Shown piece after piece: positions 1-64,000 of a DNA stretch of 64,000 bases. Origin of the DNA: Moniliella sp. 'wahieum' (Eukaryota); assembly GCA_003971905.1 (NCBI GenBank), contig RSEE01000048.1:372001-436000 (forward strand). The letters run 5' to 3'. Made by a program: the position numbers and the translations under genes. The notes under the pieces were generated by a model. The model was not told where the DNA came from and searched no databases. It saw only the letters and a list, made by a program, of their open reading frames with translations. How positions within the stretch are numbered: the first letter of the stretch is position 1; every line of letters begins with the position of its first letter.

Positions 1-274
1 AGACTGGATCGCATGCACGTCGTTTGGACGCTTTTTAGTGTTTGTTGGTTTGGTTTCTGAGGTCGTTACGGGGGTTGCTACAAGTTATGAGCATAACGCT
101 AGGATCGGGTACGGTCGGACACACAAGGCTGTAGGCAGGACAAGAACAGATTTCAACCAGTGGATTCCATGTACAGACAGCGCGGGGGCAAAGCGTGTTG
201 GAACGGCGACGGTGTGCTATACATAGCACAGGTCATAGCGAACGAAACAAGGGAGACGCTGAAGGGAGTTTCGT

Positions 275-998
275 TTACTTTTGCGCTTGAGCTTGCGCAC
301 TGAGCTGCTGGCCAGCCTGTTGCAACGCTGCGCCGGCCTGGGAGGCGACTTGGGTTCCCTTGGCCTGCAGGTCCGAGGCAGCTTGGCTCGCTTGCGTTTG
401 CAGGTCGCTGTGGGTTTGGCTGGCTTGCTTTTGCGCCTGGTCAAACGCCTGGTCGGCCTGTTGCGCCACATTCTGCCGCGTCTGCTCAGCAGCCTCCTGG
501 CCCTGGTGCAGGTACGTAGACGCCGTGTTGATCAAGTTGCTCGCCGTCTCGCGCGCCTGGTCGACATAGGACGACTGGGCGCCTCCCTCGCCAGGCTACT
601 CGAACCAAGCGCAACAGGCACAAGAACAGTGACGGGTTAGCACCAGAGCCGCATTGACCCAGTACCTAGTAAGCCCCGCGGCCGGCGAGCATGCCAAGCG
701 AGGAGAGAAGAGAGAAGCAGAGGGGGACGTACCTTGACATAGCTGTTGGCGCTTTCGAGCGCGTGGGACGCCAACTCACGACCTTGGTTGACCAGATCGT
801 TGAGCGACTTGCCCGTCTCGCCGGCCTGCTGCTGGCCGGAATGAAGCGAGCCTTGGATGTACTGCAGCGCATCGGCGCCGAGCTGCTTGCCCTCGTCGAC
901 CAGCTCTGGCCGCCGGCACTGGCTTGGGTCGCGGCGTTGGACGCGGTCTGCTGCACGTCGGCAGCCTTCTCTTGCGCAGCAGCAGCAACGTTGGACAT
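275..998 (-). CDS. LEA/hydrophilin-like Ala/Gln-rich stress protein (2 exons; intron about 596-732)
   Basis: MSNVAAAAQEKAADVQQTAS...LVDEGKQLGADALQY...ANSYVK|PGEGGAQSSYVDQARETASNLINTAS...QAQAQK*. Intron GTACGT..GCTAAC..TAG. TATA-like GTATAAAT about 50 nt upstream. One assembly frameshift near 905. Confidence 0.7.
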
Positions 999-1856
999 GG
1001 CGAGGGTGATGGTAGGGTGTGTGCACCCCGCGGGGGGGGGGGCAGGGATTTATACACGAGGCAGCGCAGCCGCCTAGGGCTGTGCGCTGGGGCGGGGCCT
1101 CAGGCTGAGGCGCGGAGGAGGCCGAGCGCGAGAAGGGCAGCGGGGGGCAGATGGAGGCTGATCCAGCCGACCCGCGTGGCGATCGGCTGGGCAAATGATG
1201 ATGTCATTGGCATGCCCGTCTGAATCGCTGGAAAGAGAGCCGGCGGAGGGTGAGGGTGAGCCGGTGATGGACCGAGGAGGGACGCTCGACGGGTGGCGGG
1301 ATGTGCGTGTGATGTGTGTGATGTGTGTGACTGGCGGCTATCGCAAGCACGGGCCTGGCGGCGCGAGGGGCCATGCATGGTCGACGGGGCACCGAGGCGG
1401 GCCTACGCCTAAGGCCTAAGCGAGTGCGATGGCTGGAAGGCTGTGCAGCCACTCTGGCCATGTGCGCGGCGTCTCACGTGCGCGCCAGACGCACACGCGA
1501 TGGATATTGGATGGCGCAAGGAGTGCGTCTGCTCCACCCTCGCCTATCTCTGCCTCCGCTCCACCCCCGCCTCTCTCGCCCACCCGCACACGCCACACGC
1601 AGATGGGCGTCAACGGCAGAGGCAGAGGTCAACATGCCATGCCAGCACAATCCATCTGTCTCGTCACGCCCAGCGCCCCCGCTCAGATCATGTAGTGCAA
1701 CAACACGCAAGCGGCAGAGACACACGCCTGCCTCTCCGTCCGCTCATCAACATTCAACGTACTCAACCGCCTTGGCTCGCCGTGCTCATTCCTACGCGTG
1801 GCGTGGAGCACATCCAGGCACAGGCCGCTGCGAAAGTGCGCTGGCATCATGTGACG

Positions 1857-3970
1857 TCAGCGGCGCAACGAAGTGGAGGAGGACACGCGCGCAAATGGGT
1901 TGCGCGCACTCGGCACCCCCGGCCGCCCCGGCGGCGGCGTGGGGCGGATCCCATTGGGACTGGGCACGGTGGCCGACAGACTTCGGGAGAAAAGGGAGCG
2001 GCGGGAAAAAAGCGAGGGCGGCGAATGCTCCGTGGCAGGGAGGCTCGAGGCAGGGGTGGAAGCCAGCTCAGCGCTCGTGTTGGACAAGGACGAGTCCCTG
2101 GCTGGAGGGGCAGACAGCAGGCTGCTCCGGCTCCGTTCCCTCGGCCGCGAAAGCGTGAGCATACACTCCTCTTCGTCCCCGTCTTGTCCGAGGGGGAACC
2201 GATCCTCCTCCGCATCGGCAGAGGAGCGAGACATGGTCGAGTCACTTGCCCCCATGGAGGGCAGCGCCGGAGACCGACTGCGCTGCCGACTGGCAATCGC
2301 AGCCAGCGAACTGCTCCGTTGCAACGTCCTCCCAGCTGTACGCACACCAAACACATTCACCGGATCCGGGGCGCGACGGGACTGAGAGTGGGACGATAAG
2401 TGTGGCTGCGACTCGGATCCGACGAGCTGGCGAGAGGAGGGGTGGGACTGCGCGCCGCCAGTGCCCCTGGGATCCATGCTGACGCTGCGCGAAAACGTAC
2501 GACTGGTACTGACTTGGCGGGTCAGCGTAGATGGCCTTCGACGGGGCTCCTCGGTCACCTCACACGGTTGCTGCTCCTCTTGCAAAGCGAGCGCAAGCCA
2601 GGCCGCACAGGAACTTTGGCACTCGCCCGTCGACGGGGGTACGACTTGCGGGGACGATGGGTGGGTACGGGGCTGGTTCGCTCTTTGGTCGACGGCGATG
2701 CGGCGGCAGGAGGCGGGGCAAAAACACTTGGAGCGGAGGAGGTTGCACTGGCGGGGCAAGGCGCCGGAAAACGTAGGTTCTACCAAACTGCTGCAGAGCC
2801 ATTGCGCATCGTCCCGCTCATCTTCAGGCCCACGCTCGCGCCCTCCGGTGCCAAACGAGGATGCGATGGCTACCTCGGGACCCGAGACGTCCGAATCGGG
2901 TGGCATGGCGCAAAGCAAACAAAGCTTGTCTGTCAAATCTTCAAATCGGCTCGCCAGCGCCGCCGGAGCAAGCGAAACCTCCTCTTCAGAAACGTCCATC
3001 GTGTCGGGCCCCCGCTTGGTCGCACCACTCACTCGCCGCCGCACAACGGGATTGCTCAATCCTAACCATCGCGCCGACATGGACTTGCGCTTCCGTTTGC
3101 TCCCCCCCCAGCCGCGTGCGCCACAGGGGCGCTGGTCTTGCGAGTCAACCTGAGTCTCGTGCTGAGTTCAAGCATGGGCTGCGAATCGGCAGCAGTGGTG
3201 GAAACCTGGGATTGGGATGCTCCTCCCCCCTGGGAATCGTCTCCTCCTCCTCCTCCTCCTCTTCGTCACCGTGGGCCCAGGTGGTACCCATTCTTGGGAC
3301 TGGGAAAGATCAGGTTGGGACGCGGGCGTGTCTTGGGATTTGGTGGTAGCGTGCATACGCTGCTGCCACTGCTCCCATCTCCCTCGGTACTGCACACAGA
3401 CTACCTTCATGGCAAACAGCGTGAGGAGAATTTGTAGTTGAAACCCTAGAGAAAGGTTAGCGCGGGGGAAGGGGGGAAGCAGAAGAGAGAAAAGTACTCG
3501 CGACCCTCAATCGCACTGATCCATTGTCGCAACATCCCAGTAGATTGGCCACGGCAGGCAGAGGCGACAAACGTGCCAGGTGCCGAGGACAAAGCGTCGG
3601 TGATGATGGCACATTCGATGGGGTGGAGGGAAGGGGGGCACGGCTCAGCAAGGACAGGGCGCACATCCGGCAAGGCAGAGGGCGCAAGCTGCGCCAGCGC
3701 ACCCGGTACGACGGTGCGCATCTTGTGTGTCAGGGTGGATATGGGAACGAGGAGAGAAGCAAATAGGGGTGCTAGCGCGGCAGGCTCACCAGCCTCAACG
3801 GCCCGATCAACAGTCAGCGCGTAGCTGCGGCCCACTCGCGCAGCGGCGCTAGGCACTCGCCTCCCCAGAGCGTCAGGGCGTAGCGTCGCCGTGCCTCGGT
3901 CACCGCATCGCTTGTGGGGCAGAGCGGGCGTGCGCAGGCTCGAGGAAGTTGAGGCGGTAGGAGTATCCAT
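1857..3970 (-). CDS. SLD3: DNA replication initiation factor Sld3/Treslin-like (intron 3446-3497)
   Basis: Spliced and frame-corrected it reads EGRE|VQLQILLTLFAM, then RFEDLTDKLCLL and DDAQWLCSSLVEPTFSGALPRQCNLLRSKCF. These match the RE-QLQI-L, DRLCIW and FC--V--P-F---LP motifs of the Sld3 Cdc45-binding domain. Ser/Pro-rich C-terminal tail. Confidence 0.7.
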
Positions 3971-6939
3971 CCAAGGCGCCCCCCATCGACGGTTTGTGGT
4001 GGTGGCGGTGGCGGCTGGTCACGCGAGAAAGCACAGCGCGTCGCGTCCAACAGAACGCCCACCCGGTGGGCTCTTTTGTCTGAGATCTGAAATGCCATGC
4101 ACGCCCGCCTCGCGATTTGAAATCTGAAATGCCCCGCGAAGAAACGCCCGATTGATAGGTGTCACATGTCACGTGTCATGCATGTCATCGCTCCTCTTCC
4201 CCCACCACGGCATGGTGCGACTGCTATCCAAACAAGAACGGGGACATAGAAAACAGGAGTGAAGAGGGTGATGAAAAAGACTCATATTGCTGCTGGGTGG
4301 AGCACGCGCTCAGCAGGCCGCCCTCGCTCGGGGGCGGGGGGCGATTCCCTTCGGGTGGACGGGTCAAATATATTGAAGGAGAACACACTTGGGATGTTCA
4401 CAGACGGACATGAAAAGAAATTAAAGCTCCCTGTGGTTTTTGGTTGGCCCATTCGGGGGTGCTGTTGGAACCCAAGGCCACCACTGCCAGGGATATAAAA
4501 AGGAACACGCTCGGGTACCAAAAGACGACCAATTGAAAGGCGTATGTCCGGCCTCATGGCTTCCTTTCGGGATGTCTCTCAGAACCTGGCCCTATATAGG
4601 CCTCCTTTTCCACGAAATCAACAGAAGGTCTAGCTCCTATTACTAAGTCAGTACGATATATAGTGATAAGTCATCTTTCCTATGTGGGGTCGGAAGGCCC
4701 GACTTGTGGTGCCCAGCCAAGTCCGGAAGCCAGCTCATACGACGATCGTATGTCAAGGTGCACCGCTCCTCTTTGTTCTTCACGGAGGCGCTCTGTCACG
4801 GGCGCGGGGCCCGGGGGGCTTATTCAGGTTTGTGGGTACAATCCCTTAATAGGAGACCGACGGGCGACTCACGGTAGTGTCGGGCTTGGGCCAGTTGGTG
4901 GATCCGAGCGGAGTTAGGGAGGGGGGAGGCCTTTGAGCGTGAAGCCGAGGCGGCTGATGCAAATACGGTAAAGCTGGGGACGCACTGGATTGGTCCGTAG
5001 TAACGTGCCTGAAGCCTCCGGGGCGTAGGGACAGAGGTATGGAGGCAGTGGAGGACAAATACTGCGCCAGAGCTGGGAACAAGGAACGCTGATAATGTGG
5101 TTGGAAAGGAGCCCACGCGATAGGCCGTGGTCCCGGACTCGCTGCGGCTGAAGGAAGGCTCGGCGACTGGGCGGATGGAAAGCCGGAGTACGAGAGGTAT
5201 TGGAAGTTGAGGAGGCAGCTAAGTGGAGACAACGTTGCCTGTGTGTACTGAATCGAATGGCGGGAAACGGGCAGGGGTTGGGCAGGAAAGGCGGGAAGGG
5301 ACGAGAATAGAAGGTGGGAAAAGGATCCCCACCCCCCCAGGGGTATAGGCTAGATCAAACGGAAAACGATGCAATAGGGATGTAGAAAGGAAGACATGCC
5401 AAAGAGGGGTTGGTTGCCGCAGGCGCAACATAGAAGAAAGGTAAAGTAAGTGAGGCCGGGGCGATGACTATCGCGAAAAGGTATACCGGAAACTTGGTGA
5501 CCTCTCTCATTAGGCCGTCCGACTTTGACTTGAACGGGGGGCAACTATTGTGGCGAAGATGCATGGCCACAAGGCCACCACCGTACCAAAAATCATCGAA
5601 CTTGGTGGACTGCTGAGCGCGTTGTATTGGGCATGCTCCGAGAAGGGGGCTTAGCTTGGCTCAGACCATCTCAGATTCAACGCAGCCCGTAACACGCTCT
5701 CCCCCCCTTTCTCACTTTACCGCTGAGATCACCAAAGCAATTAAGAATGGTGGATTTGGCATTGATACACTACTGGATGCACGACACACGTTTTGCACCA
5801 GTACGCAGCTCAACAATCTTACAAGCTGGTAGAGCCCAGGAAACTGAAGCCATAATATATAGGTGCAGGGGTCCTTTGGTGAGAACCCGACCCAACGATA
5901 GTTATTGACATTGGCATATGCCTCTTGCGTTACATTGAGCCATCTCACTTTCGAACCGCTCCACCGTGCTTGCCCCTGTCTGAAGTGGTGTCTGATCTTT
6001 TGAGCCTCACTTCGCCTCACCTGTTGGCCTGTCTGAAGCACCAGATCTTGTCTTCTTGAATCGTTTGTTCACAACATGTTCCGCTATATGTGAAACGATT
6101 CGTCTCATCTGGGTCGCTACATGACAGTGGGAAAAGAGTTCTGGTTGAATAACAACGTGCAAGTTGGTTAGGACACAACGAGAATGCCCGGGTGATTGGA
6201 CGCGACAGATGTGTGGACGGCGAGGAAAGTGATGCACATGCCATTGGCAGTGCTGGTGATCTTCACTCTGGGAAGGAGTCTTCTGAGCTCTTGGGGAAGG
6301 AAGAGGGGTCCGAGGAAGATGGCCAAGAGAATGATGACGTGTGGATGGCCCCGCTGACGAAGGCAGAGACGAGCAGTACGAAATATCATACATATTGTCT
6401 GTTGAGCGGACGGGATCTCATCTCGGTGTGGCGGTCGGAATGGATATCCGTAAGCTTCTCTTTCTTCTGATGCAGAGGACGTGTCAGACGAGAATGAGGA
6501 GCATTATCTGAGCTCATCCCAAGCATCGGGCGTCGGGTGCGTGCATCTTCCCCCCTCGACCCTCAGGGCAACCTCGGGCGAGAAATGGAACCCACGGGAA
6601 GACCAGCGCCAAGCGCGATGAGAGTCATGATTTTCCGCCTTCAGTCCCTATAGCAACCACATGATGGTGAGCCTACAACAACTTTTGTCTGTCTTGGCCA
6701 TCATGCCGCTGCGACCTGGCGGGTAGTAATGCCAGGAATGCCAGTAATGCCGCACTCAATCCATATGACAGAGACAACGGGCTAGCGAGAGATGTCGTTG
6801 GTCCGTGACAAAAGTACAGCAACCAAATGGAAACAACAGGCGCAAGAGGGAATACGCATCCGGGCGCGGTCCAGGGAATATGCGGATGAACGTGGGTAGA
6901 GAATCTGAAGCGAAACGGATGAAAACAAAAAGAATTAAG

Positions 6940-9262
6940 CTAACCAAAGCATGAGATGTGTTTCCTGCTCGAAAAGCCAGCATTCTTACTAGCCAGACGA
7001 CGGTTTGATGCTGATCGTCGGTTTGCGCAGCAAGTCGCGAGCACCTTGGATCGCGCCGCGCGCAGCACCCCACGGCGTGGAAGGGGAGACAGGGGGTGCC
7101 GAATCACTTCCAGCCAGTGCGTAGGAAGCAGGCGCAGGCGAAGATGTGAACGAGTACCCAGCGGCAAAGAAGGAGCGGGCGCGGGGTGAGGTGCGCGGCG
7201 GAGCGGGTTTGGTGCTGCGCGAAGCAACAGGGCTGGATGCGGTGTCGCTGAACCAGGAAAAGGAGCTTCGGGGCGAGAGAACAGGGGGACAGGATGGGAA
7301 GGCGAAACAGGCAGAGCATCAGTTAGGACCGGGGTAGGGAAGGCAGTCACGGTGTCCTTGTCCAAGCGAGAGGGGCGGGCGGCGGACCACGTCGGAGGGT
7401 ACTGAGGTGCGACAGGCGCTTGCCCCAGTCGTTCACGGTGGAAGGAGAATGAGAGGAAGAGAGGTCGGGCGGACGGGATTGTTGATCTGCCTGGGTACCA
7501 CCTACCTCCGATCCTTCCTCTTGCCCCACGTCCGCTTGACGTGCGTCCGCTGCCGCAGCACCATTCTTTTCCGCATCCGAATTTAGCAGCGGTCCGGCCG
7601 CGGATGCAGCGCATCCATGGACTTGCGCTCGACGCTGGCTGTGGCAAACTGGGTGGACAGGTAATTGAGGCTGTGGGCTTTGCGAGGCCCAGGCATACGC
7701 CTCGTTCGCGTCACCGTGGGCCCCTCGTAGCTGGACAAGGCATTGAGGTCTAGCTTGATTCGAACGTCGGTATCCTGCTTGTCGAGACAAAGACGGACGA
7801 CACCAATGCACTCTGCCCCTGTGCGCAACAGCAGTTGCTGCATGCACCACCTCCGCTTTCAATGCCATGCCTCCATTCGACTTGGGAACGGAAGAAGAGT
7901 CTTCGATGGGTGAAGCAGGCGCGGAAGGGAACAACCACTCCTGGGTAACGTTCTGGAGTGCAGTGCCTGCCACCCGCAGGTCTTGGCTCGACTCGGCCAG
8001 CAGGCCCATCTCACGCGGTTTGGCTTGCTGCAAGGCGTCGCTGCTGCAAACAGCATCGATCAGGGCCAGCAGGATGCCAACAGTAGCTGAAATGGGCTCC
8101 GAGGGCAGTTCCTTCTCCTTGTCTGCCGTTCGAGGGGGAAGGAGGTATTGATCCAGCCCAAAAACGCCGTTACATGCCCCAAGAGTTGATCGTTGACCTC
8201 GTTAAAGTGGCGAAGCACCTTGATGATGGGATACTCATTCAAAATCATCACCTCACTCTCGGCGCCCAGAATAGAGGACGTAGGAAGGGAAACTTCGGTC
8301 CTGGGAGGACTGGGCAGGGTGCTGGGGTGGGCGAGAAAGGCAGGGTCCCCTGTGGTGGTCGTCTGCCATCTTGCGCGGAACGCAGGTCCTGCATACTTTT
8401 AACAGCGGTGAAGCGGCGTAGTCGCCCGGCCGCTTCCGGTTGGCGGGGTTGGAAGAGAGCAAAGGGAACAGGAATGGCGCAAGAGACGGCCGTTTCGAGA
8501 AACAACCGCACACGAGCTTCGACATCCTGGGCCAAGGGGAGCATGGCATCGGTGGTGTGTGCCCGGAGGTCCGCGGGCACACTTTCATCCGAGGCCTTGC
8601 GTGCCTGGGTGACGAGGCGGTTGAGGGCAGCGAGAATCTGTTTGCGGTCCTTGGCCAGGGTGGGATGGCGGAGGACAGTGGGTGAGTCGCGGGTGAGGCA
8701 GTCGGTGGCAGCCAGGATGGCACGGACGCTGGAGATGACACAGGCCGTGGCGGGCTGGAGATGACGCGCGCGATACGCACTGGCAGCGGCAGATAAGAGG
8801 GAGATGGTGTGGTGCAGGGTATCGAGGATGGGCGCATTGCCGTTGGCCGAGGCGGGGCAGGCGGGGACGGAACGCGGGGCGGGTGGGCGGGGCGGAGGTG
8901 TCATCCTTGGCCGGCACCACATAGTTGCTAGGAAACCAGCCACGTTGGCCCGTCGAGCATGACTCCCCGTCCCACCAGCGAGGGATGGCGGGTGAGGACG
9001 TGGATGCGGTCCTGGACGCGGAAGGAAAGGCATGTGTGGGCGGTGGGAGTGTAGTCGTACAGGGCCACGACCCACGGGTGGGGTTTGTTGGTTGCTGGCG
9101 TTCCAGCGGGTCACCCCCCGTCGCGGTCGCTGGGGGGTATTGCTGGGGGCAGGGGCAGGGCCATGGCGTGGGGACGGAGACAGGGCGGAGGAATGGGGTG
9201 GTAGGCGTTATGGACGGCGGGGACGGAGTGGACAGAGGGGATGGGGACGGAGCAGGTGGCAC
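6940..9262 (-). CDS. SH3-domain protein with Cdc25/Sdc25-type N-terminal helical region; no RasGEF domain seen
   Basis: VVALYDY...WWDGESCSTGQRGWFPSNYV (SH3, about 8920-9075), followed by ISLLSAAA...HLQPATACVISSVRAILAATDCLTRDSPTVLRHPTLAKDRKQILAALNRLVTQARKAS. Several frameshifts; both ends uncertain. Confidence 0.6.
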
Positions 9263-9910
9263 TCTGGCTCTCTCTGACGGTGCGGCAAGCTATAGTCGAC
9301 GACTGCCTAACAGTGGTTGTCTCTGGCCGACTGCGGGGCTGACGCGCTCAGCGCTCACTCAGCGGAGCACAGCGCAGAGCAGCGCAGCGGAGAGAACGAG
9401 GGGACCGGGTCCAACTAGTAACTAAGGTCTAATTGGCCAATGGTGGGCTCGTCGGGGGTGCTGGACAGGCGGGTAGAAGCAGCAGCCGCACCACCACCTT
9501 TTGTTGTGAGTGGGGCAGGTGGAACATCGATACATAATAGAAGCTCTATCGAAGATTGTTGAAGCTTGTTGCTTTTGAATTCAAACAAAAGAGAACATAA
9601 GTATGTTTGGATTTGCCACTCTTCCTGTGTCGGGCGCAACACAGGCGTCTCGGGCGTGTTTTCCCGCCCTCTCATCGATCTCATCCACATGCAAGATGCA
9701 AGATTCCACGTCGAATAACACCCAGTTGCACCGTGCCGTAACCAGGGTGCAAGGTCCCAGCACGCCAGCATGCGTGGCCACCCATCGCTGTTGGGACGCA
9801 CGGTCCCGTACATAGGCCAGGGCGCGTGATCACCCTTTGCCCCTTATTGACCTCCGAAAAGCCTCCACGTGTATACTCAGGCTTGTTGGAACCCCGTTTC
9901 CTCTAGGTGT

Positions 9911-9945
9911 GGCCTAAGGCCTTAGCCTAAGGCCTTAAGGCTTAG
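9911..9945. repeat. 7-nt-period palindromic array (AGGCCT-W)n
   Basis: ggcctaaggccttagcctaaggccttaaggcttag. Confidence 0.8.
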
Positions 9946-10381
9946 ACTGAACCACCACTACCGGCCACCGCGATTGCATTGCTCTACATTTCCAGAGGTT
10001 CATCAACCAACCCCTTGGGTTCCTCCGGTCTTACAATCTCAGATCCCGGGTCTCAGTGTCAGAGCCTCTACCAACACCAGACAACAACATCGCGGGGCGT
10101 TGTGTCCTGGAGCAGACAGGGTGTATCCGGCTATCGGGTATCTATATATCGCGCGGGCCTGCGAGCGCCGGTGGAGAGCACGGCGACATGATGAGGAGCG
10201 CCAGGAGACTGGCGAAGGCATGGGCCTTGGGGGCTCCTGAGACGCCGAGACGATCAGGCGAAATCGTTGTCTGATACAGAGAAGGTCGAGATGCGACCCA
10301 GATCAGAATACCCGCCACTGGTTTTCGGAGCAGGGCGGCACGGGACATGTTGGTAGCGCACAGCAGCGGCCTCTAGCAGCC

Positions 10382-11141
10382 GATTACGGATTGATTACGG
10401 ATTACGCGATTACGCGCGTTACGCGGTTACGCGATACGCGACTACGGCAATCAATTCTGCGCGAATCGATTTCGACAATCGAATCGATCAAGGCGCTCAG
10501 CCCGAGCGCTCAGCGATCGTTTAATCGGCAACCGGACTTACTGATAATCGGGGTAACCGGTAACTGGTAACCGGAGTGACATGTGACATGTGACATGCGA
10601 CAAAATCTCCAAGCAGACCGATTCATAAGGTAACACCCAGGTACCAAAAGCCATATGGCATGCGCGGTGGGCGTACGTATGTCAAAGATGCTCCAACATG
10701 TTCCCCCACGTGTGCTTAGCCTTGGCCGCCGTTGGCCGCCACCTCTCCTTCAAACGTCCCGGATCTAAGATCGATTAACGTTTAACACGTTAACGTTTAA
10801 CGTTTATAAACGTTTACTGAAACCCTCCCAGGTACGCCAGCCCCAAGATCCTTTAACAATAAGAAAAACGATCTCCGGGATCTCGCTGCTGTCTCAAGTA
10901 AACCTCAGCCGCCCTCCAAACCACGTCAGACTTTCGAGACGACACAGCGGGATCTCAGATCTCAGAATTCACATGTTCACATGTCAACAAACCGGTGTCA
11001 AAGTTGAGATGAAAGCGTAGTACGCCATATCAGGCCTCAGGGCGTCGCCGTGTAAGGCGACCACCGATTGCTTTCCATCATCTTTAAAACACCAGAGCCA
11101 GCCACGAAAAAGCATCAAAATTCAAGCTACAAGCTTCAAGC
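10382..11141. repeat. Mosaic of different 7-nt-period palindromic tandem arrays
   Basis: ttacgcg-type 10382-10447; ATCGAT 10464-10490; AGCGCT-C 10493-10515; ACCGGT-A 10552-10574; ACATGT-G 10576-10601; AACGTT-T 10775-10817; AGATCT-C and ACATGT 10951-10986; AAGCTT-C 11121-11141. The ORF track has no entry between 10348 and 11068. Confidence 0.85.
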
Positions 11142-11707
11142 AGCCTCGGCCGATTGCACCACGAAACATGCACTGCTAGCAGTAAGACAATCAACGAATC
11201 TCAACACAGCGGAAACGCACCACCACGTTTGCTCAGTATACGAGAGGACCGAGAAGAATATACCCACTGATCTCGGCCCTTGAAGCTTGGCTTGTTTCCC
11301 GGTACTGGGCTACGCGGATGAGCTCGACGACGCAGCTGGTTCTTTGGTCGAGATCACACAGCCACACAAAACACGGTGCGCAGCACGTCCATCAAAGATC
11401 GGGGGGGCAGTCCGTCAATGTCATCAACAATCGCTTTTTTTATAGTGGCGACGAGCTGTGTTGCACACCCATCACACCACGTTCCCCCATCTTAAGTTGC
11501 GACGTTCAACGTCTGGATGTCCTGCGCGCACGCGACAATGTCTCTATCTCCATCTCTATTTCCATAGTATGACAGCCCCACTATGCATATGAGTAGTAGG
11601 GGCCAAAAGGGTGTGTAGGATCATTTTCGTATGGGTAGTTGTACACAGAACAGAGCCAGCAGAGAAGGGGCAGCCGCGATGGGCTGGGTGGACACAAGTC
11701 AAGTGAC

Positions 11708-13849
<2,142 letters not shown>

Positions 13850-13912
13850 TGCAGACGCAGAAGGCAGGCAGTCGTTGGTGGGATGGAGGCCGCTCGAGCC
13901 GGCTGGGACGCA

Positions 13913-14143
13913 GCTTATATACGTGCTTGACGCCGCGTCCGGCTGCTGGCACGGGCAGCCACGTGGGTACTGCCCCAGTGCCTACCGCTTCGCGGCGGCG
14001 GCGCCACACTGGCCTTCTGCCGGCCTCCACGCTTCTTCCAGCACGCTCCGAGACATACGAGCCACGTCGCACCCACTGCGCTCGTGCCGGAAGAAGACGG
14101 CCGAAAGGCGACACGTGGCGCGGCCTGTCTGCTTCCACGTGGC
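13913..14143 (-). promoter_or_regulatory. BiP promoter: TATA box plus four CCACGT/ACGTGG UPRE-like motifs
   Basis: TATATAAG (minus strand, about 13913-13920); GCCACGTGG 13958, GCCACGTC 14061, GACACGTGGC 14110, TCCACGTGGC 14134. These resemble Hac1/XBP1/Cib1-type UPR elements. Confidence 0.6.
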
Positions 14144-14920
14144 CGCCGCTCTCGGCTGGCATGCCTGCCATGTCCGGTGGGTGGGGGCTATGTCCAGCGC
14201 GGGGAGGCGACGGCGGCTGTGCGCAAGTCCACCTGCCCTTCGGCCTCGTGACTAGTGAGGTCATAGGGCCATTCCTCAGGCCCTCAGGCCTTCAAGCTTC
14301 AGGGCCCACTTGCTGTTCCTGTACCGACGGCCCCGCCTGCCCGTCGGCTCGTCCGACCCCAACTTCCGCTTCCGTATAGAGTACACAGTATACGCTTGCA
14401 ACCACAGCACACACACGACGTCCAGACGCGAATCGCATCCTCTACCCCGACATGCGGCTGTCGATTCAGTCGCCACGCACCGCTGAGCCCGGCCCGTCGC
14501 CACCATGGCGCTTGCTCTGTCATGAATCTAGGGGGAAAGCGACGTCTACTACACTACGCACGGTTCAAAGCGCAAGGTGGAGCCTAAGACATGCGCGGGC
14601 CATGTGCATTTAAATGCAGGGGATGGGACCGGGCAGCCTCAAGGCAGGCGACTGGCGGCCAACGCTTCCACCACTACAGCAAGTGAGGCAGAGCAGGGCT
14701 GTGGGTCGAGCCCACATGGGTTTTTGGATGGGAGAAAGAGCATAGGAGGTGGCCACAGTGAGATTGCTGAGTTGCTCGCTGCCAGAGCAAGAGGGAGCAT
14801 AGCTCGGCACATCTCACACTAAAGGGGGTCCGGTCCAGGCTAGGCCAAGCACACACCAGAGCAGAGAGGTAGAAACGCAAGTGAGCCCTAGCCCCCGCCC
14901 CCCTCACACGACAAGGCCAA

Positions 14921-15528
14921 TTAGAAGCCGTACACGGCCAGCTTCTGGTTGACCTCAGCCAGGGCGCCCGTGGCGCCGGCCAGAGCACCTGCTTCTTCTT
15001 GAGGGCAGCCACCTTGCGCTCCTGGTAGGCAGCCGCACGCACCAGACGCTTCTCCTCCAGCTTGGCCACGACAACCCTCGTACTTCCAGCCAAACTCGGA
15101 CGAGATGCGCTTGAGCGTGGCTAGTTGCGGCCGGCTTGAGGCGCAGCACACGCAGAGCAGCCGGCACAACCACCTTCTTCTTCGCATCGTAAGGAGACGG
15201 CACACCCTCCAGCAACGTGATCTTGGCCAAGGCCGCCTTGCCACGCGCCGTCTTGTGGGGAATCATGCCGCGGATGGCCTTGTGAAGGATGCGCGAAGGC
15301 GCACGCTCGTGCCACGGGCCACCCTTCGAAGGGTTGTAGCAGTGGGTCTTGTGCAGGTACGCGTGGTACTTCAACTTGTTGCGGAAAAGCTGCCCGAAAC
15401 GTTGATCAGCTCGGTGCGAACCAACCACAGCCTGGCCGACAGCGCCTGCTTGGCCACACCGAGGCCAGCCGACCAAGCAGGTGGCCTTTACCGTCAATCA
15501 CAACGGGAGAAGCAGACATCGACGACAT
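14921..15528 (-). CDS. RPL16: 60S ribosomal protein uL13 (L16/L13a); 5'UTR intron about 15535-15633
   Basis: [19 protein letters not shown]..., [60 protein letters not shown], ...LAVYGF*. Confidence 0.95.
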
Positions 15529-16099
15529 TTTTGGCTGCAGAAGAATAGGTCAGACGGGGTGGAAAAAAGGGTGCACCACTCCTGAACGGGTGCGAGGGGT
15601 CGGTGGCGGGGTTAGAGCGGTAGAGCCACGTACCTTGGGTCTTGCGGTCGCAGTGGTGGAAGCAAAGCGGGCACGCCGCGCTGACAAGACAACGAGCACC
15701 AAAGGGGGAAGCAGGGTTGCAGCTGCCGTTCATACGAGGTTGGTGCAGCAGCGCCTAGTGTTCAGTATCTGGAATTTTAGATGACACTGGCGTGGCGCAT
15801 ATGGCTGCGGCAAATTATGCTCCCCTCTTTTCCTCAACCCTAGTTTTTGTCTTGGGCGAGCGCTGCCCGAACCGGCGAGCCCGTGCTCAGTGGGGCTGGA
15901 CTTGACCACGACAACCCAAAAAGTACGTGTTTGCTCTGGGGGAAAGCTGGTGGTCCAGAAGAGCACCAACTACGCCGGGACGTCCAGGGGGGGCTTCTGG
16001 ATGCTGTGCTTTCTCCTGTATCTCGGTCGTTTTGGGGCGAGTGTCATTGCGATTGCCGACGCTTCGAGCGCTGACTGATTCTTCTTGCGCCCAGTCAAC

Positions 16100-16492
16100 A
16101 TGGCGGCCACTACCATCCCCATTGTCAAGAAGCGCACCAAGAAGTTTACGCGCCACCATGCGGACCGCTACAAGCGCCTTGCGACGTCGTGGCGCAAGCC
16201 CAAGGGTATTGACTCGGTGGTTCGTCGCCGCTTCCGCGATGTGACCAAGATGCCCAAGATTGGCTATGGCTCCAACAAGAAGACGCGCTACCTGATGCCC
16301 AATGGTTTCCGTCGCTTTGTCGTGTCCAACCCTCAGGACGTGAGCTTGCTCTTGATGCACAACACGACCTACGCTGCTGAGATTGCGCACAACGTTTCGT
16401 CCAAGAAGCGCGTGCTGATCCTTGAGCAGGCCAAGGCCCTCGGCGTCAAGGTGACCAACGCCAACGCGCGCGTGCGCTCGGAGGAGAACTAA
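16100..16492 (+). CDS. RPL32: 60S ribosomal protein eL32; 5'UTR intron 15923-16094
   Basis: [61 protein letters not shown]; intact frame. Confidence 0.98.
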
Positions 16493-17181
16493 ATGGAGTG
16501 TCCTTTCCCCAGTTGGTTCTCTACCCACCTGGACTTGACTCCCTCCCCCCCCCCCCCCGCTCCCCAATAGGATCGTCGCAAGCCCGCTTGCCTCTTATGT
16601 ACTCTCCCCCCTCCCCGTTCTGTTATGGACGGACTCCATGCATCTCTTCCGCCACGAGGGGCTGGCTACTGCAGCGTGCGCGACCGCCCCTGGGGGTGCA
16701 CTCTTGTGCTGGGTTTCTGCTTGCTCCGTTTGCTTGCTATGTCCCCCGCCTTCCACACCCAAAACCTCCAAGCGTACATCCTCGCTCGAATCATATGGCA
16801 TTGCCCGCGCCACTTGGGTTTTGATGGCTTGCATTGGTGGTAGATTGGATAGGTAGACTGCAAGCTGGAACTGTAACTGCATTGGTCCAATGCAACTAGG
16901 AAATGCTAGCCAGCGTCACCCACAGCAGAGTGGCGGAGGAAACTTTTTGGAAGCCAAGCAATGAGCTGCACCTCGCTCTGCTTCGGACCGCGGTTGGCAT
17001 TGCATGAGGGCTTGAGGAAGCAGCCAGCTGAGAGGGAGGGTGAAGTGGCAAAAGGCTCACCGCGTTCGGACGAAAGCAGCGAGAATGTAGCGTGGCTACA
17101 TTGTAACAGAGTGTCACCGTCCCTACGCTGGGACAAAACTGTCTCTAGGATCTAACAGCACGTTGTGATATGCCCGCTAAC

Positions 17182-17277
17182 GATTGCGTGGTGAAAAGGT
17201 ATCACGACAGATTGTGGCGACACGATCATAAAGCTTCGCAAGCTCTGTTATTCTCAGTTCGATTCTGGGCGCAGTCA
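17182..17277 (+). tRNA. tRNA-His(GUG) with 25-nt intron (17218-17242)
   Basis: GATTGCG/CGCAGTC acceptor stem, GTGA/TCAC D-stem, ACAGA/TCTGT anticodon stem, loop TT-GTG-G, T-arm CTCAG-TTCGATT-CTGGG, downstream T-run terminator. Confidence 0.92.
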
Positions 17278-17745
17278 CTTCTTTTTTCGTTTTTGCCTCG
17301 TGTCCTCCTCCACTCTTGATCCACGCACGAAACAGATGCGTCACAGCATGTGCCTACCATACCCACCTGCCCATTCCACTAGCTAGCTTTTGCGGCATCA
17401 GCCCATCCGTAATGGGCGTTGCCATCAGGCGTATTGCAAGTGCATTAATGATGCCGTTTCGTGAGAGGAAGCAGAAGTATCGACAGAGGTAAACGCGCGA
17501 TCCACGTAGAGCCGTCTATGCTCTCCCGTTGAGACTGACCAGTGTCGAGGCAGAGAAAAAAGGGGGGATCCACAGCTACATGGTCGCACTAAAGGCAGAG
17601 GGCAACAGGCAGGCAGAACAAAGGACAAACAACTACACATGGAAGGAATCATGCACACTATAGATTGAAATAAGAGTAGGGACTTGGTGCAGCAATCTAT
17701 GCATACCAACCAAGCTCCGGAGGACAAGACGACCCCAGCTAACCC

Positions 17746-18772
17746 CTACTCCTCCGAGTTGGCGTCGCGAATGGAGTAGTCTCCCTTCTTGGAGTCCTCG
17801 ATGAGGTTCTTGACCTTTTCGTAGACCAAGAAGACGACCGACTGGCCCGGAGCGACACGCATGACACGGGGTGTGATGCCTTTCCAGAATGCCGAAGGGC
17901 CCTCGTTCTTGAACATGTCGGCGGCCACCTTGGAGACACGGCTAAACGCCGTCTCACCTTCGACCTTCTGCGCCTTTTGAATGCGCGTCTTGATCGTGTC
18001 AATGGGCGCGTTGGTAAAGGGACCGAGAGCACCCGAGATGAGACCAATGACCATGGTCTGGTACCCGGGCAAGACCTCGACCCCCTGTTTTTTTTGGGCA
18101 AACGACTTGAGCTCTTGGTAGGCAGTAAAGTTGGCAGCCTGGTTGGTGGCCTGCCGCAGCGCCGTCAAGCCCACGCCGCGGTAGAGCGTCGAAGGACCTT
18201 CCTCCTTGACAATTGTGTACAGCGCATGGGCCGCGTTACGGTATCGTGGCTGTTCGAGCGGGTCGGCGAGCGAGTGTTGCTGGGCTTGGAGACGGATCTT
18301 GACCACCTCCATCGGGTTCACCACCACCACCGCCTCTGTCGCACCGGCCATGAGACCAGCCAGGAACACATTCCGAGGCGGCGTCACGCCCGTCTGCTTG
18401 TCTGCCAGCCAGGACTTGTACTCGGCAAACGAAAAGCGCACTGCCATCTTGGGCACAATGCCCGTCACCACAGCGCCCAAGCCCTTGTAGAGACCCAGCA
18501 CGGTTTCCTTCTTGACAATGTGCACCCCGGTGGCAATGAACCCGCGTGGCTTGCTGCCCTTGCCACGCCGGCTCAGCTGCATGCGCACCTTGATCGTGTC
18601 CAGAGCTGGGGGCGAAGGAGGGAGGGGGGCGTGTCAGTAAGGGCAGGGGTTAGAAGAAGGATGGGCGGGAGGGAGGAGACGTACGGTGGCATGTGACCGC
18701 CTCGGCGAAGCCGGCGATGCCGCCGGCAATGAGGTGGGTGGAGGGGGCGACCTTCTTGGCGTCTTTGGACAT
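17746..18772 (-). CDS. SFC1: Mitochondrial succinate-fumarate carrier (intron 18606-18684)
   Basis: HLIAGGIAGFAEAVTCHP|LDTIKVRMQLSRR, GLYKGLGAVVTGIVPKMAVRF, NPMEVVKIRLQAQ, YRNAAHA, ALRQATNQAANFTAY, NAPIDTIKTRIQ, KGITPRVMRVAPGQ. Confidence 0.95.
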
Positions 18773-19744
18773 GGCGGGCGGACGGGCAGATAGGCGGAGG
18801 GGAGGCGGGAGGGGGAGGGGACGGGCGAGAAGACGAGGCGGGCGGAAGGCGTGCTATTATAGGCTGCGGGGGGCCGGTGGATCGGCGTGGAGGGCCAGGG
18901 CGGCCCAGGGCGGGCGGGCTGGCTGCCGCGCCGACGGCCCAGGCGGGCGGGCTGGGCAGAGCGTGAGAGAGCCGCGGGAGACGGGCGGGGAGGGAGGCTG
19001 AGTGGCGCGGGCGCTGGGCCGGGCAGCTGCCTGTCGGGCCCGGCCGGGGGCGAGTGTCCGCGCGCGGGGTGGGGTTGCCGGCGGCCCGTGCCCGGGACAC
19101 ACACTGGCCCCGTGCGGCGCCCGGGCGCACCAGCCGGAGAAGATGCGGAGACGGCAGGCGGCCAGCTGCGTTCAGCGGCGGTTCCGGCCCAGCCGGGCTT
19201 GGTGAACCCGAAGCCGACGCAGCCACGACGCAGGGATGGAGCGTGATCGGAATGATCGGGATGGCCAGTGCTTGGATGATCGAGATCTGATGCGGACGGC
19301 TGGATGATTGTGCATTGATTATTCACCCACTGCCGACTCACCAGACGCAGACGCTCCTCTGTGCTCGCGCCGGGGTGGGTGTGGCTTGGGCGGACATGGC
19401 TCTGTTACGTCATGCGTGAGGGGCGTGGGTGCGGGGTGGGCAGGGTGCCACGCATGCACCAGAAGAACCCCGCAGCAGACTCCTTGAGTAAGTGAGTACT
19501 TGTATTCCCGTATTCCACACCGAGATTCAGCATTCAGCGCTCAGCAAACACGGTGGCCATCTACGCTCTAAGATCTAATGCCACACGTCAATTTGAGCTG
19601 CTGCCCCATCATGCATCACCCGTCACGGATGGCATTCAATCTCCATCCTCGTCTGCGCGTCATCTCGGCTGATCAACGCCGCAGCCGGCGCCTCCACAGC
19701 GCACCCCGTGCGCCTTTTGGTCGTGCATCCTGCCTCTCCTCCCC

Positions 19745-22577
19745 TCACGCGTTCAACGCCGTCGTCCCCGTCGTGCCAGCCGCCGCAGCCGACTTGGCTA
19801 CCCCCTTGGCCGTTGTCCCGCCCAGCACCATGTTCTGCAGCTGTTTCGCGTCGAGGCCATGTGCGTGGCGCTGGTCTGCCGCCTGCTCCTCCGATTCCGC
19901 CGCGGCCGCCTGGGCGCTGCCGTTGCCGCTGCCACCCGCATCGGGCAGCGCCGAGTCCTGCGCCTTGTGAGCCGGCTGCTGGAACGCATGGTTGCCCGGC
20001 GCCGGTCCCACGGGCGCTGCGCTGGTGGTGACCTTGGGCACCAGCGGGAGCGAGGGAAGAGGCGGCATGTGTCGGTCCACCGACGGCTCTGCGGTGCGGA
20101 CGATCGGAGGCCAATGGCTGTACTCGCTGGTCGAGGCGGGGAAGTTGATGCAGTCCAAGTCCCAGGTCGAGCGCAGGCGGGCGGCCATGCACTTGGATTC
20201 TGTCCACTCCCCCGCCGACACGAGCGGGCTGAGGCGCCAGTAGGCCAGCAGCGCCAGCACGGCCAGGCCCGCGGTCAGTTGCACGCGCGCCCGAGGCCGC
20301 AGCCGGACCGTGAGCGTGTCCAGCACGGCGGCGAAGGTGAGGATGCCAAAGTAGAGTGCTGGCAGATAATGGTGGAGGAAAAGTTGACGGTGCATGGCAA
20401 AAAAGGGGAGGTAATGCAGGCCATAGCCAGCTACGAAAAAGGCCAGCAGACCATCGTAGTGCGCCCCAAGCGTATGGGTATGTTGCAGCTCCTTGTACCC
20501 GCGCTTGGCCCGCAGCACCAACAAGATTCGCACCGCCACATACAACCCAACCGACGCCAGCGCCGAAAGCCAGACCAACGGATTGCCCAGCAGGTACACT
20601 TGCCGATGCTGCTGGGACCAATAGTTGACCCCGCGCCGGAGAAAGGGCCACTGGTGCGGGCGCGAGTCGTAGGCGTGCCGAGCGGTGAGGCCGGCATTGG
20701 TCGTCCACATCACTTTTTGAAGCTCGACAAACTTGGCCCAAAAGCAAGGCCGCGCGTAGTTGACTTTTTGCGCGTCAGCGTCCTGCTCGAGCAAGGGATG
20801 CACGTTGGTCTCAATGTAAAACAGCGTATTGGGCCGGGTGGGCTCGCGGTTGCAAGTCACCTCTTGCTGGCCAAACCCCCAGTCGGGCAGATGGACAGCG
20901 TGACTAAACAGGTAGCATCCCAATGCCGAGTGACGCAGACGGAACACGGTGCGCAGGGCGAGCAGCTCGTGCTGCGCCGCCCCGCGCCTCGATTCGGCCC
21001 GGTCAATCTCCACAATCCAATTGTCGTTGGCATCGCCGGTAAAGCCGGGGGAGCCATAGGCCGAGACCTCGTTTTGGTACTCCGCCTCGGTGATGGGCGG
21101 ACGAAGGTTATGCGAATGGAGACGCGTGTCGGACGTACGATGCACCAGACGTATTTGCGCCTTGTCCTTGACCCACTCCAGCTGGGCCAGGTGCTTGTCC
21201 ACGTCGCGAGGCGAGCCAGGAGGAAGCGTGATGGGAACGCCGTTGGCGTCGACCATCGGTGCGCCCTCCTGCGACGGCACAGCAACAATCTCCCACACAT
21301 TGTTGTCATCCTCGTGCGGGTAGAGGGTGACCTGCTGCTGCTTGGAGCCGGTTTGGTAGTTGAACGCGTGCGAGTGGAGGTATCCGCCTCGCGTATGGAT
21401 GTGGCGGATGGTTACCGCGCTGCCCAGCGCGACCTGGGCGTACGTGTCGTGCATTTCCCGACCGTGCAGCGTGCGTTGGAACGCAGGGGACATGAAACCG
21501 TCTCCTCCGCCCGAGTGGCTAAGGATGGCAAAGTGGATCCAGAACGTCGATGCATACACGGTCAGAGGCACAACGATCAGCGCACCAACGCGCGCAACAA
21601 AGTGCCGCCCGAGGTCCCAGAGGGAGGTGCGCTGGTCCGCCAGGCGCAACCAAAGTTGCACGATTGTCGCCACCCCGACTGTAGCCACGGTGAAGAGCCC
21701 GACCCACTTGACACTCAAGACCAGGCCAAGGGAAGCGCCGACGGCGAGCAGCCACGCCCACCAAACGCGGCTAAAGGGACGACGGGCGTCCTCCTTGCCA
21801 AAGCAAACCCAGCACAGCGCCGTGGTCGCAGTAAAGAGCACCAGCGGGGCGTCGAGAAGAATATAGTGACTCTGCGTCGCCAACGCATTGTCAAGCAACA
21901 CGAAACAGGCGCCGACCAACGCGGACCCCGTCCGCACCCCGCCCGCACGCAGCGTGACAAACGCCACGGGCACCAAGAGCGCGCCACACAACGCCGACAC
22001 GCGCCGCATGCCCACATACGGCACAGGCTGCCCAGGCAACTCGCCCACAATGTACTCGTTGCCAATGCCGCCAAAGTTAAACTTACCGTCGTACCCCCCA
22101 CGTACGCCGCGAGCGTGATCAAGAGCTTGGCCAGGGGCGGTGCACGTCCATAAAAAATTCGCGCCGCAGGTACTTGCCGGCAAAATTGCCAAAATGGACC
22201 TCATCAATCTGGGTGCAGCTGGCGGTCAGCCGTATGGGCATGGGCATGGGCATGGGCATAGGTATGGGCATGGGAATGGGAATGGGCATTGCGTTGGCAG
22301 ATGGGACAGGGGGGGACGTACACGACGCTGCTGGGGCGGTCGAGGTGAGAGAAGCGGAGCCAGGCAGCGAGAAGGGTGAGGAGAGCGACAAGACGCCATT
22401 CGACAGGCGCCAGCGCCGTTCCCAATGCGGCAGACCAGGGTACAGACGGGTAGGCTCGAGCCACTCCAGGCAGAGAAGTAGAGCCGGCAGTGTGGCTGGC
22501 AGGCGGATAGGCTACTGGCTTGGCCGACGCGGCTGGGGAAGGCGCGGGCAGACCGGCGTTGATGACAGCGTCGCCAT
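19745..22577 (-). CDS. PMT1: Dolichyl-phosphate-mannose protein O-mannosyltransferase, Pmt1 subfamily (intron about 22209-22321)
   Basis: PSSVV|(F)DEVHFGNFAGKYLRREFFMDVH(P)PLAKLL, ILLDAPL, SVKWVGLFT, GDGFMSPAFQ, MIR domains (YLHSH, QQQVTLYPHED), WGFGQQEVTC, RQLFLHHYLPALYF. Confidence 0.93.
22234..22288. repeat. Intronic hexamer microsatellite (ATGGGC)n
   Basis: atgggc/ataggt/atggga variants, about 9 units, inside the PMT1 intron. Confidence 0.85.
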
Positions 22578-23166
22578 GGGCCCGCGATGGAGGAGGAGGA
22601 GCGCGGGGGGGGGCGCAGAGACCCAGTTCCCCGGCTGTGGGAAGTGCGCCCGCGCACGCACCGCCTGGGCTGTCGGGAAGGACATGACGAGCGGCCTGGC
22701 TGGTGAGCGAGGCGATGGCGAGGGGGCGTCCCTCCCGCCTGGCCTGGCACGTGGAGCGCCACTCGCCTTCAATCTTTCAATCCCACGTCGTACGGCCGCT
22801 GCGATGGGGCGATGGCGCACCGGTTCAATCATCACTGTGCAATGTTCAATGCCGCCTGAACGTTTCACACCCCCCGCTCACCTGATACAGAGTTCAGCTT
22901 CAGGCCGGAGGAGGCAGAGCTGAGGCGCCAGGCTCGCTACGCAGCCTGCGGCAAGCACAGCCGACTACGCACCGTCCTCGCCCCCTCGGGTGTACCCATC
23001 CATCCATCCATCCATCCATCCATCCCATCCACACGCCCTACCTGCTGCCCTTCCAGCGTAGCATGCTCATCTCGTCCAAAACCAACGATCCGCAAGCACC
23101 GCACCACCCCTCCTCGGCCCAGCCTCCTTCCCCCTCCCTGCCTGCTGCCTCCCCAGCCCATCCGCC

Positions 23167-23544
23167 ATGCCAGGTGCTCCTCATCCCCCCGCAGCCGCCC
23201 CAGCGCAGCCCCACGATTGCGCACCACTCCACCCTACTGGGCAAGGTGCGTTCCACTCTGTCACCCTGTCACCTTCTCCTGTCTCTCCTCTTATTCTTGC
23301 TGACCCCCTCCCCCCGGCCTGTGGTCCAGTGTACATCTGCGTCGCCACCGTCGGCCCGCAGCCGTCTTCGGTCGAGGGCGTGCAACTGGACAGCCAATTG
23401 CGCGCCACGGCAGCGCTCCGAGCACGACGGATGCTGTTGGAAGCCTACCTGTATGCGTTGCTGTTATGGATTGTGATTGGCCTGGTCACGTCCGAAGTCG
23501 CCTTTGGTACCATGCGCCACCATCAGCTGCTGGCGTGGCGCTGA
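23167..23544 (+). CDS. Small hypothetical membrane protein (intron 23246-23329)
   Basis: ATG, a canonical GTGCGT..GCTGAC..CAG 84-nt intron, and a hydrophobic segment LLEAYLYALLLWIVIGLV near the C-terminus. Confidence 0.5.
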   Translation: MPGAPHPPAAAPAQPHDCAPLHPTGQGAFHSVTLSPSPVSPLILADPLPPACGPVYICVATVGPQPSSVEGVQLDSQLRATAALRARRMLLEAYLYALLLWIVIGLVTSEVAFGTMRHHQLLAWR

Positions 23545-23662
23545 GCGGTCAAGCTTCAAGGTTGAACTGGCGCCGCGGGCGCCGCTCATGCACATGCACA
23601 TGCGTGGCTGTTCGGGTTTGGAATGGGTTTCTCACCCTCTTTCCCAGCCAGTCATCTTGATG

Positions 23663-23702
23663 CTTGAAGCCTGAAGCCTGAAGCCTGAAGCCTGAAGCCT
23701 GA
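23663..23702. repeat. 7-nt tandem repeat (GAAGCCT)5, a degenerate AAGCTT-G array
   Basis: cttgaagcctgaagcctgaagcctgaagcctgaagcctga. Confidence 0.85.
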
Positions 23703-24225
23703 TGAGCCGCGCCAGTGTGCATCCTACGTTTCTTATCTGCGTCGGAACCAATGCAGTCCTTTATGCACGGTCTCCTCTGCTGCCCTCCACGTGCCGACGG
23801 GACAAGGGGGGCGCGTGGTGCAAGCTGTGAATCGTTGTCTGCTCCACTCCGCTCCTTCCGAAAATAGGGGAGGGGGAGCGATTGTTACGAGTTCTTGTTT
23901 TTTTTATATTGTGTTGGGCTATCGGTTATTGATCGTTGGCCCGGGTCGACCCCGGAAGCTACTGAATACTATGTGCATCGACCTAAAGTTTCGGTAGATG
24001 GGGTGAGGCCTGAGGGGAGGATTGGGGGTGTGTGGTACAGGGAAGGCGGGTGGCGGGTGGCGGGTGGCACGTGGAGCGTGGGGGGTACTGAACGTCATCG
24101 TGTAGCCCAGACAGACGGGTGCAAAGCAAGGTGGGAGAGGGGCAAGGTATGCATTGCGGGGCGTCCGAACAAGGATGTGTGTGGCTGGTAGGATGAGGAT
24201 GAGGATCCGTACTGCGAGTCGGTGC

Positions 24226-24593
24226 TCAGTACTGCCTATTGGGATCGTTGGCCAATTGTTCGGCCCGCGCTGCATTCTCACGCTCGCGCGCGCGGTCCGA
24301 GGCCTGGACCATAGGCGCCGACATGCGGAAGCGCTGGCGCATGTCCAGGATCCCCCGGCGGCAGGCGACGTAGGAGCGGTAGACGTTGAGGCATTCGGTC
24401 GACATTTCGTCTTTGTGATGCCTGAGGCAGTCACTGGGCTTGATGCCGTCGCGTTGGACACAGGGACTGGCCATCAAGCACTCGGCCAACTCCTCCCGCA
24501 CGTCCTTGCACTGCCGGGCGGAGGAAGGGGGCATGTCAGCGCACCAGCGGGGGGGAGAGGAAGCAGGGAACAGGCACGCACCACATTGACCAT
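24226..24593 (-). CDS. PET191: Cytochrome c oxidase assembly factor Pet191/COA5 (intron 24511-24581)
   Basis: MVNV|CKDVREELAECLMASPCVQRDGIKPSDCL..CLNVYRSYVACRRGILDMRQRFR; twin Cx9C-type pattern and DMRxRFR motif. Confidence 0.9.
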
Positions 24594-25317
24594 GGTGAGC
24601 TGGCGCTAGTAGCTCAGTCCGACGCAGCGCAGGGCTCAGAAGAAGCCGTGGCGGTGCGGACGACGTCGGCGCCGGGTCCAAACGGAAAGCCAGCTGCGCG
24701 GAGGGGGTGAAATTGCAATGGGCCAATTCCGCCCAACGCCGGGAGTGGCGCAGCCGCATCAGGCATGGCCCCTCACGCGTGCCTCACGCGTGCCTCCCGC
24801 GCACGCCTCACCCATCGCCGCCGTTGCTGATCGTCGACGCCAACCCGCCGGTCGGGTCGGGCGTCGGGAGGCCACACAAAGGGGCAAGGCCGCGCTTCGG
24901 ACGGCCCTGGGCAGCAGGGCGAGCGCCACAACGGACAGGCTGGCGGGCGACACAGTTGCGCGTGCTTTGTGTTGGCCTCGGCGCTTGGGACGAGGACACA
25001 ATCCCAATTGGGTGGCGGTGGAGTAGGATTAGATTGGAGGGGAATGGATGACTGCCCAGTGGCTCGGATTCTTTTTGTGTGGCCCACCAAAGCCACCGCC
25101 AGCCGGCCAGTCTGTAGATAGGCTGCTATTCATTCGCACGGCCACCCGCGCCCTTGCCTTCCACCACCACCACCACCAGATTGCTGCTGCTGCCATCGCT
25201 GGCACCCCGGTGGACTTGGTCTGACGCCAGCTGCGCATGTGTCCTGCCATTGTACTCGCCCACTCGCCTCCGTCCCTCCTGCCGCCCAGCTGCGACTGCT
25301 GTGCTTGCGCCTCGTCC

Positions 25318-25432
25318 GTGTCTGTCTGTGTATCTGTATCTGCGTCTGCGTCTGCATCTGCATCTGCGTCTGCGTCTGCATCTGCATCTGCGTCTGCATC
25401 TGCATCTGCGTCTGCGTCTGCGTCTGCGTCTG
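25318..25432. repeat. Hexamer microsatellite (GCRTCT)n upstream of STE23
   Basis: About 18 units of gcgtct/gcatct/gtatct. Confidence 0.9.
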
Positions 25433-25704
25433 AGTTGCCCCGTCTTGCTCGGTGCCGGCGGTTCGTGCGAAACCCAAAGCAAGCGGCCCGGATCGTCCAG
25501 CTGCCCCTTGCCACTCTTGCCACCGCCCATTGCTGGTGAGCTGTGCCGCCCAACTGTTCCTTGTTGCTTTTCTGAGAACAACGTCATCTGGAGCAACGTG
25601 TGTGTGGCTGTGGCTGTGTGGGTGTTTGTCTGTGAGCGTACGCGCTGGTAGTGTACTCTCCTGCCATTCTGCCTATCATCATCTCCACGCCCACCTCTGC
25701 CGCG

Positions 25705-28700
25705 ATGGCCTCAGGCTCCCAAGGCCTCTGCTTAGATCCCCCTCCTTTCCAGTCGCCCCTTCCTCCTCCCGACCCACTTGCACCCCCTGCGCTCCATCCC
25801 GGATGGGTGCTCACCTCTGCCCCATCGCCCATCGCTGGAGGTCACCCCCTCCGGTACGCCGTCTTTGCCCGCCCCATGGAGCAGCCGCCCCATGGTCGTG
25901 AATACCGCCGCATTCGCCTCGCTAATGGGCTCGAGGCACTCCTGATCCGCGACGTCCAGTCTGTCCATGCTGGCGCCGCCTTGAGTGTTGGCGTCGGAAG
26001 TCTGTGTGACCCAGACGAGTTGCCGGGCTTGGCTCATCTCTGTGAGCACCTCCTCTTCCTTGGCACCGAAAAGTACCCCAACCAGCACGAGTACACTGGC
26101 TTTCTTTCCCAACACGGCGGCGACTCGAATGCCTTTACAAAGATGGATGAGACCGTATTCTATTTCGCCTTGGTCGCGATCATCTCGAGGGTGCTCTGGA
26201 CCGTTTCGCCCAATTCTTCATTGCCCCGCGTTTCGACAGCGATTGCACTGAACGAGAAGTTCGGGCTGTTGACAACGAATTTAAGAACAACGTTCGTGTA
26301 TGTTTTGCCCCCTGTGCTTCCCTTGGCCTCGTCCTGATGTATTGTTTCGTCCGCTCACTATTCCTTGTCCTCCCAGTTGGATGCCCATCGTGAGTTCCAT
26401 CTGATCCGCAGCCTCGCCAGTCCACATCACCCGCTTCATCGCTTTCTTTCGGGGAACCTGGAATCGCTATGGACCACGCCACGCAAACAGGGCATCAATG
26501 TGCGCGACGAACTACTCCGCTTCCATGAGCGCTACTATAGCTCCAACCTAATGAAGCTCGCTGTCGTGGCGCCCGATCATTTGGACACTATGACTGAGAT
26601 GGTCGTCTCCCAATTCTCTGCTGTTCCCAACAAATTTGTTCCTCGTCCCAGTTTTGGCCCCGATCCGATTGATGCCAGTGGGCTTGGAACGGTGGTGAAC
26701 TACCGGCCAATAGGAAAGCTGATCAATCTTCGTCTTATCATCTCCATATCCTATCTCAAGCCTCACTGGCGTAGCCAGCCTGGCCCTTTCTCACTCACTT
26801 TTTCGGTCACGAAGGTCCCGGATCCATCCTCGCCTACCTTCGCCGACAAGGTTGGAGCAACTTGTTAACCGCCGCTATTTTTGGCGGGGCTGTGGGCTTT
26901 GACTTTCTCCAAATCAGTATGCTCCTCACTCCCCAAGGGTTGATCCATTGGGGCGAGGTAGTAGCCGCGGTATTTGATTATGCCGACTTGTTGCGCACAT
27001 TCGTCGAGCACAATGGCGGCACGTTCCCCCAATGGGTGTTTGACGAACAAAAACAACTGAGCGAACTCAGTTTCACTACCAGCACGCGTCTTGGCGCTGC
27101 CTTCACCGCCATGCAACGCGCCACTTCTTTGCATGATGATCTCCCCCCGAATGGACCTTAGCCGACTTAAAGTACCGAGAGATGAACCCCCCCCTGCTCT
27201 GTTCCTTGCTGGACCAAATCCGCCCCTGGCGAGCTCGCGCTTTTCTTGCCGTACCTGCGCCCCTCTCTGAACCGACCACTGGACCGAGCCCGTTGCCGCC
27301 ACCGACGGAACGGGAGAAATGGTATGGCACCGAGTACTCCGTTTCGCCCTTCCCTTCGTGGATTGCAGATGTACATCGTCCACGTACCCCCGGACTTGCT
27401 TTACCCGGACCCAATCGGTTCATCCCCCACACTCTGCGCTCAGTTGCCCCCAAGACGCGTTTCTCTGACACGTCCTCCCCGCTCCTCTTGTCCCATTCCC
27501 CGTCTTCGGCTCTGGTACCAACCCGACCTGCACACCACCGAGCCCAAGGCGAACCTGTGGCTGCGATTCAAGTATTCCCAACCCCCATCACCCCGTACGA
27601 GAAGATGGTGGTGCGCATGTACTTGGGAACGATGCAAATGGCCCTGTCCGAGTCTGTGTACGACGCACAACTGGTCGGTCTTCGAATATTTCCTTTACCT
27701 GGCAACGGATGCGCGGAGATTGTTGTGACGGGGTGTTACAGCGACACGTTGGGATCCACTCTCCGTAGCCTTCTCGAGCACATCAAGACGTTCACCCCAA
27801 CCAAGCGGCTTTGGATAGTGTGATGCACCAGCTTCGCACGGCATGGTCTGCCTTTGAGGCGAGAGAACCATATGTGCTCTTGGGTAACTATTTTACTTGG
27901 TTCTTCCAAGACGATTCATGGCTTCCTCCTCAGCTTCTACAGTCATTGGAGCAGCTGGATGCGATGGATGTGGTGCGGTTTCGGGATGAATGCTTCTGCG
28001 CGGACGTCGGTGGACCTCTACGTGAATGGGAATTGCGATGAAGAGGTTGTGCTGGCGATGCAAGACATGGTGACTGAGATCTTGCCCCCGCGCAGCCAAT
28101 CCTTGATGGACACCGATCCCTCACCTGGACCGTACAGCCTCCTGCTCGACCCGCACACCGACACCCTCCTCCGCTTCCTGGCGAGCGACGCGAATCAGCC
28201 CAACTCGGCTATCCTCTGGTACGTCCAGATGGGCGATGTGGCCCGGACCGACGTGGTTATGCACGCTGCGCTAGAGTTGCTGGTCACCATTGCTCAGCAA
28301 CCGCTGTTTGATGAGCTGCGCACCAACCAGCAACTGGGCTATCACCTTGCCGTGTCCTCCTGTGTGCACGCCAACAGTCTCGGCTTGGCCATCAAACTGC
28401 AATCGGAGTACACGGTGCGTGGGCTGCGCAAACGAATCGAGCACTTTCTGCGGGACCAGCTTGCCTCGCTCCTGGACACCATGTCGTCCGAATCCTTTGT
28501 CGCCCGCCGCTCCGCTCTGGCCGAGCAAACGGTCGCAGCCGACACGCTGACTGCCGAACCCCAACTGCTCGCGGTGCGCGATACCATCTCGACCAACACA
28601 TTTGATTTCCACCACGGCCGCCGCCTGGCCCAGGCCATCCAAGCCACCTCCTTGGCCGACCTGCAGCGCCTGTTTGCCACCCACGTCCACCCCGACAGCC

Positions 28701-29005
28701 CGCACCGATCCAAGTTGATCATCGAGATCGAATCGGCTCACGCTAAGCCCCTCCGCGGCCGGCCCCCGCGGGGCACCAGCAGCCCCGCTAGTCCAGCCAC
28801 GTCTGGTGCGACACTGGGCGTAGGCGCTGGCCAAGCCAGACCTAGCGCGCCAGGGCACAGTGCTGTCCCCCTGACGCCCCTTCCGCAAACCACGGTCCAC
28901 TCGCTGGCTGAAGCACAGGCGCTGCGCAGCCGCCTCCGTCGATCCTCCCCTGCTCGGCCGGTGCAGCCGTGGGCCCAGTACACTCCCTCTCCTGCATTGG
29001 TATAA
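25705..29005 (+). CDS. STE23: Insulysin/pitrilysin-family (M16A) zinc metalloprotease, Ste23-like (intron 26298-26376)
   Basis: [47 protein letters not shown] (HxxEH), [50 protein letters not shown]. Confidence 0.88.
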
Positions 29006-30113
29006 GTTTAGCTTACATGGCCCCCGTGGCGCATGGGCGGCCAGGACGGTTTAACTCCATTGTGCGCATCGGCCCGTCGCCCTTCGGTTGCTTGTCCGGC
29101 GCTCCATCCCCATCCCCACCCCACTTTGCGCTTTACGCTTTACGCTTTTGGGCGTGATGCTTTTGTGCCCGGCGCTCGCTCGCTGAGGATGCTTGGCTCG
29201 TACGCTACTTCCTCGGGGGCGCTGCTGGCACAGCACAGCACAGGAAGAAAAAACGCACTGTACCACGCTGGTGCTGCATTTGCATTTGCATTTGCATTTG
29301 CTTTGGCACGACCTTTTCGCAGTCGTGAGGCAATCCATGGGATGCCTACCGACATACCCATAATCACTACGTTGCCAGGTGTTTGGCTTGCACCTGGTCC
29401 CCCCCGGCGCGTATGGTTCATGACTTGTTCGACAGACCTGGGCTGGCACCATAGCCTGAGCGGTGTTGATCCTGAGCGGTCGACGAAGAGTAGCTGCGGC
29501 TTTTGTTCGTACCACAGAACGGATCGACATGCATTAGACTTGGGGAGGTTGCATCCCTCACTACATATGCAGATGTTACCGTGTCGCTTATAGCACGCGA
29601 TGTTGCCTATATATAAGAGTTCCGACGTCACTCAAGAGAAAGAAAATAGTGCTTGTATGCCTCATTCCACAGCAACATGGCTGGTGGCTACAGATGAACA
29701 CAGGACAACCAGGACGATACTGAGTAGGCCGCGGCTGCAGGCAACAGATGCCGGTTATCAAGCATCGCGTGTGCTGTATTATGTACCAAGCACACAAGCA
29801 GAGAGGATGTTGGGGGAAGTGGTTCAAGTTCTCGTGAGGATTGGCATCGCATATATACACGCATTGTACTGTAAGCGAAGACAAGAGAGAGGCGATACGG
29901 TTCGACGCGGGAGAGAGTCCGCAGGCTCAAGGGGCGCACGCTACTGCCAAAGAGGCATAATACATTCCACCCTCTTCCAAATCTCTGATTCCCGCGCTTG
30001 GCCCACAGCCTCCGTTCCCATGCTTCGCGTCAGGGCCTGAAACCAAAAACACAAGCGAGAGAGGAGGGAAGAGGTGAGGGGGCTACAAACAGATGAGAAA
30101 GGGAGGGGTGACA

Positions 30114-31721
30114 CTAGGCGCTTGTCTTGGCCCGCCCTCCTTCCCACGAAGCATCATAATTGGATACAAAAAGGAAGGGCAGCACCAAGAAGCAGATCAA
30201 CACGCTGGCCACCGAGCCACCCAACAAGGAACGTGCCATGGTGATGTGGTGCGGGGTGGCATAGGCGTGCTGGCCTTTGGTACGGTTGGTGTGGTTGGTA
30301 TGATGCGGTGGCCGATCGCCTGGGTTGGTGGTATTGGTAAGCCAGGGGTTGCGCTGGTCAAATCCATCGTAAAAGAGCCGCTGCAAACTCAGGTTGGCCG
30401 TGTAGACGGCAAAGTCGAGGTGGGTAGTGTTGGCCAAAAAATCCGCCGTGTGCGAGGCTGGAACTGACCGCCAAGTCAGTGGCGAGCGCCGAAACAAAGT
30501 TGGCTCCGCGATCCAGATGATTGGACCCTTGCCATTGAGCCTGACCCGACGTGGCCCCCGTCCCAATATCAAACAACGCCAGCGCATACCCCACTGTGCG
30601 GGTCCGAAAGCGGGCCACAACGTCGGTGCCATTGTTGTGCATCACGTCCCGCCGGGCATACGCTGGGACCTTGGTCGTGTTTTGGTGGATGCCGTAGGGC
30701 CAGGTATCGTACGTGTCCGTCGTGCTGGTGTTCACATAGGGTCGTTGGGACGTAAGCCAGGCCCAGGAGCCCGGGTTGCCAATCCAAAACCGCACGTTGC
30801 TATCATAGTACTTGGTCTTTTTGAGCAACGCATACCGTTGCGCCCCCTGGCCGCCCAGCGAGTGGCCAGCAACAACGACCTGGTTCAGGTTGGGAAAGGT
30901 CGTGTTGTCAAACAGGGTGTCAAGCAGCGCATCCAGCGCCTCGTAAGCGCTTATCTTGTGTTGCATGGGCGGATTGCGCGCCAGCCCGCCCATTTGCCAC
31001 AAGGATTTTTCAAAGCACAGCCAGGCCGGCAAGCACGATCCGGCATTCATGTCGTCCATGTTGAGAAAAGCCGGACCGATGATACCGACCGAATCGTTGG
31101 TAATTCCCCACCCGTTAAAGGGGGGAATGTCTGGGTGGCGACGATGATCTTGGCACTGTACATGTACGCTGCATACTTCCAAATGTCCCGTGGCTTGCCA
31201 GGCAGAACAACGACAAAGCGCTTGATTTGGGTAGGGTCGGAATACGCTTGGTAATAGGGTAAGATGCCCGACTCGTTGTGGTACTTGTTCCACACTCTCA
31301 AGCTCGTGTTCAGTGTAAAGCCAGCAACGTCGGGGAGAGCTTGCCAGCCAGACGCTTGGCTACCGTTAGCGGGCGCGTCCACCGGGTTGGCCAGATTGGC
31401 GTTCCAACTGTACTGAATTCCATCGCCCGCAACCGACTGGCCCTGGACGTACGCGAGATTGCCATTCGCCGTGCTCTTGACCCCAGGAAGGTTGTCTGCC
31501 AGCTGGGCTGCTTCTGCATAGTGGCCCTCTTGCATGTCGGCCGTGATGGGCGCCTGCTGGGCATCCGAGGGAGGAAAAGCTGTGTTGGCGCTGGGAGAAC
31601 CAGACCCGGTGCCAGCTGGATCTTGGCGCGCATCTATCCGCCCGGCCACGGCACCTTGTTGGGCCAGGGGGGCAAGGAGTGCTATTACGCACGACGACCA
31701 AAGGAGCAGGTTGGGACGCAT
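30114..31721 (-). CDS. Secreted, C-terminally anchored alpha/beta-hydrolase-fold protein
   Basis: Signal peptide MRPNLLLWSSCVIALLAPLA; VLPGKPRD; nucleophile elbow VVVAGHSLGGQGAQRYA; IGNPGSWAW; C-terminal TM LLGGSVASVLICFLVLPFLF. Confidence 0.75.
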
Positions 31722-32744
31722 GTGCTGTTTCTGCACGCGAAAGAGGAGATGAGAGCAGAGAGGGGAGGGACGGCAGTAGGCGCGGTGGTGGTGGGTGGCT
31801 GGACGAAGTGTCAATCCACACCCTATCCAGCGTCTCTGGGATATGGACATGCCAATAAGATGTGTGGGGTGGGAGCGGGCGCTGGTACGAGAACAACGAG
31901 AACAGAAGCAAAAATAGGCTGCGTATGCATCAGGTTGTATCTAGTACTGTAGCTATGACAGTATCTCTAGAGGCACGTTCGTTGCGAGGTATCATACAGA
32001 GCTGACTTTCGCATGGGCCCTGCGGCGTTTGCCGCCGCCCTCCGAAGGAGGGGTGAGGGCGTTGCCACCGTCTTACACTGGCCTTGTCCGCCTCCTCTGC
32101 TCTGCTTTTTGCTCTCGGGTATTATATGGACTCACTTGGGCCCCACAGCGCTGCTCACACGAGCAGGCATCGCTTGTCGTCAGCACCTTTCGCCGCCACC
32201 CTATACATATGTTCGCCGGCACCTCCGAGGCAGGCGCCACCTCAGATCCCCGCAACCGACGCGTCCGAGACCGACCCGTGTCAAGTCGGGTGGGCTTCCT
32301 CAAGCTTGGTAAACACTGTTGCCAACATTGGGCGGGGAGGGGGGTGGGAGGGAGCGCTGACGTGTGATGGCGTGGTGGCGTTGCCGTCACGCGTCACGCG
32401 TCACGACCCTTCTCAGAGCGACGTCTCGAGTTTTGCGCTATTGCCTCGCTACTGGCGTACTCCTGCTGTTTTCCCAGACACCTCTGCCAACTTCACCTTC
32501 CGGCTACGCCACGCGCACAAGAAGACATCGTGACAGGTAACATCCATCCACAGAGAGTGCATTAACGGAGACTGAGCATGGGTGGGTGGGTAGGCCGCGG
32601 GTAACGAGAAAAGGGTGAATAATAGAGAAACGCATCTGTGTGAGGCGAGAGGAGGAGAGGAGAGAAGAAAGAGTGGAGATACGAGTGGAGTGGAGAGGGG
32701 TGCAGAGGAGAGGAGAGGGAGAGGAGGAGAGAAGGCGCCCAACT

Positions 32745-34437
32745 TCAAGGCTCGTCCATCGGTTGGAGTGCGGCGGTGGTGAGTTGACGAACAGAGAGCT
32801 TCCCTTGGCTCGGCTGTTGTGCCAAAACGGGCTCCCACCACTGTCCCACGACGGCTCCCGTTGCCGCCACGGCGCGGGCGGGAGCAAGTCGCGCCATGTC
32901 CGACGGCGCAGCGAACGGGTTGGGGTTGCACATCGGTTCGGAAAAATTGGTCATGCTCTCCAGCGCTGGCCGGCGCGTAGAGGGCACGGGACGCCGGCCC
33001 AGCAAAAACGAAAGTCGTTGCTTGGATTCCTGCAATAAGCCTCCACGTTCCTTGGGAGAACTCGAAAGCGAAGACTTGCTGGTGCTCGCCGTCGGCACCC
33101 GCACCGCATCCCTCACCCCCCACGCATTCAGCAGCACCGATAGATTGATCGTCTGCTGGGCGTGGGGCCGAAGGGCAAAACTGCATTCGGTCCCCGGACC
33201 CAGAACAAAGATTCCGCCCGGCGCCGACCGTGCCGCGGGGGAAGGGCGAAGGCGACGCAGGTTGGGCGTACTCTTTGCTGGCCGCGGTGTCAAAGTGGGT
33301 TCGTCAGCGTACCCCTTCAGACCCAATGCTTCGGACGCTGTGCGTTTGGGGTCGACATAGAGCGGCAAGGAGAAGGAGAGCGTGCGTTGGAGCGCGGCCA
33401 GCTCACGAATCGAGCCAGGGCCAACGACCAAGAGGGAGAGACCGGCGCGGGCCAGCGAGCTCGGGTGCAATTGGGCTAGCTCCTTGAGCAGCCTTTGGAA
33501 CGAGGGGCACGTCCAGGAGGAGGGGAAAATGACGACCGTCTTCTTGTCCAGCAACGTGGACAAGCGGACCGCTACGCCATCCTCCTTATACACCACCGCC
33601 CTCCCGGCATCTGCGACCTCCTGGGGAAGAGGGCGCACCTCTTCCAGTTGACCATCGTGCTCTGCTTCCGCCACCGCCGTCGGGGCGCAGGCAGCAGACT
33701 AAAGTCCACCACGGCCGAATCGGGCGAGGCTACGGAATCGACGACCGGCACACGGGGTCCACTCGGTTTCGTCCCTTTTTGCAGGGAGGTGCGACGGGCG
33801 GTGCGCACGCGGCGAAAGTCGCGCGGGGTGAGAGCCTTCGGAGGTTTGGCTAGACAGGTCGAAGCTACCGAGACAGAGGAGAGCGCGGTGCCGAGCGTGT
33901 CACACGACTGGCCATGGACAAGGGAGTGGGTCCGATCGTACTCGGACGCGGACGCGGCCGAGGTGGTGTCGGAAACAGACAAGTTGTCCATCACAGGTGC
34001 TTGCTCCCGTTGTGCCTCGGGCGAGTGGGCACTGGCCACGGCATCGGGCTGGGCATAGGCCTCAGAACCGGTGTCGAGGTGGGCGCCAAGCCACTCGCCT
34101 GCGTCGGGGGGGAACACGCTGGGCTCCTCCACTGCGGACTTGGACGCAGCGCCCCAGCGCGCCAAGACGGGGAGGGAGGCGTTGGAGGGGAGGCGGTGCG
34201 GCGCGGGCTCGGTGCGGCGCGGGCGACGGGAAAAGGTGCTGGGAGAGAAGATCTGCTGGGTGTCGGCGTCGGCAGCAGGAGACGGCTCGGGGGGCTGGGG
34301 CGCGGCGGGGTGGGTGGCGGGGACGGTGGTGCGGCTGCTGGCGTCGGTGTGGGTGGTCTGGGTGCTGAGGGCGCTGGCGGCGGTGTTGGAGCGTGCGCGT
34401 GTGGGCGGCACAGCGTCGGGTGCGGGGAGCTGTGCAT
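32745..34437 (-). CDS. AhpC/TSA (peroxiredoxin-like 2) domain protein with long low-complexity N-terminus
   Basis: VYKEDGVAVRLSTLLDKKTVVIF...CPSFQRLLKELAQL..AGLSLLVVGPGS..LYVDPKRTASEALGL..GGIFVLGPGTECSFA. Start codon uncertain. Confidence 0.6.
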
Positions 34438-34895
34438 GGGAGGGGGGGAGGCGGAGGGGGAGGGGAGGATGCGGAGAAGGAGGAGGAGGAGGAGGAGGTG
34501 GTGGTGGGTGGTGGTGGTGGTGGTGGCGGATGGATGGATGAACGCGGCCGCCACGCAGCCGCTGTGTTCGCCTGCCAGCTGCTGCCGGCTGCCGCCTGCT
34601 GCCGCCCCATTGTCCCCGCTGGGGCTGGCGGTGGTGTACGTCAGCACGCCTGCCGCCCCGCACGCAGGCCAGCCTGCAATTTCAAAAGCAGGTGGCTCCC
34701 TGTCGAGTGTGACATGTGGCATGTGACTAGTGACGTGCACCGTCGCACATCACATGTGACACGCCCACTTCACATGCTCCCTTCGCAGGCCACATGCTCG
34801 CAGCACCGCCACGCTGCCCATCGCGAGGAGCGCCGCCGGCGGGGTCAAGTGACTGTCCAGCGCCGAAGAGCACCGGCAGCGATCGCCCCAGCGCC

Positions 34896-37334
34896 ATGCG
34901 CCCCTCGCGGCCCCCCAGCAGCGCCTCCACCCCCGCCCGTCTGCAGGCCCACCGCCGTCGTGCCTCGCCTGCGCACCCGCAAGGTCCGATGCGATCGCAC
35001 CGGCGACCAGCCCTGCTCCCACTGCCGCCGCCGCCAAGAGGCCTGCACCTCCCCGCCGCCCCCACCGCGCACCGACCACCCAGACACGCTCCTCCTCGCC
35101 GACCGCGTCCAACGCCTCGAGCATATCGTGGCCCGTGCAGGCCTCGACCGCCGTCCGTCCTGCTTCGGTTCCCCGTCCTCCCTATCTTGCCCCGCCGAGC
35201 AGGACGGCGGGCCCGCGTCTGCTTCTGCCTCTGATCCTGGCGGTGCTTCCGATCCAGCTGCTGCTTCCGGTCCAGCTACTGCTTCCGATCCGCCTGCTTC
35301 CACCCCCGCCCCAAGCGCCCCCGCTCCGCTCGCCATCTCCCTTGGCAAGAGTGTCGTTCAGGCCGTCTCCACAGTCCGCGACCACGACGGCTTTGACCAT
35401 CAGATCCTCAATCCCCTGCCCCCCGCCCCCTTCCACAACCACCCCATCTCCGACCGCCTCTCGCATCCTCGCAATCCGGCCGACGCACCTCTGCTGTCTG
35501 GTAGCAAGCGCGCCCGACGCCCCTGCACTAACCACAATCTGGCCCAGCTGCCCACGCCGACGAGTGCGATATCCTGGTTACCACTTACTTTACCCGTGTC
35601 GAGTGGCTGCACCATGTCGTCCACGCGCCGTCTTTTATCTCGTGGTTTGACCAGTTTGCGCGTCAGCGCCAACGCCCCAATTTTGCCGCCTATGCTGCCG
35701 AACAATGGGCTGCGTGTGATTGGCAGCAACTGGCCCTTTTGTTTGCCATGCTCTGCCTCGGCCTCTTGTTCGATACGACCATCGATCCAGCACGCCATGC
35801 GCGCGCGGCGGCGCTGTACGACAGCTCGTGTCTGGCCTTGGACGAAGGGCAAGCTATGGACCACCATACGATCATCTTGGTGCAAACCTTGATTCTCCAT
35901 GGTCTCTGGCTCAACGACAATGGCCGCTCCGACCGGCACCACGTCAACTTGGCTGTCGCACTTCGTGTTGCCCATCTTGCCGGCATTGCGCAGCAGGACA
36001 AACCCGGCTGGAACCCGAACCGCAGCTGGATCTGTTCCGCTTGTCCAGACCCGAGTGCGATGGACTTGACGCCGGACGCGGTGCGCGAGATGAACCGACG
36101 TGTGTATTGGAGTCTGGTGTGCCAAGATTATTATACAGCGTCCTCCTGCAGCTTCACCTACCACGTCAACCCTCACCAAATCCATATTTCCCACCCGCAC
36201 AATCTAGGCGACGACCAACTCCTCTCCGCCCCCGCTTCAGTTTCGATCCACCAACGCGCAACGTCCGCCAGCTACGATGTATGCAAGATCCCATTTGCCC
36301 AGACAGCGCGCGAGTTTGTCGACCTGGTCAACGACCAAGTGCGCTATCAGGACATTGTGTCGCTCGAGCAGCGTGTGCCGACTGTGGGACGAACTGCCGC
36401 TCTCTTTCGTCAAGAGGTGCCCCCGCCCGAAACCCACTACGAACGCTTCTTTTCAGCGCCCACGCTCGCGTGGCAACGTCTCTTTTTGGCCATCACCAAG
36501 GAAAACCGAATTTTGCGGTTGCATCGACCGTTTGTGGTGCGCGGGCTGCGCGACGAAGCCTATGCTGGCTCCACCCGCTCCGTCCTGGCTGCCGCGGTGG
36601 CGCTGCTCAACTTGGGTCGCCAAGGTCGCGCCCTCGCGTTCCCAGGCTTGCGGTGGTGGGTGGTGCGCATCCACCTCTTCACGGCCGGCGTGGCACTGTG
36701 CATTGGCCTGCAAGCCAGCCGGGCCAAGCTTCCGGTCTGTTTGGCGCCCGAGGTGATGCGCCAGTACGTGGGGCATGCGATGGATCTCTTATCCGATGGC
36801 CTCGCCTGCAGCCCCGCTGCCACCTCCGCCGTGGAGATCTTGCAGTCGCTCTTGCAGCACGCGGGGTACGCTCAATCGCCCTTCCCTTCGCCGTCCCTTT
36901 GCCCAGGAACTGCGTCTGCACCTGCATCTGCATCTGCATCTGCATCTGCGTCTGCATCTGCGTCTGCGTCTGCGTCTGCGTCTTCATCTACATCTGCATC
37001 TACATCTGCGCCTGTGCCTGCCTCTGCCTCTACCTCTGCGGTGGTGCCGTTTCCTTCCCCGTCTGAGCTGGACCGGGCACTCCCTTTACCCGCCCCCGAC
37101 GACGGCCTAAATTTCCCCGCTGCGCCGCTGCCTGTGCGCGTGCCTGGCCCGGTACCCGCCCCGGTTCCTGCTGTATCTCCCTCCAGCCTGCCGCCCGCGC
37201 TCCATGTCCCGCTCAATTGGCTGACCGAATGGGCGCCAGCGGCGCCGCCGTTTACCGACGATGAGCTGATGGAGGTGCTTGATACATTTTGGAACGGCAC
37301 TGCTGGCACGGGCGCGCCTGCTCCGTCAGCTTGA
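34896..37334 (+). CDS. Zn(II)2Cys6 fungal transcription factor with fungal-specific TF middle domain
   Basis: SCLAC(R)TRKVRCDRTGDQPCSHCRRRQEACT; later FTRVEWLHHVVHAPSF, LLFAMLCLG, EMNRRVYWSLVCQD, ILRLHRPF; Ala-Ser repeat tail. Confidence 0.88.
36912..37040. repeat. Coding (GCRTCT)n Ala-Ser repeat
   Basis: gcatct/gcgtct units encoding ASASAS.. in the TF C-terminus. Confidence 0.85.
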
Positions 37335-37959
37335 CGGCACGTGTGGTGCCCCCCATCGGTGTGGGTGGGCGAGTCCGATCGACTGGGGCCCTGACAGAGC
37401 TGGGCTTCTGTCCAGGTGTTGGGTTTCGGTGTTCGGGCGGGAATGGGAGATGGGAAATGAGAGATGGGAGTTCGGATGGATCACATTGGATCGTGGTTGT
37501 TAGCGAGGTGCGCAGCCAGACGGATCGATCCGACCTCGTTGCCCTACGGGAACACTCCGTGTTGCCGCCCAGATCTCGCCTCCCCTGTTGTAACAGCTTC
37601 TACTTGTCCCCCCCTCGCCGCTATATTACCACGAACGTACCGCCATCGGGTCGAGGGTGTGTTGGTGTTCCTCTATTTATCCTATCTGTCCGCTCTGTTC
37701 CTGCTATCCGCTGTTTCAGCTCTCTCGCGAGCCAGGATGACTCCTTTACATCGAAGCCCTGCAGTGTGGGTTCTAACTCGCTCCAAGCGGAGCAAGAGGA
37801 AGGCAGTCAGTCTACGAGTCTATAAGACCACGTCACTCCGCAACCCAAGAAAAGAACATATAGCCTTGTTGCATAGCCATGTTTAGCGCCGGACGGAGGG
37901 CCGGCCGAAGGCCACCCACGGTTAGCCTCCGCCCCCCCTGCCCGTACGCAAGCAAAAAG

Positions 37960-38053
37960 TGACTTCGCCCGGGCTCGAACCGGGGACCTTATCCGTTAAC
38001 GTACGCGAGGCTAGTGTTAAGGATACGTGATAAACCAACTACACCACGATGCC
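37960..38053 (-). tRNA. tRNA-Val(AAC) with 19-nt intron (37996-38014)
   Basis: GGCATCGTGGTGTAGTTGGTTTATCACGTATCCTTAACA[intron]CGGATAAGGTCCCCGGTTCGAGCCCGGGCGAAGTCA, followed by a T5 terminator. Confidence 0.95.
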
Positions 38054-38286
38054 ATTGACTGAAGCTGTCCACCGATGCGTCCTCGGTCGTTTTGGCGCCG
38101 TTCTGCTTATGTGTGGTAACATGGTACACGAGCAAAAATATGGAAAGGCCGACCCAACCCACATGCTACGACAACCGACCGACCATCTCAAATGTACGCT
38201 TCGTTCCGTCCGGGAGCCAAACGAGAGGGGGATGAATAGATTGTGCATTGCCGAGTAGCCGATCGGCGGGGGAGACACGTTACGCG

Positions 38287-41200
38287 TTAGGGCGGAGCAG
38301 GCTCTGGCTCCAACTCTTCGCCCAGCAGCCACCCTACGCCGCGCGTCAGACTAAACCCGCCGTGGGGCACATGGAATGGGATCCGCCCGGCCTCGCGCCG
38401 CGGCCCCGCCTCGTCTCCAGAGTGCAACACCGACCGCACCTGTTCTGGAGCGGTAGGAGGAATGGTAGTGGAGGAGGAGACCGTGCTGGCCCTCGGCATA
38501 GCAGGTGCAAGCGAGGCAGCACCCGCGTCTTGGCCCTGGGCCAGTGCGGCGTTGGAAGCGGGACCGGCGCCTGGATCGTGGCTCGGGCCGCGGAAGAAGA
38601 ACCGAGCGGCGCGGGCCGCATCGTGGCCCCCCTTTTCCGATAACGCGGCCAGCTGCTGGCCCACCAGCCCGCCCAGCCCACTTGCCGTCTCGCGTAACCC
38701 GCCCGGCCGCGGCGCAGGCAAGGGGACCGAGAGCCCACGGAGGAAGCTGCTACCGCGTTCGGCCGGAGGCGCCTCGGGCGGCATGGCCTCCAGCCCCCAC
38801 GCCTCCTCCTCGGCGGTCGCGTCAGCGGGCGTATCGGCGGCGGCCGGCGGCGTAGCGGCGTGCGGCGTGCCAGCAAAGGCCGGACTCAGCTTGCCCGCAC
38901 TGACCAGCAGGGCAGCCAAGGGCGTTGCCGCGGCCGCGGCCGACGCATACTCGCCCACCACTGCTGGCACGCCGAGGCCAGCGAGCAAGCCTTCGCCCGT
39001 CGGTGCGGCGGCGCTGCCGGCGCAAACAGCATGCCCGCGCGCTCGTCGGCATCCAGGGACATGATGGCTTGGTCCCACACCCCGCGCCAGGCACGCAGCA
39101 AGCGCGCCACCTGCTCCTCAGGGCAGAGGCTCAGTGCTTGTCCCAACAGACCCAGCTGCGCCAAAGGTTCTTCCCAGGCCGCTTGCTTGCCCAGCTGATA
39201 TGCCACCTTCCACGCCACCTCCTGCGCAGGCAGCAGCATCCCCCGTGCACTCTCCTCCGTCACACAAGACGTGCCAGCCGACCTGGCTTGGGCCGCGCGC
39301 GCACGTTGTTGTAAGCCGTGCACCACCTTCAGCACCCGTTCTGCCAACCCGGCGGCCCGGGTCCAGTCGGCCGCGGCCATCGCCGCCTCGGCCAGCATGG
39401 CCAACACCTGCGCCTCAATCACCGGTTTGCCCACCTTGCTTCCGCTCGGTTCCGGTAGAAGAGCAAAGAGAAGGCGTCTGCTGTCGCACTTGCTTGCTCT
39501 GGCCCCAGCTGCGGCGCACGGTTGAGTTGCACTGCCAGGCCAACCAGGGCGTCCGACGCTTTGTATGCATCAGCTTGATGTGCCACCACTCGTGCCACCA
39601 GCTCGACGCACCCAGCCACACAGTTCGCCCCCGCGGGTGTTCGGCCACCGCGCGAATCTCCGCGGGCCGTATCAAGCCAGGGTGCTCGGACGAAGGCAGA
39701 CGATACGCGCCCAACTTACTCGTTGCCACCAGGAACGCCTTTTCCGCCGTCAAGGTCGGCGTGGCGGGCAGCACGTCCAATCTGATACAGTGCAGTGTGC
39801 GTTAGTACCCTCTCACCTTCCCCCCCACGCAACGAACTAGAGACAACAGCAATGCAACCCAGCACGTACATTTCATCCGCCAGCTTCATTGCGCCACTGG
39901 TCAAGTGGTGGAGGTGGCGTCGTCGTAGCTACTGCGCGCCGCAGCGAGCACCACCGCTTCGATCTGGGTAGAAGTGAGGGCCGGGCAGTACGACGCTGGC
40001 GAGGCCAGTAGCGATCCAAACAGGTACAGCCCGCCCGACCGCAGGAGGCCCAGAAGGGCTACCTGGTACACTTCGGTCCGCGTCAGGGGCGCAAACAGAT
40101 GAGGTTCGGGTTGGGATTCGGGATCAAGTTCGGGAGGTGGGGCGATAGACTGTTCGTGGCCCCAGGGGTCCTCTCGTCCTCCGCAGCAGCCGTAGGGACA
40201 TCCAACAGCGCGCTCAACAAGCTCCGCCACGCGCTTTCCTGCGCTTGCTCTGAGCGGGCAAAGCTCCCGGTGACCAACGCATATAGGTGCTGGAATTGGA
40301 CTTGGCGCGTCGAGGCGGTCAGGTACCATGCGAGGGGCATGTGCGACGCGTCCCACGCCTGCAACACCCGCAGCGCAGCCAAGTGCGAGCCCAACGTGGC
40401 GAGTGCCGAGGCGGAAGGAAGGGGGTGGGGGTGGGGACGGGGGCGGGGGCGTGGGTACGGAGGTGGGCAAACAGGCTCTGTGCATCGGGCAAGACAGGTG
40501 GATTAGGCAACCGAGGCGAGACGCCCAAACTCTCTAGAGCCAACTGGACTTGTTCCACTGACGGCGAGGGGAGGCCAGCGGGGCCCGCTGCTGCGACACA
40601 GCGTGCTCGACCATCGCCACCGCCGCCGGGTCCGAGCGCGGGGACGTGTAGGCACATGCGAGCACAACGAGGGGTAACGCGCCTTCCAGCGGCTCTGCAA
40701 GCGACGGACACGCCAACAGTGCCCACAGAAGCGAGAAGGCGTCTTCAGCTGGGAGCGTCGGCCCAACAGGAGGTGCAGCCGCGTCGGAGCGCCGAGCCCA
40801 GCGGGCAAGGGTGAAAAGGATGCCGATCAACGTGGCCCGCACCGCTGGTGCGGTGGGGGCCGGGGGGCGCGAGGCCAGCAGCGTCGCCCGCTCTGCCAGC
40901 TGGCCCAACAGAGGGACCAAAACAGTGACCAGAAAGGAGTCCAAGGGTGGCGGAACGGCCTGAAGCAGCTCCATCACCATGTCGGTCGACCGGATGCGGC
41001 GTCCCTGGCAAGCGCCAGCTCCAGCTCAGGCAGCGTTGTTGGCCCGACTCCAGGACCGACCGGGGCCAAGCTGAGGACATGGAGAATGGCAAACGATTTG
41101 CTCAGTAGAGCCAGGCCGTGGGCCGCTTGGCCCGCCGAGGCGAGACTATGCGGGCCGCGGGGAGCAACGTGGGCACTGACCGCGGCCAACACGGCGGCTG

Positions 41201-41991
41201 GCACGTGCTCCTTGTCCAGTTCGCGCAGCGTGCGGGCGTACCAAGCATAGAGCGCATTGGCCGGCAAAGCCGATGTCGCAGCATCGGTAGGAGGGCCGAG
41301 CACGGCGCTGGCCGCCTCGGGCTCGTCGGCCGGGTCAGCCACAGGCGGAGGGCCGGGAGGCGTGGCGGTCCATGCGCTGGTTTCCCGCTGGTCGGGGCCT
41401 GGGACGGGCAGGAGATCGGCGTGGATGGCGGCCGCAATGGCCTCCGCCGTGCCGGCGGTCTGGATCAGGAGCTGGAGCAGGCGGAAGCGGTGGGCGGCGA
41501 GGACGGGGCCAAGGTGGGGGGTGGTGCAAGAGTGCGGCAAGGGCGGGATAGTTGTGGGGGGGCTCGAGAAGGCCAGCCGCTGCGTCGGGAAGAGCCGGCC
41601 GAAGTAGCAGCGAGAGGGGAATGTCCTCGGCCGGGGCCCCAGCCGCCTGCGGCGGCGCAACCGCGTCCAGACGGCGTGCATAGCTGAGGAGCAGTGCACG
41701 GGCGCGCAGGCGTGGGTCGCTGGCCGTGGCGGACGCCGAGGCAGTGGCGGGGAGCGCGTGCTGGACAAGTTCAGCGACCCAGTGGGCATACGCAAGTGGA
41801 TACGCCGTTCTCGCACCGGGTGCGGTGAGCTGGTGCAGGAGGGAGAGGATGGCGCGCAGCTCCCAGGCGGCGTCGTCGATGGCAGTGAGGGTGGCGAGCG
41901 CGTGCTGGCGGGCCTCAGCCGAGACGGGCGCCTGCGCCACCTCCTGGATCCAGGAGTGCTTCAGCGCAGCGTCCTCCTCGTCGCTCCGCAT
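38287..41991 (-). CDS. SEC39: Dsl1-complex subunit Sec39/NBAS-like (intron 39782-39869)
   Basis: ALLGLLRSG, IEAVVLAAARSSYDDATS..GAMKLADE, FLVATSKLGAY, PAEIR, VLAMLAEAAMAAADW, WKVAYQLGK, LLGQALSLCP..LLRAWR. Many frameshifts. Confidence 0.75.
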
Positions 41992-42138
41992 CGTGTCGTT
42001 GCCACGGACGGAGGGAGGATGGGGAGGAGGCCGTTGCAGGTGGCCAAGCGCCGCAGCGGCCGACCGACGTGGCGCTGCCCGCCCTCTCCAGGGAGATCAG
42101 CAGGTGTGTACTGGCCAAAGTCCCCATGCACAGCATAA

Positions 42139-42233
42139 GGCATCGTGGTGTAGTTGGTTTATCACGTATCCTTAACACTGGTCCTCTGCCTTGTTAACGG
42201 ATAAGGTCCCCGGTTCGAGCCCGGGCGAAGTCA
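42139..42233 (+). tRNA. tRNA-Val(AAC) with 20-nt intron (42178-42197)
   Basis: Exons identical to the copy at 37960-38053; different intron; T6 terminator. Confidence 0.95.
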
Positions 42234-42423
42234 TGTTTTTTGAGTCCAGCAGCGGAATGTGCTCGAGCGGAATGCGGTCTTTTTGGGCGGCGCCGCTCCC
42301 ATTTCGTTTCCGCGTCCGCTGCTAGGCCGGCAAAAAAAAACCGGTGATGCGGTTGTGCAACTCTCTCGCCACTGCTTTTGGTTTCCATCTCGCCTGCCGG
42401 CCTCACCTCCCCCTGCCGTGACC

Positions 42424-43543
42424 ATGACCCGCTACGCCAAGCTCGAAGGGCGCAAGAAGAGTTCCTCCCTCCTCCAACCACTTTGGTGACCGCGATGCGC
42501 CCGACGCAGATGCCCGCCTAGTCGCCCTGCCTCTCCTCCTCCGGCGTCTGCCCCCATTGACCCGGCCAGCACAGGCAAGCCCGCGTCCGAGTCGCCCCCG
42601 CAAGCCAGCGGAAACGATGCTACGGACGGCAAGGTCGATGTGAACCAGCTGATCAAGCGTTCCAAGCTACTGAAACTCAAACTCAAGAAAGCCAAGACCC
42701 CGAGAAGAGGAAAGCACTGTCCAAGCAGTTCCACCAAAACGAACGCCAGATTGCCGAGCTGGGGCCCGCCAAGGCACAGGGAAAACGGAAGCGCGAAGAT
42801 GGCGATCGCCGGGGTGGGAAGCGTAAGTATCTGTTCTGCAGTTGAGGCAATCAGTGGCTGAGGTACTGACCTGGTTTGTACAGGCATTTTTACCCAAGAA
42901 GAGCGAGCTGAGTACCGGCGGCAAAAGCGGTCGAAGAGCGGGCAGCATCGGTACGATGCTTTGCCTGTCGCGGCCATGGACATGCCGCCAAGGACTGTCC
43001 CAATGGGCTCAACGCTTCGTCCACCGCACTCGACTCGGAGACGCCGGGCACCCATGACTTGACCGGGTCGTCGGTGGTTGGCATTTGTTTCCGTGTGGAT
43101 CAAAGGACCACACGCTGGCGCAGTGCACCTTGCCTGGCGGTCGGTAAGGGTGCAGCACGAGGTGGGAAAAACTTGCCGTTTGCAACATGCTTTGTCTGTG
43201 GCGAGAAGGGTCACCTGTCGCTCGCGTGCCCCAAGAACAAGGCGCGTGGTGTGTACCCCAATGGCGGTTCCTGCCGCTTGTGCCAAGTGTGGAGCACCTG
43301 GTTCGGGATTGTCCCTTGCGGGAACAACAGCCGTATCCGATCCCAAACTGGGCGCGGCGATCGCGGACCAGCCCACGTGGTGGCGCCGACGAAGATGACT
43401 TTCATGCCTTTTCTCGTGTCCGCAATGAAGTTGATACGGACGAGGCCAAGGCCCAGCTCCAAGCCAAGGACCTTGCTCGCCGACGGGCTCCACCACCTGT
43501 GGCGGCCAAGAAACGCGAAACCAAGAAGGTGGTTACCTTTTAA
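42424..43543 (+). CDS. CCHC zinc-knuckle protein, ZCCHC9-like (intron about 42823-42883)
   Basis: MTRYAK start; CFACR..GHAAKDCP, ICFR, LPFATCFVCGEKGHLSLACPKN..GVYPNGGSCRLC..VEHLVRDCP; ends KKVVTF*. Confidence 0.85.
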
Positions 43544-44428
43544 CTTGTTATGAATCCCTTTGCCCAGTCTTTCATTGTGCCCCTTCGGACATTTGTTTCC
43601 CCTCTACGGAACCGCTGGGGCGCTGGACAGGCCCCGATAGATGCACTTACATAGAACGCGATCAACCAGAGCCTTCCTCAATACCGCGTCTCCTGCGCTC
43701 GGCACTCCAGAAAAAAACACATCAGTTGTATGATATCAGGTCTCTTTCAGCTACCAACACCCCGTTGCTTCCCCGAATGCCAACAACTAGCATGGGGTCT
43801 GGGCTTGGCATCGACTGCGATGCATCGCCCATCCCGGAAGCGGGAGGACTTCGGAATTACCATTCACTCCACCTGCAACATCTGCCAATCGCCTTATCGG
43901 CCAAGGTGGAATGACATGGCCGCCAGCCTCATGTGAAGATTGCTACTATTGCAACGGTACTTCAAAGGCTTACTATGCACGGTACTGATGCGTTCAAATA
44001 CGTCTTGTATGTTGGCTCGCCGCTCTGTGCACGCTTTTAGAGAGGAAGCGGCTGAGGCCCTGGCCGGGAGTGTTAGAGAAGAATCTGTTGATGCACGTCA
44101 ACCTAGCAGCAGAGCTTATGGTATAGACCCAAGGAGGTCTATGGTACAGGTGTTCCGTTTGTACTAAGATGCCACGCATCTCGATCGCGAGACAAATCTA
44201 GTAGGACGGCCGTCCAATCCGGCATGATCAGATTTTGAGATAGGGAACTCGGTTGACGATCGATGAAACATGAGGAACACAACACATGACACGACGGGGC
44301 GACAGACAAGAACAAGGGAGCGGGTATCGAGCGAAACTCGAAGACTCGACAGAAGAGCCTAGGGAGCATTCGGCACTAAGAGGACTGCTGCCATGGACAC
44401 GCACGACCAATTGCAGGGGCGCGCGGGA

Positions 44429-47400
44429 CTAGTAATCGCTGCGCGGTGGGAGGGTGCTAGAGGAAGAGCGAGGGTGGGAATCCGTGTTGACCACCAACAG
44501 CGGGCCCGCGCGGGGCCGACCAAAGAACCCGTCCCCTGCCTCGCCCGCCCGGCTTGGCTCCTCCCACTGGCTCCCGATCGAGGAACGGAGAGGTGCGCTA
44601 CTCTCGGACGACAAGTTGGGATCAATAATCACCGGGACAGGAAGGAAGCCCACTGGACTGCCAGGTTGAGAGAGCGCCACGGGCAACGTCTCGGTTGAAA
44701 AGGTCTCGTGCGGCGCCGAGAGGACGAAGGGGAAGGGACCGGTCCTTGTTCTGTCTCGAGTGGGCGGTCGGGCCCCGAAGGTCTCGTTGTGTCCCCGGCA
44801 AGCCAGGTGCTTCCGGGGGAAAGGGAGCGAACCGAGGGGCTGGAACGTGCCCTCGGCCCCGACGGCAGAATAGGCCAATTGCATCCGCGCCGCCGGCAGA
44901 GGCGCAGGCTCGTACACTCGCGGCCGACTCCCCGACGGGAGAGCCGAGGCAACAGGACCAAACGATTCGCGGCTCGATTCGGACGAGGACAGTGCGGTGC
45001 CCGCTTCCACACCGCCCGGGTCCCTCGTGCAACGTCCTGGCCGGCAACCGGCCAGTCGGGGGGGCGAGGCGAGTGTAAGCTGGGCTCATGCACCCACTCT
45101 GGTGGCTCCCTGGCCCCTTCTTCCATAGGTAAAGGAAGCAGAGGGGCAATGCATACCCCTCTGCCCGGGCGGTAGAGCGATCGGGGGAGCTTCCTGCTGC
45201 CGCTGCGCCTCCCAAGCCCGTGGATCCGGTTCTTCCTCGGACTCTAGTCTGCCCAGCGTTTGGGAGTACCGCGAGGGCGGGAAGCTGGCCGTCACGCTCG
45301 CAAGGGGCAGAGGAGGGGGAGCTGTGGTAGTACAGGGTACGGTAGCGCCCAAGGCCCATGTGGACGGCCCTGCAGCAGGAAGAGAGGCAGCACTCGCTTC
45401 GCTCCCGCCGTGGCTCACCGCACCGAGGGACTCAGGCGTTGGGGAGGGAGTGGGAACAGGAGCGAGAGGGAGGTGGACAGAGCCGTGTGAAAGTCAGTGG
45501 GGTCCGAGTCGGACGGGGTGACGTGGTCGTTGGTGGTGGGCCCGACGGGCTGGCGCCCAGCGGGGTGGTGGTCCGAGACAGAGGGCAGCGTGCCAGGCGG
45601 CAGGACAACTGGGCGGACGGGCACGGGCATATGCAGTATGCCCGTCGCTCCGCGGCGGGGACCGCTCCGCCAACGCTGCATGGACCGTTCCCGGTGTTTC
45701 CATTTCAGCGCCTCGGATCCCAGGGATTGATGGGCAATTGGAGTCGGGTATAATGCCCTCTTCATCTTCGTCCATCCTACCTGGTGCAAGACCGAGCACG
45801 TTGGGAGGCACCAAGGAAGGCGGTGCTGTCGTCGGCACCGCCAGCCCCGTGGGGGGCGAACTGGAACACGTCCCGACTCCAAAATGGAATCCGACGAGTT
45901 GCGAGCGAGACAGAAAGGGCGGACGCCATCGAAAGATCACTGTCCATGCCGTCGCCATAGTCCTGGTCGGCTGGCTCTGCGGACAACGAGAGGGACACCA
46001 TGGTATTCGTCGGATCGGCCGTCTGGTTGGTCGCCCCCTCAGAGTGGAAGGGCGCGACAGCGCCTTCGGGAGCTACCAAAGCCCCCGTAGCCACACCTGG
46101 TTCATCAACATGTTTCCCACTCAGCCATTGCCCAGGCGCCATCACTCCTGAAATGGGGTTGACGGGGGTTTGGGGGCTAGGGGTCATGTCGGGCGAAGGC
46201 GACTGGGCTTGGGTTGCGCCCGCGTTGCCTGAAGCTCGGAGAGAAGGGGGCAGCGAATCGCCCACTGCGGCCAAGGCAACGTGAGCTGTGCCCGGCGGGG
46301 AGGCGAATGCGCCTTGACCTGCAGGAATGCCCCACAGTTGCGCAGCGCCAGGTGCACCAATCCCGTACGCTTCGGGCGAGTCCATCGTCTGAAACGAAGG
46401 GGAGGCGGTCATGTGCATCCCATCGCCGTCGAATGGGGTCCGATCAAATACATCGGGGGCGTACCTACTGCGTGGGGCGGGTGAGACCACGCGTCAGGCA
46501 CATGCGCCGTGCCGCCCGACCCAGCCGCGTGCTGGAGCACCTGGGATGGGTTGAAAAGGGACTCCAAGCGCTGTTCCTGCGCGGGAGCCAATCCCAACAG
46601 CCCTGCAAGCCGGGTTCGGGCCCGGGTCCACCATCGATTGGTCGAAGGAGAAGGAAAAAGCTCGCTCGTTGGTCGGGGGACGGACGCTGCCGTAGTGGAC
46701 GCAACGGTGTCAACTCGAGGTTGGGACTTTCGCCTGGCAAGTAAGCCAGGCGCCTTTTCCCTCGTTTCGCCCTTCTCCCCAGACAGGGAGGCTCCGTCGT
46801 CGAAAGGGCAACAGAAGACAGAGGAGCAGCAGTACCACCACTACCGACCCCCCACACCCCCCCCACCCCCCAATGATCTTACCCACTTGATCTGATTGTA
46901 CGAGGGTAGGTTGCTTCCCTTGGGACAAGGATCCTTGCGGCAGAGTAGGGCTGGGGTTAGCCGTCGAGATGGTTAGGTTGGCAGGGTTGGAGTCCGAAGA
47001 GGAGGGTGCAGGTTGCCAGGTGGTGAGACTGTGCGTGACTGTGTAGTAATCCATCTCAGAAATCGTTGTGTGACGATGCCGGGTGTAGACGTCGGTAGAA
47101 CGGCCCAGGGCGCTGCCAGACAACGCCGTGGGGTGGGGAGAGGGGAGGTCGGAGGATAATGGTGGGGCGGCGGGGGTGGTGGAGGGAGCGGCGCTGCTGG
47201 CGGTGGTGGCTGCGGTGGTGCTGGTGCCGGTGTCACTGGCTGGCACAATTGTCTCGTAGCATAATGGCTGGAACACAACAGGGCGCCAAGCTGTAGTTGG
47301 GACAAGGGAAACCTTGGTGTAAGTCTTCTCCGCGCGGTCGAGCCAGGCAGGAGAGACGGAGTGGTCAGGAGCAGGCTCAGTGTCTCGGGCGTAGGGTTGG

Positions 47401-47742
47401 CCATGGAAGTGAGCCAGGCGATAGCGCTTGCGGCGATGCGCCCTTAATGGCGGGAGGGTATCAGACAAGGAGTGTGTTACAAAGGAGTGTCGGGAGAGGC
47501 TGGGGGCTGGGGGATGCTCGGGGTGGCGGTAACAGTAACCGTGACGGAAATGGTCGTGGCAGGAGCAGGGTGAGAACGAGTGTGAGTTTGGGTGTGAGTG
47601 GTGTAGACTGTGGTTTCGACGTATGTGTGAACGACGGTGGAGGTGGAAACGAAGGGGGTCCAACTGGTTGGGCGGGTGGGCAGAGGGTGTAGGTGTGTGC
47701 GTGCAGGGCTAGCGTTCGTGCCGAGGCGGACGCACGGTCCAT
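44429..47742 (-). CDS. Hypothetical single-pass membrane protein (Thr/Ser/Pro-rich ectodomain, long disordered tail)
   Basis: T-rich blocks (TSTVVHTYVETTVYTT), TM IIGG..GGSVVVVLLLLCLLLPF followed by RRR, and a chain of long frameshifted minus-strand ORFs. Confidence 0.5.
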
Positions 47743-49505
47743 GGTGGGAAAGGCAGGGCGGAATGGAAGGAACGAAGGACAAGGAAGGGACAGTTAAACT
47801 GGAGACAGGGCGAAGCAAGACAGAGGTCAGTCAACATCATCGCGATGGGCGGTGGCGTCCGGTGCGAGGTGGGGCACGGAGGGATGCGGAGAGGAGGCCA
47901 GCAAACTCACCGATAGTGGGCCTCGAAGAAGAGGCGCTGGTGGGTTAGGGTCGGGGGTGTTCAATTGACTAGGGGCATGGCGCGGCGGGGGCGGGGTCGA
48001 GCGGGGGGCAAGGCAAAGAGCGTGGAGAGGCGAGCTGGGGATGGTAAAGAACGTGAGGGTGGGAGAGACGCGAGGAGGGCAGCGGAGGTGGGCGAGGAGG
48101 GCGACAAGAAGGTGGGCAGAGAGGAAAGAGAGCCACACGAGAGCGACGGCCAGGGCGGAGGAGGCGGAAGGCGCTGGCACAGAAGGGCACAGAGCGCACG
48201 CGAAAGACCGCCGCGGCAGAAACCAACACAGACAATCCCCCGCCAGACAGCGGACGGGCAGATCTCTGACGCAGAGACTGAGGGCTGCCTGAGGCTCAGC
48301 CTGAGCGCGCTGAGGGTGAGGTGCTGAGTCCTGGCTCCGATCGATGCTCTTCGATGCTGCGATGCTCATCGTGAACGCGTGAGCGTTGCTCGCCTGCTGG
48401 TGCTCTGCGAACATCCGACGGCAGTCGCTGGGCGCGCTCTCTGCTGCTCGGGCTGGGTCACACGCCTGTGCCGCTCCACGACAACAACACCCGGCCGACC
48501 GAGCACTGGGCACCTGGGCTGCCCCGGGCGGATTGCAGGCACAGCGCCAGTGTCGCCGATAGCTGTACTTGCACTGTGCCTGTCGGATCGACGCCATGTG
48601 TTAGTCCCGATGAGCATCTCGCCTGTGTCCTTCGCCCGGGGCTGCTCGGCGTATTCTCACACTGCTCGGCGCCACTGCCCCACCCCCTAGGGCGTAACTT
48701 AAAACACGTAACACGCGTCGTCATCGATGATGTATAATCCAGGATCGCCGTTTGCTCGCAACATCACACACTCGTCACGCGCGTGTTCCCGGCGGTCACG
48801 AGGTCACTCGTCACTACACTGGTATGGCACACAGCATGGCGCAAGTGCAGCACAGGAATTATCGGTCACGCACGTCAGTGTCACGTGTCACATGTCACAC
48901 CGCCTCACCTGGGTGCGTCCCCAGCATGGCACATGTCAGTCCTCCACGGGTGTGCAATTTGAAACAATTTGAAACAACGTGAATCCTGAATGGCCCGGCC
49001 GAGGTATGAAACGGCGGGGTCTTCAAGCTTCAAGCTTTCTCAACGCTGTCCAGAGGCCACCGCGGACACAAGTTGGCGACCACGGCGGATGAAGCTTGAA
49101 GCTTGAAGATTGAAGGGAAGAAAGGGCGCAACCTGCCCAACAGAGCACTTTCGCCCCATCCCGTGCCTGTCCGCATAACGCCCTACTGCTCAGACTGAGT
49201 ATTGAGTGACTAGTGAGGTTCAGGCCTCGTTGATCAAACTCTGACCGGTGACTGGTGACCGATGACCCAAGATTGCATTCCCGACATTTCAAAGTTCCTG
49301 ATTTCACAGTTCAGAAATGCTTCCTAAGCTGAAACACTGAAAGCGGTTTCCCATTCAATGAGGACAAAGTGCCGCAGCATGCAGTAGGGTTGGCAGTCCA
49401 CTGCCCCGGGCGATCGGCGTGCCTTCTATTTTCGTCCGTAGGGTTGGCTCGGTGGTCGCTAGCTTTGCGCTCGATCCTCGTCCCTCGACTCTCCAAACCC
49501 ACATC

Positions 49506-50153
49506 ATGGGAACGACAAGCACCAAACTCGTGGACCTCTACGTGCCCCGCAAGTGCGCCGCCACCGGCCGCATCCTGCAGGCCAAGGACCACGCTTCGTT
49601 CAGATTGCCGTCGTGACGTCGACGAGGAGGGCCGTGCCATCCCCGGCGCTTCGACCGTGTTTGCCATCTCGGGCTTTGTCCGCAAGTCGGGCGAGAGCGA
49701 CGACTCGATCAACCGCCTCGCCACCCAGGAGGGCCGTGATGTTGTCCTTTTTTCCCTTTGCCCCGCTAGAGAAACTGGTCCGATGCGAAGGCCCTTTGCT
49801 CCCTCCATGACGTGATCCTGCCATACTCTGCGCTCCCCCCCTTCTTGTCCACGCTCCCGACAGTCTGCCCACCCACTGCCACGAGCAACTTTCAGGGTCG
49901 GGGCAGGATTCAGCTCTTAGGCTATGAGCGGATATTAATGGCCACCACCTTAGAGCCCGGGCGTTTAGCATCTGTGGATGCTTGGGTGTCAAAGTGGTGG
50001 TACACTCTTATCTCGTCGCAGGCGGATTGCGTCGTGGTGGATGGCAGGACTTCTACCAACTTTCGCTCTACGCACGCTGGTTCTTATGGATTGTTGTGCT
50101 GACACATCTTCTTTTCCGCAGTTCTTCGCAACGTGTGGAGCTACCAAAAGTAA
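49506..50153 (+). CDS. RPS21: 40S ribosomal protein eS21 (about 386-nt intron 49736-50121)
   Basis: [68 protein letters not shown]. Confidence 0.95.
49848..50007 (+). ncRNA. SNR3: Intronic box H/ACA snoRNA, snR3-type
   Basis: Two hairpins, H box ATATTA 49932-49937, ACA 50002-50004 placed 14 nt below the pocket. Pocket 1 GACAGT/GATTC and pocket 2 TTAGA/GTCA pair with the conserved LSU sequence GGAAUCUGACUGUCUAA. Confidence 0.85.
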
Positions 50154-50468
50154 ACAGTCTGCGCTGGTTACTTTCTTGACATTGTGCCCCTCTCACTCAC
50201 TATTGAGGTCGGGGTCTACACCGTCCCGCTATGCCCCCCCGCTTTCTCCAAGGGCTCGTTCTGAGCTTGTGCGATGTACTCCTAGCTCCCCTTTCCTCAT
50301 CAAAACTATCTGCTCGCCAGACATTTCCTTTTGTAGGGCACATGATGATGGTGGTCCGACTAAAATGGCACGATAGGATTTCGCTCGTCCAGGACTTTGG
50401 CCAGGGAATATGGTACGCCTTGATGCTTGATGTTTTGACGGGTTTCGCCTGAGATGCAGGGAAAAAAG

Positions 50469-50574
50469 TGCACTCGCCGGGATTCGAACCCGGGCAACAA
50501 CTTGTAACAGCTCCTCGTGATTGGAACCCCAATGGACATGGGAAAGTTGCATCTTAACCACTTGATCACAGTGC
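50469..50574 (-). tRNA. tRNA-Gly(CCC) with 35-nt intron (50504-50538)
   Basis: GCACT(C)G/CGAGTGC acceptor with one base missing (likely assembly deletion), CAACT/AGTTG anticodon stem, TT-CCC-A, CCGGG-TTCGAAT-CCCGG, T6 terminator. Confidence 0.88.
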
Positions 50575-51361
50575 TACACGTCGGAATCCCGATGATTATG
50601 TTTATAACAAAGTCCTTGCTATGCCCTCCGCCACACGCTTCGAAGTCACTTCCTTCATCCTTGAGCTATTGTCCATAAACGATCTGGGGCAATACGTCGG
50701 CTCCATGATAGTGGCAGCAACCAACTGAAGACGAGGTGGGAGTAGGTGCCCGTCACAGCCCGCCGGGATGATCCTGATGTATTCCGTCCAACACAGTATA
50801 CCCAAGTCATCTGTTGGTTGTATTTTGCTATGTACACTCCGTACTCTCAGGATGAATCGTGTCTACCCATATCTGTTTTCAGACTGGGCTCGTCGATACT
50901 CCTCTGTCCGATAGCAGGTGGCGGGTTTGGTGCCGCGGTAAGAGCCCATTACACCCGGCTTCACGCGCTACTACCGCGTATACAAAGAGAAGAATCATCA
51001 AAACTCCTATATGTTGCCACACTGAGCCCACACACATCGCGAGGGGAGTTGTCCACCTATATAGTACCTCACGGAGCCATTTCCCCAAATGGTCTACACC
51101 AGTAGATATGCAGTACGCCGTTGTGATTCCGTCCATTTTCGTACCTCACATCAAGACGTCCAGTGCTTTCTACGGGTGTGGCATCATGGTGGCACTAATG
51201 AACGATCGGTCCAAGGGTTGGAACATGCAACAGTACGTCTGTAGCACCTTGGGACAAACCGTGTTTGGTGATTGGCCCAACGACAAATGGTTGTGGTTGA
51301 CTTTGGGCAGAAAGAGGATACAGAGCCGACAGCGGTCCATGTAAGGAGGAGCGAAAAGGTG

Positions 51362-51456
51362 TCTCCCCTCTGGAGTCGAACCCAGGACATTCAGAGCGGA
51401 GAGACTCCACGAAAACCTATTACAATCTGACGCTCTTCCAACTGAGCTAAGGAGAG
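51362..51456 (-). tRNA. tRNA-Tyr(GUA) with 23-nt intron
   Basis: CTCTCCT/AGGGGAG acceptor, GCTC/GAGC D-stem, TCAGA/TCTGA anticodon stem, TT-GTA-A; the T-stem lacks one C in a homopolymer run. Confidence 0.9.
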
Positions 51457-52125
51457 GACTTGAATGCGAAGGGATGCATTTTGGAATTTGGAGCTCATAG
51501 GCGTACGAGCGGCTGTTTACTCCATTTTTTCTCCTGCTATGCTGGTATTCGCGCACCTGGTGATACGCCTTGTATCGGTAACCGAGTTGATGAACTCACC
51601 AGACACACAAAAATCCCAGACCTCCTCATCAGCCTCGCCCAAGTATCTCTTGGCAAGAATGTTGCCGGGCTTCTATCAATTTTCTTGGATGCACATCGCA
51701 CAGAGAAATCAGTGGCTTCTACAACGCATCAGCCACCAACACAACGACCTGCTCTTTCGATCGGCCTGGTTACTTGGAGCCAAGCGGGGGCTGGCTCAGC
51801 TGCGGCTGTGGCTGCGTCTCGAGATCCAATAGGGTCGGCTGTTCCCGCAGCGAACTGGTGACATTGTGTCTACCGTGCCGGGGTGCGTTAGTGTTCCAAG
51901 ATCTTTTCGCCATTGGCGGATCAGGTAGCAGGCAGCTATGGCATTGAACCGTTGGCTGACCGCTACGCCTGCTATAATTTGACGGATGGGGTCTGTCAGA
52001 TAAGTTCAGACAAAACCGGGTTTTGGCACACTCTTCATTACGACAAGAGAAAAAAGAAGGGGACACCGTAACTAAGGGTCAGACGTGATTTTGGGCTGGA
52101 AACAGTCATTGGAACAAGTTCCCCT

Positions 52126-55100
52126 TCAGTCGGCAACGTTTCCGTTGGCGACGCGTTGCCTTCGCTGTGGCCGGCGTAGGGAGGCAGAGAGGCGCGACGT
52201 AGGGAAGGCAGAAAGGTGCGGCGGACGTCTCCCGCCACAGGCAATCCGGATGGCCTCAATTGTGAACTGGACCATCATCGCTGTCCGAAACTTGTAGTCC
52301 TCCACTTGGGTCGAGGAACAGAACGAGCGGGGGAAGCGATGCGCGAGCCACAGGTACAACATGCATGTCCGATGCAGCGATTCGAGCTTGCTCAGGGTAT
52401 CGACATGTACTTTGGGTGCGGTCCGGTCGACAAAGGCGGCTGCGTCCCGACGACGTGCGTACGCCAACGCCGACGACTCGCTCATTGCCTCTCCCGCTGC
52501 CTTTGACCCATCTGGGTTATCCGAAGCAGACGCCTGCCAATTAGGAGGTAGATCGATCAGGGGGTTGACCGGTTGCTGCTCCAGCGCGATAAATGGAATC
52601 TGGCCGGCGCCTTTGGCAAGCGCCTCGGCTTCCAACTGCTCCATCCGCAGCAGTGTCGGTATCATGCCGCTCGCCTCGATCGCCTGGTCAAACAGGACGG
52701 GTGAGCCCTGGATAAAGTAACGGGCAAAAGCCTCAAAGGCATCCCTCACCCGCGGATCCCGCATGTTCGCAGGCGCATCCGAGAAGAGGAGCTGTTGCTC
52801 AATCGTCAAATGCTCACCCGAATCCAATTGGACAGGTTTCTCGGCATCGGCGGCCTCGAGTCCATCTTTGGCCTGCTCCAAAGTGCTTTGCACATTGTTC
52901 GTGTCCGATGAACGAGCCCTTGCGACCTTCTCAAACACTTCTAGCACATTGAGTTGGTCAGGAGCGTTGGATTGGAAAAAGAGGTCCTCGTCGATCTGAA
53001 CCAACATCTGAGCATCGCGTCGTAGGGCCAGAAGCGACCGTCTGCCCCGTTGGCAGACGAGGGCTCCGCGTCGGTAGGCGAGGGCTCCTCGTTGGGAGGC
53101 GAGGGCCCCGTTGGTAGGCGAGGGCTCCCCGTTGGTAGGCGAGGGCCCCGTTGGTAGGCGAGGGCTCCCGTTGGTAGGCGAGGGCTCACCGTTGGTAGGC
53201 GAGGGCTCACCGTTGGTAGGCGAGGGCTCACCGTTGGTAGGCGAGGGCTCATCGTCCACAGCACCAGTCTCAATCGTCAGATCCGTTGTCTCTTGATCAG
53301 CACTTGCATCGGGATTAGGGAGAGAATCAGCCAATCTGGCTAGGTCGACCGCAGCCGTTGATGGGACCATGAAGGCGGCTCGGGGAATGGGTTGGGAAGG
53401 CGCCTGGAGCGCCTTGACCAGCACGGCGAGGTCTTTGGGTTGCATGGTGGTAACGTTGCCCTGCAAGCCGCCAGTGGGGCCTTCGTACCCGCCTGCCTGC
53501 TCGGCAATTTGCCTGATCTGCGTGCTGGTCATGTTTTGAACGCCGAGTTGGTCGTCGTACTTGGTCAGTCGATGGAACACAACCCGGTTGATTTTCCTGG
53601 TCCAGAGGCAAAGTCAGCTTGATGAGAAGTCCAAATCGCAAGAGTAGGGAAAGGTCAAACGTACAGGCCCAATCCATGTTCCAGTCCAGCGTCCTGGCTG
53701 GCCACCATCACATGGTAGCCGGAAGTATGATCGTTGAACAAACGGACCTGCTCAGCGAGCGTCTCGGGGGGTAGCCCATCATACACAACGGCACACATCA
53801 ACCCAGTGTGTTGTTCCACTATGCGTTTGACATCAAACACCCGGTCGCGGGAAGAAGTGACGAGGCAGTCTCCCCTTCGAACCCGACCAAAATCATTGCC
53901 AAAAGACATGGACTGCACTTCCATCGGTATCTTACGGTGGTACTGATGGATGTGCACCGTGTCTCCAGTGGCTTTGGCAATCTCCTCGATCAGCGGAATG
54001 GCGCTTTGATCGCCACATAGATGAAGCTCCTTGGCGGGCACACCCAACAACGCATTGGTCCACGCATGGCCACGCTTCGGGTCCAAGATCATCTGGATCT
54101 CATCAATCACCGCCACCTCCACCGGCACTTCCGGCACCACCTCCCACCGTGCACGAGGTGAAGGTGGCCGAGTCCTCGAACACGCGTTCCTCGTCGGCGG
54201 TAAGTAAGTTGCACTTCCGCGTTTGCTCCCCTAGCTTTGGTTGGGTAGAATTGATGCGGTGCCAAATCTCGTGTGCGCGTAGGCGGAGCGGACTGACGTA
54301 CAACCCAGTCTCGGCATCCATGAGGCACTTCAGGGCATGGTCTGTTCGGCCACTGTTGCCTGCGCCGACGTGAAGGTGAATCTGACGGGTCATACCGTGC
54401 GTGATGGGAAAACGGTTCATAGGTGTGCGGTAGTCCAGCGCCTGGACAAGATTCCGGATCCGCTCTGCTTCCGTGATTGCTGGCTCAACGATTTGGAAAG
54501 TGAGCACCGGGCTTTGGCTAGGTGTCACCAACGCCTTCTCTACAAAGTTGAGAAACATATTGGTGAGCAGTCGGCCAATCACTTTGACATCCGGTTCTAG
54601 CGCCAACGTTGTCCGTAGTTTCTCGAGCGGCCATCCTTTCTGCTCGAGTTCTTCGAGGAAAGTAGGGTGCCAGAGAGCATACCGTATTTCAGCCCGCATC
54701 CTGTTGGACCAAAGTTCAAGCAAGGGCCCGAGAGCGGGATGAGCGGGGTGGGGTGGGGTGAGGGGTAATCTTGAGGTGGGAAATAACGAGGCGTGCAATT
54801 TCGTCCGTCACACCATTCGCGGCGAGCAAGTCGAGGATGTAGGGGTTCTTGCTAAAGTCGGGCAGATGATTGCCAATCCTGAGAACAATCTGTTTTGGCG
54901 ACAGCAGCTCCACAGGACCAAATTCGGGAGGAGCGGGTGCATTGTCATCGCAATCCTGGAGGCGAGGTTGATTAGGCAACGAGGAGCTGGCGCGCAGGGT
55001 GGTGATGGCATCTGACAAGAATGAGGTGAAGTAGGGGCCGGGGCTAACTGGGGAAGAGTTGGTGCTGGAAGTGACATTGGGGGGGTCACTACTAAGAGGT

Positions 55101-56275
55101 TTGGCGTTGCCCTTGGATTCTTGGGAGCCCGATTTCGCGCCTGGACCTGCTTTTGCACTGTTCTTTGATTTGGGTGACACGGGGGGAACGGGGTGGGCAC
55201 TGCCGCTAGCTTTTTCGGAGCCCGTTAGGTCCTCCTTTGCACCCTGCTTTGATTTGGGCGGCACTGGGGGAACGGGGTTGGCACTGCCGCTAGCTTCGTC
55301 GGAGACCGTCAGGTCCTCCTTTGCCCTGCATTGATTTGGGCGACACTGGGGGGACAGGATTGACGTTACCGCTAGCTTCTTCGGAGCCCGTTTGTGCGCA
55401 AGGGACCTGATTTGTACCCCGCTTTGGATTGGTGGGGACAGCGGGAACGGGGCTAGCGCTGCCGTTGGATTCGACCGAGGCCGATTTAGGGGCGGGTCCG
55501 TGTTAGGTGTTGGCTTTGGCTTTGGCTTTGGCTTCGGACTGGCTTTGGTTTTGGTTTGGCCGGCTGAGGGGGAATGGGCTTAGCACTTTCGCTGGATTTG
55601 TCCGAGGTAGACGGGACACTGGTCTCCTCTTGTACGTCCTGTTTGGGTTGTTTTGGGTTGGGGGACTTGGCAGGAGCGGGGCTGAGATTGGGGTCGGACT
55701 CAGCTTGACCTGCGAGCTTGAGGGGGGAGCTTGCCCTGTGGGGTGCCGTCATTGGGGCTGGAACTGGAGGGACCGGCATTGGCGCCAGCTTCGCTGTCGG
55801 GGGCCTTTGGCTTTGGCTTGATTTGGCTTTGGTTTGGCCGGCTGAGGGGGCATGGGTTTAGCACTTTCTCCGGATTTGTCCGAGGTAGACGGGACACTGG
55901 TCTCCTCTTGCACGTCCTGTTTGGGTTGCTTTGGTTTGGGGGACTTGGCAGGAGCGGGGCTGAGATTGGGGTCGGACTTAGCTTTGGCTGTGGGCTTGTG
56001 GGGGAGGGGTTGCCCTGGGGATGCTGTCATTGGGGCTGGGACTGGAGGGACCGGCATTGGTGCCAGCTTCGCTGTCGGGGGCTCGCGCTGCGTTGGGGGA
56101 TGGATGGTGGAGGGGGTGGAAGGGATTGTGGGGGCCGCAGGCGCGTGGCTGCCGGTAGATGGCGTGCCCGGGGGGCGGCGGAGGCGGAGGTGGAGACCAG
56201 CGCATGGCGGACGAGCAGACGGCGGCTGGCCAGCACACGCGCCGGCTGAATGCGCGCCAGGGAGGCGACGAGCAT
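52126..56275 (-). CDS. Mitochondrial SUV3-family helicase homologue with degenerate ATPase motifs (intron about 53602-53664)
   Basis: Arg-rich presequence MLVASLARIQPARVLASRR; RQIHLHVG, PLRL.AHE, CNLLT, AVIDEIQMI.D..RGHAWTNALLG, ELHLCG, GDCLV, LPPET, LESLH...LYLWLAHRFP. Confidence 0.88.
53049..53250. repeat. 21-nt coding minisatellite, about 10 units (EPSPTNG) in SUV3-like gene
   Basis: gttggtaggcgagggctcacc and variants in tandem. Confidence 0.9.
55164..55465. repeat. About 84-nt coding tandem repeat, 3-4 units
   Basis: tttgatttgggNgNcacNgggggaacgggg..gcactgccgctagctt.. recurring at 55164, 55248, 55331 and degenerate near 55423. Confidence 0.85.
55510..56080. repeat. About 279-nt coding tandem duplication (2 units)
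   Basis: ggtctcctct.. anchors at 55621 and 55899; both units encode PKQPKQDVQEETSVPSTSDKS. Confidence 0.9.
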
Positions 56276-56709
56276 CGCAGGCAGGCTAGCCGATGGCAGA
56301 AGACGCCGCCGCTCTTCCCAACCGCCAGCTTGGGGCGGGAGCCTGTGCTGCTGCTACAAGAAGCCGCCCGTTGCAGTGGCCAAAATACCTCGTCGGTGCA
56401 ATCCCCCCCGGGAGAGAAGGTACGCTTCCGCCCGCTGCGGAACCAGGCCGTGCTCGTGTGGCGCAGCGCAATTGAAACAACACCAACCCGACAGCATCAC
56501 ATGTCACATGTGATAGCCGCCATATGCGGCACGTGACATGCCACGCATGGCCTGCTTTCAACTTTCACTCGTGTCCGCCCCAGAGCCCCCCAGAGCCCCG
56601 CCCAATCATTAATCACAGCACCTGCCTGCTGCTGCCCGCACCGATCCAGCCACGCTTTTCGTGCCCTCGCTCCGCGCGTCCAAGGCGCAGACCCAGTACC
56701 CCACGCCGC

Positions 56710-57700
56710 ATCTGCTACCGTCGTGGCCACCACCCAGAGCGGCATCCAGGTCCTCCATGCGGATGTGATCCAGTGTCGCCCAAAGGTAAGGGTTGTTGCG
56801 ACCATGGGCGCGCTTCGTGCTGTGGGCCCTTGAGCTTGTGGTCCAGCGCAACCTGGACGAAAACGACAGACCAATGGTTTCGGTCTTTGTCGCCCCCTCC
56901 TAGTTTGCCCCTAAGGAAGACGTAGCCGCCTATCCGCATATCTTACCTGTCGATTCCGCCGCCGCTTTGGCCTCCATTTTCTTCTCTGCCCCCCTTGGGA
57001 GCCAGGATGGCCCAACTCTTCAGACCAGTCCCCGGCTTTGCCGCGCCGCGTGCCTCGCATTTTTTCCCAGGTGTGTGAGATGTACCGCCATGGGTTTACT
57101 CATTGGGGTCGCCGATCAGGCGAGTCCTTTCCTTCAGGCCGAGGGTTTGAGCAAGCAAATGGGGGGCACATACCGCCCCGCCTTCTTCCGCGGTGTAGCC
57201 ACGCTTGTCACCCAGCTCTTTCACTTTATCCCGATCATACTTACTCTGGTCAAAGGACATTCAATCAGTCTTATTCTCCGTCGTCTTGTGTCCGATCTTC
57301 AGTTCTCCTATACGCTCCTTCGGGCGACCATGGGGTCATCAGGCCAATCGATCGCGATCCCAAACCTTCGCTTGCCCTCATCAGCCACAACACGTGTCTC
57401 TCGCCCAAGGTGCGTGCGCCCGTATCACCCCTCTCTCTCACGTCTTGTTCGGCGACTCGGAGGCATAGGAAACGTCGTATGAAACGATCCGATTGATACA
57501 AGTGCTCGATGCCACTCTTTCCACTTTGGCAGTCGAGATTCGTCGAGTTCCCCAAAATAAAGTGTACCTCGCACATAACTACCATTAACGGCCCTCACAC
57601 TGTAGACCCTAGAACGCACCCTCCCGTGTCATCTTCTCGGGCACGATCAACATTGCGGATGCATTGCCTGATGGTCAACCTGCTGCCAAGCCGACCCGGC
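56710..57700 (+). pseudogene. PAN6: Pantoate-beta-alanine ligase (pantothenate synthetase) pseudogene
   Basis: VVATMGALR..GP, ENDRPMVSVFVAPS*FAPKED..YP (TAG 56901-56903), GLSKQMGGTYRPAFFRGVATLVTQLF, PDHTYSGQ, RDP..LALISHNTCLS. HxGH and SSRN motifs eroded. Confidence 0.85.
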
Positions 57701-57883
57701 TGATGCTTGGGTATTCCGTTTGAGTGTCTTTGTTTCATGCTACTCCCTGACGGCAAGTGTCATGCAGTGCGCACCTGCCAACATCAATGCTCTTATGCAC
57801 ACTCACTGCTTGTTCCTCCAAAATGGCTTCGCGCTTCGCTTCCAAAATGCCCTTATTTCTGATGGACTGCAGTGTGACCGGTG

Positions 57884-58152
57884 TGTGACCCCCATGTTTG
57901 TACTCATTACCTTTTCTCCTCAAAACTCTTGTCTCTCGTTCTGATGGTCGAGGGTACATGTGGGTAAAGATCCTTCCCTTATGATGCGTCAACGTCGTTG
58001 GCGTCTCTATAGTGGTAGGTGTGACCCCCATGTTTGTACTCACTACCTTTCTCCCTCCACACTCCTTGTCTCTCGTTCTGATGGTCGAGGGCACATGTGG
58101 GTAAAGATCTCTCCCTATTGCTGGTCAACGTCGTTGGCGTCTATAGTGGTAG
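57884..58152. repeat. Diverged tandem duplication of about 135 nt
   Basis: gtgtgacccccatgtttgtactca..ttgtctctcgttctgatggtcgaggg.acatgtgggtaaagatc..tcaacgtcgttggcgtct..atagtggtag occurs twice. Confidence 0.9.
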
Positions 58153-58355
58153 CTGCCCTCGTATGCAATCTGCACCGAAGCGGTCGACGACCAAAGCGTC
58201 CAAATTTAGAGATCGCAGCGTGGATCTGCTCTTTCAACTTCAAAAAAATGCATTTGCGTCAGCGCATCCGAGTTCGTACGTTCATCGATGAGTTCGACAG
58301 CAAGCTGTCCGCCACCAGCGGCCTTTCGCCCAGTACCCAGGGTGGGAGCCACAAC

Positions 58356-59296
58356 ATGCCCAAGCTTCTGCTTTCGCGGAAGCCTCCTCCACACTCCACT
58401 CCCTCCTTCTCGGGACCGAGCTGGATGCGGTTGTGCGGTCCGAACTAACCGTGGCTCTTGAGCAGGTACCCTCCCGCCCCCATCTCCTACAGCAGAAAAG
58501 ACCCAGGACCCAGCCGACTTGCCTGCCATCCCTCCTCCTGTTCCCAAGGTGGTGCACCATGCTCTCTTATCCAGGTGGTTGAGGCCATGCGCGATGCGGG
58601 GGTGCAAGGCCCCACCCTGGCCAGCCTGGTGAAGGGTGCGACGGTCTACCACCCTCCGCGGCCGGTGTACAAGCGCCCCCCGAGTTGGATGCGCTCCTGG
58701 CGCGGATCAAGGTGGCACAGGACAAGGCGGCGTACGAAGCCATGGTGCACGGAGACGATGTGTCTCTGTCTGGCAAACCAAGCATGAACGGAGCGGGTGT
58801 GCCCGCGGTTGTGCCTCACGAACCTACCCTCCTTGCTGCCCCCCCATGGACGAGAAGGAAGCCTGGCGTCAGATCCGCTCTGCCTTGTCGGCCATTACCT
58901 CGGTTCTCTCAGTATGGCAGGCGTTGTGACGGCAGTATGGCAAGCGGGCGGAACAGCGTCTGTGGTATGGGTAGGTCTTTCCTTTCTTTCTGTTGGCTTC
59001 TTCCTTGGACACGAAACCTGACATGCTTCTCAGAAAACTCTGACCGCCCTTGGCCTGGCCCTGATTGTGGCTGGGGCCGAGACTTTTTGTACATGCGTGC
59101 CTTTGGCTTTTCCAGCCTAGCACACATCATCCACCTGGGCCTGAGCCGGTCTCTGCCTCTGCGCCTTCCACCCGGCCGCTGCCTACTGCCACCCTGCCCA
59201 GCGAGGATGTCTTGGCTCGGTTGCGACAAGAACAGGATCAAGCCACAACCAGCATCTCGCTCACCACCCTCCTCCTGCCCCCCCCACCTCTTCTGA
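58356..59296 (+). CDS. VMA12: V-ATPase assembly factor Vma12/Vph2 (TMEM199) family (intron about 58971-59033)
   Basis: LASLVKGATVYHPP..PELDALLARIK...YEAMV; WRQIRSALSAITSVL(L)SMAGV; LALIVAGAE.FLY (two TM helices). 3' end uncertain. Confidence 0.75.
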
Positions 59297-60261
59297 CGCC
59301 GACGCCGAAAAACAGAGCAATAAGACAAACACACACTCCTCCGCCGTCGCCAGCCGCCGGGGAGCCCGCAAGCGCAGAAACAAGTAACCATCACCTCCGC
59401 TCGCGCGCTACTTCCCACCAGTGGATTTGCCTCCTGGAGCTATGTATCAACTGTGGCCCGCTTCCACCTTACCTGTTTTGAGGGACCAACAATCGTGACA
59501 GTGAGAAAGAGACGACGGAGATGGATAGGTTAGGCGGAGGATGGCGGACCGGGACAGGCCCCGTCACTCTTTTGAACCACCGAGACGGCCGGCCGAGTTA
59601 TCCGTCCTGAGGCGGCACACATACAGGGTAGTGCGGCGTGTACCATCACATCGTCACTTGGCCCAGTCGTTGACGCATAGCTTGACAGGGCAGCCCAGGA
59701 CAGGTGCCGGTGAGGAGACAACCAGTGGCTGTGACGACAATGGACCACAGGATTTTCCGTATCCCCTCACGCATCATGTGAGGATCTCCCCTGGTAATCT
59801 ATCGTAGCACTATCTCTCTTTCCCCCTCTCAGAGTTACTAGTTCCTGCCGACTGTTGTGCGGCGGGCGGGGGGCATGGAGAGGGGAGATGAGGCTCTTGA
59901 GGCCTGAAGTGGGATGACGCGGACGCAGCGCGAAAACGCGACGCGTGCGCGTCGTCTGCTGGGCCACTGGTGCGTACCTAACTGAGCTACTGAGTACTGA
60001 GTTACCGAGTCCTGAACTCGGCGATGTAATTCCGCTGCAAATTTGCCGTCCAGCGCCCAACGACAGCCTCTCGCCCCCAGCTCTTGCACGCTCCGTTCCG
60101 CCCCGGCCTTTTTTTTTTGCCATCAGGCCGCCGTCTCGCCATTTTTTTCCCTCCTCCCCCCGACCAACCACCTGGACGCGACTTGAGAGCGGCGGCCCGC
60201 TGGCAGACGGTTATCTGCCCTTCCATCCCCCACCCACACCCGTCTACCCCACCCCACCACC

Positions 60262-62281
<2,020 letters not shown>

Positions 62282-63368
62282 CTTGCTCGGCCTGCCCGCT
62301 GGGGGTCCCAGTGAGCTGAGATGGAGCAGCTGTGGTCCCTCACCGAGTCGACGGCGATCATCAATCAGCATTGGTCATTTGCGTGGTGTTGGCACCCATA
62401 GGAACACGTTGGGAGCTTGTAGCTGGATGCCTGAGCCGCAAGCAGGTGGACCCAGTGAGCTAGTGCGGTCGGGTTGGAAGGGTGTACTGCTTAACAGGGA
62501 TGTCGTGACAGGGGACGCGTTTAGCTTTATGTTGTACGTTGACCTAAGCCCTAGCGTGTAAAAAAACTGGCGTGCAACCCGTCTTGACTGCTGCCGGCTG
62601 CTGCCGCCGCTGCTCAATGGGGCCAGACGGGGGTGTTGTGCAGATTGGGCGCTCTGTTTTCGCTCTGTTTTCGCTCGGCTCCGACCCAGTGCTGAAGCGC
62701 TGAGCGTTAGCGCTCCGTGCTGCGTGCTGCGTCGCTCTGCCCCCCCGGCTGAGCCTCAGCACCCACACCACGCCCATCCCCCTCCCGACACTCGCCCCGG
62801 GCGAGCGGCGAGCATGGAGCAGCGCACCGCACCGCGTCAGTGCAGGACGGGACGGAGAGGCAGGCACACGGCCCCCCGCCCCCCCGGGCACTTGGGATGC
62901 ACTACACTGCCCTCGTCCGACCGCGATCGGCGTAGGCCGGCCGCATGCGGAGCAGGCACCAGCACGGCGCCCGTGTACGCCTGCTTCCAGCACGGAGGCA
63001 GCCGGGTCCGACAAGCGCCGCCACGCAAAAGCCAAGCCGTGCGGGCGCCCGGCAGAGGGTGCTCGGCGGTGGCCTTCACGGTCACCTGGAGCGTGAAGCT
63101 TCAAGCTTGGCGAGAGGGGGCGAGCCCTTGGGTGCTGCGGCGGAGATCTGCTCGGACCACTACCACCCATCCCTCCCTTGCGCTTCTGCCCTTCCCCTGC
63201 CCCCCTCCGCCCCCTCCGCCCCTCCCGCCCCCTCCGCCCCTCCCGCCCACACTCTCTTCACCCGCTGCGGCTGGCCGCACTCCGCCCACAACTCCTCTCC
63301 CTCTCTCCCTCGCCTTCTCTTGCTCCTCCTCCCTTGCTCTTTATCTCGCTCCTCTCTCTCTTCCGCCC

Positions 63369-64000
63369 ATGCCCGCCCACCCGCCTTCTGCGCTCCCCAG
63401 CTGGCCTGGCCCGCCGCCGCGGCCCACAGCCTCCCTCCTCCCGAGCTGGACCTTGACCTGGCCCCGTTCCCGCCCTCGTCGACGCCAGCGACGACGACGA
63501 CGACGTTGACAGCACCAGCAGCTCCCCTTCCACCTCTCTCGGCTCGCTGCGCGACTTTGCTGCGGTGGGCGTACACCCGATTGGCGCCAAGCCGCTGCCC
63601 GACGAGGTCCTGGTCCCCATCCAGTCCGTCGCCCCGGGCACGCTCGCCCACTTTTCCCACCCGCCGCGCGTCACCACCTTCCGTATCGACCCTACTCCTC
63701 CCTGGCTTGCTTCGTCCGAGCCGGACAGCAATGCGCTGATCGAATGCTGGGACTGGGACAACACGTTTGGTCCCGCCCGGTTATGCCCACTGCCTCTCCC
63801 CGTCCGTCGAGCCAGACCCATGGACGCAACGTCGAGCGCCGTGCGCTCTCTTCATCTCTTCCTTCTTCCTTTCCGGCGCTCGACGCTTCCCCCCCCGGCG
63901 TCGCCGCTGTCGCGCTTGTCGATCGCCATGCGTCACGCCGTCCAGCGTCGTCTTAGTTTCTCCTCCGAGACCAGCCCAGACAGCCTGTCAGTCCGGGTCG
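63369..64000 (+). CDS. Hypothetical protein, 5' part
   Basis: Pyrimidine-rich leader then ATG CCC GCC; coding-like frames LPDEVLVPIQSVAPG..RIDPTPPW..ECWDWD; family not recognised. Confidence 0.35.

Follow-up and report, generated by a model that had tools for sequence, protein, structure and literature searches.

The canonical footprints of Tc1/mariner transposons consist of a duplicated TA and of a palindrome that is contributed by the transposon ends and is the same at every site. The known footprints that arise through hairpins vary in length and carry deletions, and Transib and RAG generate a 5-bp duplication. In the reactions of hAT, Transib, MULE and RAG, hairpins form on the flanks; host nucleases of the Artemis type open them, and NHEJ then joins the ends (PMC5499845). 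A TWA duplication is reported for PIF/Harbinger and, for the NuwaII elements from two basidiomycetes, the duplication of a TNA preceded by C and followed by G, with terminal inverted repeats (TIRs) that start with GG (PMC4482050). Finally, intergenic heptamer arrays are described in bacteria, Xanthomonas and Nostoc, with one unit per family (PMC4692102).

The 64-kb stretch of DNA analyzed here (the window) contains short sequences obeying a single rule: two TNA trinucleotides enclose a 4-nt palindromic core (TNA-pal4-TNA), the minimal form being the 12-mer TNAxy-y'x'-TNAxy, in which y'x' is the inverted copy of xy. An earlier note had described them as period-7 arrays of palindromic hexamers starting with A and ending with T (A..T hexamers); this observation is confirmed and is sharper than first described. 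Like the Xanthomonas and Nostoc arrays, they are intergenic and repeat in tandem every 7 nt, with a copy number probably driven by slippage, but here the rule extends across many units, has TNA at its center and has the 12-mer as probable founder state. They share with the P-nucleotide footprints of hAT, Transib, MULE and RAG a direct duplication flanking an inverted copy of the adjoining flank (36 of 58 12-mers, see below) and, presumably, a homology-free joining. They differ from them by the lack of any element in the window, by TNA standing at one end of the 5-mer and by an inverted part that is always of 2 nt and on one side; the variable P length, use of either flank and frequent small deletions of the hairpin type are not seen here, the 4-nt spacer being the only one clearly enriched. 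As in PHIS transposons, the target is TNA, whose middle base is free and follows the background in our case. However, TIRs beginning with GG predict GGCC as sole core, whereas 13 cores are found here, without C/G flanks and without any element in the window. The fixed length, the palindromic nature and a central base of the odd palindrome that takes either complementary value recall Tc1/mariner footprints, from which our sequences are distinguished by cores varying from site to site and by TNA in place of the TA duplication. No published description of the TNA-pal4-TNA rule was found in a full-text literature search.

Sequence Analysis

The analysis of the loci covers this one 64-kb window. 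The host DNA is that of a basidiomycete, GC-rich and without a close sequenced relative. Period-7 arrays were located with TRF, then inspected in sequence. Dinucleotide shuffles served as null model, the maximum being taken over 100 shuffles. Gene support was obtained from a Pfam scan of all 408 stop-to-stop ORFs of at least 90 aa, codon-bias gene maps being too insensitive; Pfam-supported ORFs make up 32.4% of the window. As a grid of the type "k-mer duplication plus p inverted bases" was swamped by low-complexity and coding repeats, locus-level tests were used instead. The lineage comparison drew on 80 loci from other fungi, totalling 935,793 bp.

Results and Discussion

Period-7 Repeats Follow a TNA-Specific Symmetry Rule

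The window contains 37 perfect period-7 tracts of at least 14 nt, and perfect tracts of at least two copies are far more numerous for period 7 (37) than for periods 8 (8) and 9 (3). Period-7 tracts with at least 7 matches are 29, vs. about 4 in shuffles. In 14 of the 37 perfect tracts, the unit is a palindromic hexamer plus one base, and the hexamer is of the A..T type in 11 of them. The three others are GCCGGC-T at 34581, CGGCCG-G at 38838 and CACGTG-T at 48878. A hexamer recurring at distance 7 is found seven times for the A..T type and never for the C..G, G..C and T..A types (shuffle means 0.0–0.2). The earlier note saw no arrays of these last types; some palindromic heptamers that are not of the A..T type are nonetheless present, in numbers compatible with chance.

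The rule is specific to the TNA center. The TNA-pal4-TNA 10-mer with the same N on both sides is seen 34 times, as compared to 1.92 in dinucleotide shuffles, with a maximum of 7 over 100 runs. The equivalents centered on ANT (0 vs. 1.63), CNG (10 vs. 9.16) and GNC (12 vs. 8.47) are all at chance level. When TNA-k-TNA is scanned for k = 0–10, enrichment is confined to k = 4, with 86 sites vs. 27.4 expected whatever the spacer sequence, and 34 vs. 1.8 for palindromic spacers. The values are 30 vs. 26.6 for k = 0 and 5 vs. 6.75 for k = 2; k = 6 (3 vs. 0.3) is not clearly enriched. The symmetry rule put forward in the earlier note is genuine. Both TNAs have the same N in 34 cases and complementary Ns in 9 (inverted N, 2.1 expected), any other combination being absent, which makes 43 10-mers, distributed over 36 loci. 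The earlier note had reported about 25 arrays. Rather than eleven of the 16 possible palindromes, 12 are used as cores in direct form, with TCGA solely in the inverted-N form (13 in total), and AATT, ATAT and TATA are unused among the 36 loci. Away from the loci, neither TNA-centered 7-mer palindromes (139 vs. 162.5 expected) nor A..T hexamers (146 vs. 155.1 expected) are in excess, and palindromes of 6–12 nt are not enriched overall in the window.

The arrays listed earlier are found at their positions by TRF and sequence reading, those near 10493, 19526 and 62696 being present but imperfect. TRF locates ACATGT-G in 3.9 copies (10576..10602), ACGCGT-C in 3 (32385..32405), AAGCTT-C in 2.4 (49021..49037), AAGCTT-G in 3.7, including a 19-nt perfect tract of 5+7+7 (49090..49115), AGATCT-C in 2.3, followed by ACATGT with a 2-nt spacer, i.e., period 8 (10951..10986), AAGCTA/AAGCTT-C units (11123..11141) and an irregular array of AGTACT-G units (59981..60015). 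Inspection of the sequence gives 14-nt tracts of AGGCCT-A (1407..1420) and AGCGCT-C (9344..9357), as well as AACGTT-T units comprising a 12-mer, a 17-nt tract and an inverted junction at the end (10775..10816). An inverted N also terminates two ACATGT-C units (56497..56513). N alternates in AAGCTT units at 63094..63108 and, between A and T, in the AGGCCT array at 9911..9941, which thereby contains perfect 10-nt palindromes and has one unit shorter by 1 nt. Isolated perfect 10-nt palindromes have GCGC (30944..30953, inverted N) or TCGA (48721..48731 and 58282..58291) as core, and single 10-mers have CTAG (14248..14258) or GGCC (59898..59907).

The Loci Cluster Upstream of Genes and Are Probably Lineage-Specific

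The loci avoid supported coding DNA: only 2 of the 36 overlap Pfam-supported ORFs, each within the 5' portion of a stop-to-stop ORF, upstream of its domain. The loci are clustered upstream of genes, including those of HSP70, RPS21, pantoate ligase and CTP synthase: 12 lie between 9.3 and 11.1 kb, and 6 are located 82–603 bp upstream of the RPS21 ORF. Events would be concentrated in promoter and intergenic DNA probably because this DNA is accessible. About 2.7% of the non-genic TNA sites of the window bear such a locus (36 loci vs. 1278 other sites). In the 80 other fungal loci, the signature is absent: there is no k = 4 excess, and the spacer is palindromic in 60 of 703 TNA-4-TNA sites (8.5%), which is near 1/16.

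The 12-mer Is the Smallest and Probable Founder Unit

The smallest unit, the 12-mer, corresponds to TNAxy plus 7 further bases, in which xy is first copied in inverted form and TNAxy is then repeated. With 1.7 units, it is also the commonest state of the loci. Such 12-mers are found with the cores GATC (4079..4090, N = G; 19567..19578, N = A), GGCC (11030..11041, N = C; 24004..24015), AGCT (14290..14301; 23549..23560), TGCA (19607..19618), CGCG (38278..38289, N = T), CTAG (49205..49216) and TTAA (56604..56615); another one, with core GCGC, follows two copies of TCA-GCAT at 19525..19545.

The boundary of the 12-mer is asymmetric. In 12 of the 25 single direct loci, the extension of the 10-mer measures exactly 2 nt and is confined to one side (chance 0.081, p = 1.6e-7); in 20, it reaches at least 2 nt on one side (chance 0.15). 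When all non-low-complexity 12-mers made of a 5-mer W, the reverse complement of its last two bases and W again are considered, W is TNAxy in 36 of 58, and the TN end of the 5-mer essentially never appears as an inverted copy. In 11-mers of the 4+3 form, A occupies the pairing position in 43 of 50, with T preceding it in 37 of those 43. By contrast, the other bases are used as available: N is S or W in a 28:8 ratio in loci vs. 946:332 at background TNA sites, and the 13 cores approximate the TNAxy background (0–6 observed vs. 1.1–3.3 expected per core). This argues that the palindrome is templated by the flank and not by a transposon end. No extended target consensus is visible by eye around the 12-mers, and their flanks share no matching microhomology.

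A One-Step Event Could Generate the Arrays

On balance, we lean toward reading the arrays as mutational scars of a lineage-specific, TNA-anchored event adding 7 bp in one step, followed by growth through slippage and decay through point mutation; it is part of this reading, and the best explanation of the data, that the arrays are not selected elements. The founding site would be a pre-existing TNA followed by any two bases xy, and a single step would add exactly 7 bp, converting TNAxy into TNAxy-y'x'-TNAxy by a direct 5-base duplication and a 2-base inverted copy of xy. From such a product, the palindromic hexamer AxyY'X'T arises necessarily, with TNA at the odd dyad center, and as the new TNA again precedes xy, an event at either TNA repeats the unit and leads to arrays of 5+7k. 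The lack of palindrome excess outside the loci is counted as support for this one-step origin. At the molecular level, a staggered double-strand break may leave TNAxy on both ends, one of which would gain two palindromic (P-type) nucleotides, the ends being joined without homology. P-type nucleotides result from a hairpin-sealed end opened 2 nt off its tip, and hairpin/NHEJ chemistry is known to yield a short duplication together with palindromic nucleotides, which we count in favor of a scar. Once at least two units are present, ordinary slippage could alter the copy number, mutated units included, and point mutations, notably CpG transitions, would erode the arrays. As putative agent recognizing TNA, one may think of a transposase, a domesticated nuclease or an activity resembling that of a topoisomerase. 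Neither an enzyme nor a transposon nor a broken intermediate for the +7 event was found in the window. The data fit the suggestion of the earlier note that a mechanism generates the arrays, with the TNA sites of promoters and intergenic DNA as its target. They do not single out any of the specific routes that it named (fold-back, nuclease, transposase), and its interpretation as a whole is partly supported.

Several points speak against the scar model. The proposed break is asymmetric, with TNA at one end of the 5-mer and the inverted bases at the other end only, which a symmetric dimeric transposase should not produce. Hairpin opening is usually variable in length, yet neither k = 2 nor k = 6 shows a clear enrichment. 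Three to four identical units require repeated hits or slippage from the 12-mer, each of which is postulated, and the 9 inverted-N copies fall outside what the proposed step accounts for.

Known reactions were also worked through on paper. The product could not be derived from symmetric cuts at TNA in general, and symmetric 3-nt cuts at TNA with fill-in predict TNATNA (k = 0), which is not enriched. Hairpins spanning TNA, of the piggyBac type, predict period 5 or an inverted N, and those offset by 1 nt, of the hAT type, predict an ANT center. Fill-in of Top2 4-nt or Spo11 2-nt ends predicts +4 or +2, respectively, and double nicks by Top1 did not reproduce the product. Replication slippage or template switching with microhomology was rejected, the flanks not supplying it.

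Alternative Explanations

Among the alternatives, the loci might be excision footprints of a cut-and-paste transposon duplicating TNA, PIF/Harbinger-related (PHIS, especially NuwaII). Between its two TNAs, each footprint would hold two nucleotides from each of the inverted terminal repeats, and arrays would grow as elements repeatedly enter and leave open promoter DNA. With two terminal bases from each repeat, the spacer would invariably be 4 nt long and palindromic, as seen, and a TNA with a free N is the duplication reported for NuwaII (PMC4482050); TIRs beginning with GG would moreover account for the GGCC core of 5 loci. The 13 cores, however, reflect the TNAxy background rather than one or few transposon ends, the 2 bases past the second TNA repeat xy, which a transposon end cannot do, and C before and G after TNA are not the rule. 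The promoter position agrees with the target choice of DNA transposons; PIF/Harbinger excision is mostly precise, which speaks against footprints. In addition, the window offers no transposase domain among its 408 ORFs (Pfam), and of 63 candidate TIR elements with a 3-bp duplication, 4 have TNA, which is chance level. We regard such footprints as unlikely. Polymerase template switching during repair or replication, i.e., fold-back synthesis as put forward in the earlier note, would dispense with a dedicated nuclease and use the quasi-self-complementary TNA as a turning point. The odd dyad center that is always TNA, and the presence of both direct and inverted N, as if strands paired across an N:N mismatch, would be well explained. 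Nevertheless, all the versions that we worked through lack, in 12-mers, the microhomology for the return switch, the flanks being mismatched; a G:C-flanked center, which should serve equally or better, is unused, and the constant 2-nt length is not accounted for, so that we give this route a similarly low probability, if anything lower.

It is quite improbable that the loci are merely heptanucleotide microsatellites born by slippage, with A..T palindromic units favored by TNA-triloop hairpins that stabilize expansion intermediates. Period 7 is over-represented (37 vs. 8 and 3 for periods 8 and 9), folding gives arrays a 5-bp stem topped by a TNA triloop, and non-palindromic heptamers expand too. 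Slippage nevertheless copies existing bases and cannot make the two new inverted bases, y'x', of the 12-mer, the commonest state; neither this nor the enrichment of TNA alone, over CNG, GNC and ANT, and of the 4-nt spacer alone can be accounted for by slippage, which also gives no reason for the excess of same-N over inverted-N copies (34 to 9). The earlier view that plain slippage is insufficient is thus upheld. Furthermore, the stability of these hairpins is low (-2.8 to -6.8 kcal/mol, z-scores of -0.8 to -2.9), and no fold is predicted for the longest array. Selected cis-elements, either binding arrays for a protein reading TNA every 7 bp, which the earlier note had envisaged as the cause, or structural promoter elements, are very unlikely in our opinion. 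They would fit with the clustering upstream of HSP70, RPS21, pantoate ligase, CTP synthase and other genes, with neighbors resembling known types of sites, such as CACGTG beside ACATGT units at 4167 and 48878, and with identical perfect 10-nt palindromes each found at two places. But the four bases between the TNAs vary freely over 13 background-like cores, only T and A around a free base being common, most loci have two TNAs only, decayed copies are common, and an asymmetric 12-mer boundary is meaningless for a binding site. Finally, an assembly or sequencing artefact is extremely improbable, as the loci avoid coding DNA, contain point-mutated units and follow a base-specific rule matching no known mode of sequencing error.

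If the scar reading is true, this is a rare case where the birth of microsatellites is legible from sequence, one step turning any TNAxy into a repeat seed, and many unrelated-looking repeats are explained under one rule. It would also point to a break-and-repair or transposase activity, specific to the lineage and directed at promoters, which would be a strong source of regulatory variation. More speculatively, and with doubts on our part, this could be an undescribed and highly active process of the lineage, in which an activity restricted to TNA breaks accessible promoter DNA, reseals it with a fixed +7-bp signature, gives rise to new heptamer microsatellites and keeps rewriting promoters; the agent would then be a nuclease or transposase, either new or domesticated, that cuts asymmetrically and belongs to no known transposon family. 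The signature is simple and can be screened for in any genome, and the mechanism is directly testable. The Ustilago maydis heptamers ATTCACG/ATTCGTG, mentioned in the earlier note as a parallel, found no support in a literature search at title level.

Decay and Later Slippage

Traces of decay are frequent. Among the 52 non-palindromic TNA-4-TNA cases, 32 retain one of the two pairs, when about 10 are expected (about 27 chance TNA-4-TNA sites, 37.5% of random 4-mers having exactly one pair). Within arrays, the variants CCGG>CTGG and CCGG>CCGA are present: according to TRF, three ACCGGT-A units have a CpG transition in the middle one (10552..10574), and ACCGGT-G, in 3.7 copies, also contains CpG transitions (49242..49267). 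An ACATGT-C unit is followed by a CACGTG variant unit at 4160..4178, TCA units have CGTG and CATG as cores at 48878..48899, and TGA units have successively CATG, CATG, CTAG and CGTG, before an inverted-N 10-mer of core CATG, at 34708..34761. AGCGCT units are imperfect at 62696..62712, and a degenerate array of the TTA+CGCG type, with GATTACG/GATTACGC units, is located by TRF at 10382..10446.

Mutated units appear to have expanded in turn. The TTA unit of (TTACGCT)2.9 (29129..29148) is one base off the core CGCG. The longest arrays, (TGAAGCC)5.4 and (GGCGGGT)3.4, are non-palindromic, which indicates that slippage does operate, but only after the birth of the unit. The former (23665..23702, TRF), listed among the AAGCTT arrays in the earlier note, has a TGA unit one base off the core AGCT, probably expanded after mutation.

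Results and Discussion

An earlier note had located between genes short period-7 arrays whose unit is an A..T hexamer, i.e., a palindrome beginning with A and ending with T, plus one base; TRF reports these arrays and direct reading of the sequence agrees. There are 37 perfect period-7 tracts of at least 14 nt, as compared with 8 and 3 perfect two-copy tracts of periods 8 and 9. In 14 of the 37 the unit consists of a palindromic hexamer and one further base, the hexamer being of the A..T class in 11 of these 14. An identical palindromic hexamer is found again at distance 7 seven times in the A..T class (shuffle means 0.0-0.2) and never, over the whole window, in the other three classes.

Seen from its other dyad, the unit is TNA followed by a 4-nt palindrome, the core. 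With the same base as N on both sides, the 10-mer TNA-xyy'x'-TNA is observed 34 times against 1.92 (maximum 7) in 100 dinucleotide-preserving shuffles of the window, whereas its ANT, CNG and GNC analogues stay at chance (0 vs 1.63, 10 vs 9.16 and 12 vs 8.47, respectively). When two TNAs are separated by k nucleotides, with k from 0 to 10, enrichment is seen at k=4 only, both for any spacer (86 vs 27.4) and for palindromic ones (34 vs 1.8); the counts are 30 vs 26.6 at k=0, and 5 vs 6.75 and 3 vs 0.3 for palindromic spacers at k=2 and k=6. Palindromes as such are not enriched in the window, whether of 6 (1023 vs 1068.5), 8 (261 vs 283), 10 (88 vs 72.8) or 12 nt (17 vs 19.4). The TNAs around a palindromic 4-nt spacer carry the same N in 34 cases and complementary Ns in 9, any other pair being absent; the complementary, inverted-N class TNA-core-TN'A is itself enriched (9 vs 2.1 expected). 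Three of its perfect 10-nt palindromes each occur at two places, with core CATG at 34750 and 56504, TCGA at 48721 and 58282, and GGCC at 9915 and 9928. Among short period-5 tracts, 11 of 23 have as unit a 4-nt palindrome plus one base (TCGA+A, CATG+C, GGCC+T; e.g., 10477-10487), a modest rise over the ~31% expected.

The 43 10-mers group into 36 loci. Of these, 25 hold a lone direct 10-mer; period-7 identity runs on past it by exactly two bases at one edge and stops at the other in 12 of the 25 (chance 0.081, p=1.6e-7), and reaches two bases or more at one edge in 20 (chance 0.15), so that the sequence is TNAxy-y'x'-TNAxy, where y'x' is the inverted copy of xy, or its reverse complement. An unbiased search for a word W, the reverse complement of its last two bases and W again returned W=TNAxy in 36 of 58 matches. 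With the alternative 4+3 parse, A stands at the pairing position in 43 of 50 matches and is preceded by T in 37 of those 43, and both T and A are thus needed. Once period 7 is subtracted, the sole possible pre-site is TNAxy. The formal operation from TNAxy to TNAxy-y'x'-TNAxy, a gain of 7 bp made of a direct copy of five bases and an inverted copy of xy, is demonstrated at the level of sequence; whatever lies beyond it we infer. As the new TNA again precedes xy, a second event at either TNA yields the same heptamer unit, and the perfect 19-mer tract at 49090 (5+7+7) fits such repeated +7 events.

At N, C or G is found in 28 loci and A or T in the other 8; TNA sites of the background, taken outside both genes and loci, give 946 and 332, respectively. 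Thirteen cores are used, about as the TNAxy background predicts (observed 0-6, expected 1.1-3.3), and the three unused ones, all AT-only, have the lowest expectations. This background-like usage is evidence against filler from fixed transposon ends; the palindrome is derived from the flank. Neither TNA-centred 7-mer palindromes (139 vs 162.5) nor A..T hexamers (146 vs 155.1) are in surplus in the rest of the window, outside the 36 loci, and hence there is no sign of half-made intermediates.

The window is fungal DNA of ~60% G+C with intron-split genes. Pfam scans of every stop-to-stop ORF of at least 90 aa (n=408) identify, on the - strand, a DUF7783 gene (8251-9207), HSP70 (11880-13261 and beyond), RPL13, a mitochondrial carrier, a protein O-mannosyltransferase (19748-22511), PET191, an AhpC-like protein, Sec39 and SUV3 (52129-54807), and on the + strand RPL32, an M16 peptidase (25636-29002), a Zn2Cys6 factor, a CCHC protein, RPS21 (49333-49812), pantoate ligase and CTP synthase. 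ORFs antisense to the HSP70 exons (+ strand, 11769-13279) match NAD-GH (PF10712), a known antisense-of-HSP70 artefact family, and hence are not a real gene. Pfam-supported ORFs cover 32.4% of the window and are overlapped by 2 of the 36 loci, both within the long Zn2Cys6 ORF, in its 5' portion, upstream of the domain. The loci are clustered: the stretch at 9.3-11.1 kb that separates the DUF7783 gene (5' end) from HSP70 (3' end) contains twelve, and six precede the RPS21 ORF by 82-603 bp. HSP70, pantoate ligase, CTP synthase and the mitochondrial carrier have further loci upstream. This placement would fit promoter and intergenic DNA that is presumably accessible.

Identity of the mannosyltransferase is only 66% with its top database match and ~50% with named basidiomycetes, which come from all three subphyla and among which Ustilaginomycotina rank first; the organism is thus a basidiomycete that lacks close sequenced relatives in collections. 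In 80 fungal loci from metagenomes (935,793 bp), chosen via the mannosyltransferase alignment, the spacer is palindromic in 60 of 703 TNA-4-TNA (8.5% vs 1/16 expected), k=4 shows no enrichment relative to k=5 (703 vs 672), and the density of palindromic TNA-4-TNA is 0.064 per kb vs 0.53 per kb in the window. Judged against these 80 loci, the signature is lineage-specific. Full-text literature searches returned no description of the TNA + 7-bp rule, and gave no support to the Ustilago maydis heptamers that the earlier note had mentioned.

Decayed copies are common: among the 52 TNA-4-TNA with non-palindromic spacer, 32 keep one complementary pair and 20 none, while the ~27 chance sites should contribute ~10 and ~15, respectively (calculated from random 4-mers, which keep one pair in 37.5% and none in 56%). 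ACCGGT arrays carry CpG transitions (CCGG>CTGG, CCGG>CCGA; 10559-10565, 49249-49262), which hint at cytosine methylation in this genome or simply at CpG sites that mutate readily. At 23665 lies the longest array, (TGAAGCC)5.4, whose unit differs from TGA+AGCT by one base; its expansion must therefore postdate that mutation. It is predicted not to fold (-0.6 kcal/mol), and the stems predicted for simple palindromic arrays, 5 bp with a TNA triloop, are weak (-2.8 to -6.8 kcal/mol). Slippage thus acts on the arrays, but hairpin formation, according to these predictions, would neither set array length nor account for birth.

From this one 64-kb window, we consider it somewhat more probable than its contrary that the loci arose as one-step, TNA-anchored break-and-join scars. 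Both ends of a break would retain TNAxy, one of them would acquire two palindromic nucleotides, and homology-free joining would then give TNAxy-y'x'-TNAxy, to be followed by slippage on existing units and by decay. The cut is inferred to be asymmetric relative to the symmetric TNA; none of the symmetric-cut models worked through yields the 12-mer. The one-step model leaves the inverted-N class unexplained. We regard the scars as footprints of repair or excision from which microsatellites start, and rather doubt that the agent behind them is categorically new. Flank hairpins are made by hAT, Transib, MULE and RAG and opened by Artemis-type host nucleases, the break being repaired by NHEJ (PMC5499845); this known chemistry combines, as proposed for the scars, palindromic-nucleotide gain with a homology-free join, but hairpin footprints are normally variable whereas the scars always have 2 nt, on one side only. 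The TNA target is reminiscent of the PHIS superfamily, in which PIF/Harbinger duplicates TWA and the NuwaII group, whose reported hosts include two basidiomycetes among others, duplicates TNA in the context C|TNA|G and has TIRs beginning with GG (PMC4482050). Neither the hairpin-forming families nor the PHIS superfamily fits fully.

A PHIS transposon footprint would share the TNA target as described in that source, but it is unlikely: fixed ends beginning with GG predict the single core GGCC where 13 are found, the loci show no C/G preference beside TNA, no TNA-flanked TIR element stands above chance in the window (4 of 63 candidates), and the Pfam scans of the 408 ORFs reveal no transposase domain there. 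Polymerase template switching, which would dispense with a nuclease, is quite unlikely too. Slippage favoured by hairpins is similarly unlikely, as it is opposed by the predicted folding of the longest array and of the palindromic ones. Little credence is given to cis-elements maintained by selection, and practically none to an artefact.

Other repeats are also present. In the SUV3 ORF (- strand, 53045-53250), which encodes a conserved mitochondrial helicase, a 21-bp unit repeated 10 times with 89% matches forms an in-frame 7-codon minisatellite. Just past the SUV3 5' end (55152-56082), long ORFs without Pfam match are overlapped by large TTTGG/CTTTGG-rich tandem repeats, one of an 84-bp unit x2.9 and one of a 278-bp unit x2.0, and a 137-bp unit is tandemly duplicated with 89% matches at 57883-58152, downstream of the pantoate ligase ORF. 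Finally, two long hexamer arrays have related units: ATCTGC x16.8 (25332-25432), which either precedes the M16 peptidase gene or lies at its start, and CTGCAT x16.7 (36910-37039), within the ORF of the Zn2Cys6 factor, in its C-terminal part.

Follow-up and report, generated by a model that had tools for sequence, protein, structure and literature searches.

In SF2 helicases, the lysine of Walker A and the arginines of motif VI are required for ATP hydrolysis. There are also known pseudo-helicases, including the inactive C-terminal cassette of Brr2 and Utp25, in which the fold is kept while the ATPase motifs are degenerate; pseudo-helicases of this type are conserved in many species and their partners are known. 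According to excerpts of one published account, the ATPase activity of yeast Suv3 and the nuclease Dss1 are tightly coupled within the mitochondrial degradosome (PMC5758563), and passages of two further reports describe human SUPV3L1 as acting as a dimer with PNPase (PMC9044407, PMC13261141). Here we describe a SUV3-family gene of a smut-related fungus, located on the minus strand (56275-52126) of a 64,000-nucleotide stretch of genomic DNA (the window), in which the catalytic motifs are extensively altered.

The overall organization of the gene is that of canonical fungal Suv3 (Candida glabrata, PDB 6F4A; S. cerevisiae SUV3; U. maydis UMAG_04997), with a presequence, an N-terminal domain, DEXQ RecA1, RecA2 and the Suv3 C-terminal domains in order (Table 1). 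DEXQc_Suv3 (PF22527, cut-off 27 bits) matches two pieces of the open reading frame, with 78.3 bits (profile positions 1-85) and 86.9 bits (positions 93-154), and SUV3_C (PF12513) and Suv3_C_1 (PF18147) score 45.5 and 28.2 bits against cut-offs of 27 and 22.5 bits, respectively. Helicase_C (PF00271), a criterion taken from the precomputed matches of homologues, gave no match at E<=0.1 on the ORF pieces, RecA2 being interrupted there by an intron. The best PDB matches are Suv3/SUPV3L1, and the core is homologous to that of human SUPV3L1 (PDB 3RC3/3RC8, 7W1R, 9VC8), with E values of 1e-32 for the piece from DEIQ to motif V and 1e-10 for the Walker A piece. The closest homologues, P0001 (the N-terminal part) and the C-terminal fragment P0121 (both from Logan contigs), are 60-64% identical over the core and 56% identical over the C-terminal 272 aa, with which the last exon is colinear. 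The P0001 gene model continues at the position of the intron after motif V, which suggests that the intron site is common to both genes. The intron and C-terminal domain had been called intact in the preliminary description, and rightly so: splice signals are kept and both C-terminal profiles score above their cut-offs. What sets the layout apart from canonical fungal Suv3 is repeated sequence: the 278-bp and 84-bp units enlarge the N-terminus, and units of 21 bp do the same for the C-terminal half.

Table 1. Features of the SUV3 locus and its divergently oriented neighbor, in window coordinates.
Feature	Position	Strand	Description
Putative start ATG	56273..56275	-	Opens Arg-rich presequence-like ORF (MLVASLARIQPARVLASRRLL...), judged by eye
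Tandem 278-bp repeat, two copies	55527..56082	-	90% matches; Pro/Lys/Ser-rich peptide, same relative frame in both copies
84-bp repeat, 2.9 copies	55152..55392	-	Unit ...ASGSANPVPPVPPKSKQG...
Frame break in C-rich run	54742..54757	-	Four CCCC runs; between N-terminal-domain blocks, flanked by P0001 residues 224 and 232
Degenerate Walker A (motif I)	54343..54372	-	HVGAGNSGRT; consensus HVGPTNSGKT (P>A, T>G, K>R)
One-base frame break in GGG run	54144	-	Inside SCTV|E(M/V), RecA1, between motifs Ib and II
Motif II (DEIQ)	54093..54104	-	Intact (VIDEIQM)
Degenerate motif V	53665..53705	-	VASQDAGLEHGLGL; compared with VASDAIGMGLNL, two-residue insertion
Spliceosomal intron, 68 nt	53597..53664	-	GTACGT donor, CTGAC branch site (53617-53613), CAG acceptor
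Last exon	52126..53596	-	Open for 495 codons stop-to-stop; motif VI, Suv3_C_1, SUV3_C (about 52270-52395), stop 52126-52128
Degenerate motif VI	53485..53520	-	QIRQIAEQAGGY; consensus KQIAGRAGRY (K>R, G>E, R>Q, R>G)
21-bp repeat (EPSPTNG), 10 copies	53045..53250	-	Length differences of 1-2 nt shift some units; conserved flanks share one frame
PAN6 (pantoate-beta-alanine ligase) relic	56904..57479	+	Divergently oriented neighbor; profile positions 61-167 of 268 detectable, GQKDAQQ region replaced

The helicase core departs from canonical fungal Suv3 at several of its motifs, whereas P0001 has every canonical motif and human SUPV3L1 is likewise canonical. First, Walker A contains GRT for GKT, in a sequence (GAGNSGRT) without GxxxxGK[ST]; the lysine is present in at least 95% of 120 homologues, and the CGA arginine codon (54348-54346) is two changes away from AAA. 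Second, motif VI includes QIAEQAGG, with GRAGR replaced by EQAGG and both arginines gone. Third, motif V carries an insertion. Fourth, TGEE or TGDE has become TADE (in CNLLTADE) and YGGLPPE has become YDGLPPE (in AVVYDGLPPE). Altogether, invariant residues have been lost from motifs I, Ia, Ib, IV, V and VI, and the gene deviates at 20 of the 86 columns that are at least 95% conserved among the 120 homologues; the median for the other sequences is 0/86 and the maximum 9/86. The motif readings of the preliminary description proved correct in both sequence and position, intact DEIQ included, and the SUV3 consensus motifs that it gave match the 95% consensus of the 120 homologues. Taken with what is established for SF2 helicases, the sequence bears out the ATPase-dead protein that it predicted.

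It is very unlikely that the product still works as a helicase through an unusual active site, or is a sole SUV3 still in its canonical role: the Walker A lysine and both motif VI arginines, needed for hydrolysis in SF2 helicases, are missing and motif V is interrupted by the insertion, although DEIQ, RGxAWT, HLCG and LPPE are all kept. The literature bears on this reading from both sides, in that part of one report gives U. maydis a single Suv3 (PMC12511879), but the excerpted yeast account states that mutations abolishing the Suv3 ATPase affect the exonuclease activity of mtEXO (PMC5758563).

In the phylogeny, the window gene has its place among the Ustilaginomycotina Suv3 sequences, as the sister of P0001 (SH-aLRT 91), inside a SUV3 clade with support of 100. 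Simple orthology to P0001 is as consistent with the tree as paralogy is, and the topology is also compatible with a working helicase. The two sisters differ greatly in rate, with an end branch of 1.04 for the window gene and 0.20 for P0001, a five-fold difference, and with 82 unique changes compared with 21 (p 2e-9). The neighboring PMT gene serves as a control, using the relative P0122 (P0001, P0121 and P0122 may stem from different organisms), and has no such asymmetry, with branches of 0.31 and 0.24 and 45 and 47 unique changes. The excess change is therefore specific to the SUV3 gene. Relaxation limited to the helicase core is not supported, as the C-terminal domain is also accelerated (nine changes compared with three). 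In addition, among the four named contacts of the main Dss1 interface of C. glabrata Suv3, the equivalents of E190 and K197 (two of four) differ from P0001, and the conserved arginine beside these contacts (R196 equivalent) is changed as well. Since both the C-terminal domain and two Dss1-contact positions are hit, the excess is not limited to residues concerned with ATP.

The character of these changes is what could be expected of a SUV3 pseudogene that died recently or is dying, in which selection was relaxed, perhaps as its role passed to a different copy or a different helicase, and in which the frameshifts discussed below would be real and the frames still open as little time had passed. 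The added change per conservation bin is 0.49, 0.47, 0.32, 0.08, 0.21 and 0.23, about 0.2 on conserved and variable columns alike; these similar rates, together with the change in the C-terminal domain, look like general relaxation. The replacements are also radical, with a mean BLOSUM62 score of -0.20, compared with +0.76 and +0.59 in the relatives. Furthermore, invariant residues have been lost across six motifs, and the adjoining PAN6 gene is a true relic with flat GC at the three codon positions (0.60/0.53/0.58). We consider such a pseudogene a substantial possibility, if one that we tend to disfavor, for the reasons given below. Two tRNA-like genes identified with ARAGORN are also present in the window and are unrelated to the SUV3 locus.

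The assembled reading frame is discontinuous, and the breaks bear on this question. In a tblastn comparison with P0001, the closest homologue, colinear matches are spread over three frames of the window gene. No intron is possible at 54742-54757, because P0001 residues 224 and 232 flank the break, and the PDB alignments abut at the one-base break at 54144 (chain residue 228, then 235). To read through the repeat-rich N-terminal region, where the presequence ORF that opens at 56275 reaches a stop in the same frame at 56029-56027, the frame must change at least three more times, for a total of at least five breaks; approximate positions there are 55310, 55500, 55805 and 56170. GC3 frame tracking gave too weak a signal on SUV3 to place them. 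The breaks, at least five in number with one in RecA1, count in favor of a pseudogene, as do the tandemly duplicated units of 278 bp and 82/84 bp, whose lengths are not multiples of three. Breaks of the same type, mostly 1-nt changes in homopolymer runs, are nonetheless found in two other genes of the window, at least eight in BiP/HSP70 (in the region 11500-14000) and at least four in an M16 peptidase gene, both with intact motifs and with a break density equal to or above that of SUV3. Breaks are thus no marker of dead genes in this assembly, and as BiP and M16 carry the same kind, those in SUV3 are probably assembly errors too. Such errors are not uniform, since the frame is unbroken in both the PMT gene (2.5 kb) and a mitochondrial carrier gene (0.9 kb). 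The practical lesson is that pseudogene calls made from frame breaks in this assembly need to be checked against reads.

The clear indel problems of the assembly also raise the idea that the odd motifs are themselves base-call errors. This we regard as barely credible. The invariant motifs of BiP and M16 are preserved although both genes contain many indels, which makes errors by substitution rare, and there are 82 unique SUV3 residues to account for, many requiring one or two specific base changes.

Several features argue that the SUV3 gene has been maintained. First, there are no stop codons in 908 alignable codons, whereas neutral change sufficient to explain the losses at conserved columns predicts four to seven; in simulations of neutral change with 15-20% amino-acid replacement, 4.1-7.5 stops arose and the probability of none was between 0 and 0.023. 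Second, codon-position GC (GC1/2/3 of 0.61-0.66, 0.37-0.49 and 0.64-0.67) is as in the other genes of the window, and intergenic GC is 0.51-0.55; this coding pattern and the intact splice signals, unlike the state of the PAN6 relic, count against a pseudogene. Third, the lineage-specific N-terminal repeats show a signature of purifying selection. The two 278-bp copies have 10 differences in 210 well-aligned nucleotides, and it is these 10 that carry the signal, with 1, 0 and 9 of them at codon positions one, two and three (pN/pS 0.18, Fisher p 0.008). The copies have diverged by 13% at synonymous sites, so protein-level selection would have lasted for roughly the length of time assigned to neutral decay, which speaks against a pseudogene. 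As 278 is not divisible by three, the assembled frame changes from one copy to the next. In the 84-bp repeat, where copies 1 and 2 are spaced by 82 nt (2 nt short) and copies 2 and 3 by 84 nt, variable sites are distributed 5, 4 and 10 over the three codon positions in 22 codons.

Two statements in the preliminary description are accordingly to be qualified. It had reported that no premature stops are apparent in the conserved blocks, and this holds for the alignable codons; it does not extend to the assembled ORF, which is broken within and between those blocks. It had also proposed that the gene is maintained, for which we find moderate support: the absence of stops, the pN/pS of the repeats, the splice signals, the coding-like GC and the restriction of the excess change to this gene all favor it, but at least five frame breaks had been overlooked, and the C-terminal and Dss1-contact changes weigh on the other side.

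With about even confidence, we propose from these sequence features that the gene is a maintained, ATPase-dead SUV3, a motorless pseudo-helicase rather than plain gene wreckage. The locus would encode a still-translated, mitochondrially targeted SUV3-family protein whose RecA domains lack residues for ATP hydrolysis, this capacity having been lost through the removal of the Walker A lysine and both motif VI arginines and the remodelling of motif V. The frame breaks would be assembly indel errors of the kind present in BiP and M16, and the protein would fold and enter mitochondria. There, with no ATP turned over, it may serve for instance as a static subunit that binds RNA or Dss1, either alongside a canonical helicase or in its place.

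Unlike the Brr2 cassette and Utp25, the window SUV3 is one sequence. The preliminary description had suggested looking for a conserved inactive SUV3 clade in other species; none was found in our searches, and a single degenerate sequence is known. Neither a closer nor a similarly degenerate relative was found in searches limited in length and sensitivity, in which the best matches were 64%, 56% and 55% identical. A search with the 495-aa last exon returned P0121 as the sole match, with repeat words crowding the candidates, and a metagenome scan, of which 80 of 343 relatives were kept, reached a top identity of 55%, too distant for dN/dS. In the same 80 metagenome loci, tblastn with the PAN6 relic (a weak query) and with the RPS21 ORF gave no match.

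The significance of the locus depends on which reading holds. If it is merely decaying beside the PAN6 relic, it documents the loss of a gene from a smut-related lineage for which sampling is poor. We think it unlikely, but worth stating, that the organism has no SUV3 but this one, orthologous to P0001 by position and by phylogeny and retained by selection without its ATPase residues; the mitochondrial RNA degradosome of this basidiomycete lineage would then lack its usual helicase motor, or would have another helicase (e.g. of the Mss116 type), with the SUV3 shell surviving as a structural subunit, and a fungal mitochondrion could dispense with motor-driven SUV3. If a maintained pseudo-helicase is the correct reading, an ATPase-dead SUV3 under selection would amount to a naturally occurring separation-of-function allele, from which one could learn which SUV3 roles are independent of the motor.

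Pieces of the SUV3 homologue match the Pfam profiles DEXQc_Suv3 (78.3 and 86.9 bits), Suv3_C_1 (28.2) and SUV3_C (45.5), and their top solved-structure matches are Suv3 of the mitochondrial degradosome mtEXO (6F4A) and human SUPV3L1. The motifs, read from stop-to-stop frames and the DNA sequence of the minus strand, agree in wording and position with the preliminary description. In SF2 helicases the Walker A lysine and the motif VI arginines are needed for ATP hydrolysis, so that their replacement here would be expected to abolish it; with these residues lost, an unusual but active SUV3 enzyme is improbable. Guo et al. 2011 reportedly found the yeast ATPase-dead K245A mutant defective in RNA decay and mtDNA maintenance. 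Excerpts of the mtEXO structure paper state that when mutations abolish Suv3 ATPase activity, the complex's function as an exonuclease is affected (PMC5758563).

Positions of features in the window (SUV3 motifs and last exon from stop-to-stop frames and sequence)
Feature	Position	Strand	Reading or remark
SUV3 Walker A	54372-54343	minus	HVGAGNSGRT; Arg codon CGA at 54348-54346
SUV3 CNLLTADE		minus	
SUV3 motif II	54104-54093	minus	DEIQ
SUV3 AVVYDGLPPE		minus	
SUV3 motif V	53705-53665	minus	VASQDAGLEHGLGL
SUV3 intron	53664-53597	minus	68 nt; GTACGT, CTGAC, CAG signals
SUV3 motif VI	53520-53485	minus	QIRQIAEQAGGY
SUV3 last exon		minus	495 codons; stop at 52126-52128
P0001 residues 163-224	54943-54758	minus	tblastn
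P0001 residues 232-430	54741-54145	minus	tblastn
P0001 residues 431-591	54143-53658	minus	tblastn
SUV3 frame break	54144	minus	one base; GGG run within SCTV/E
SUV3 frame break	54742-54757	minus	C-rich run
Presequence-like ORF		minus	ATG 56275; terminates at 56029-56027
278-bp unit	55527-56082		2 copies; SUV3 N-terminal region
84-bp unit			2.9 copies, spacings 82 and 84; SUV3 N-terminal region
21-bp repeat (EPSPTNG)	53045-53250	minus	10 copies; SUV3 last exon
PAN6 relic	56904-57479	plus	pantoate-beta-alanine ligase; divergent to SUV3
PMT1-type ORF	19748-22225	minus	826 codons
Frame opposite PMT	19673-22150	plus	as long as the PMT ORF
BiP/KAR2-type HSP70	11700-13990	minus	GT-AG intron at about 13497-13389
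M16 peptidase	25636-29002	plus	insulinase/Ste23-like
Sec39-domain gene	38290-42096	minus	several overlapping ORFs, different frames
tRNA-like genes (ARAGORN)	17182-17278; 42139-42233	plus	one with four-base anticodon, other tRNA-Val(AAC); about 95 nt long, thus possibly intron-containing

A conceptual protein, made by joining the window pieces by coordinates with X at two breaks, was aligned with 120 homologues. Of the 86 columns conserved to 95% or more it deviates at 20, and of the 64 conserved to 98% or more at 16; the other aligned sequences deviate at a median of 0 of the 86 and at no more than 9. Ahead of Walker A there is R>H. Motif I carries P>A, T>G and also K>R, motif Ia carries L>R and motif Ib G>A. 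Further changes are M>V, L>K and L>M, with F>S in the IV region and G>D in YGGLPPE. Motif V has D>Q, M>L and also N>G, motif VI has K>R, G>E, R>Q and also R>G, and the last two changes lie in the C-terminal domain.

A maximum-likelihood tree of 31 rows makes the window protein sister (SH-aLRT 91) to P0001, its closest homologue, which has canonical motifs, in a clade that includes the further SUV3 relative P0002 (support 100), a topology that fits plain orthology to P0001. The end branches are 1.04 for the window and 0.20 for P0001, and a three-taxon comparison gives 82 versus 21 unique residues (chi-square 36.1, p 2e-9). The intact protein O-mannosyltransferase (PMT) gene, used as a control, has end branches of 0.31 versus 0.24 for its closest database relative, P0122, and unique counts with three outgroups of 45 vs 47, 54 vs 49 and 42 vs 49. 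The acceleration appears to be specific to SUV3 and not lineage-wide, P0001 and P0122 possibly coming from different organisms. Since P0122 is merely 66% identical, the lineage is poorly sampled; it is a deep one within smut-related basidiomycetes. The equally long frame antisense to PMT indicates that GC-rich antisense frames here carry few stops.

Window-unique versus P0001-unique changes number 21 vs 14 in the N-terminal domain, 31 vs 4 in RecA1 and 30 vs 3 in RecA2 (outgroup P0002), and 9 vs 3 in the C-terminal domain. By conservation bin, the changed fraction is 0.49, 0.47, 0.32, 0.08, 0.21 and 0.23 in the window versus 0.31, 0.21, 0, 0.03, 0 and 0 in P0001; the added change is roughly uniform, at about 0.2. 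Replacements are also more radical (mean BLOSUM62 -0.20, versus +0.76 and +0.59 in relatives). The principal Dss1 contacts of Cg-Suv3 are given in excerpts of PMC5758563 as N187, E190, K197 and R199; at this interface, the window's equivalents of E190 and K197 differ from P0001, and an adjacent conserved Arg is His. Because of these C-terminal, uniform, radical and contact-site changes, the relaxation is broad and reaches beyond the ATP-binding residues. Its breadth speaks for decay rather than for a scaffold tidily kept to bind Dss1, and a recent pseudogene, to which the changes in the C-terminal domain and Dss1-contact equivalents lend weight, is a real but less than even possibility.

However, several observations are at odds with decay. 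First, there is no stop among 908 in-frame SUV3 codons. When these codons were mutated randomly until 15-20% of residues were replaced, a mean of 4.1-7.5 stops arose (probability of none between 0 and 0.023; 0.013-0.06 at 10% change). Second, the copies of the 278-bp unit, a duplication that arose within this lineage, differ at 10 sites in 210 well-aligned bases, distributed [1,0,9] by codon position in the sole open frame, which is rich in Pro, Lys and Ser (pS 0.128, pN 0.023, pN/pS 0.18, Fisher p 0.008; a small sample, with CpG effects possible); for the 84-bp copies the distribution is [5,4,10]. This bias suggests protein-level selection on both copies in the same relative frame, and hence a real gene reading through them; the selected phase would be comparable in length to the neutral phase that decay requires. 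Third, the intron signals are intact and GC1/2/3 of the SUV3 pieces (0.61-0.66, 0.37-0.49, 0.64-0.67) is of coding type, as in other window genes. The PAN6 neighbour, already described as a relic, is truly degenerate: the profile finds positions 61-167 of 268 alone (35 bits), other sequence stands in place of the GQKDAQQ region, and GC1/2/3 is flat (0.60, 0.53, 0.58; intergenic GC 0.51-0.55). If no other copy exists, the organism would depend on external pantothenate.

The assembled SUV3 frame is nonetheless broken. P0001 gives colinear tblastn matches in three frames, with no space for an intron at either break, and at least three further frame changes separate the presequence-like ORF from the N-terminal-domain frame, in the region of the 278-bp and 84-bp repeats. 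The preliminary description, which saw no premature stops in the conserved blocks, was right as to stops and overlooked all of these breaks. In the EPSPTNG array, unit lengths vary by 1-2 nt, which shifts parts of it into frames that give SPRLPTG and ALASQRG, yet the conserved sequence on either side keeps to one frame.

Similar breaks occur elsewhere in the window. ORF pieces of the BiP gene lie in different frames and overlap on the DNA, yet they take up adjoining stretches of the HSP70 profile (1-18, 15-63, 82-119, 120-183, 185-210, 209-253, 248-365, 382-461, 458-543, 548-599), which implies at least eight frame switches. At most of these a short homopolymer run differs in length by a single base; the invariant HSP70 motifs remain perfectly conserved. 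The M16 gene has at least four similar switches with HxxEH intact; no switch is seen in PMT or in the gene of a mitochondrial carrier (295 codons). The Sec39-domain pattern probably reflects further frame breaks or introns. Where genes look essential and show length changes but no substitutions, assembly error, unevenly spread, is a better account than decay, and this is most likely the origin of the BiP switches. As the break density in SUV3 is no higher than in BiP or M16, its breaks are weak evidence for a pseudogene. That base-call error produced the odd SUV3 motifs is very improbable.

The absent stops and the repeat data fit poorly with a purely neutral pseudogene, and the broad relaxation and assembled breaks fit poorly with a cleanly maintained scaffold. 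We favour, at roughly even probability, a SUV3 protein that would still be translated and selected, with a helicase core under far weaker constraint and ATP hydrolysis lost. The maintained ATPase-dead SUV3 proposed earlier is partly supported by the motif losses, the absence of stops and the apparent selection on the repeats; the broadly relaxed core and broken assembled frame tell against it. A conserved inactive clade did not emerge: protein, last-exon and metagenome searches returned no similarly degenerate relative (best matches 64% among proteins of 336-2000 aa, 56% for the last exon, and 55% among the 80 retained of 343 metagenome relatives). A single Suv3, UMAG_04997, is given for U. 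maydis in an excerpt of PMC12511879, and none of the titles and abstracts examined on SUV3 pseudogenes, fungi and Ustilago describes an inactive SUV3 from a fungus. The BiP breaks urge caution over each pseudogene call in the Moniliella sp. 'wahieum' genome. If real, the SUV3 described here would represent a new form within an established helicase family.
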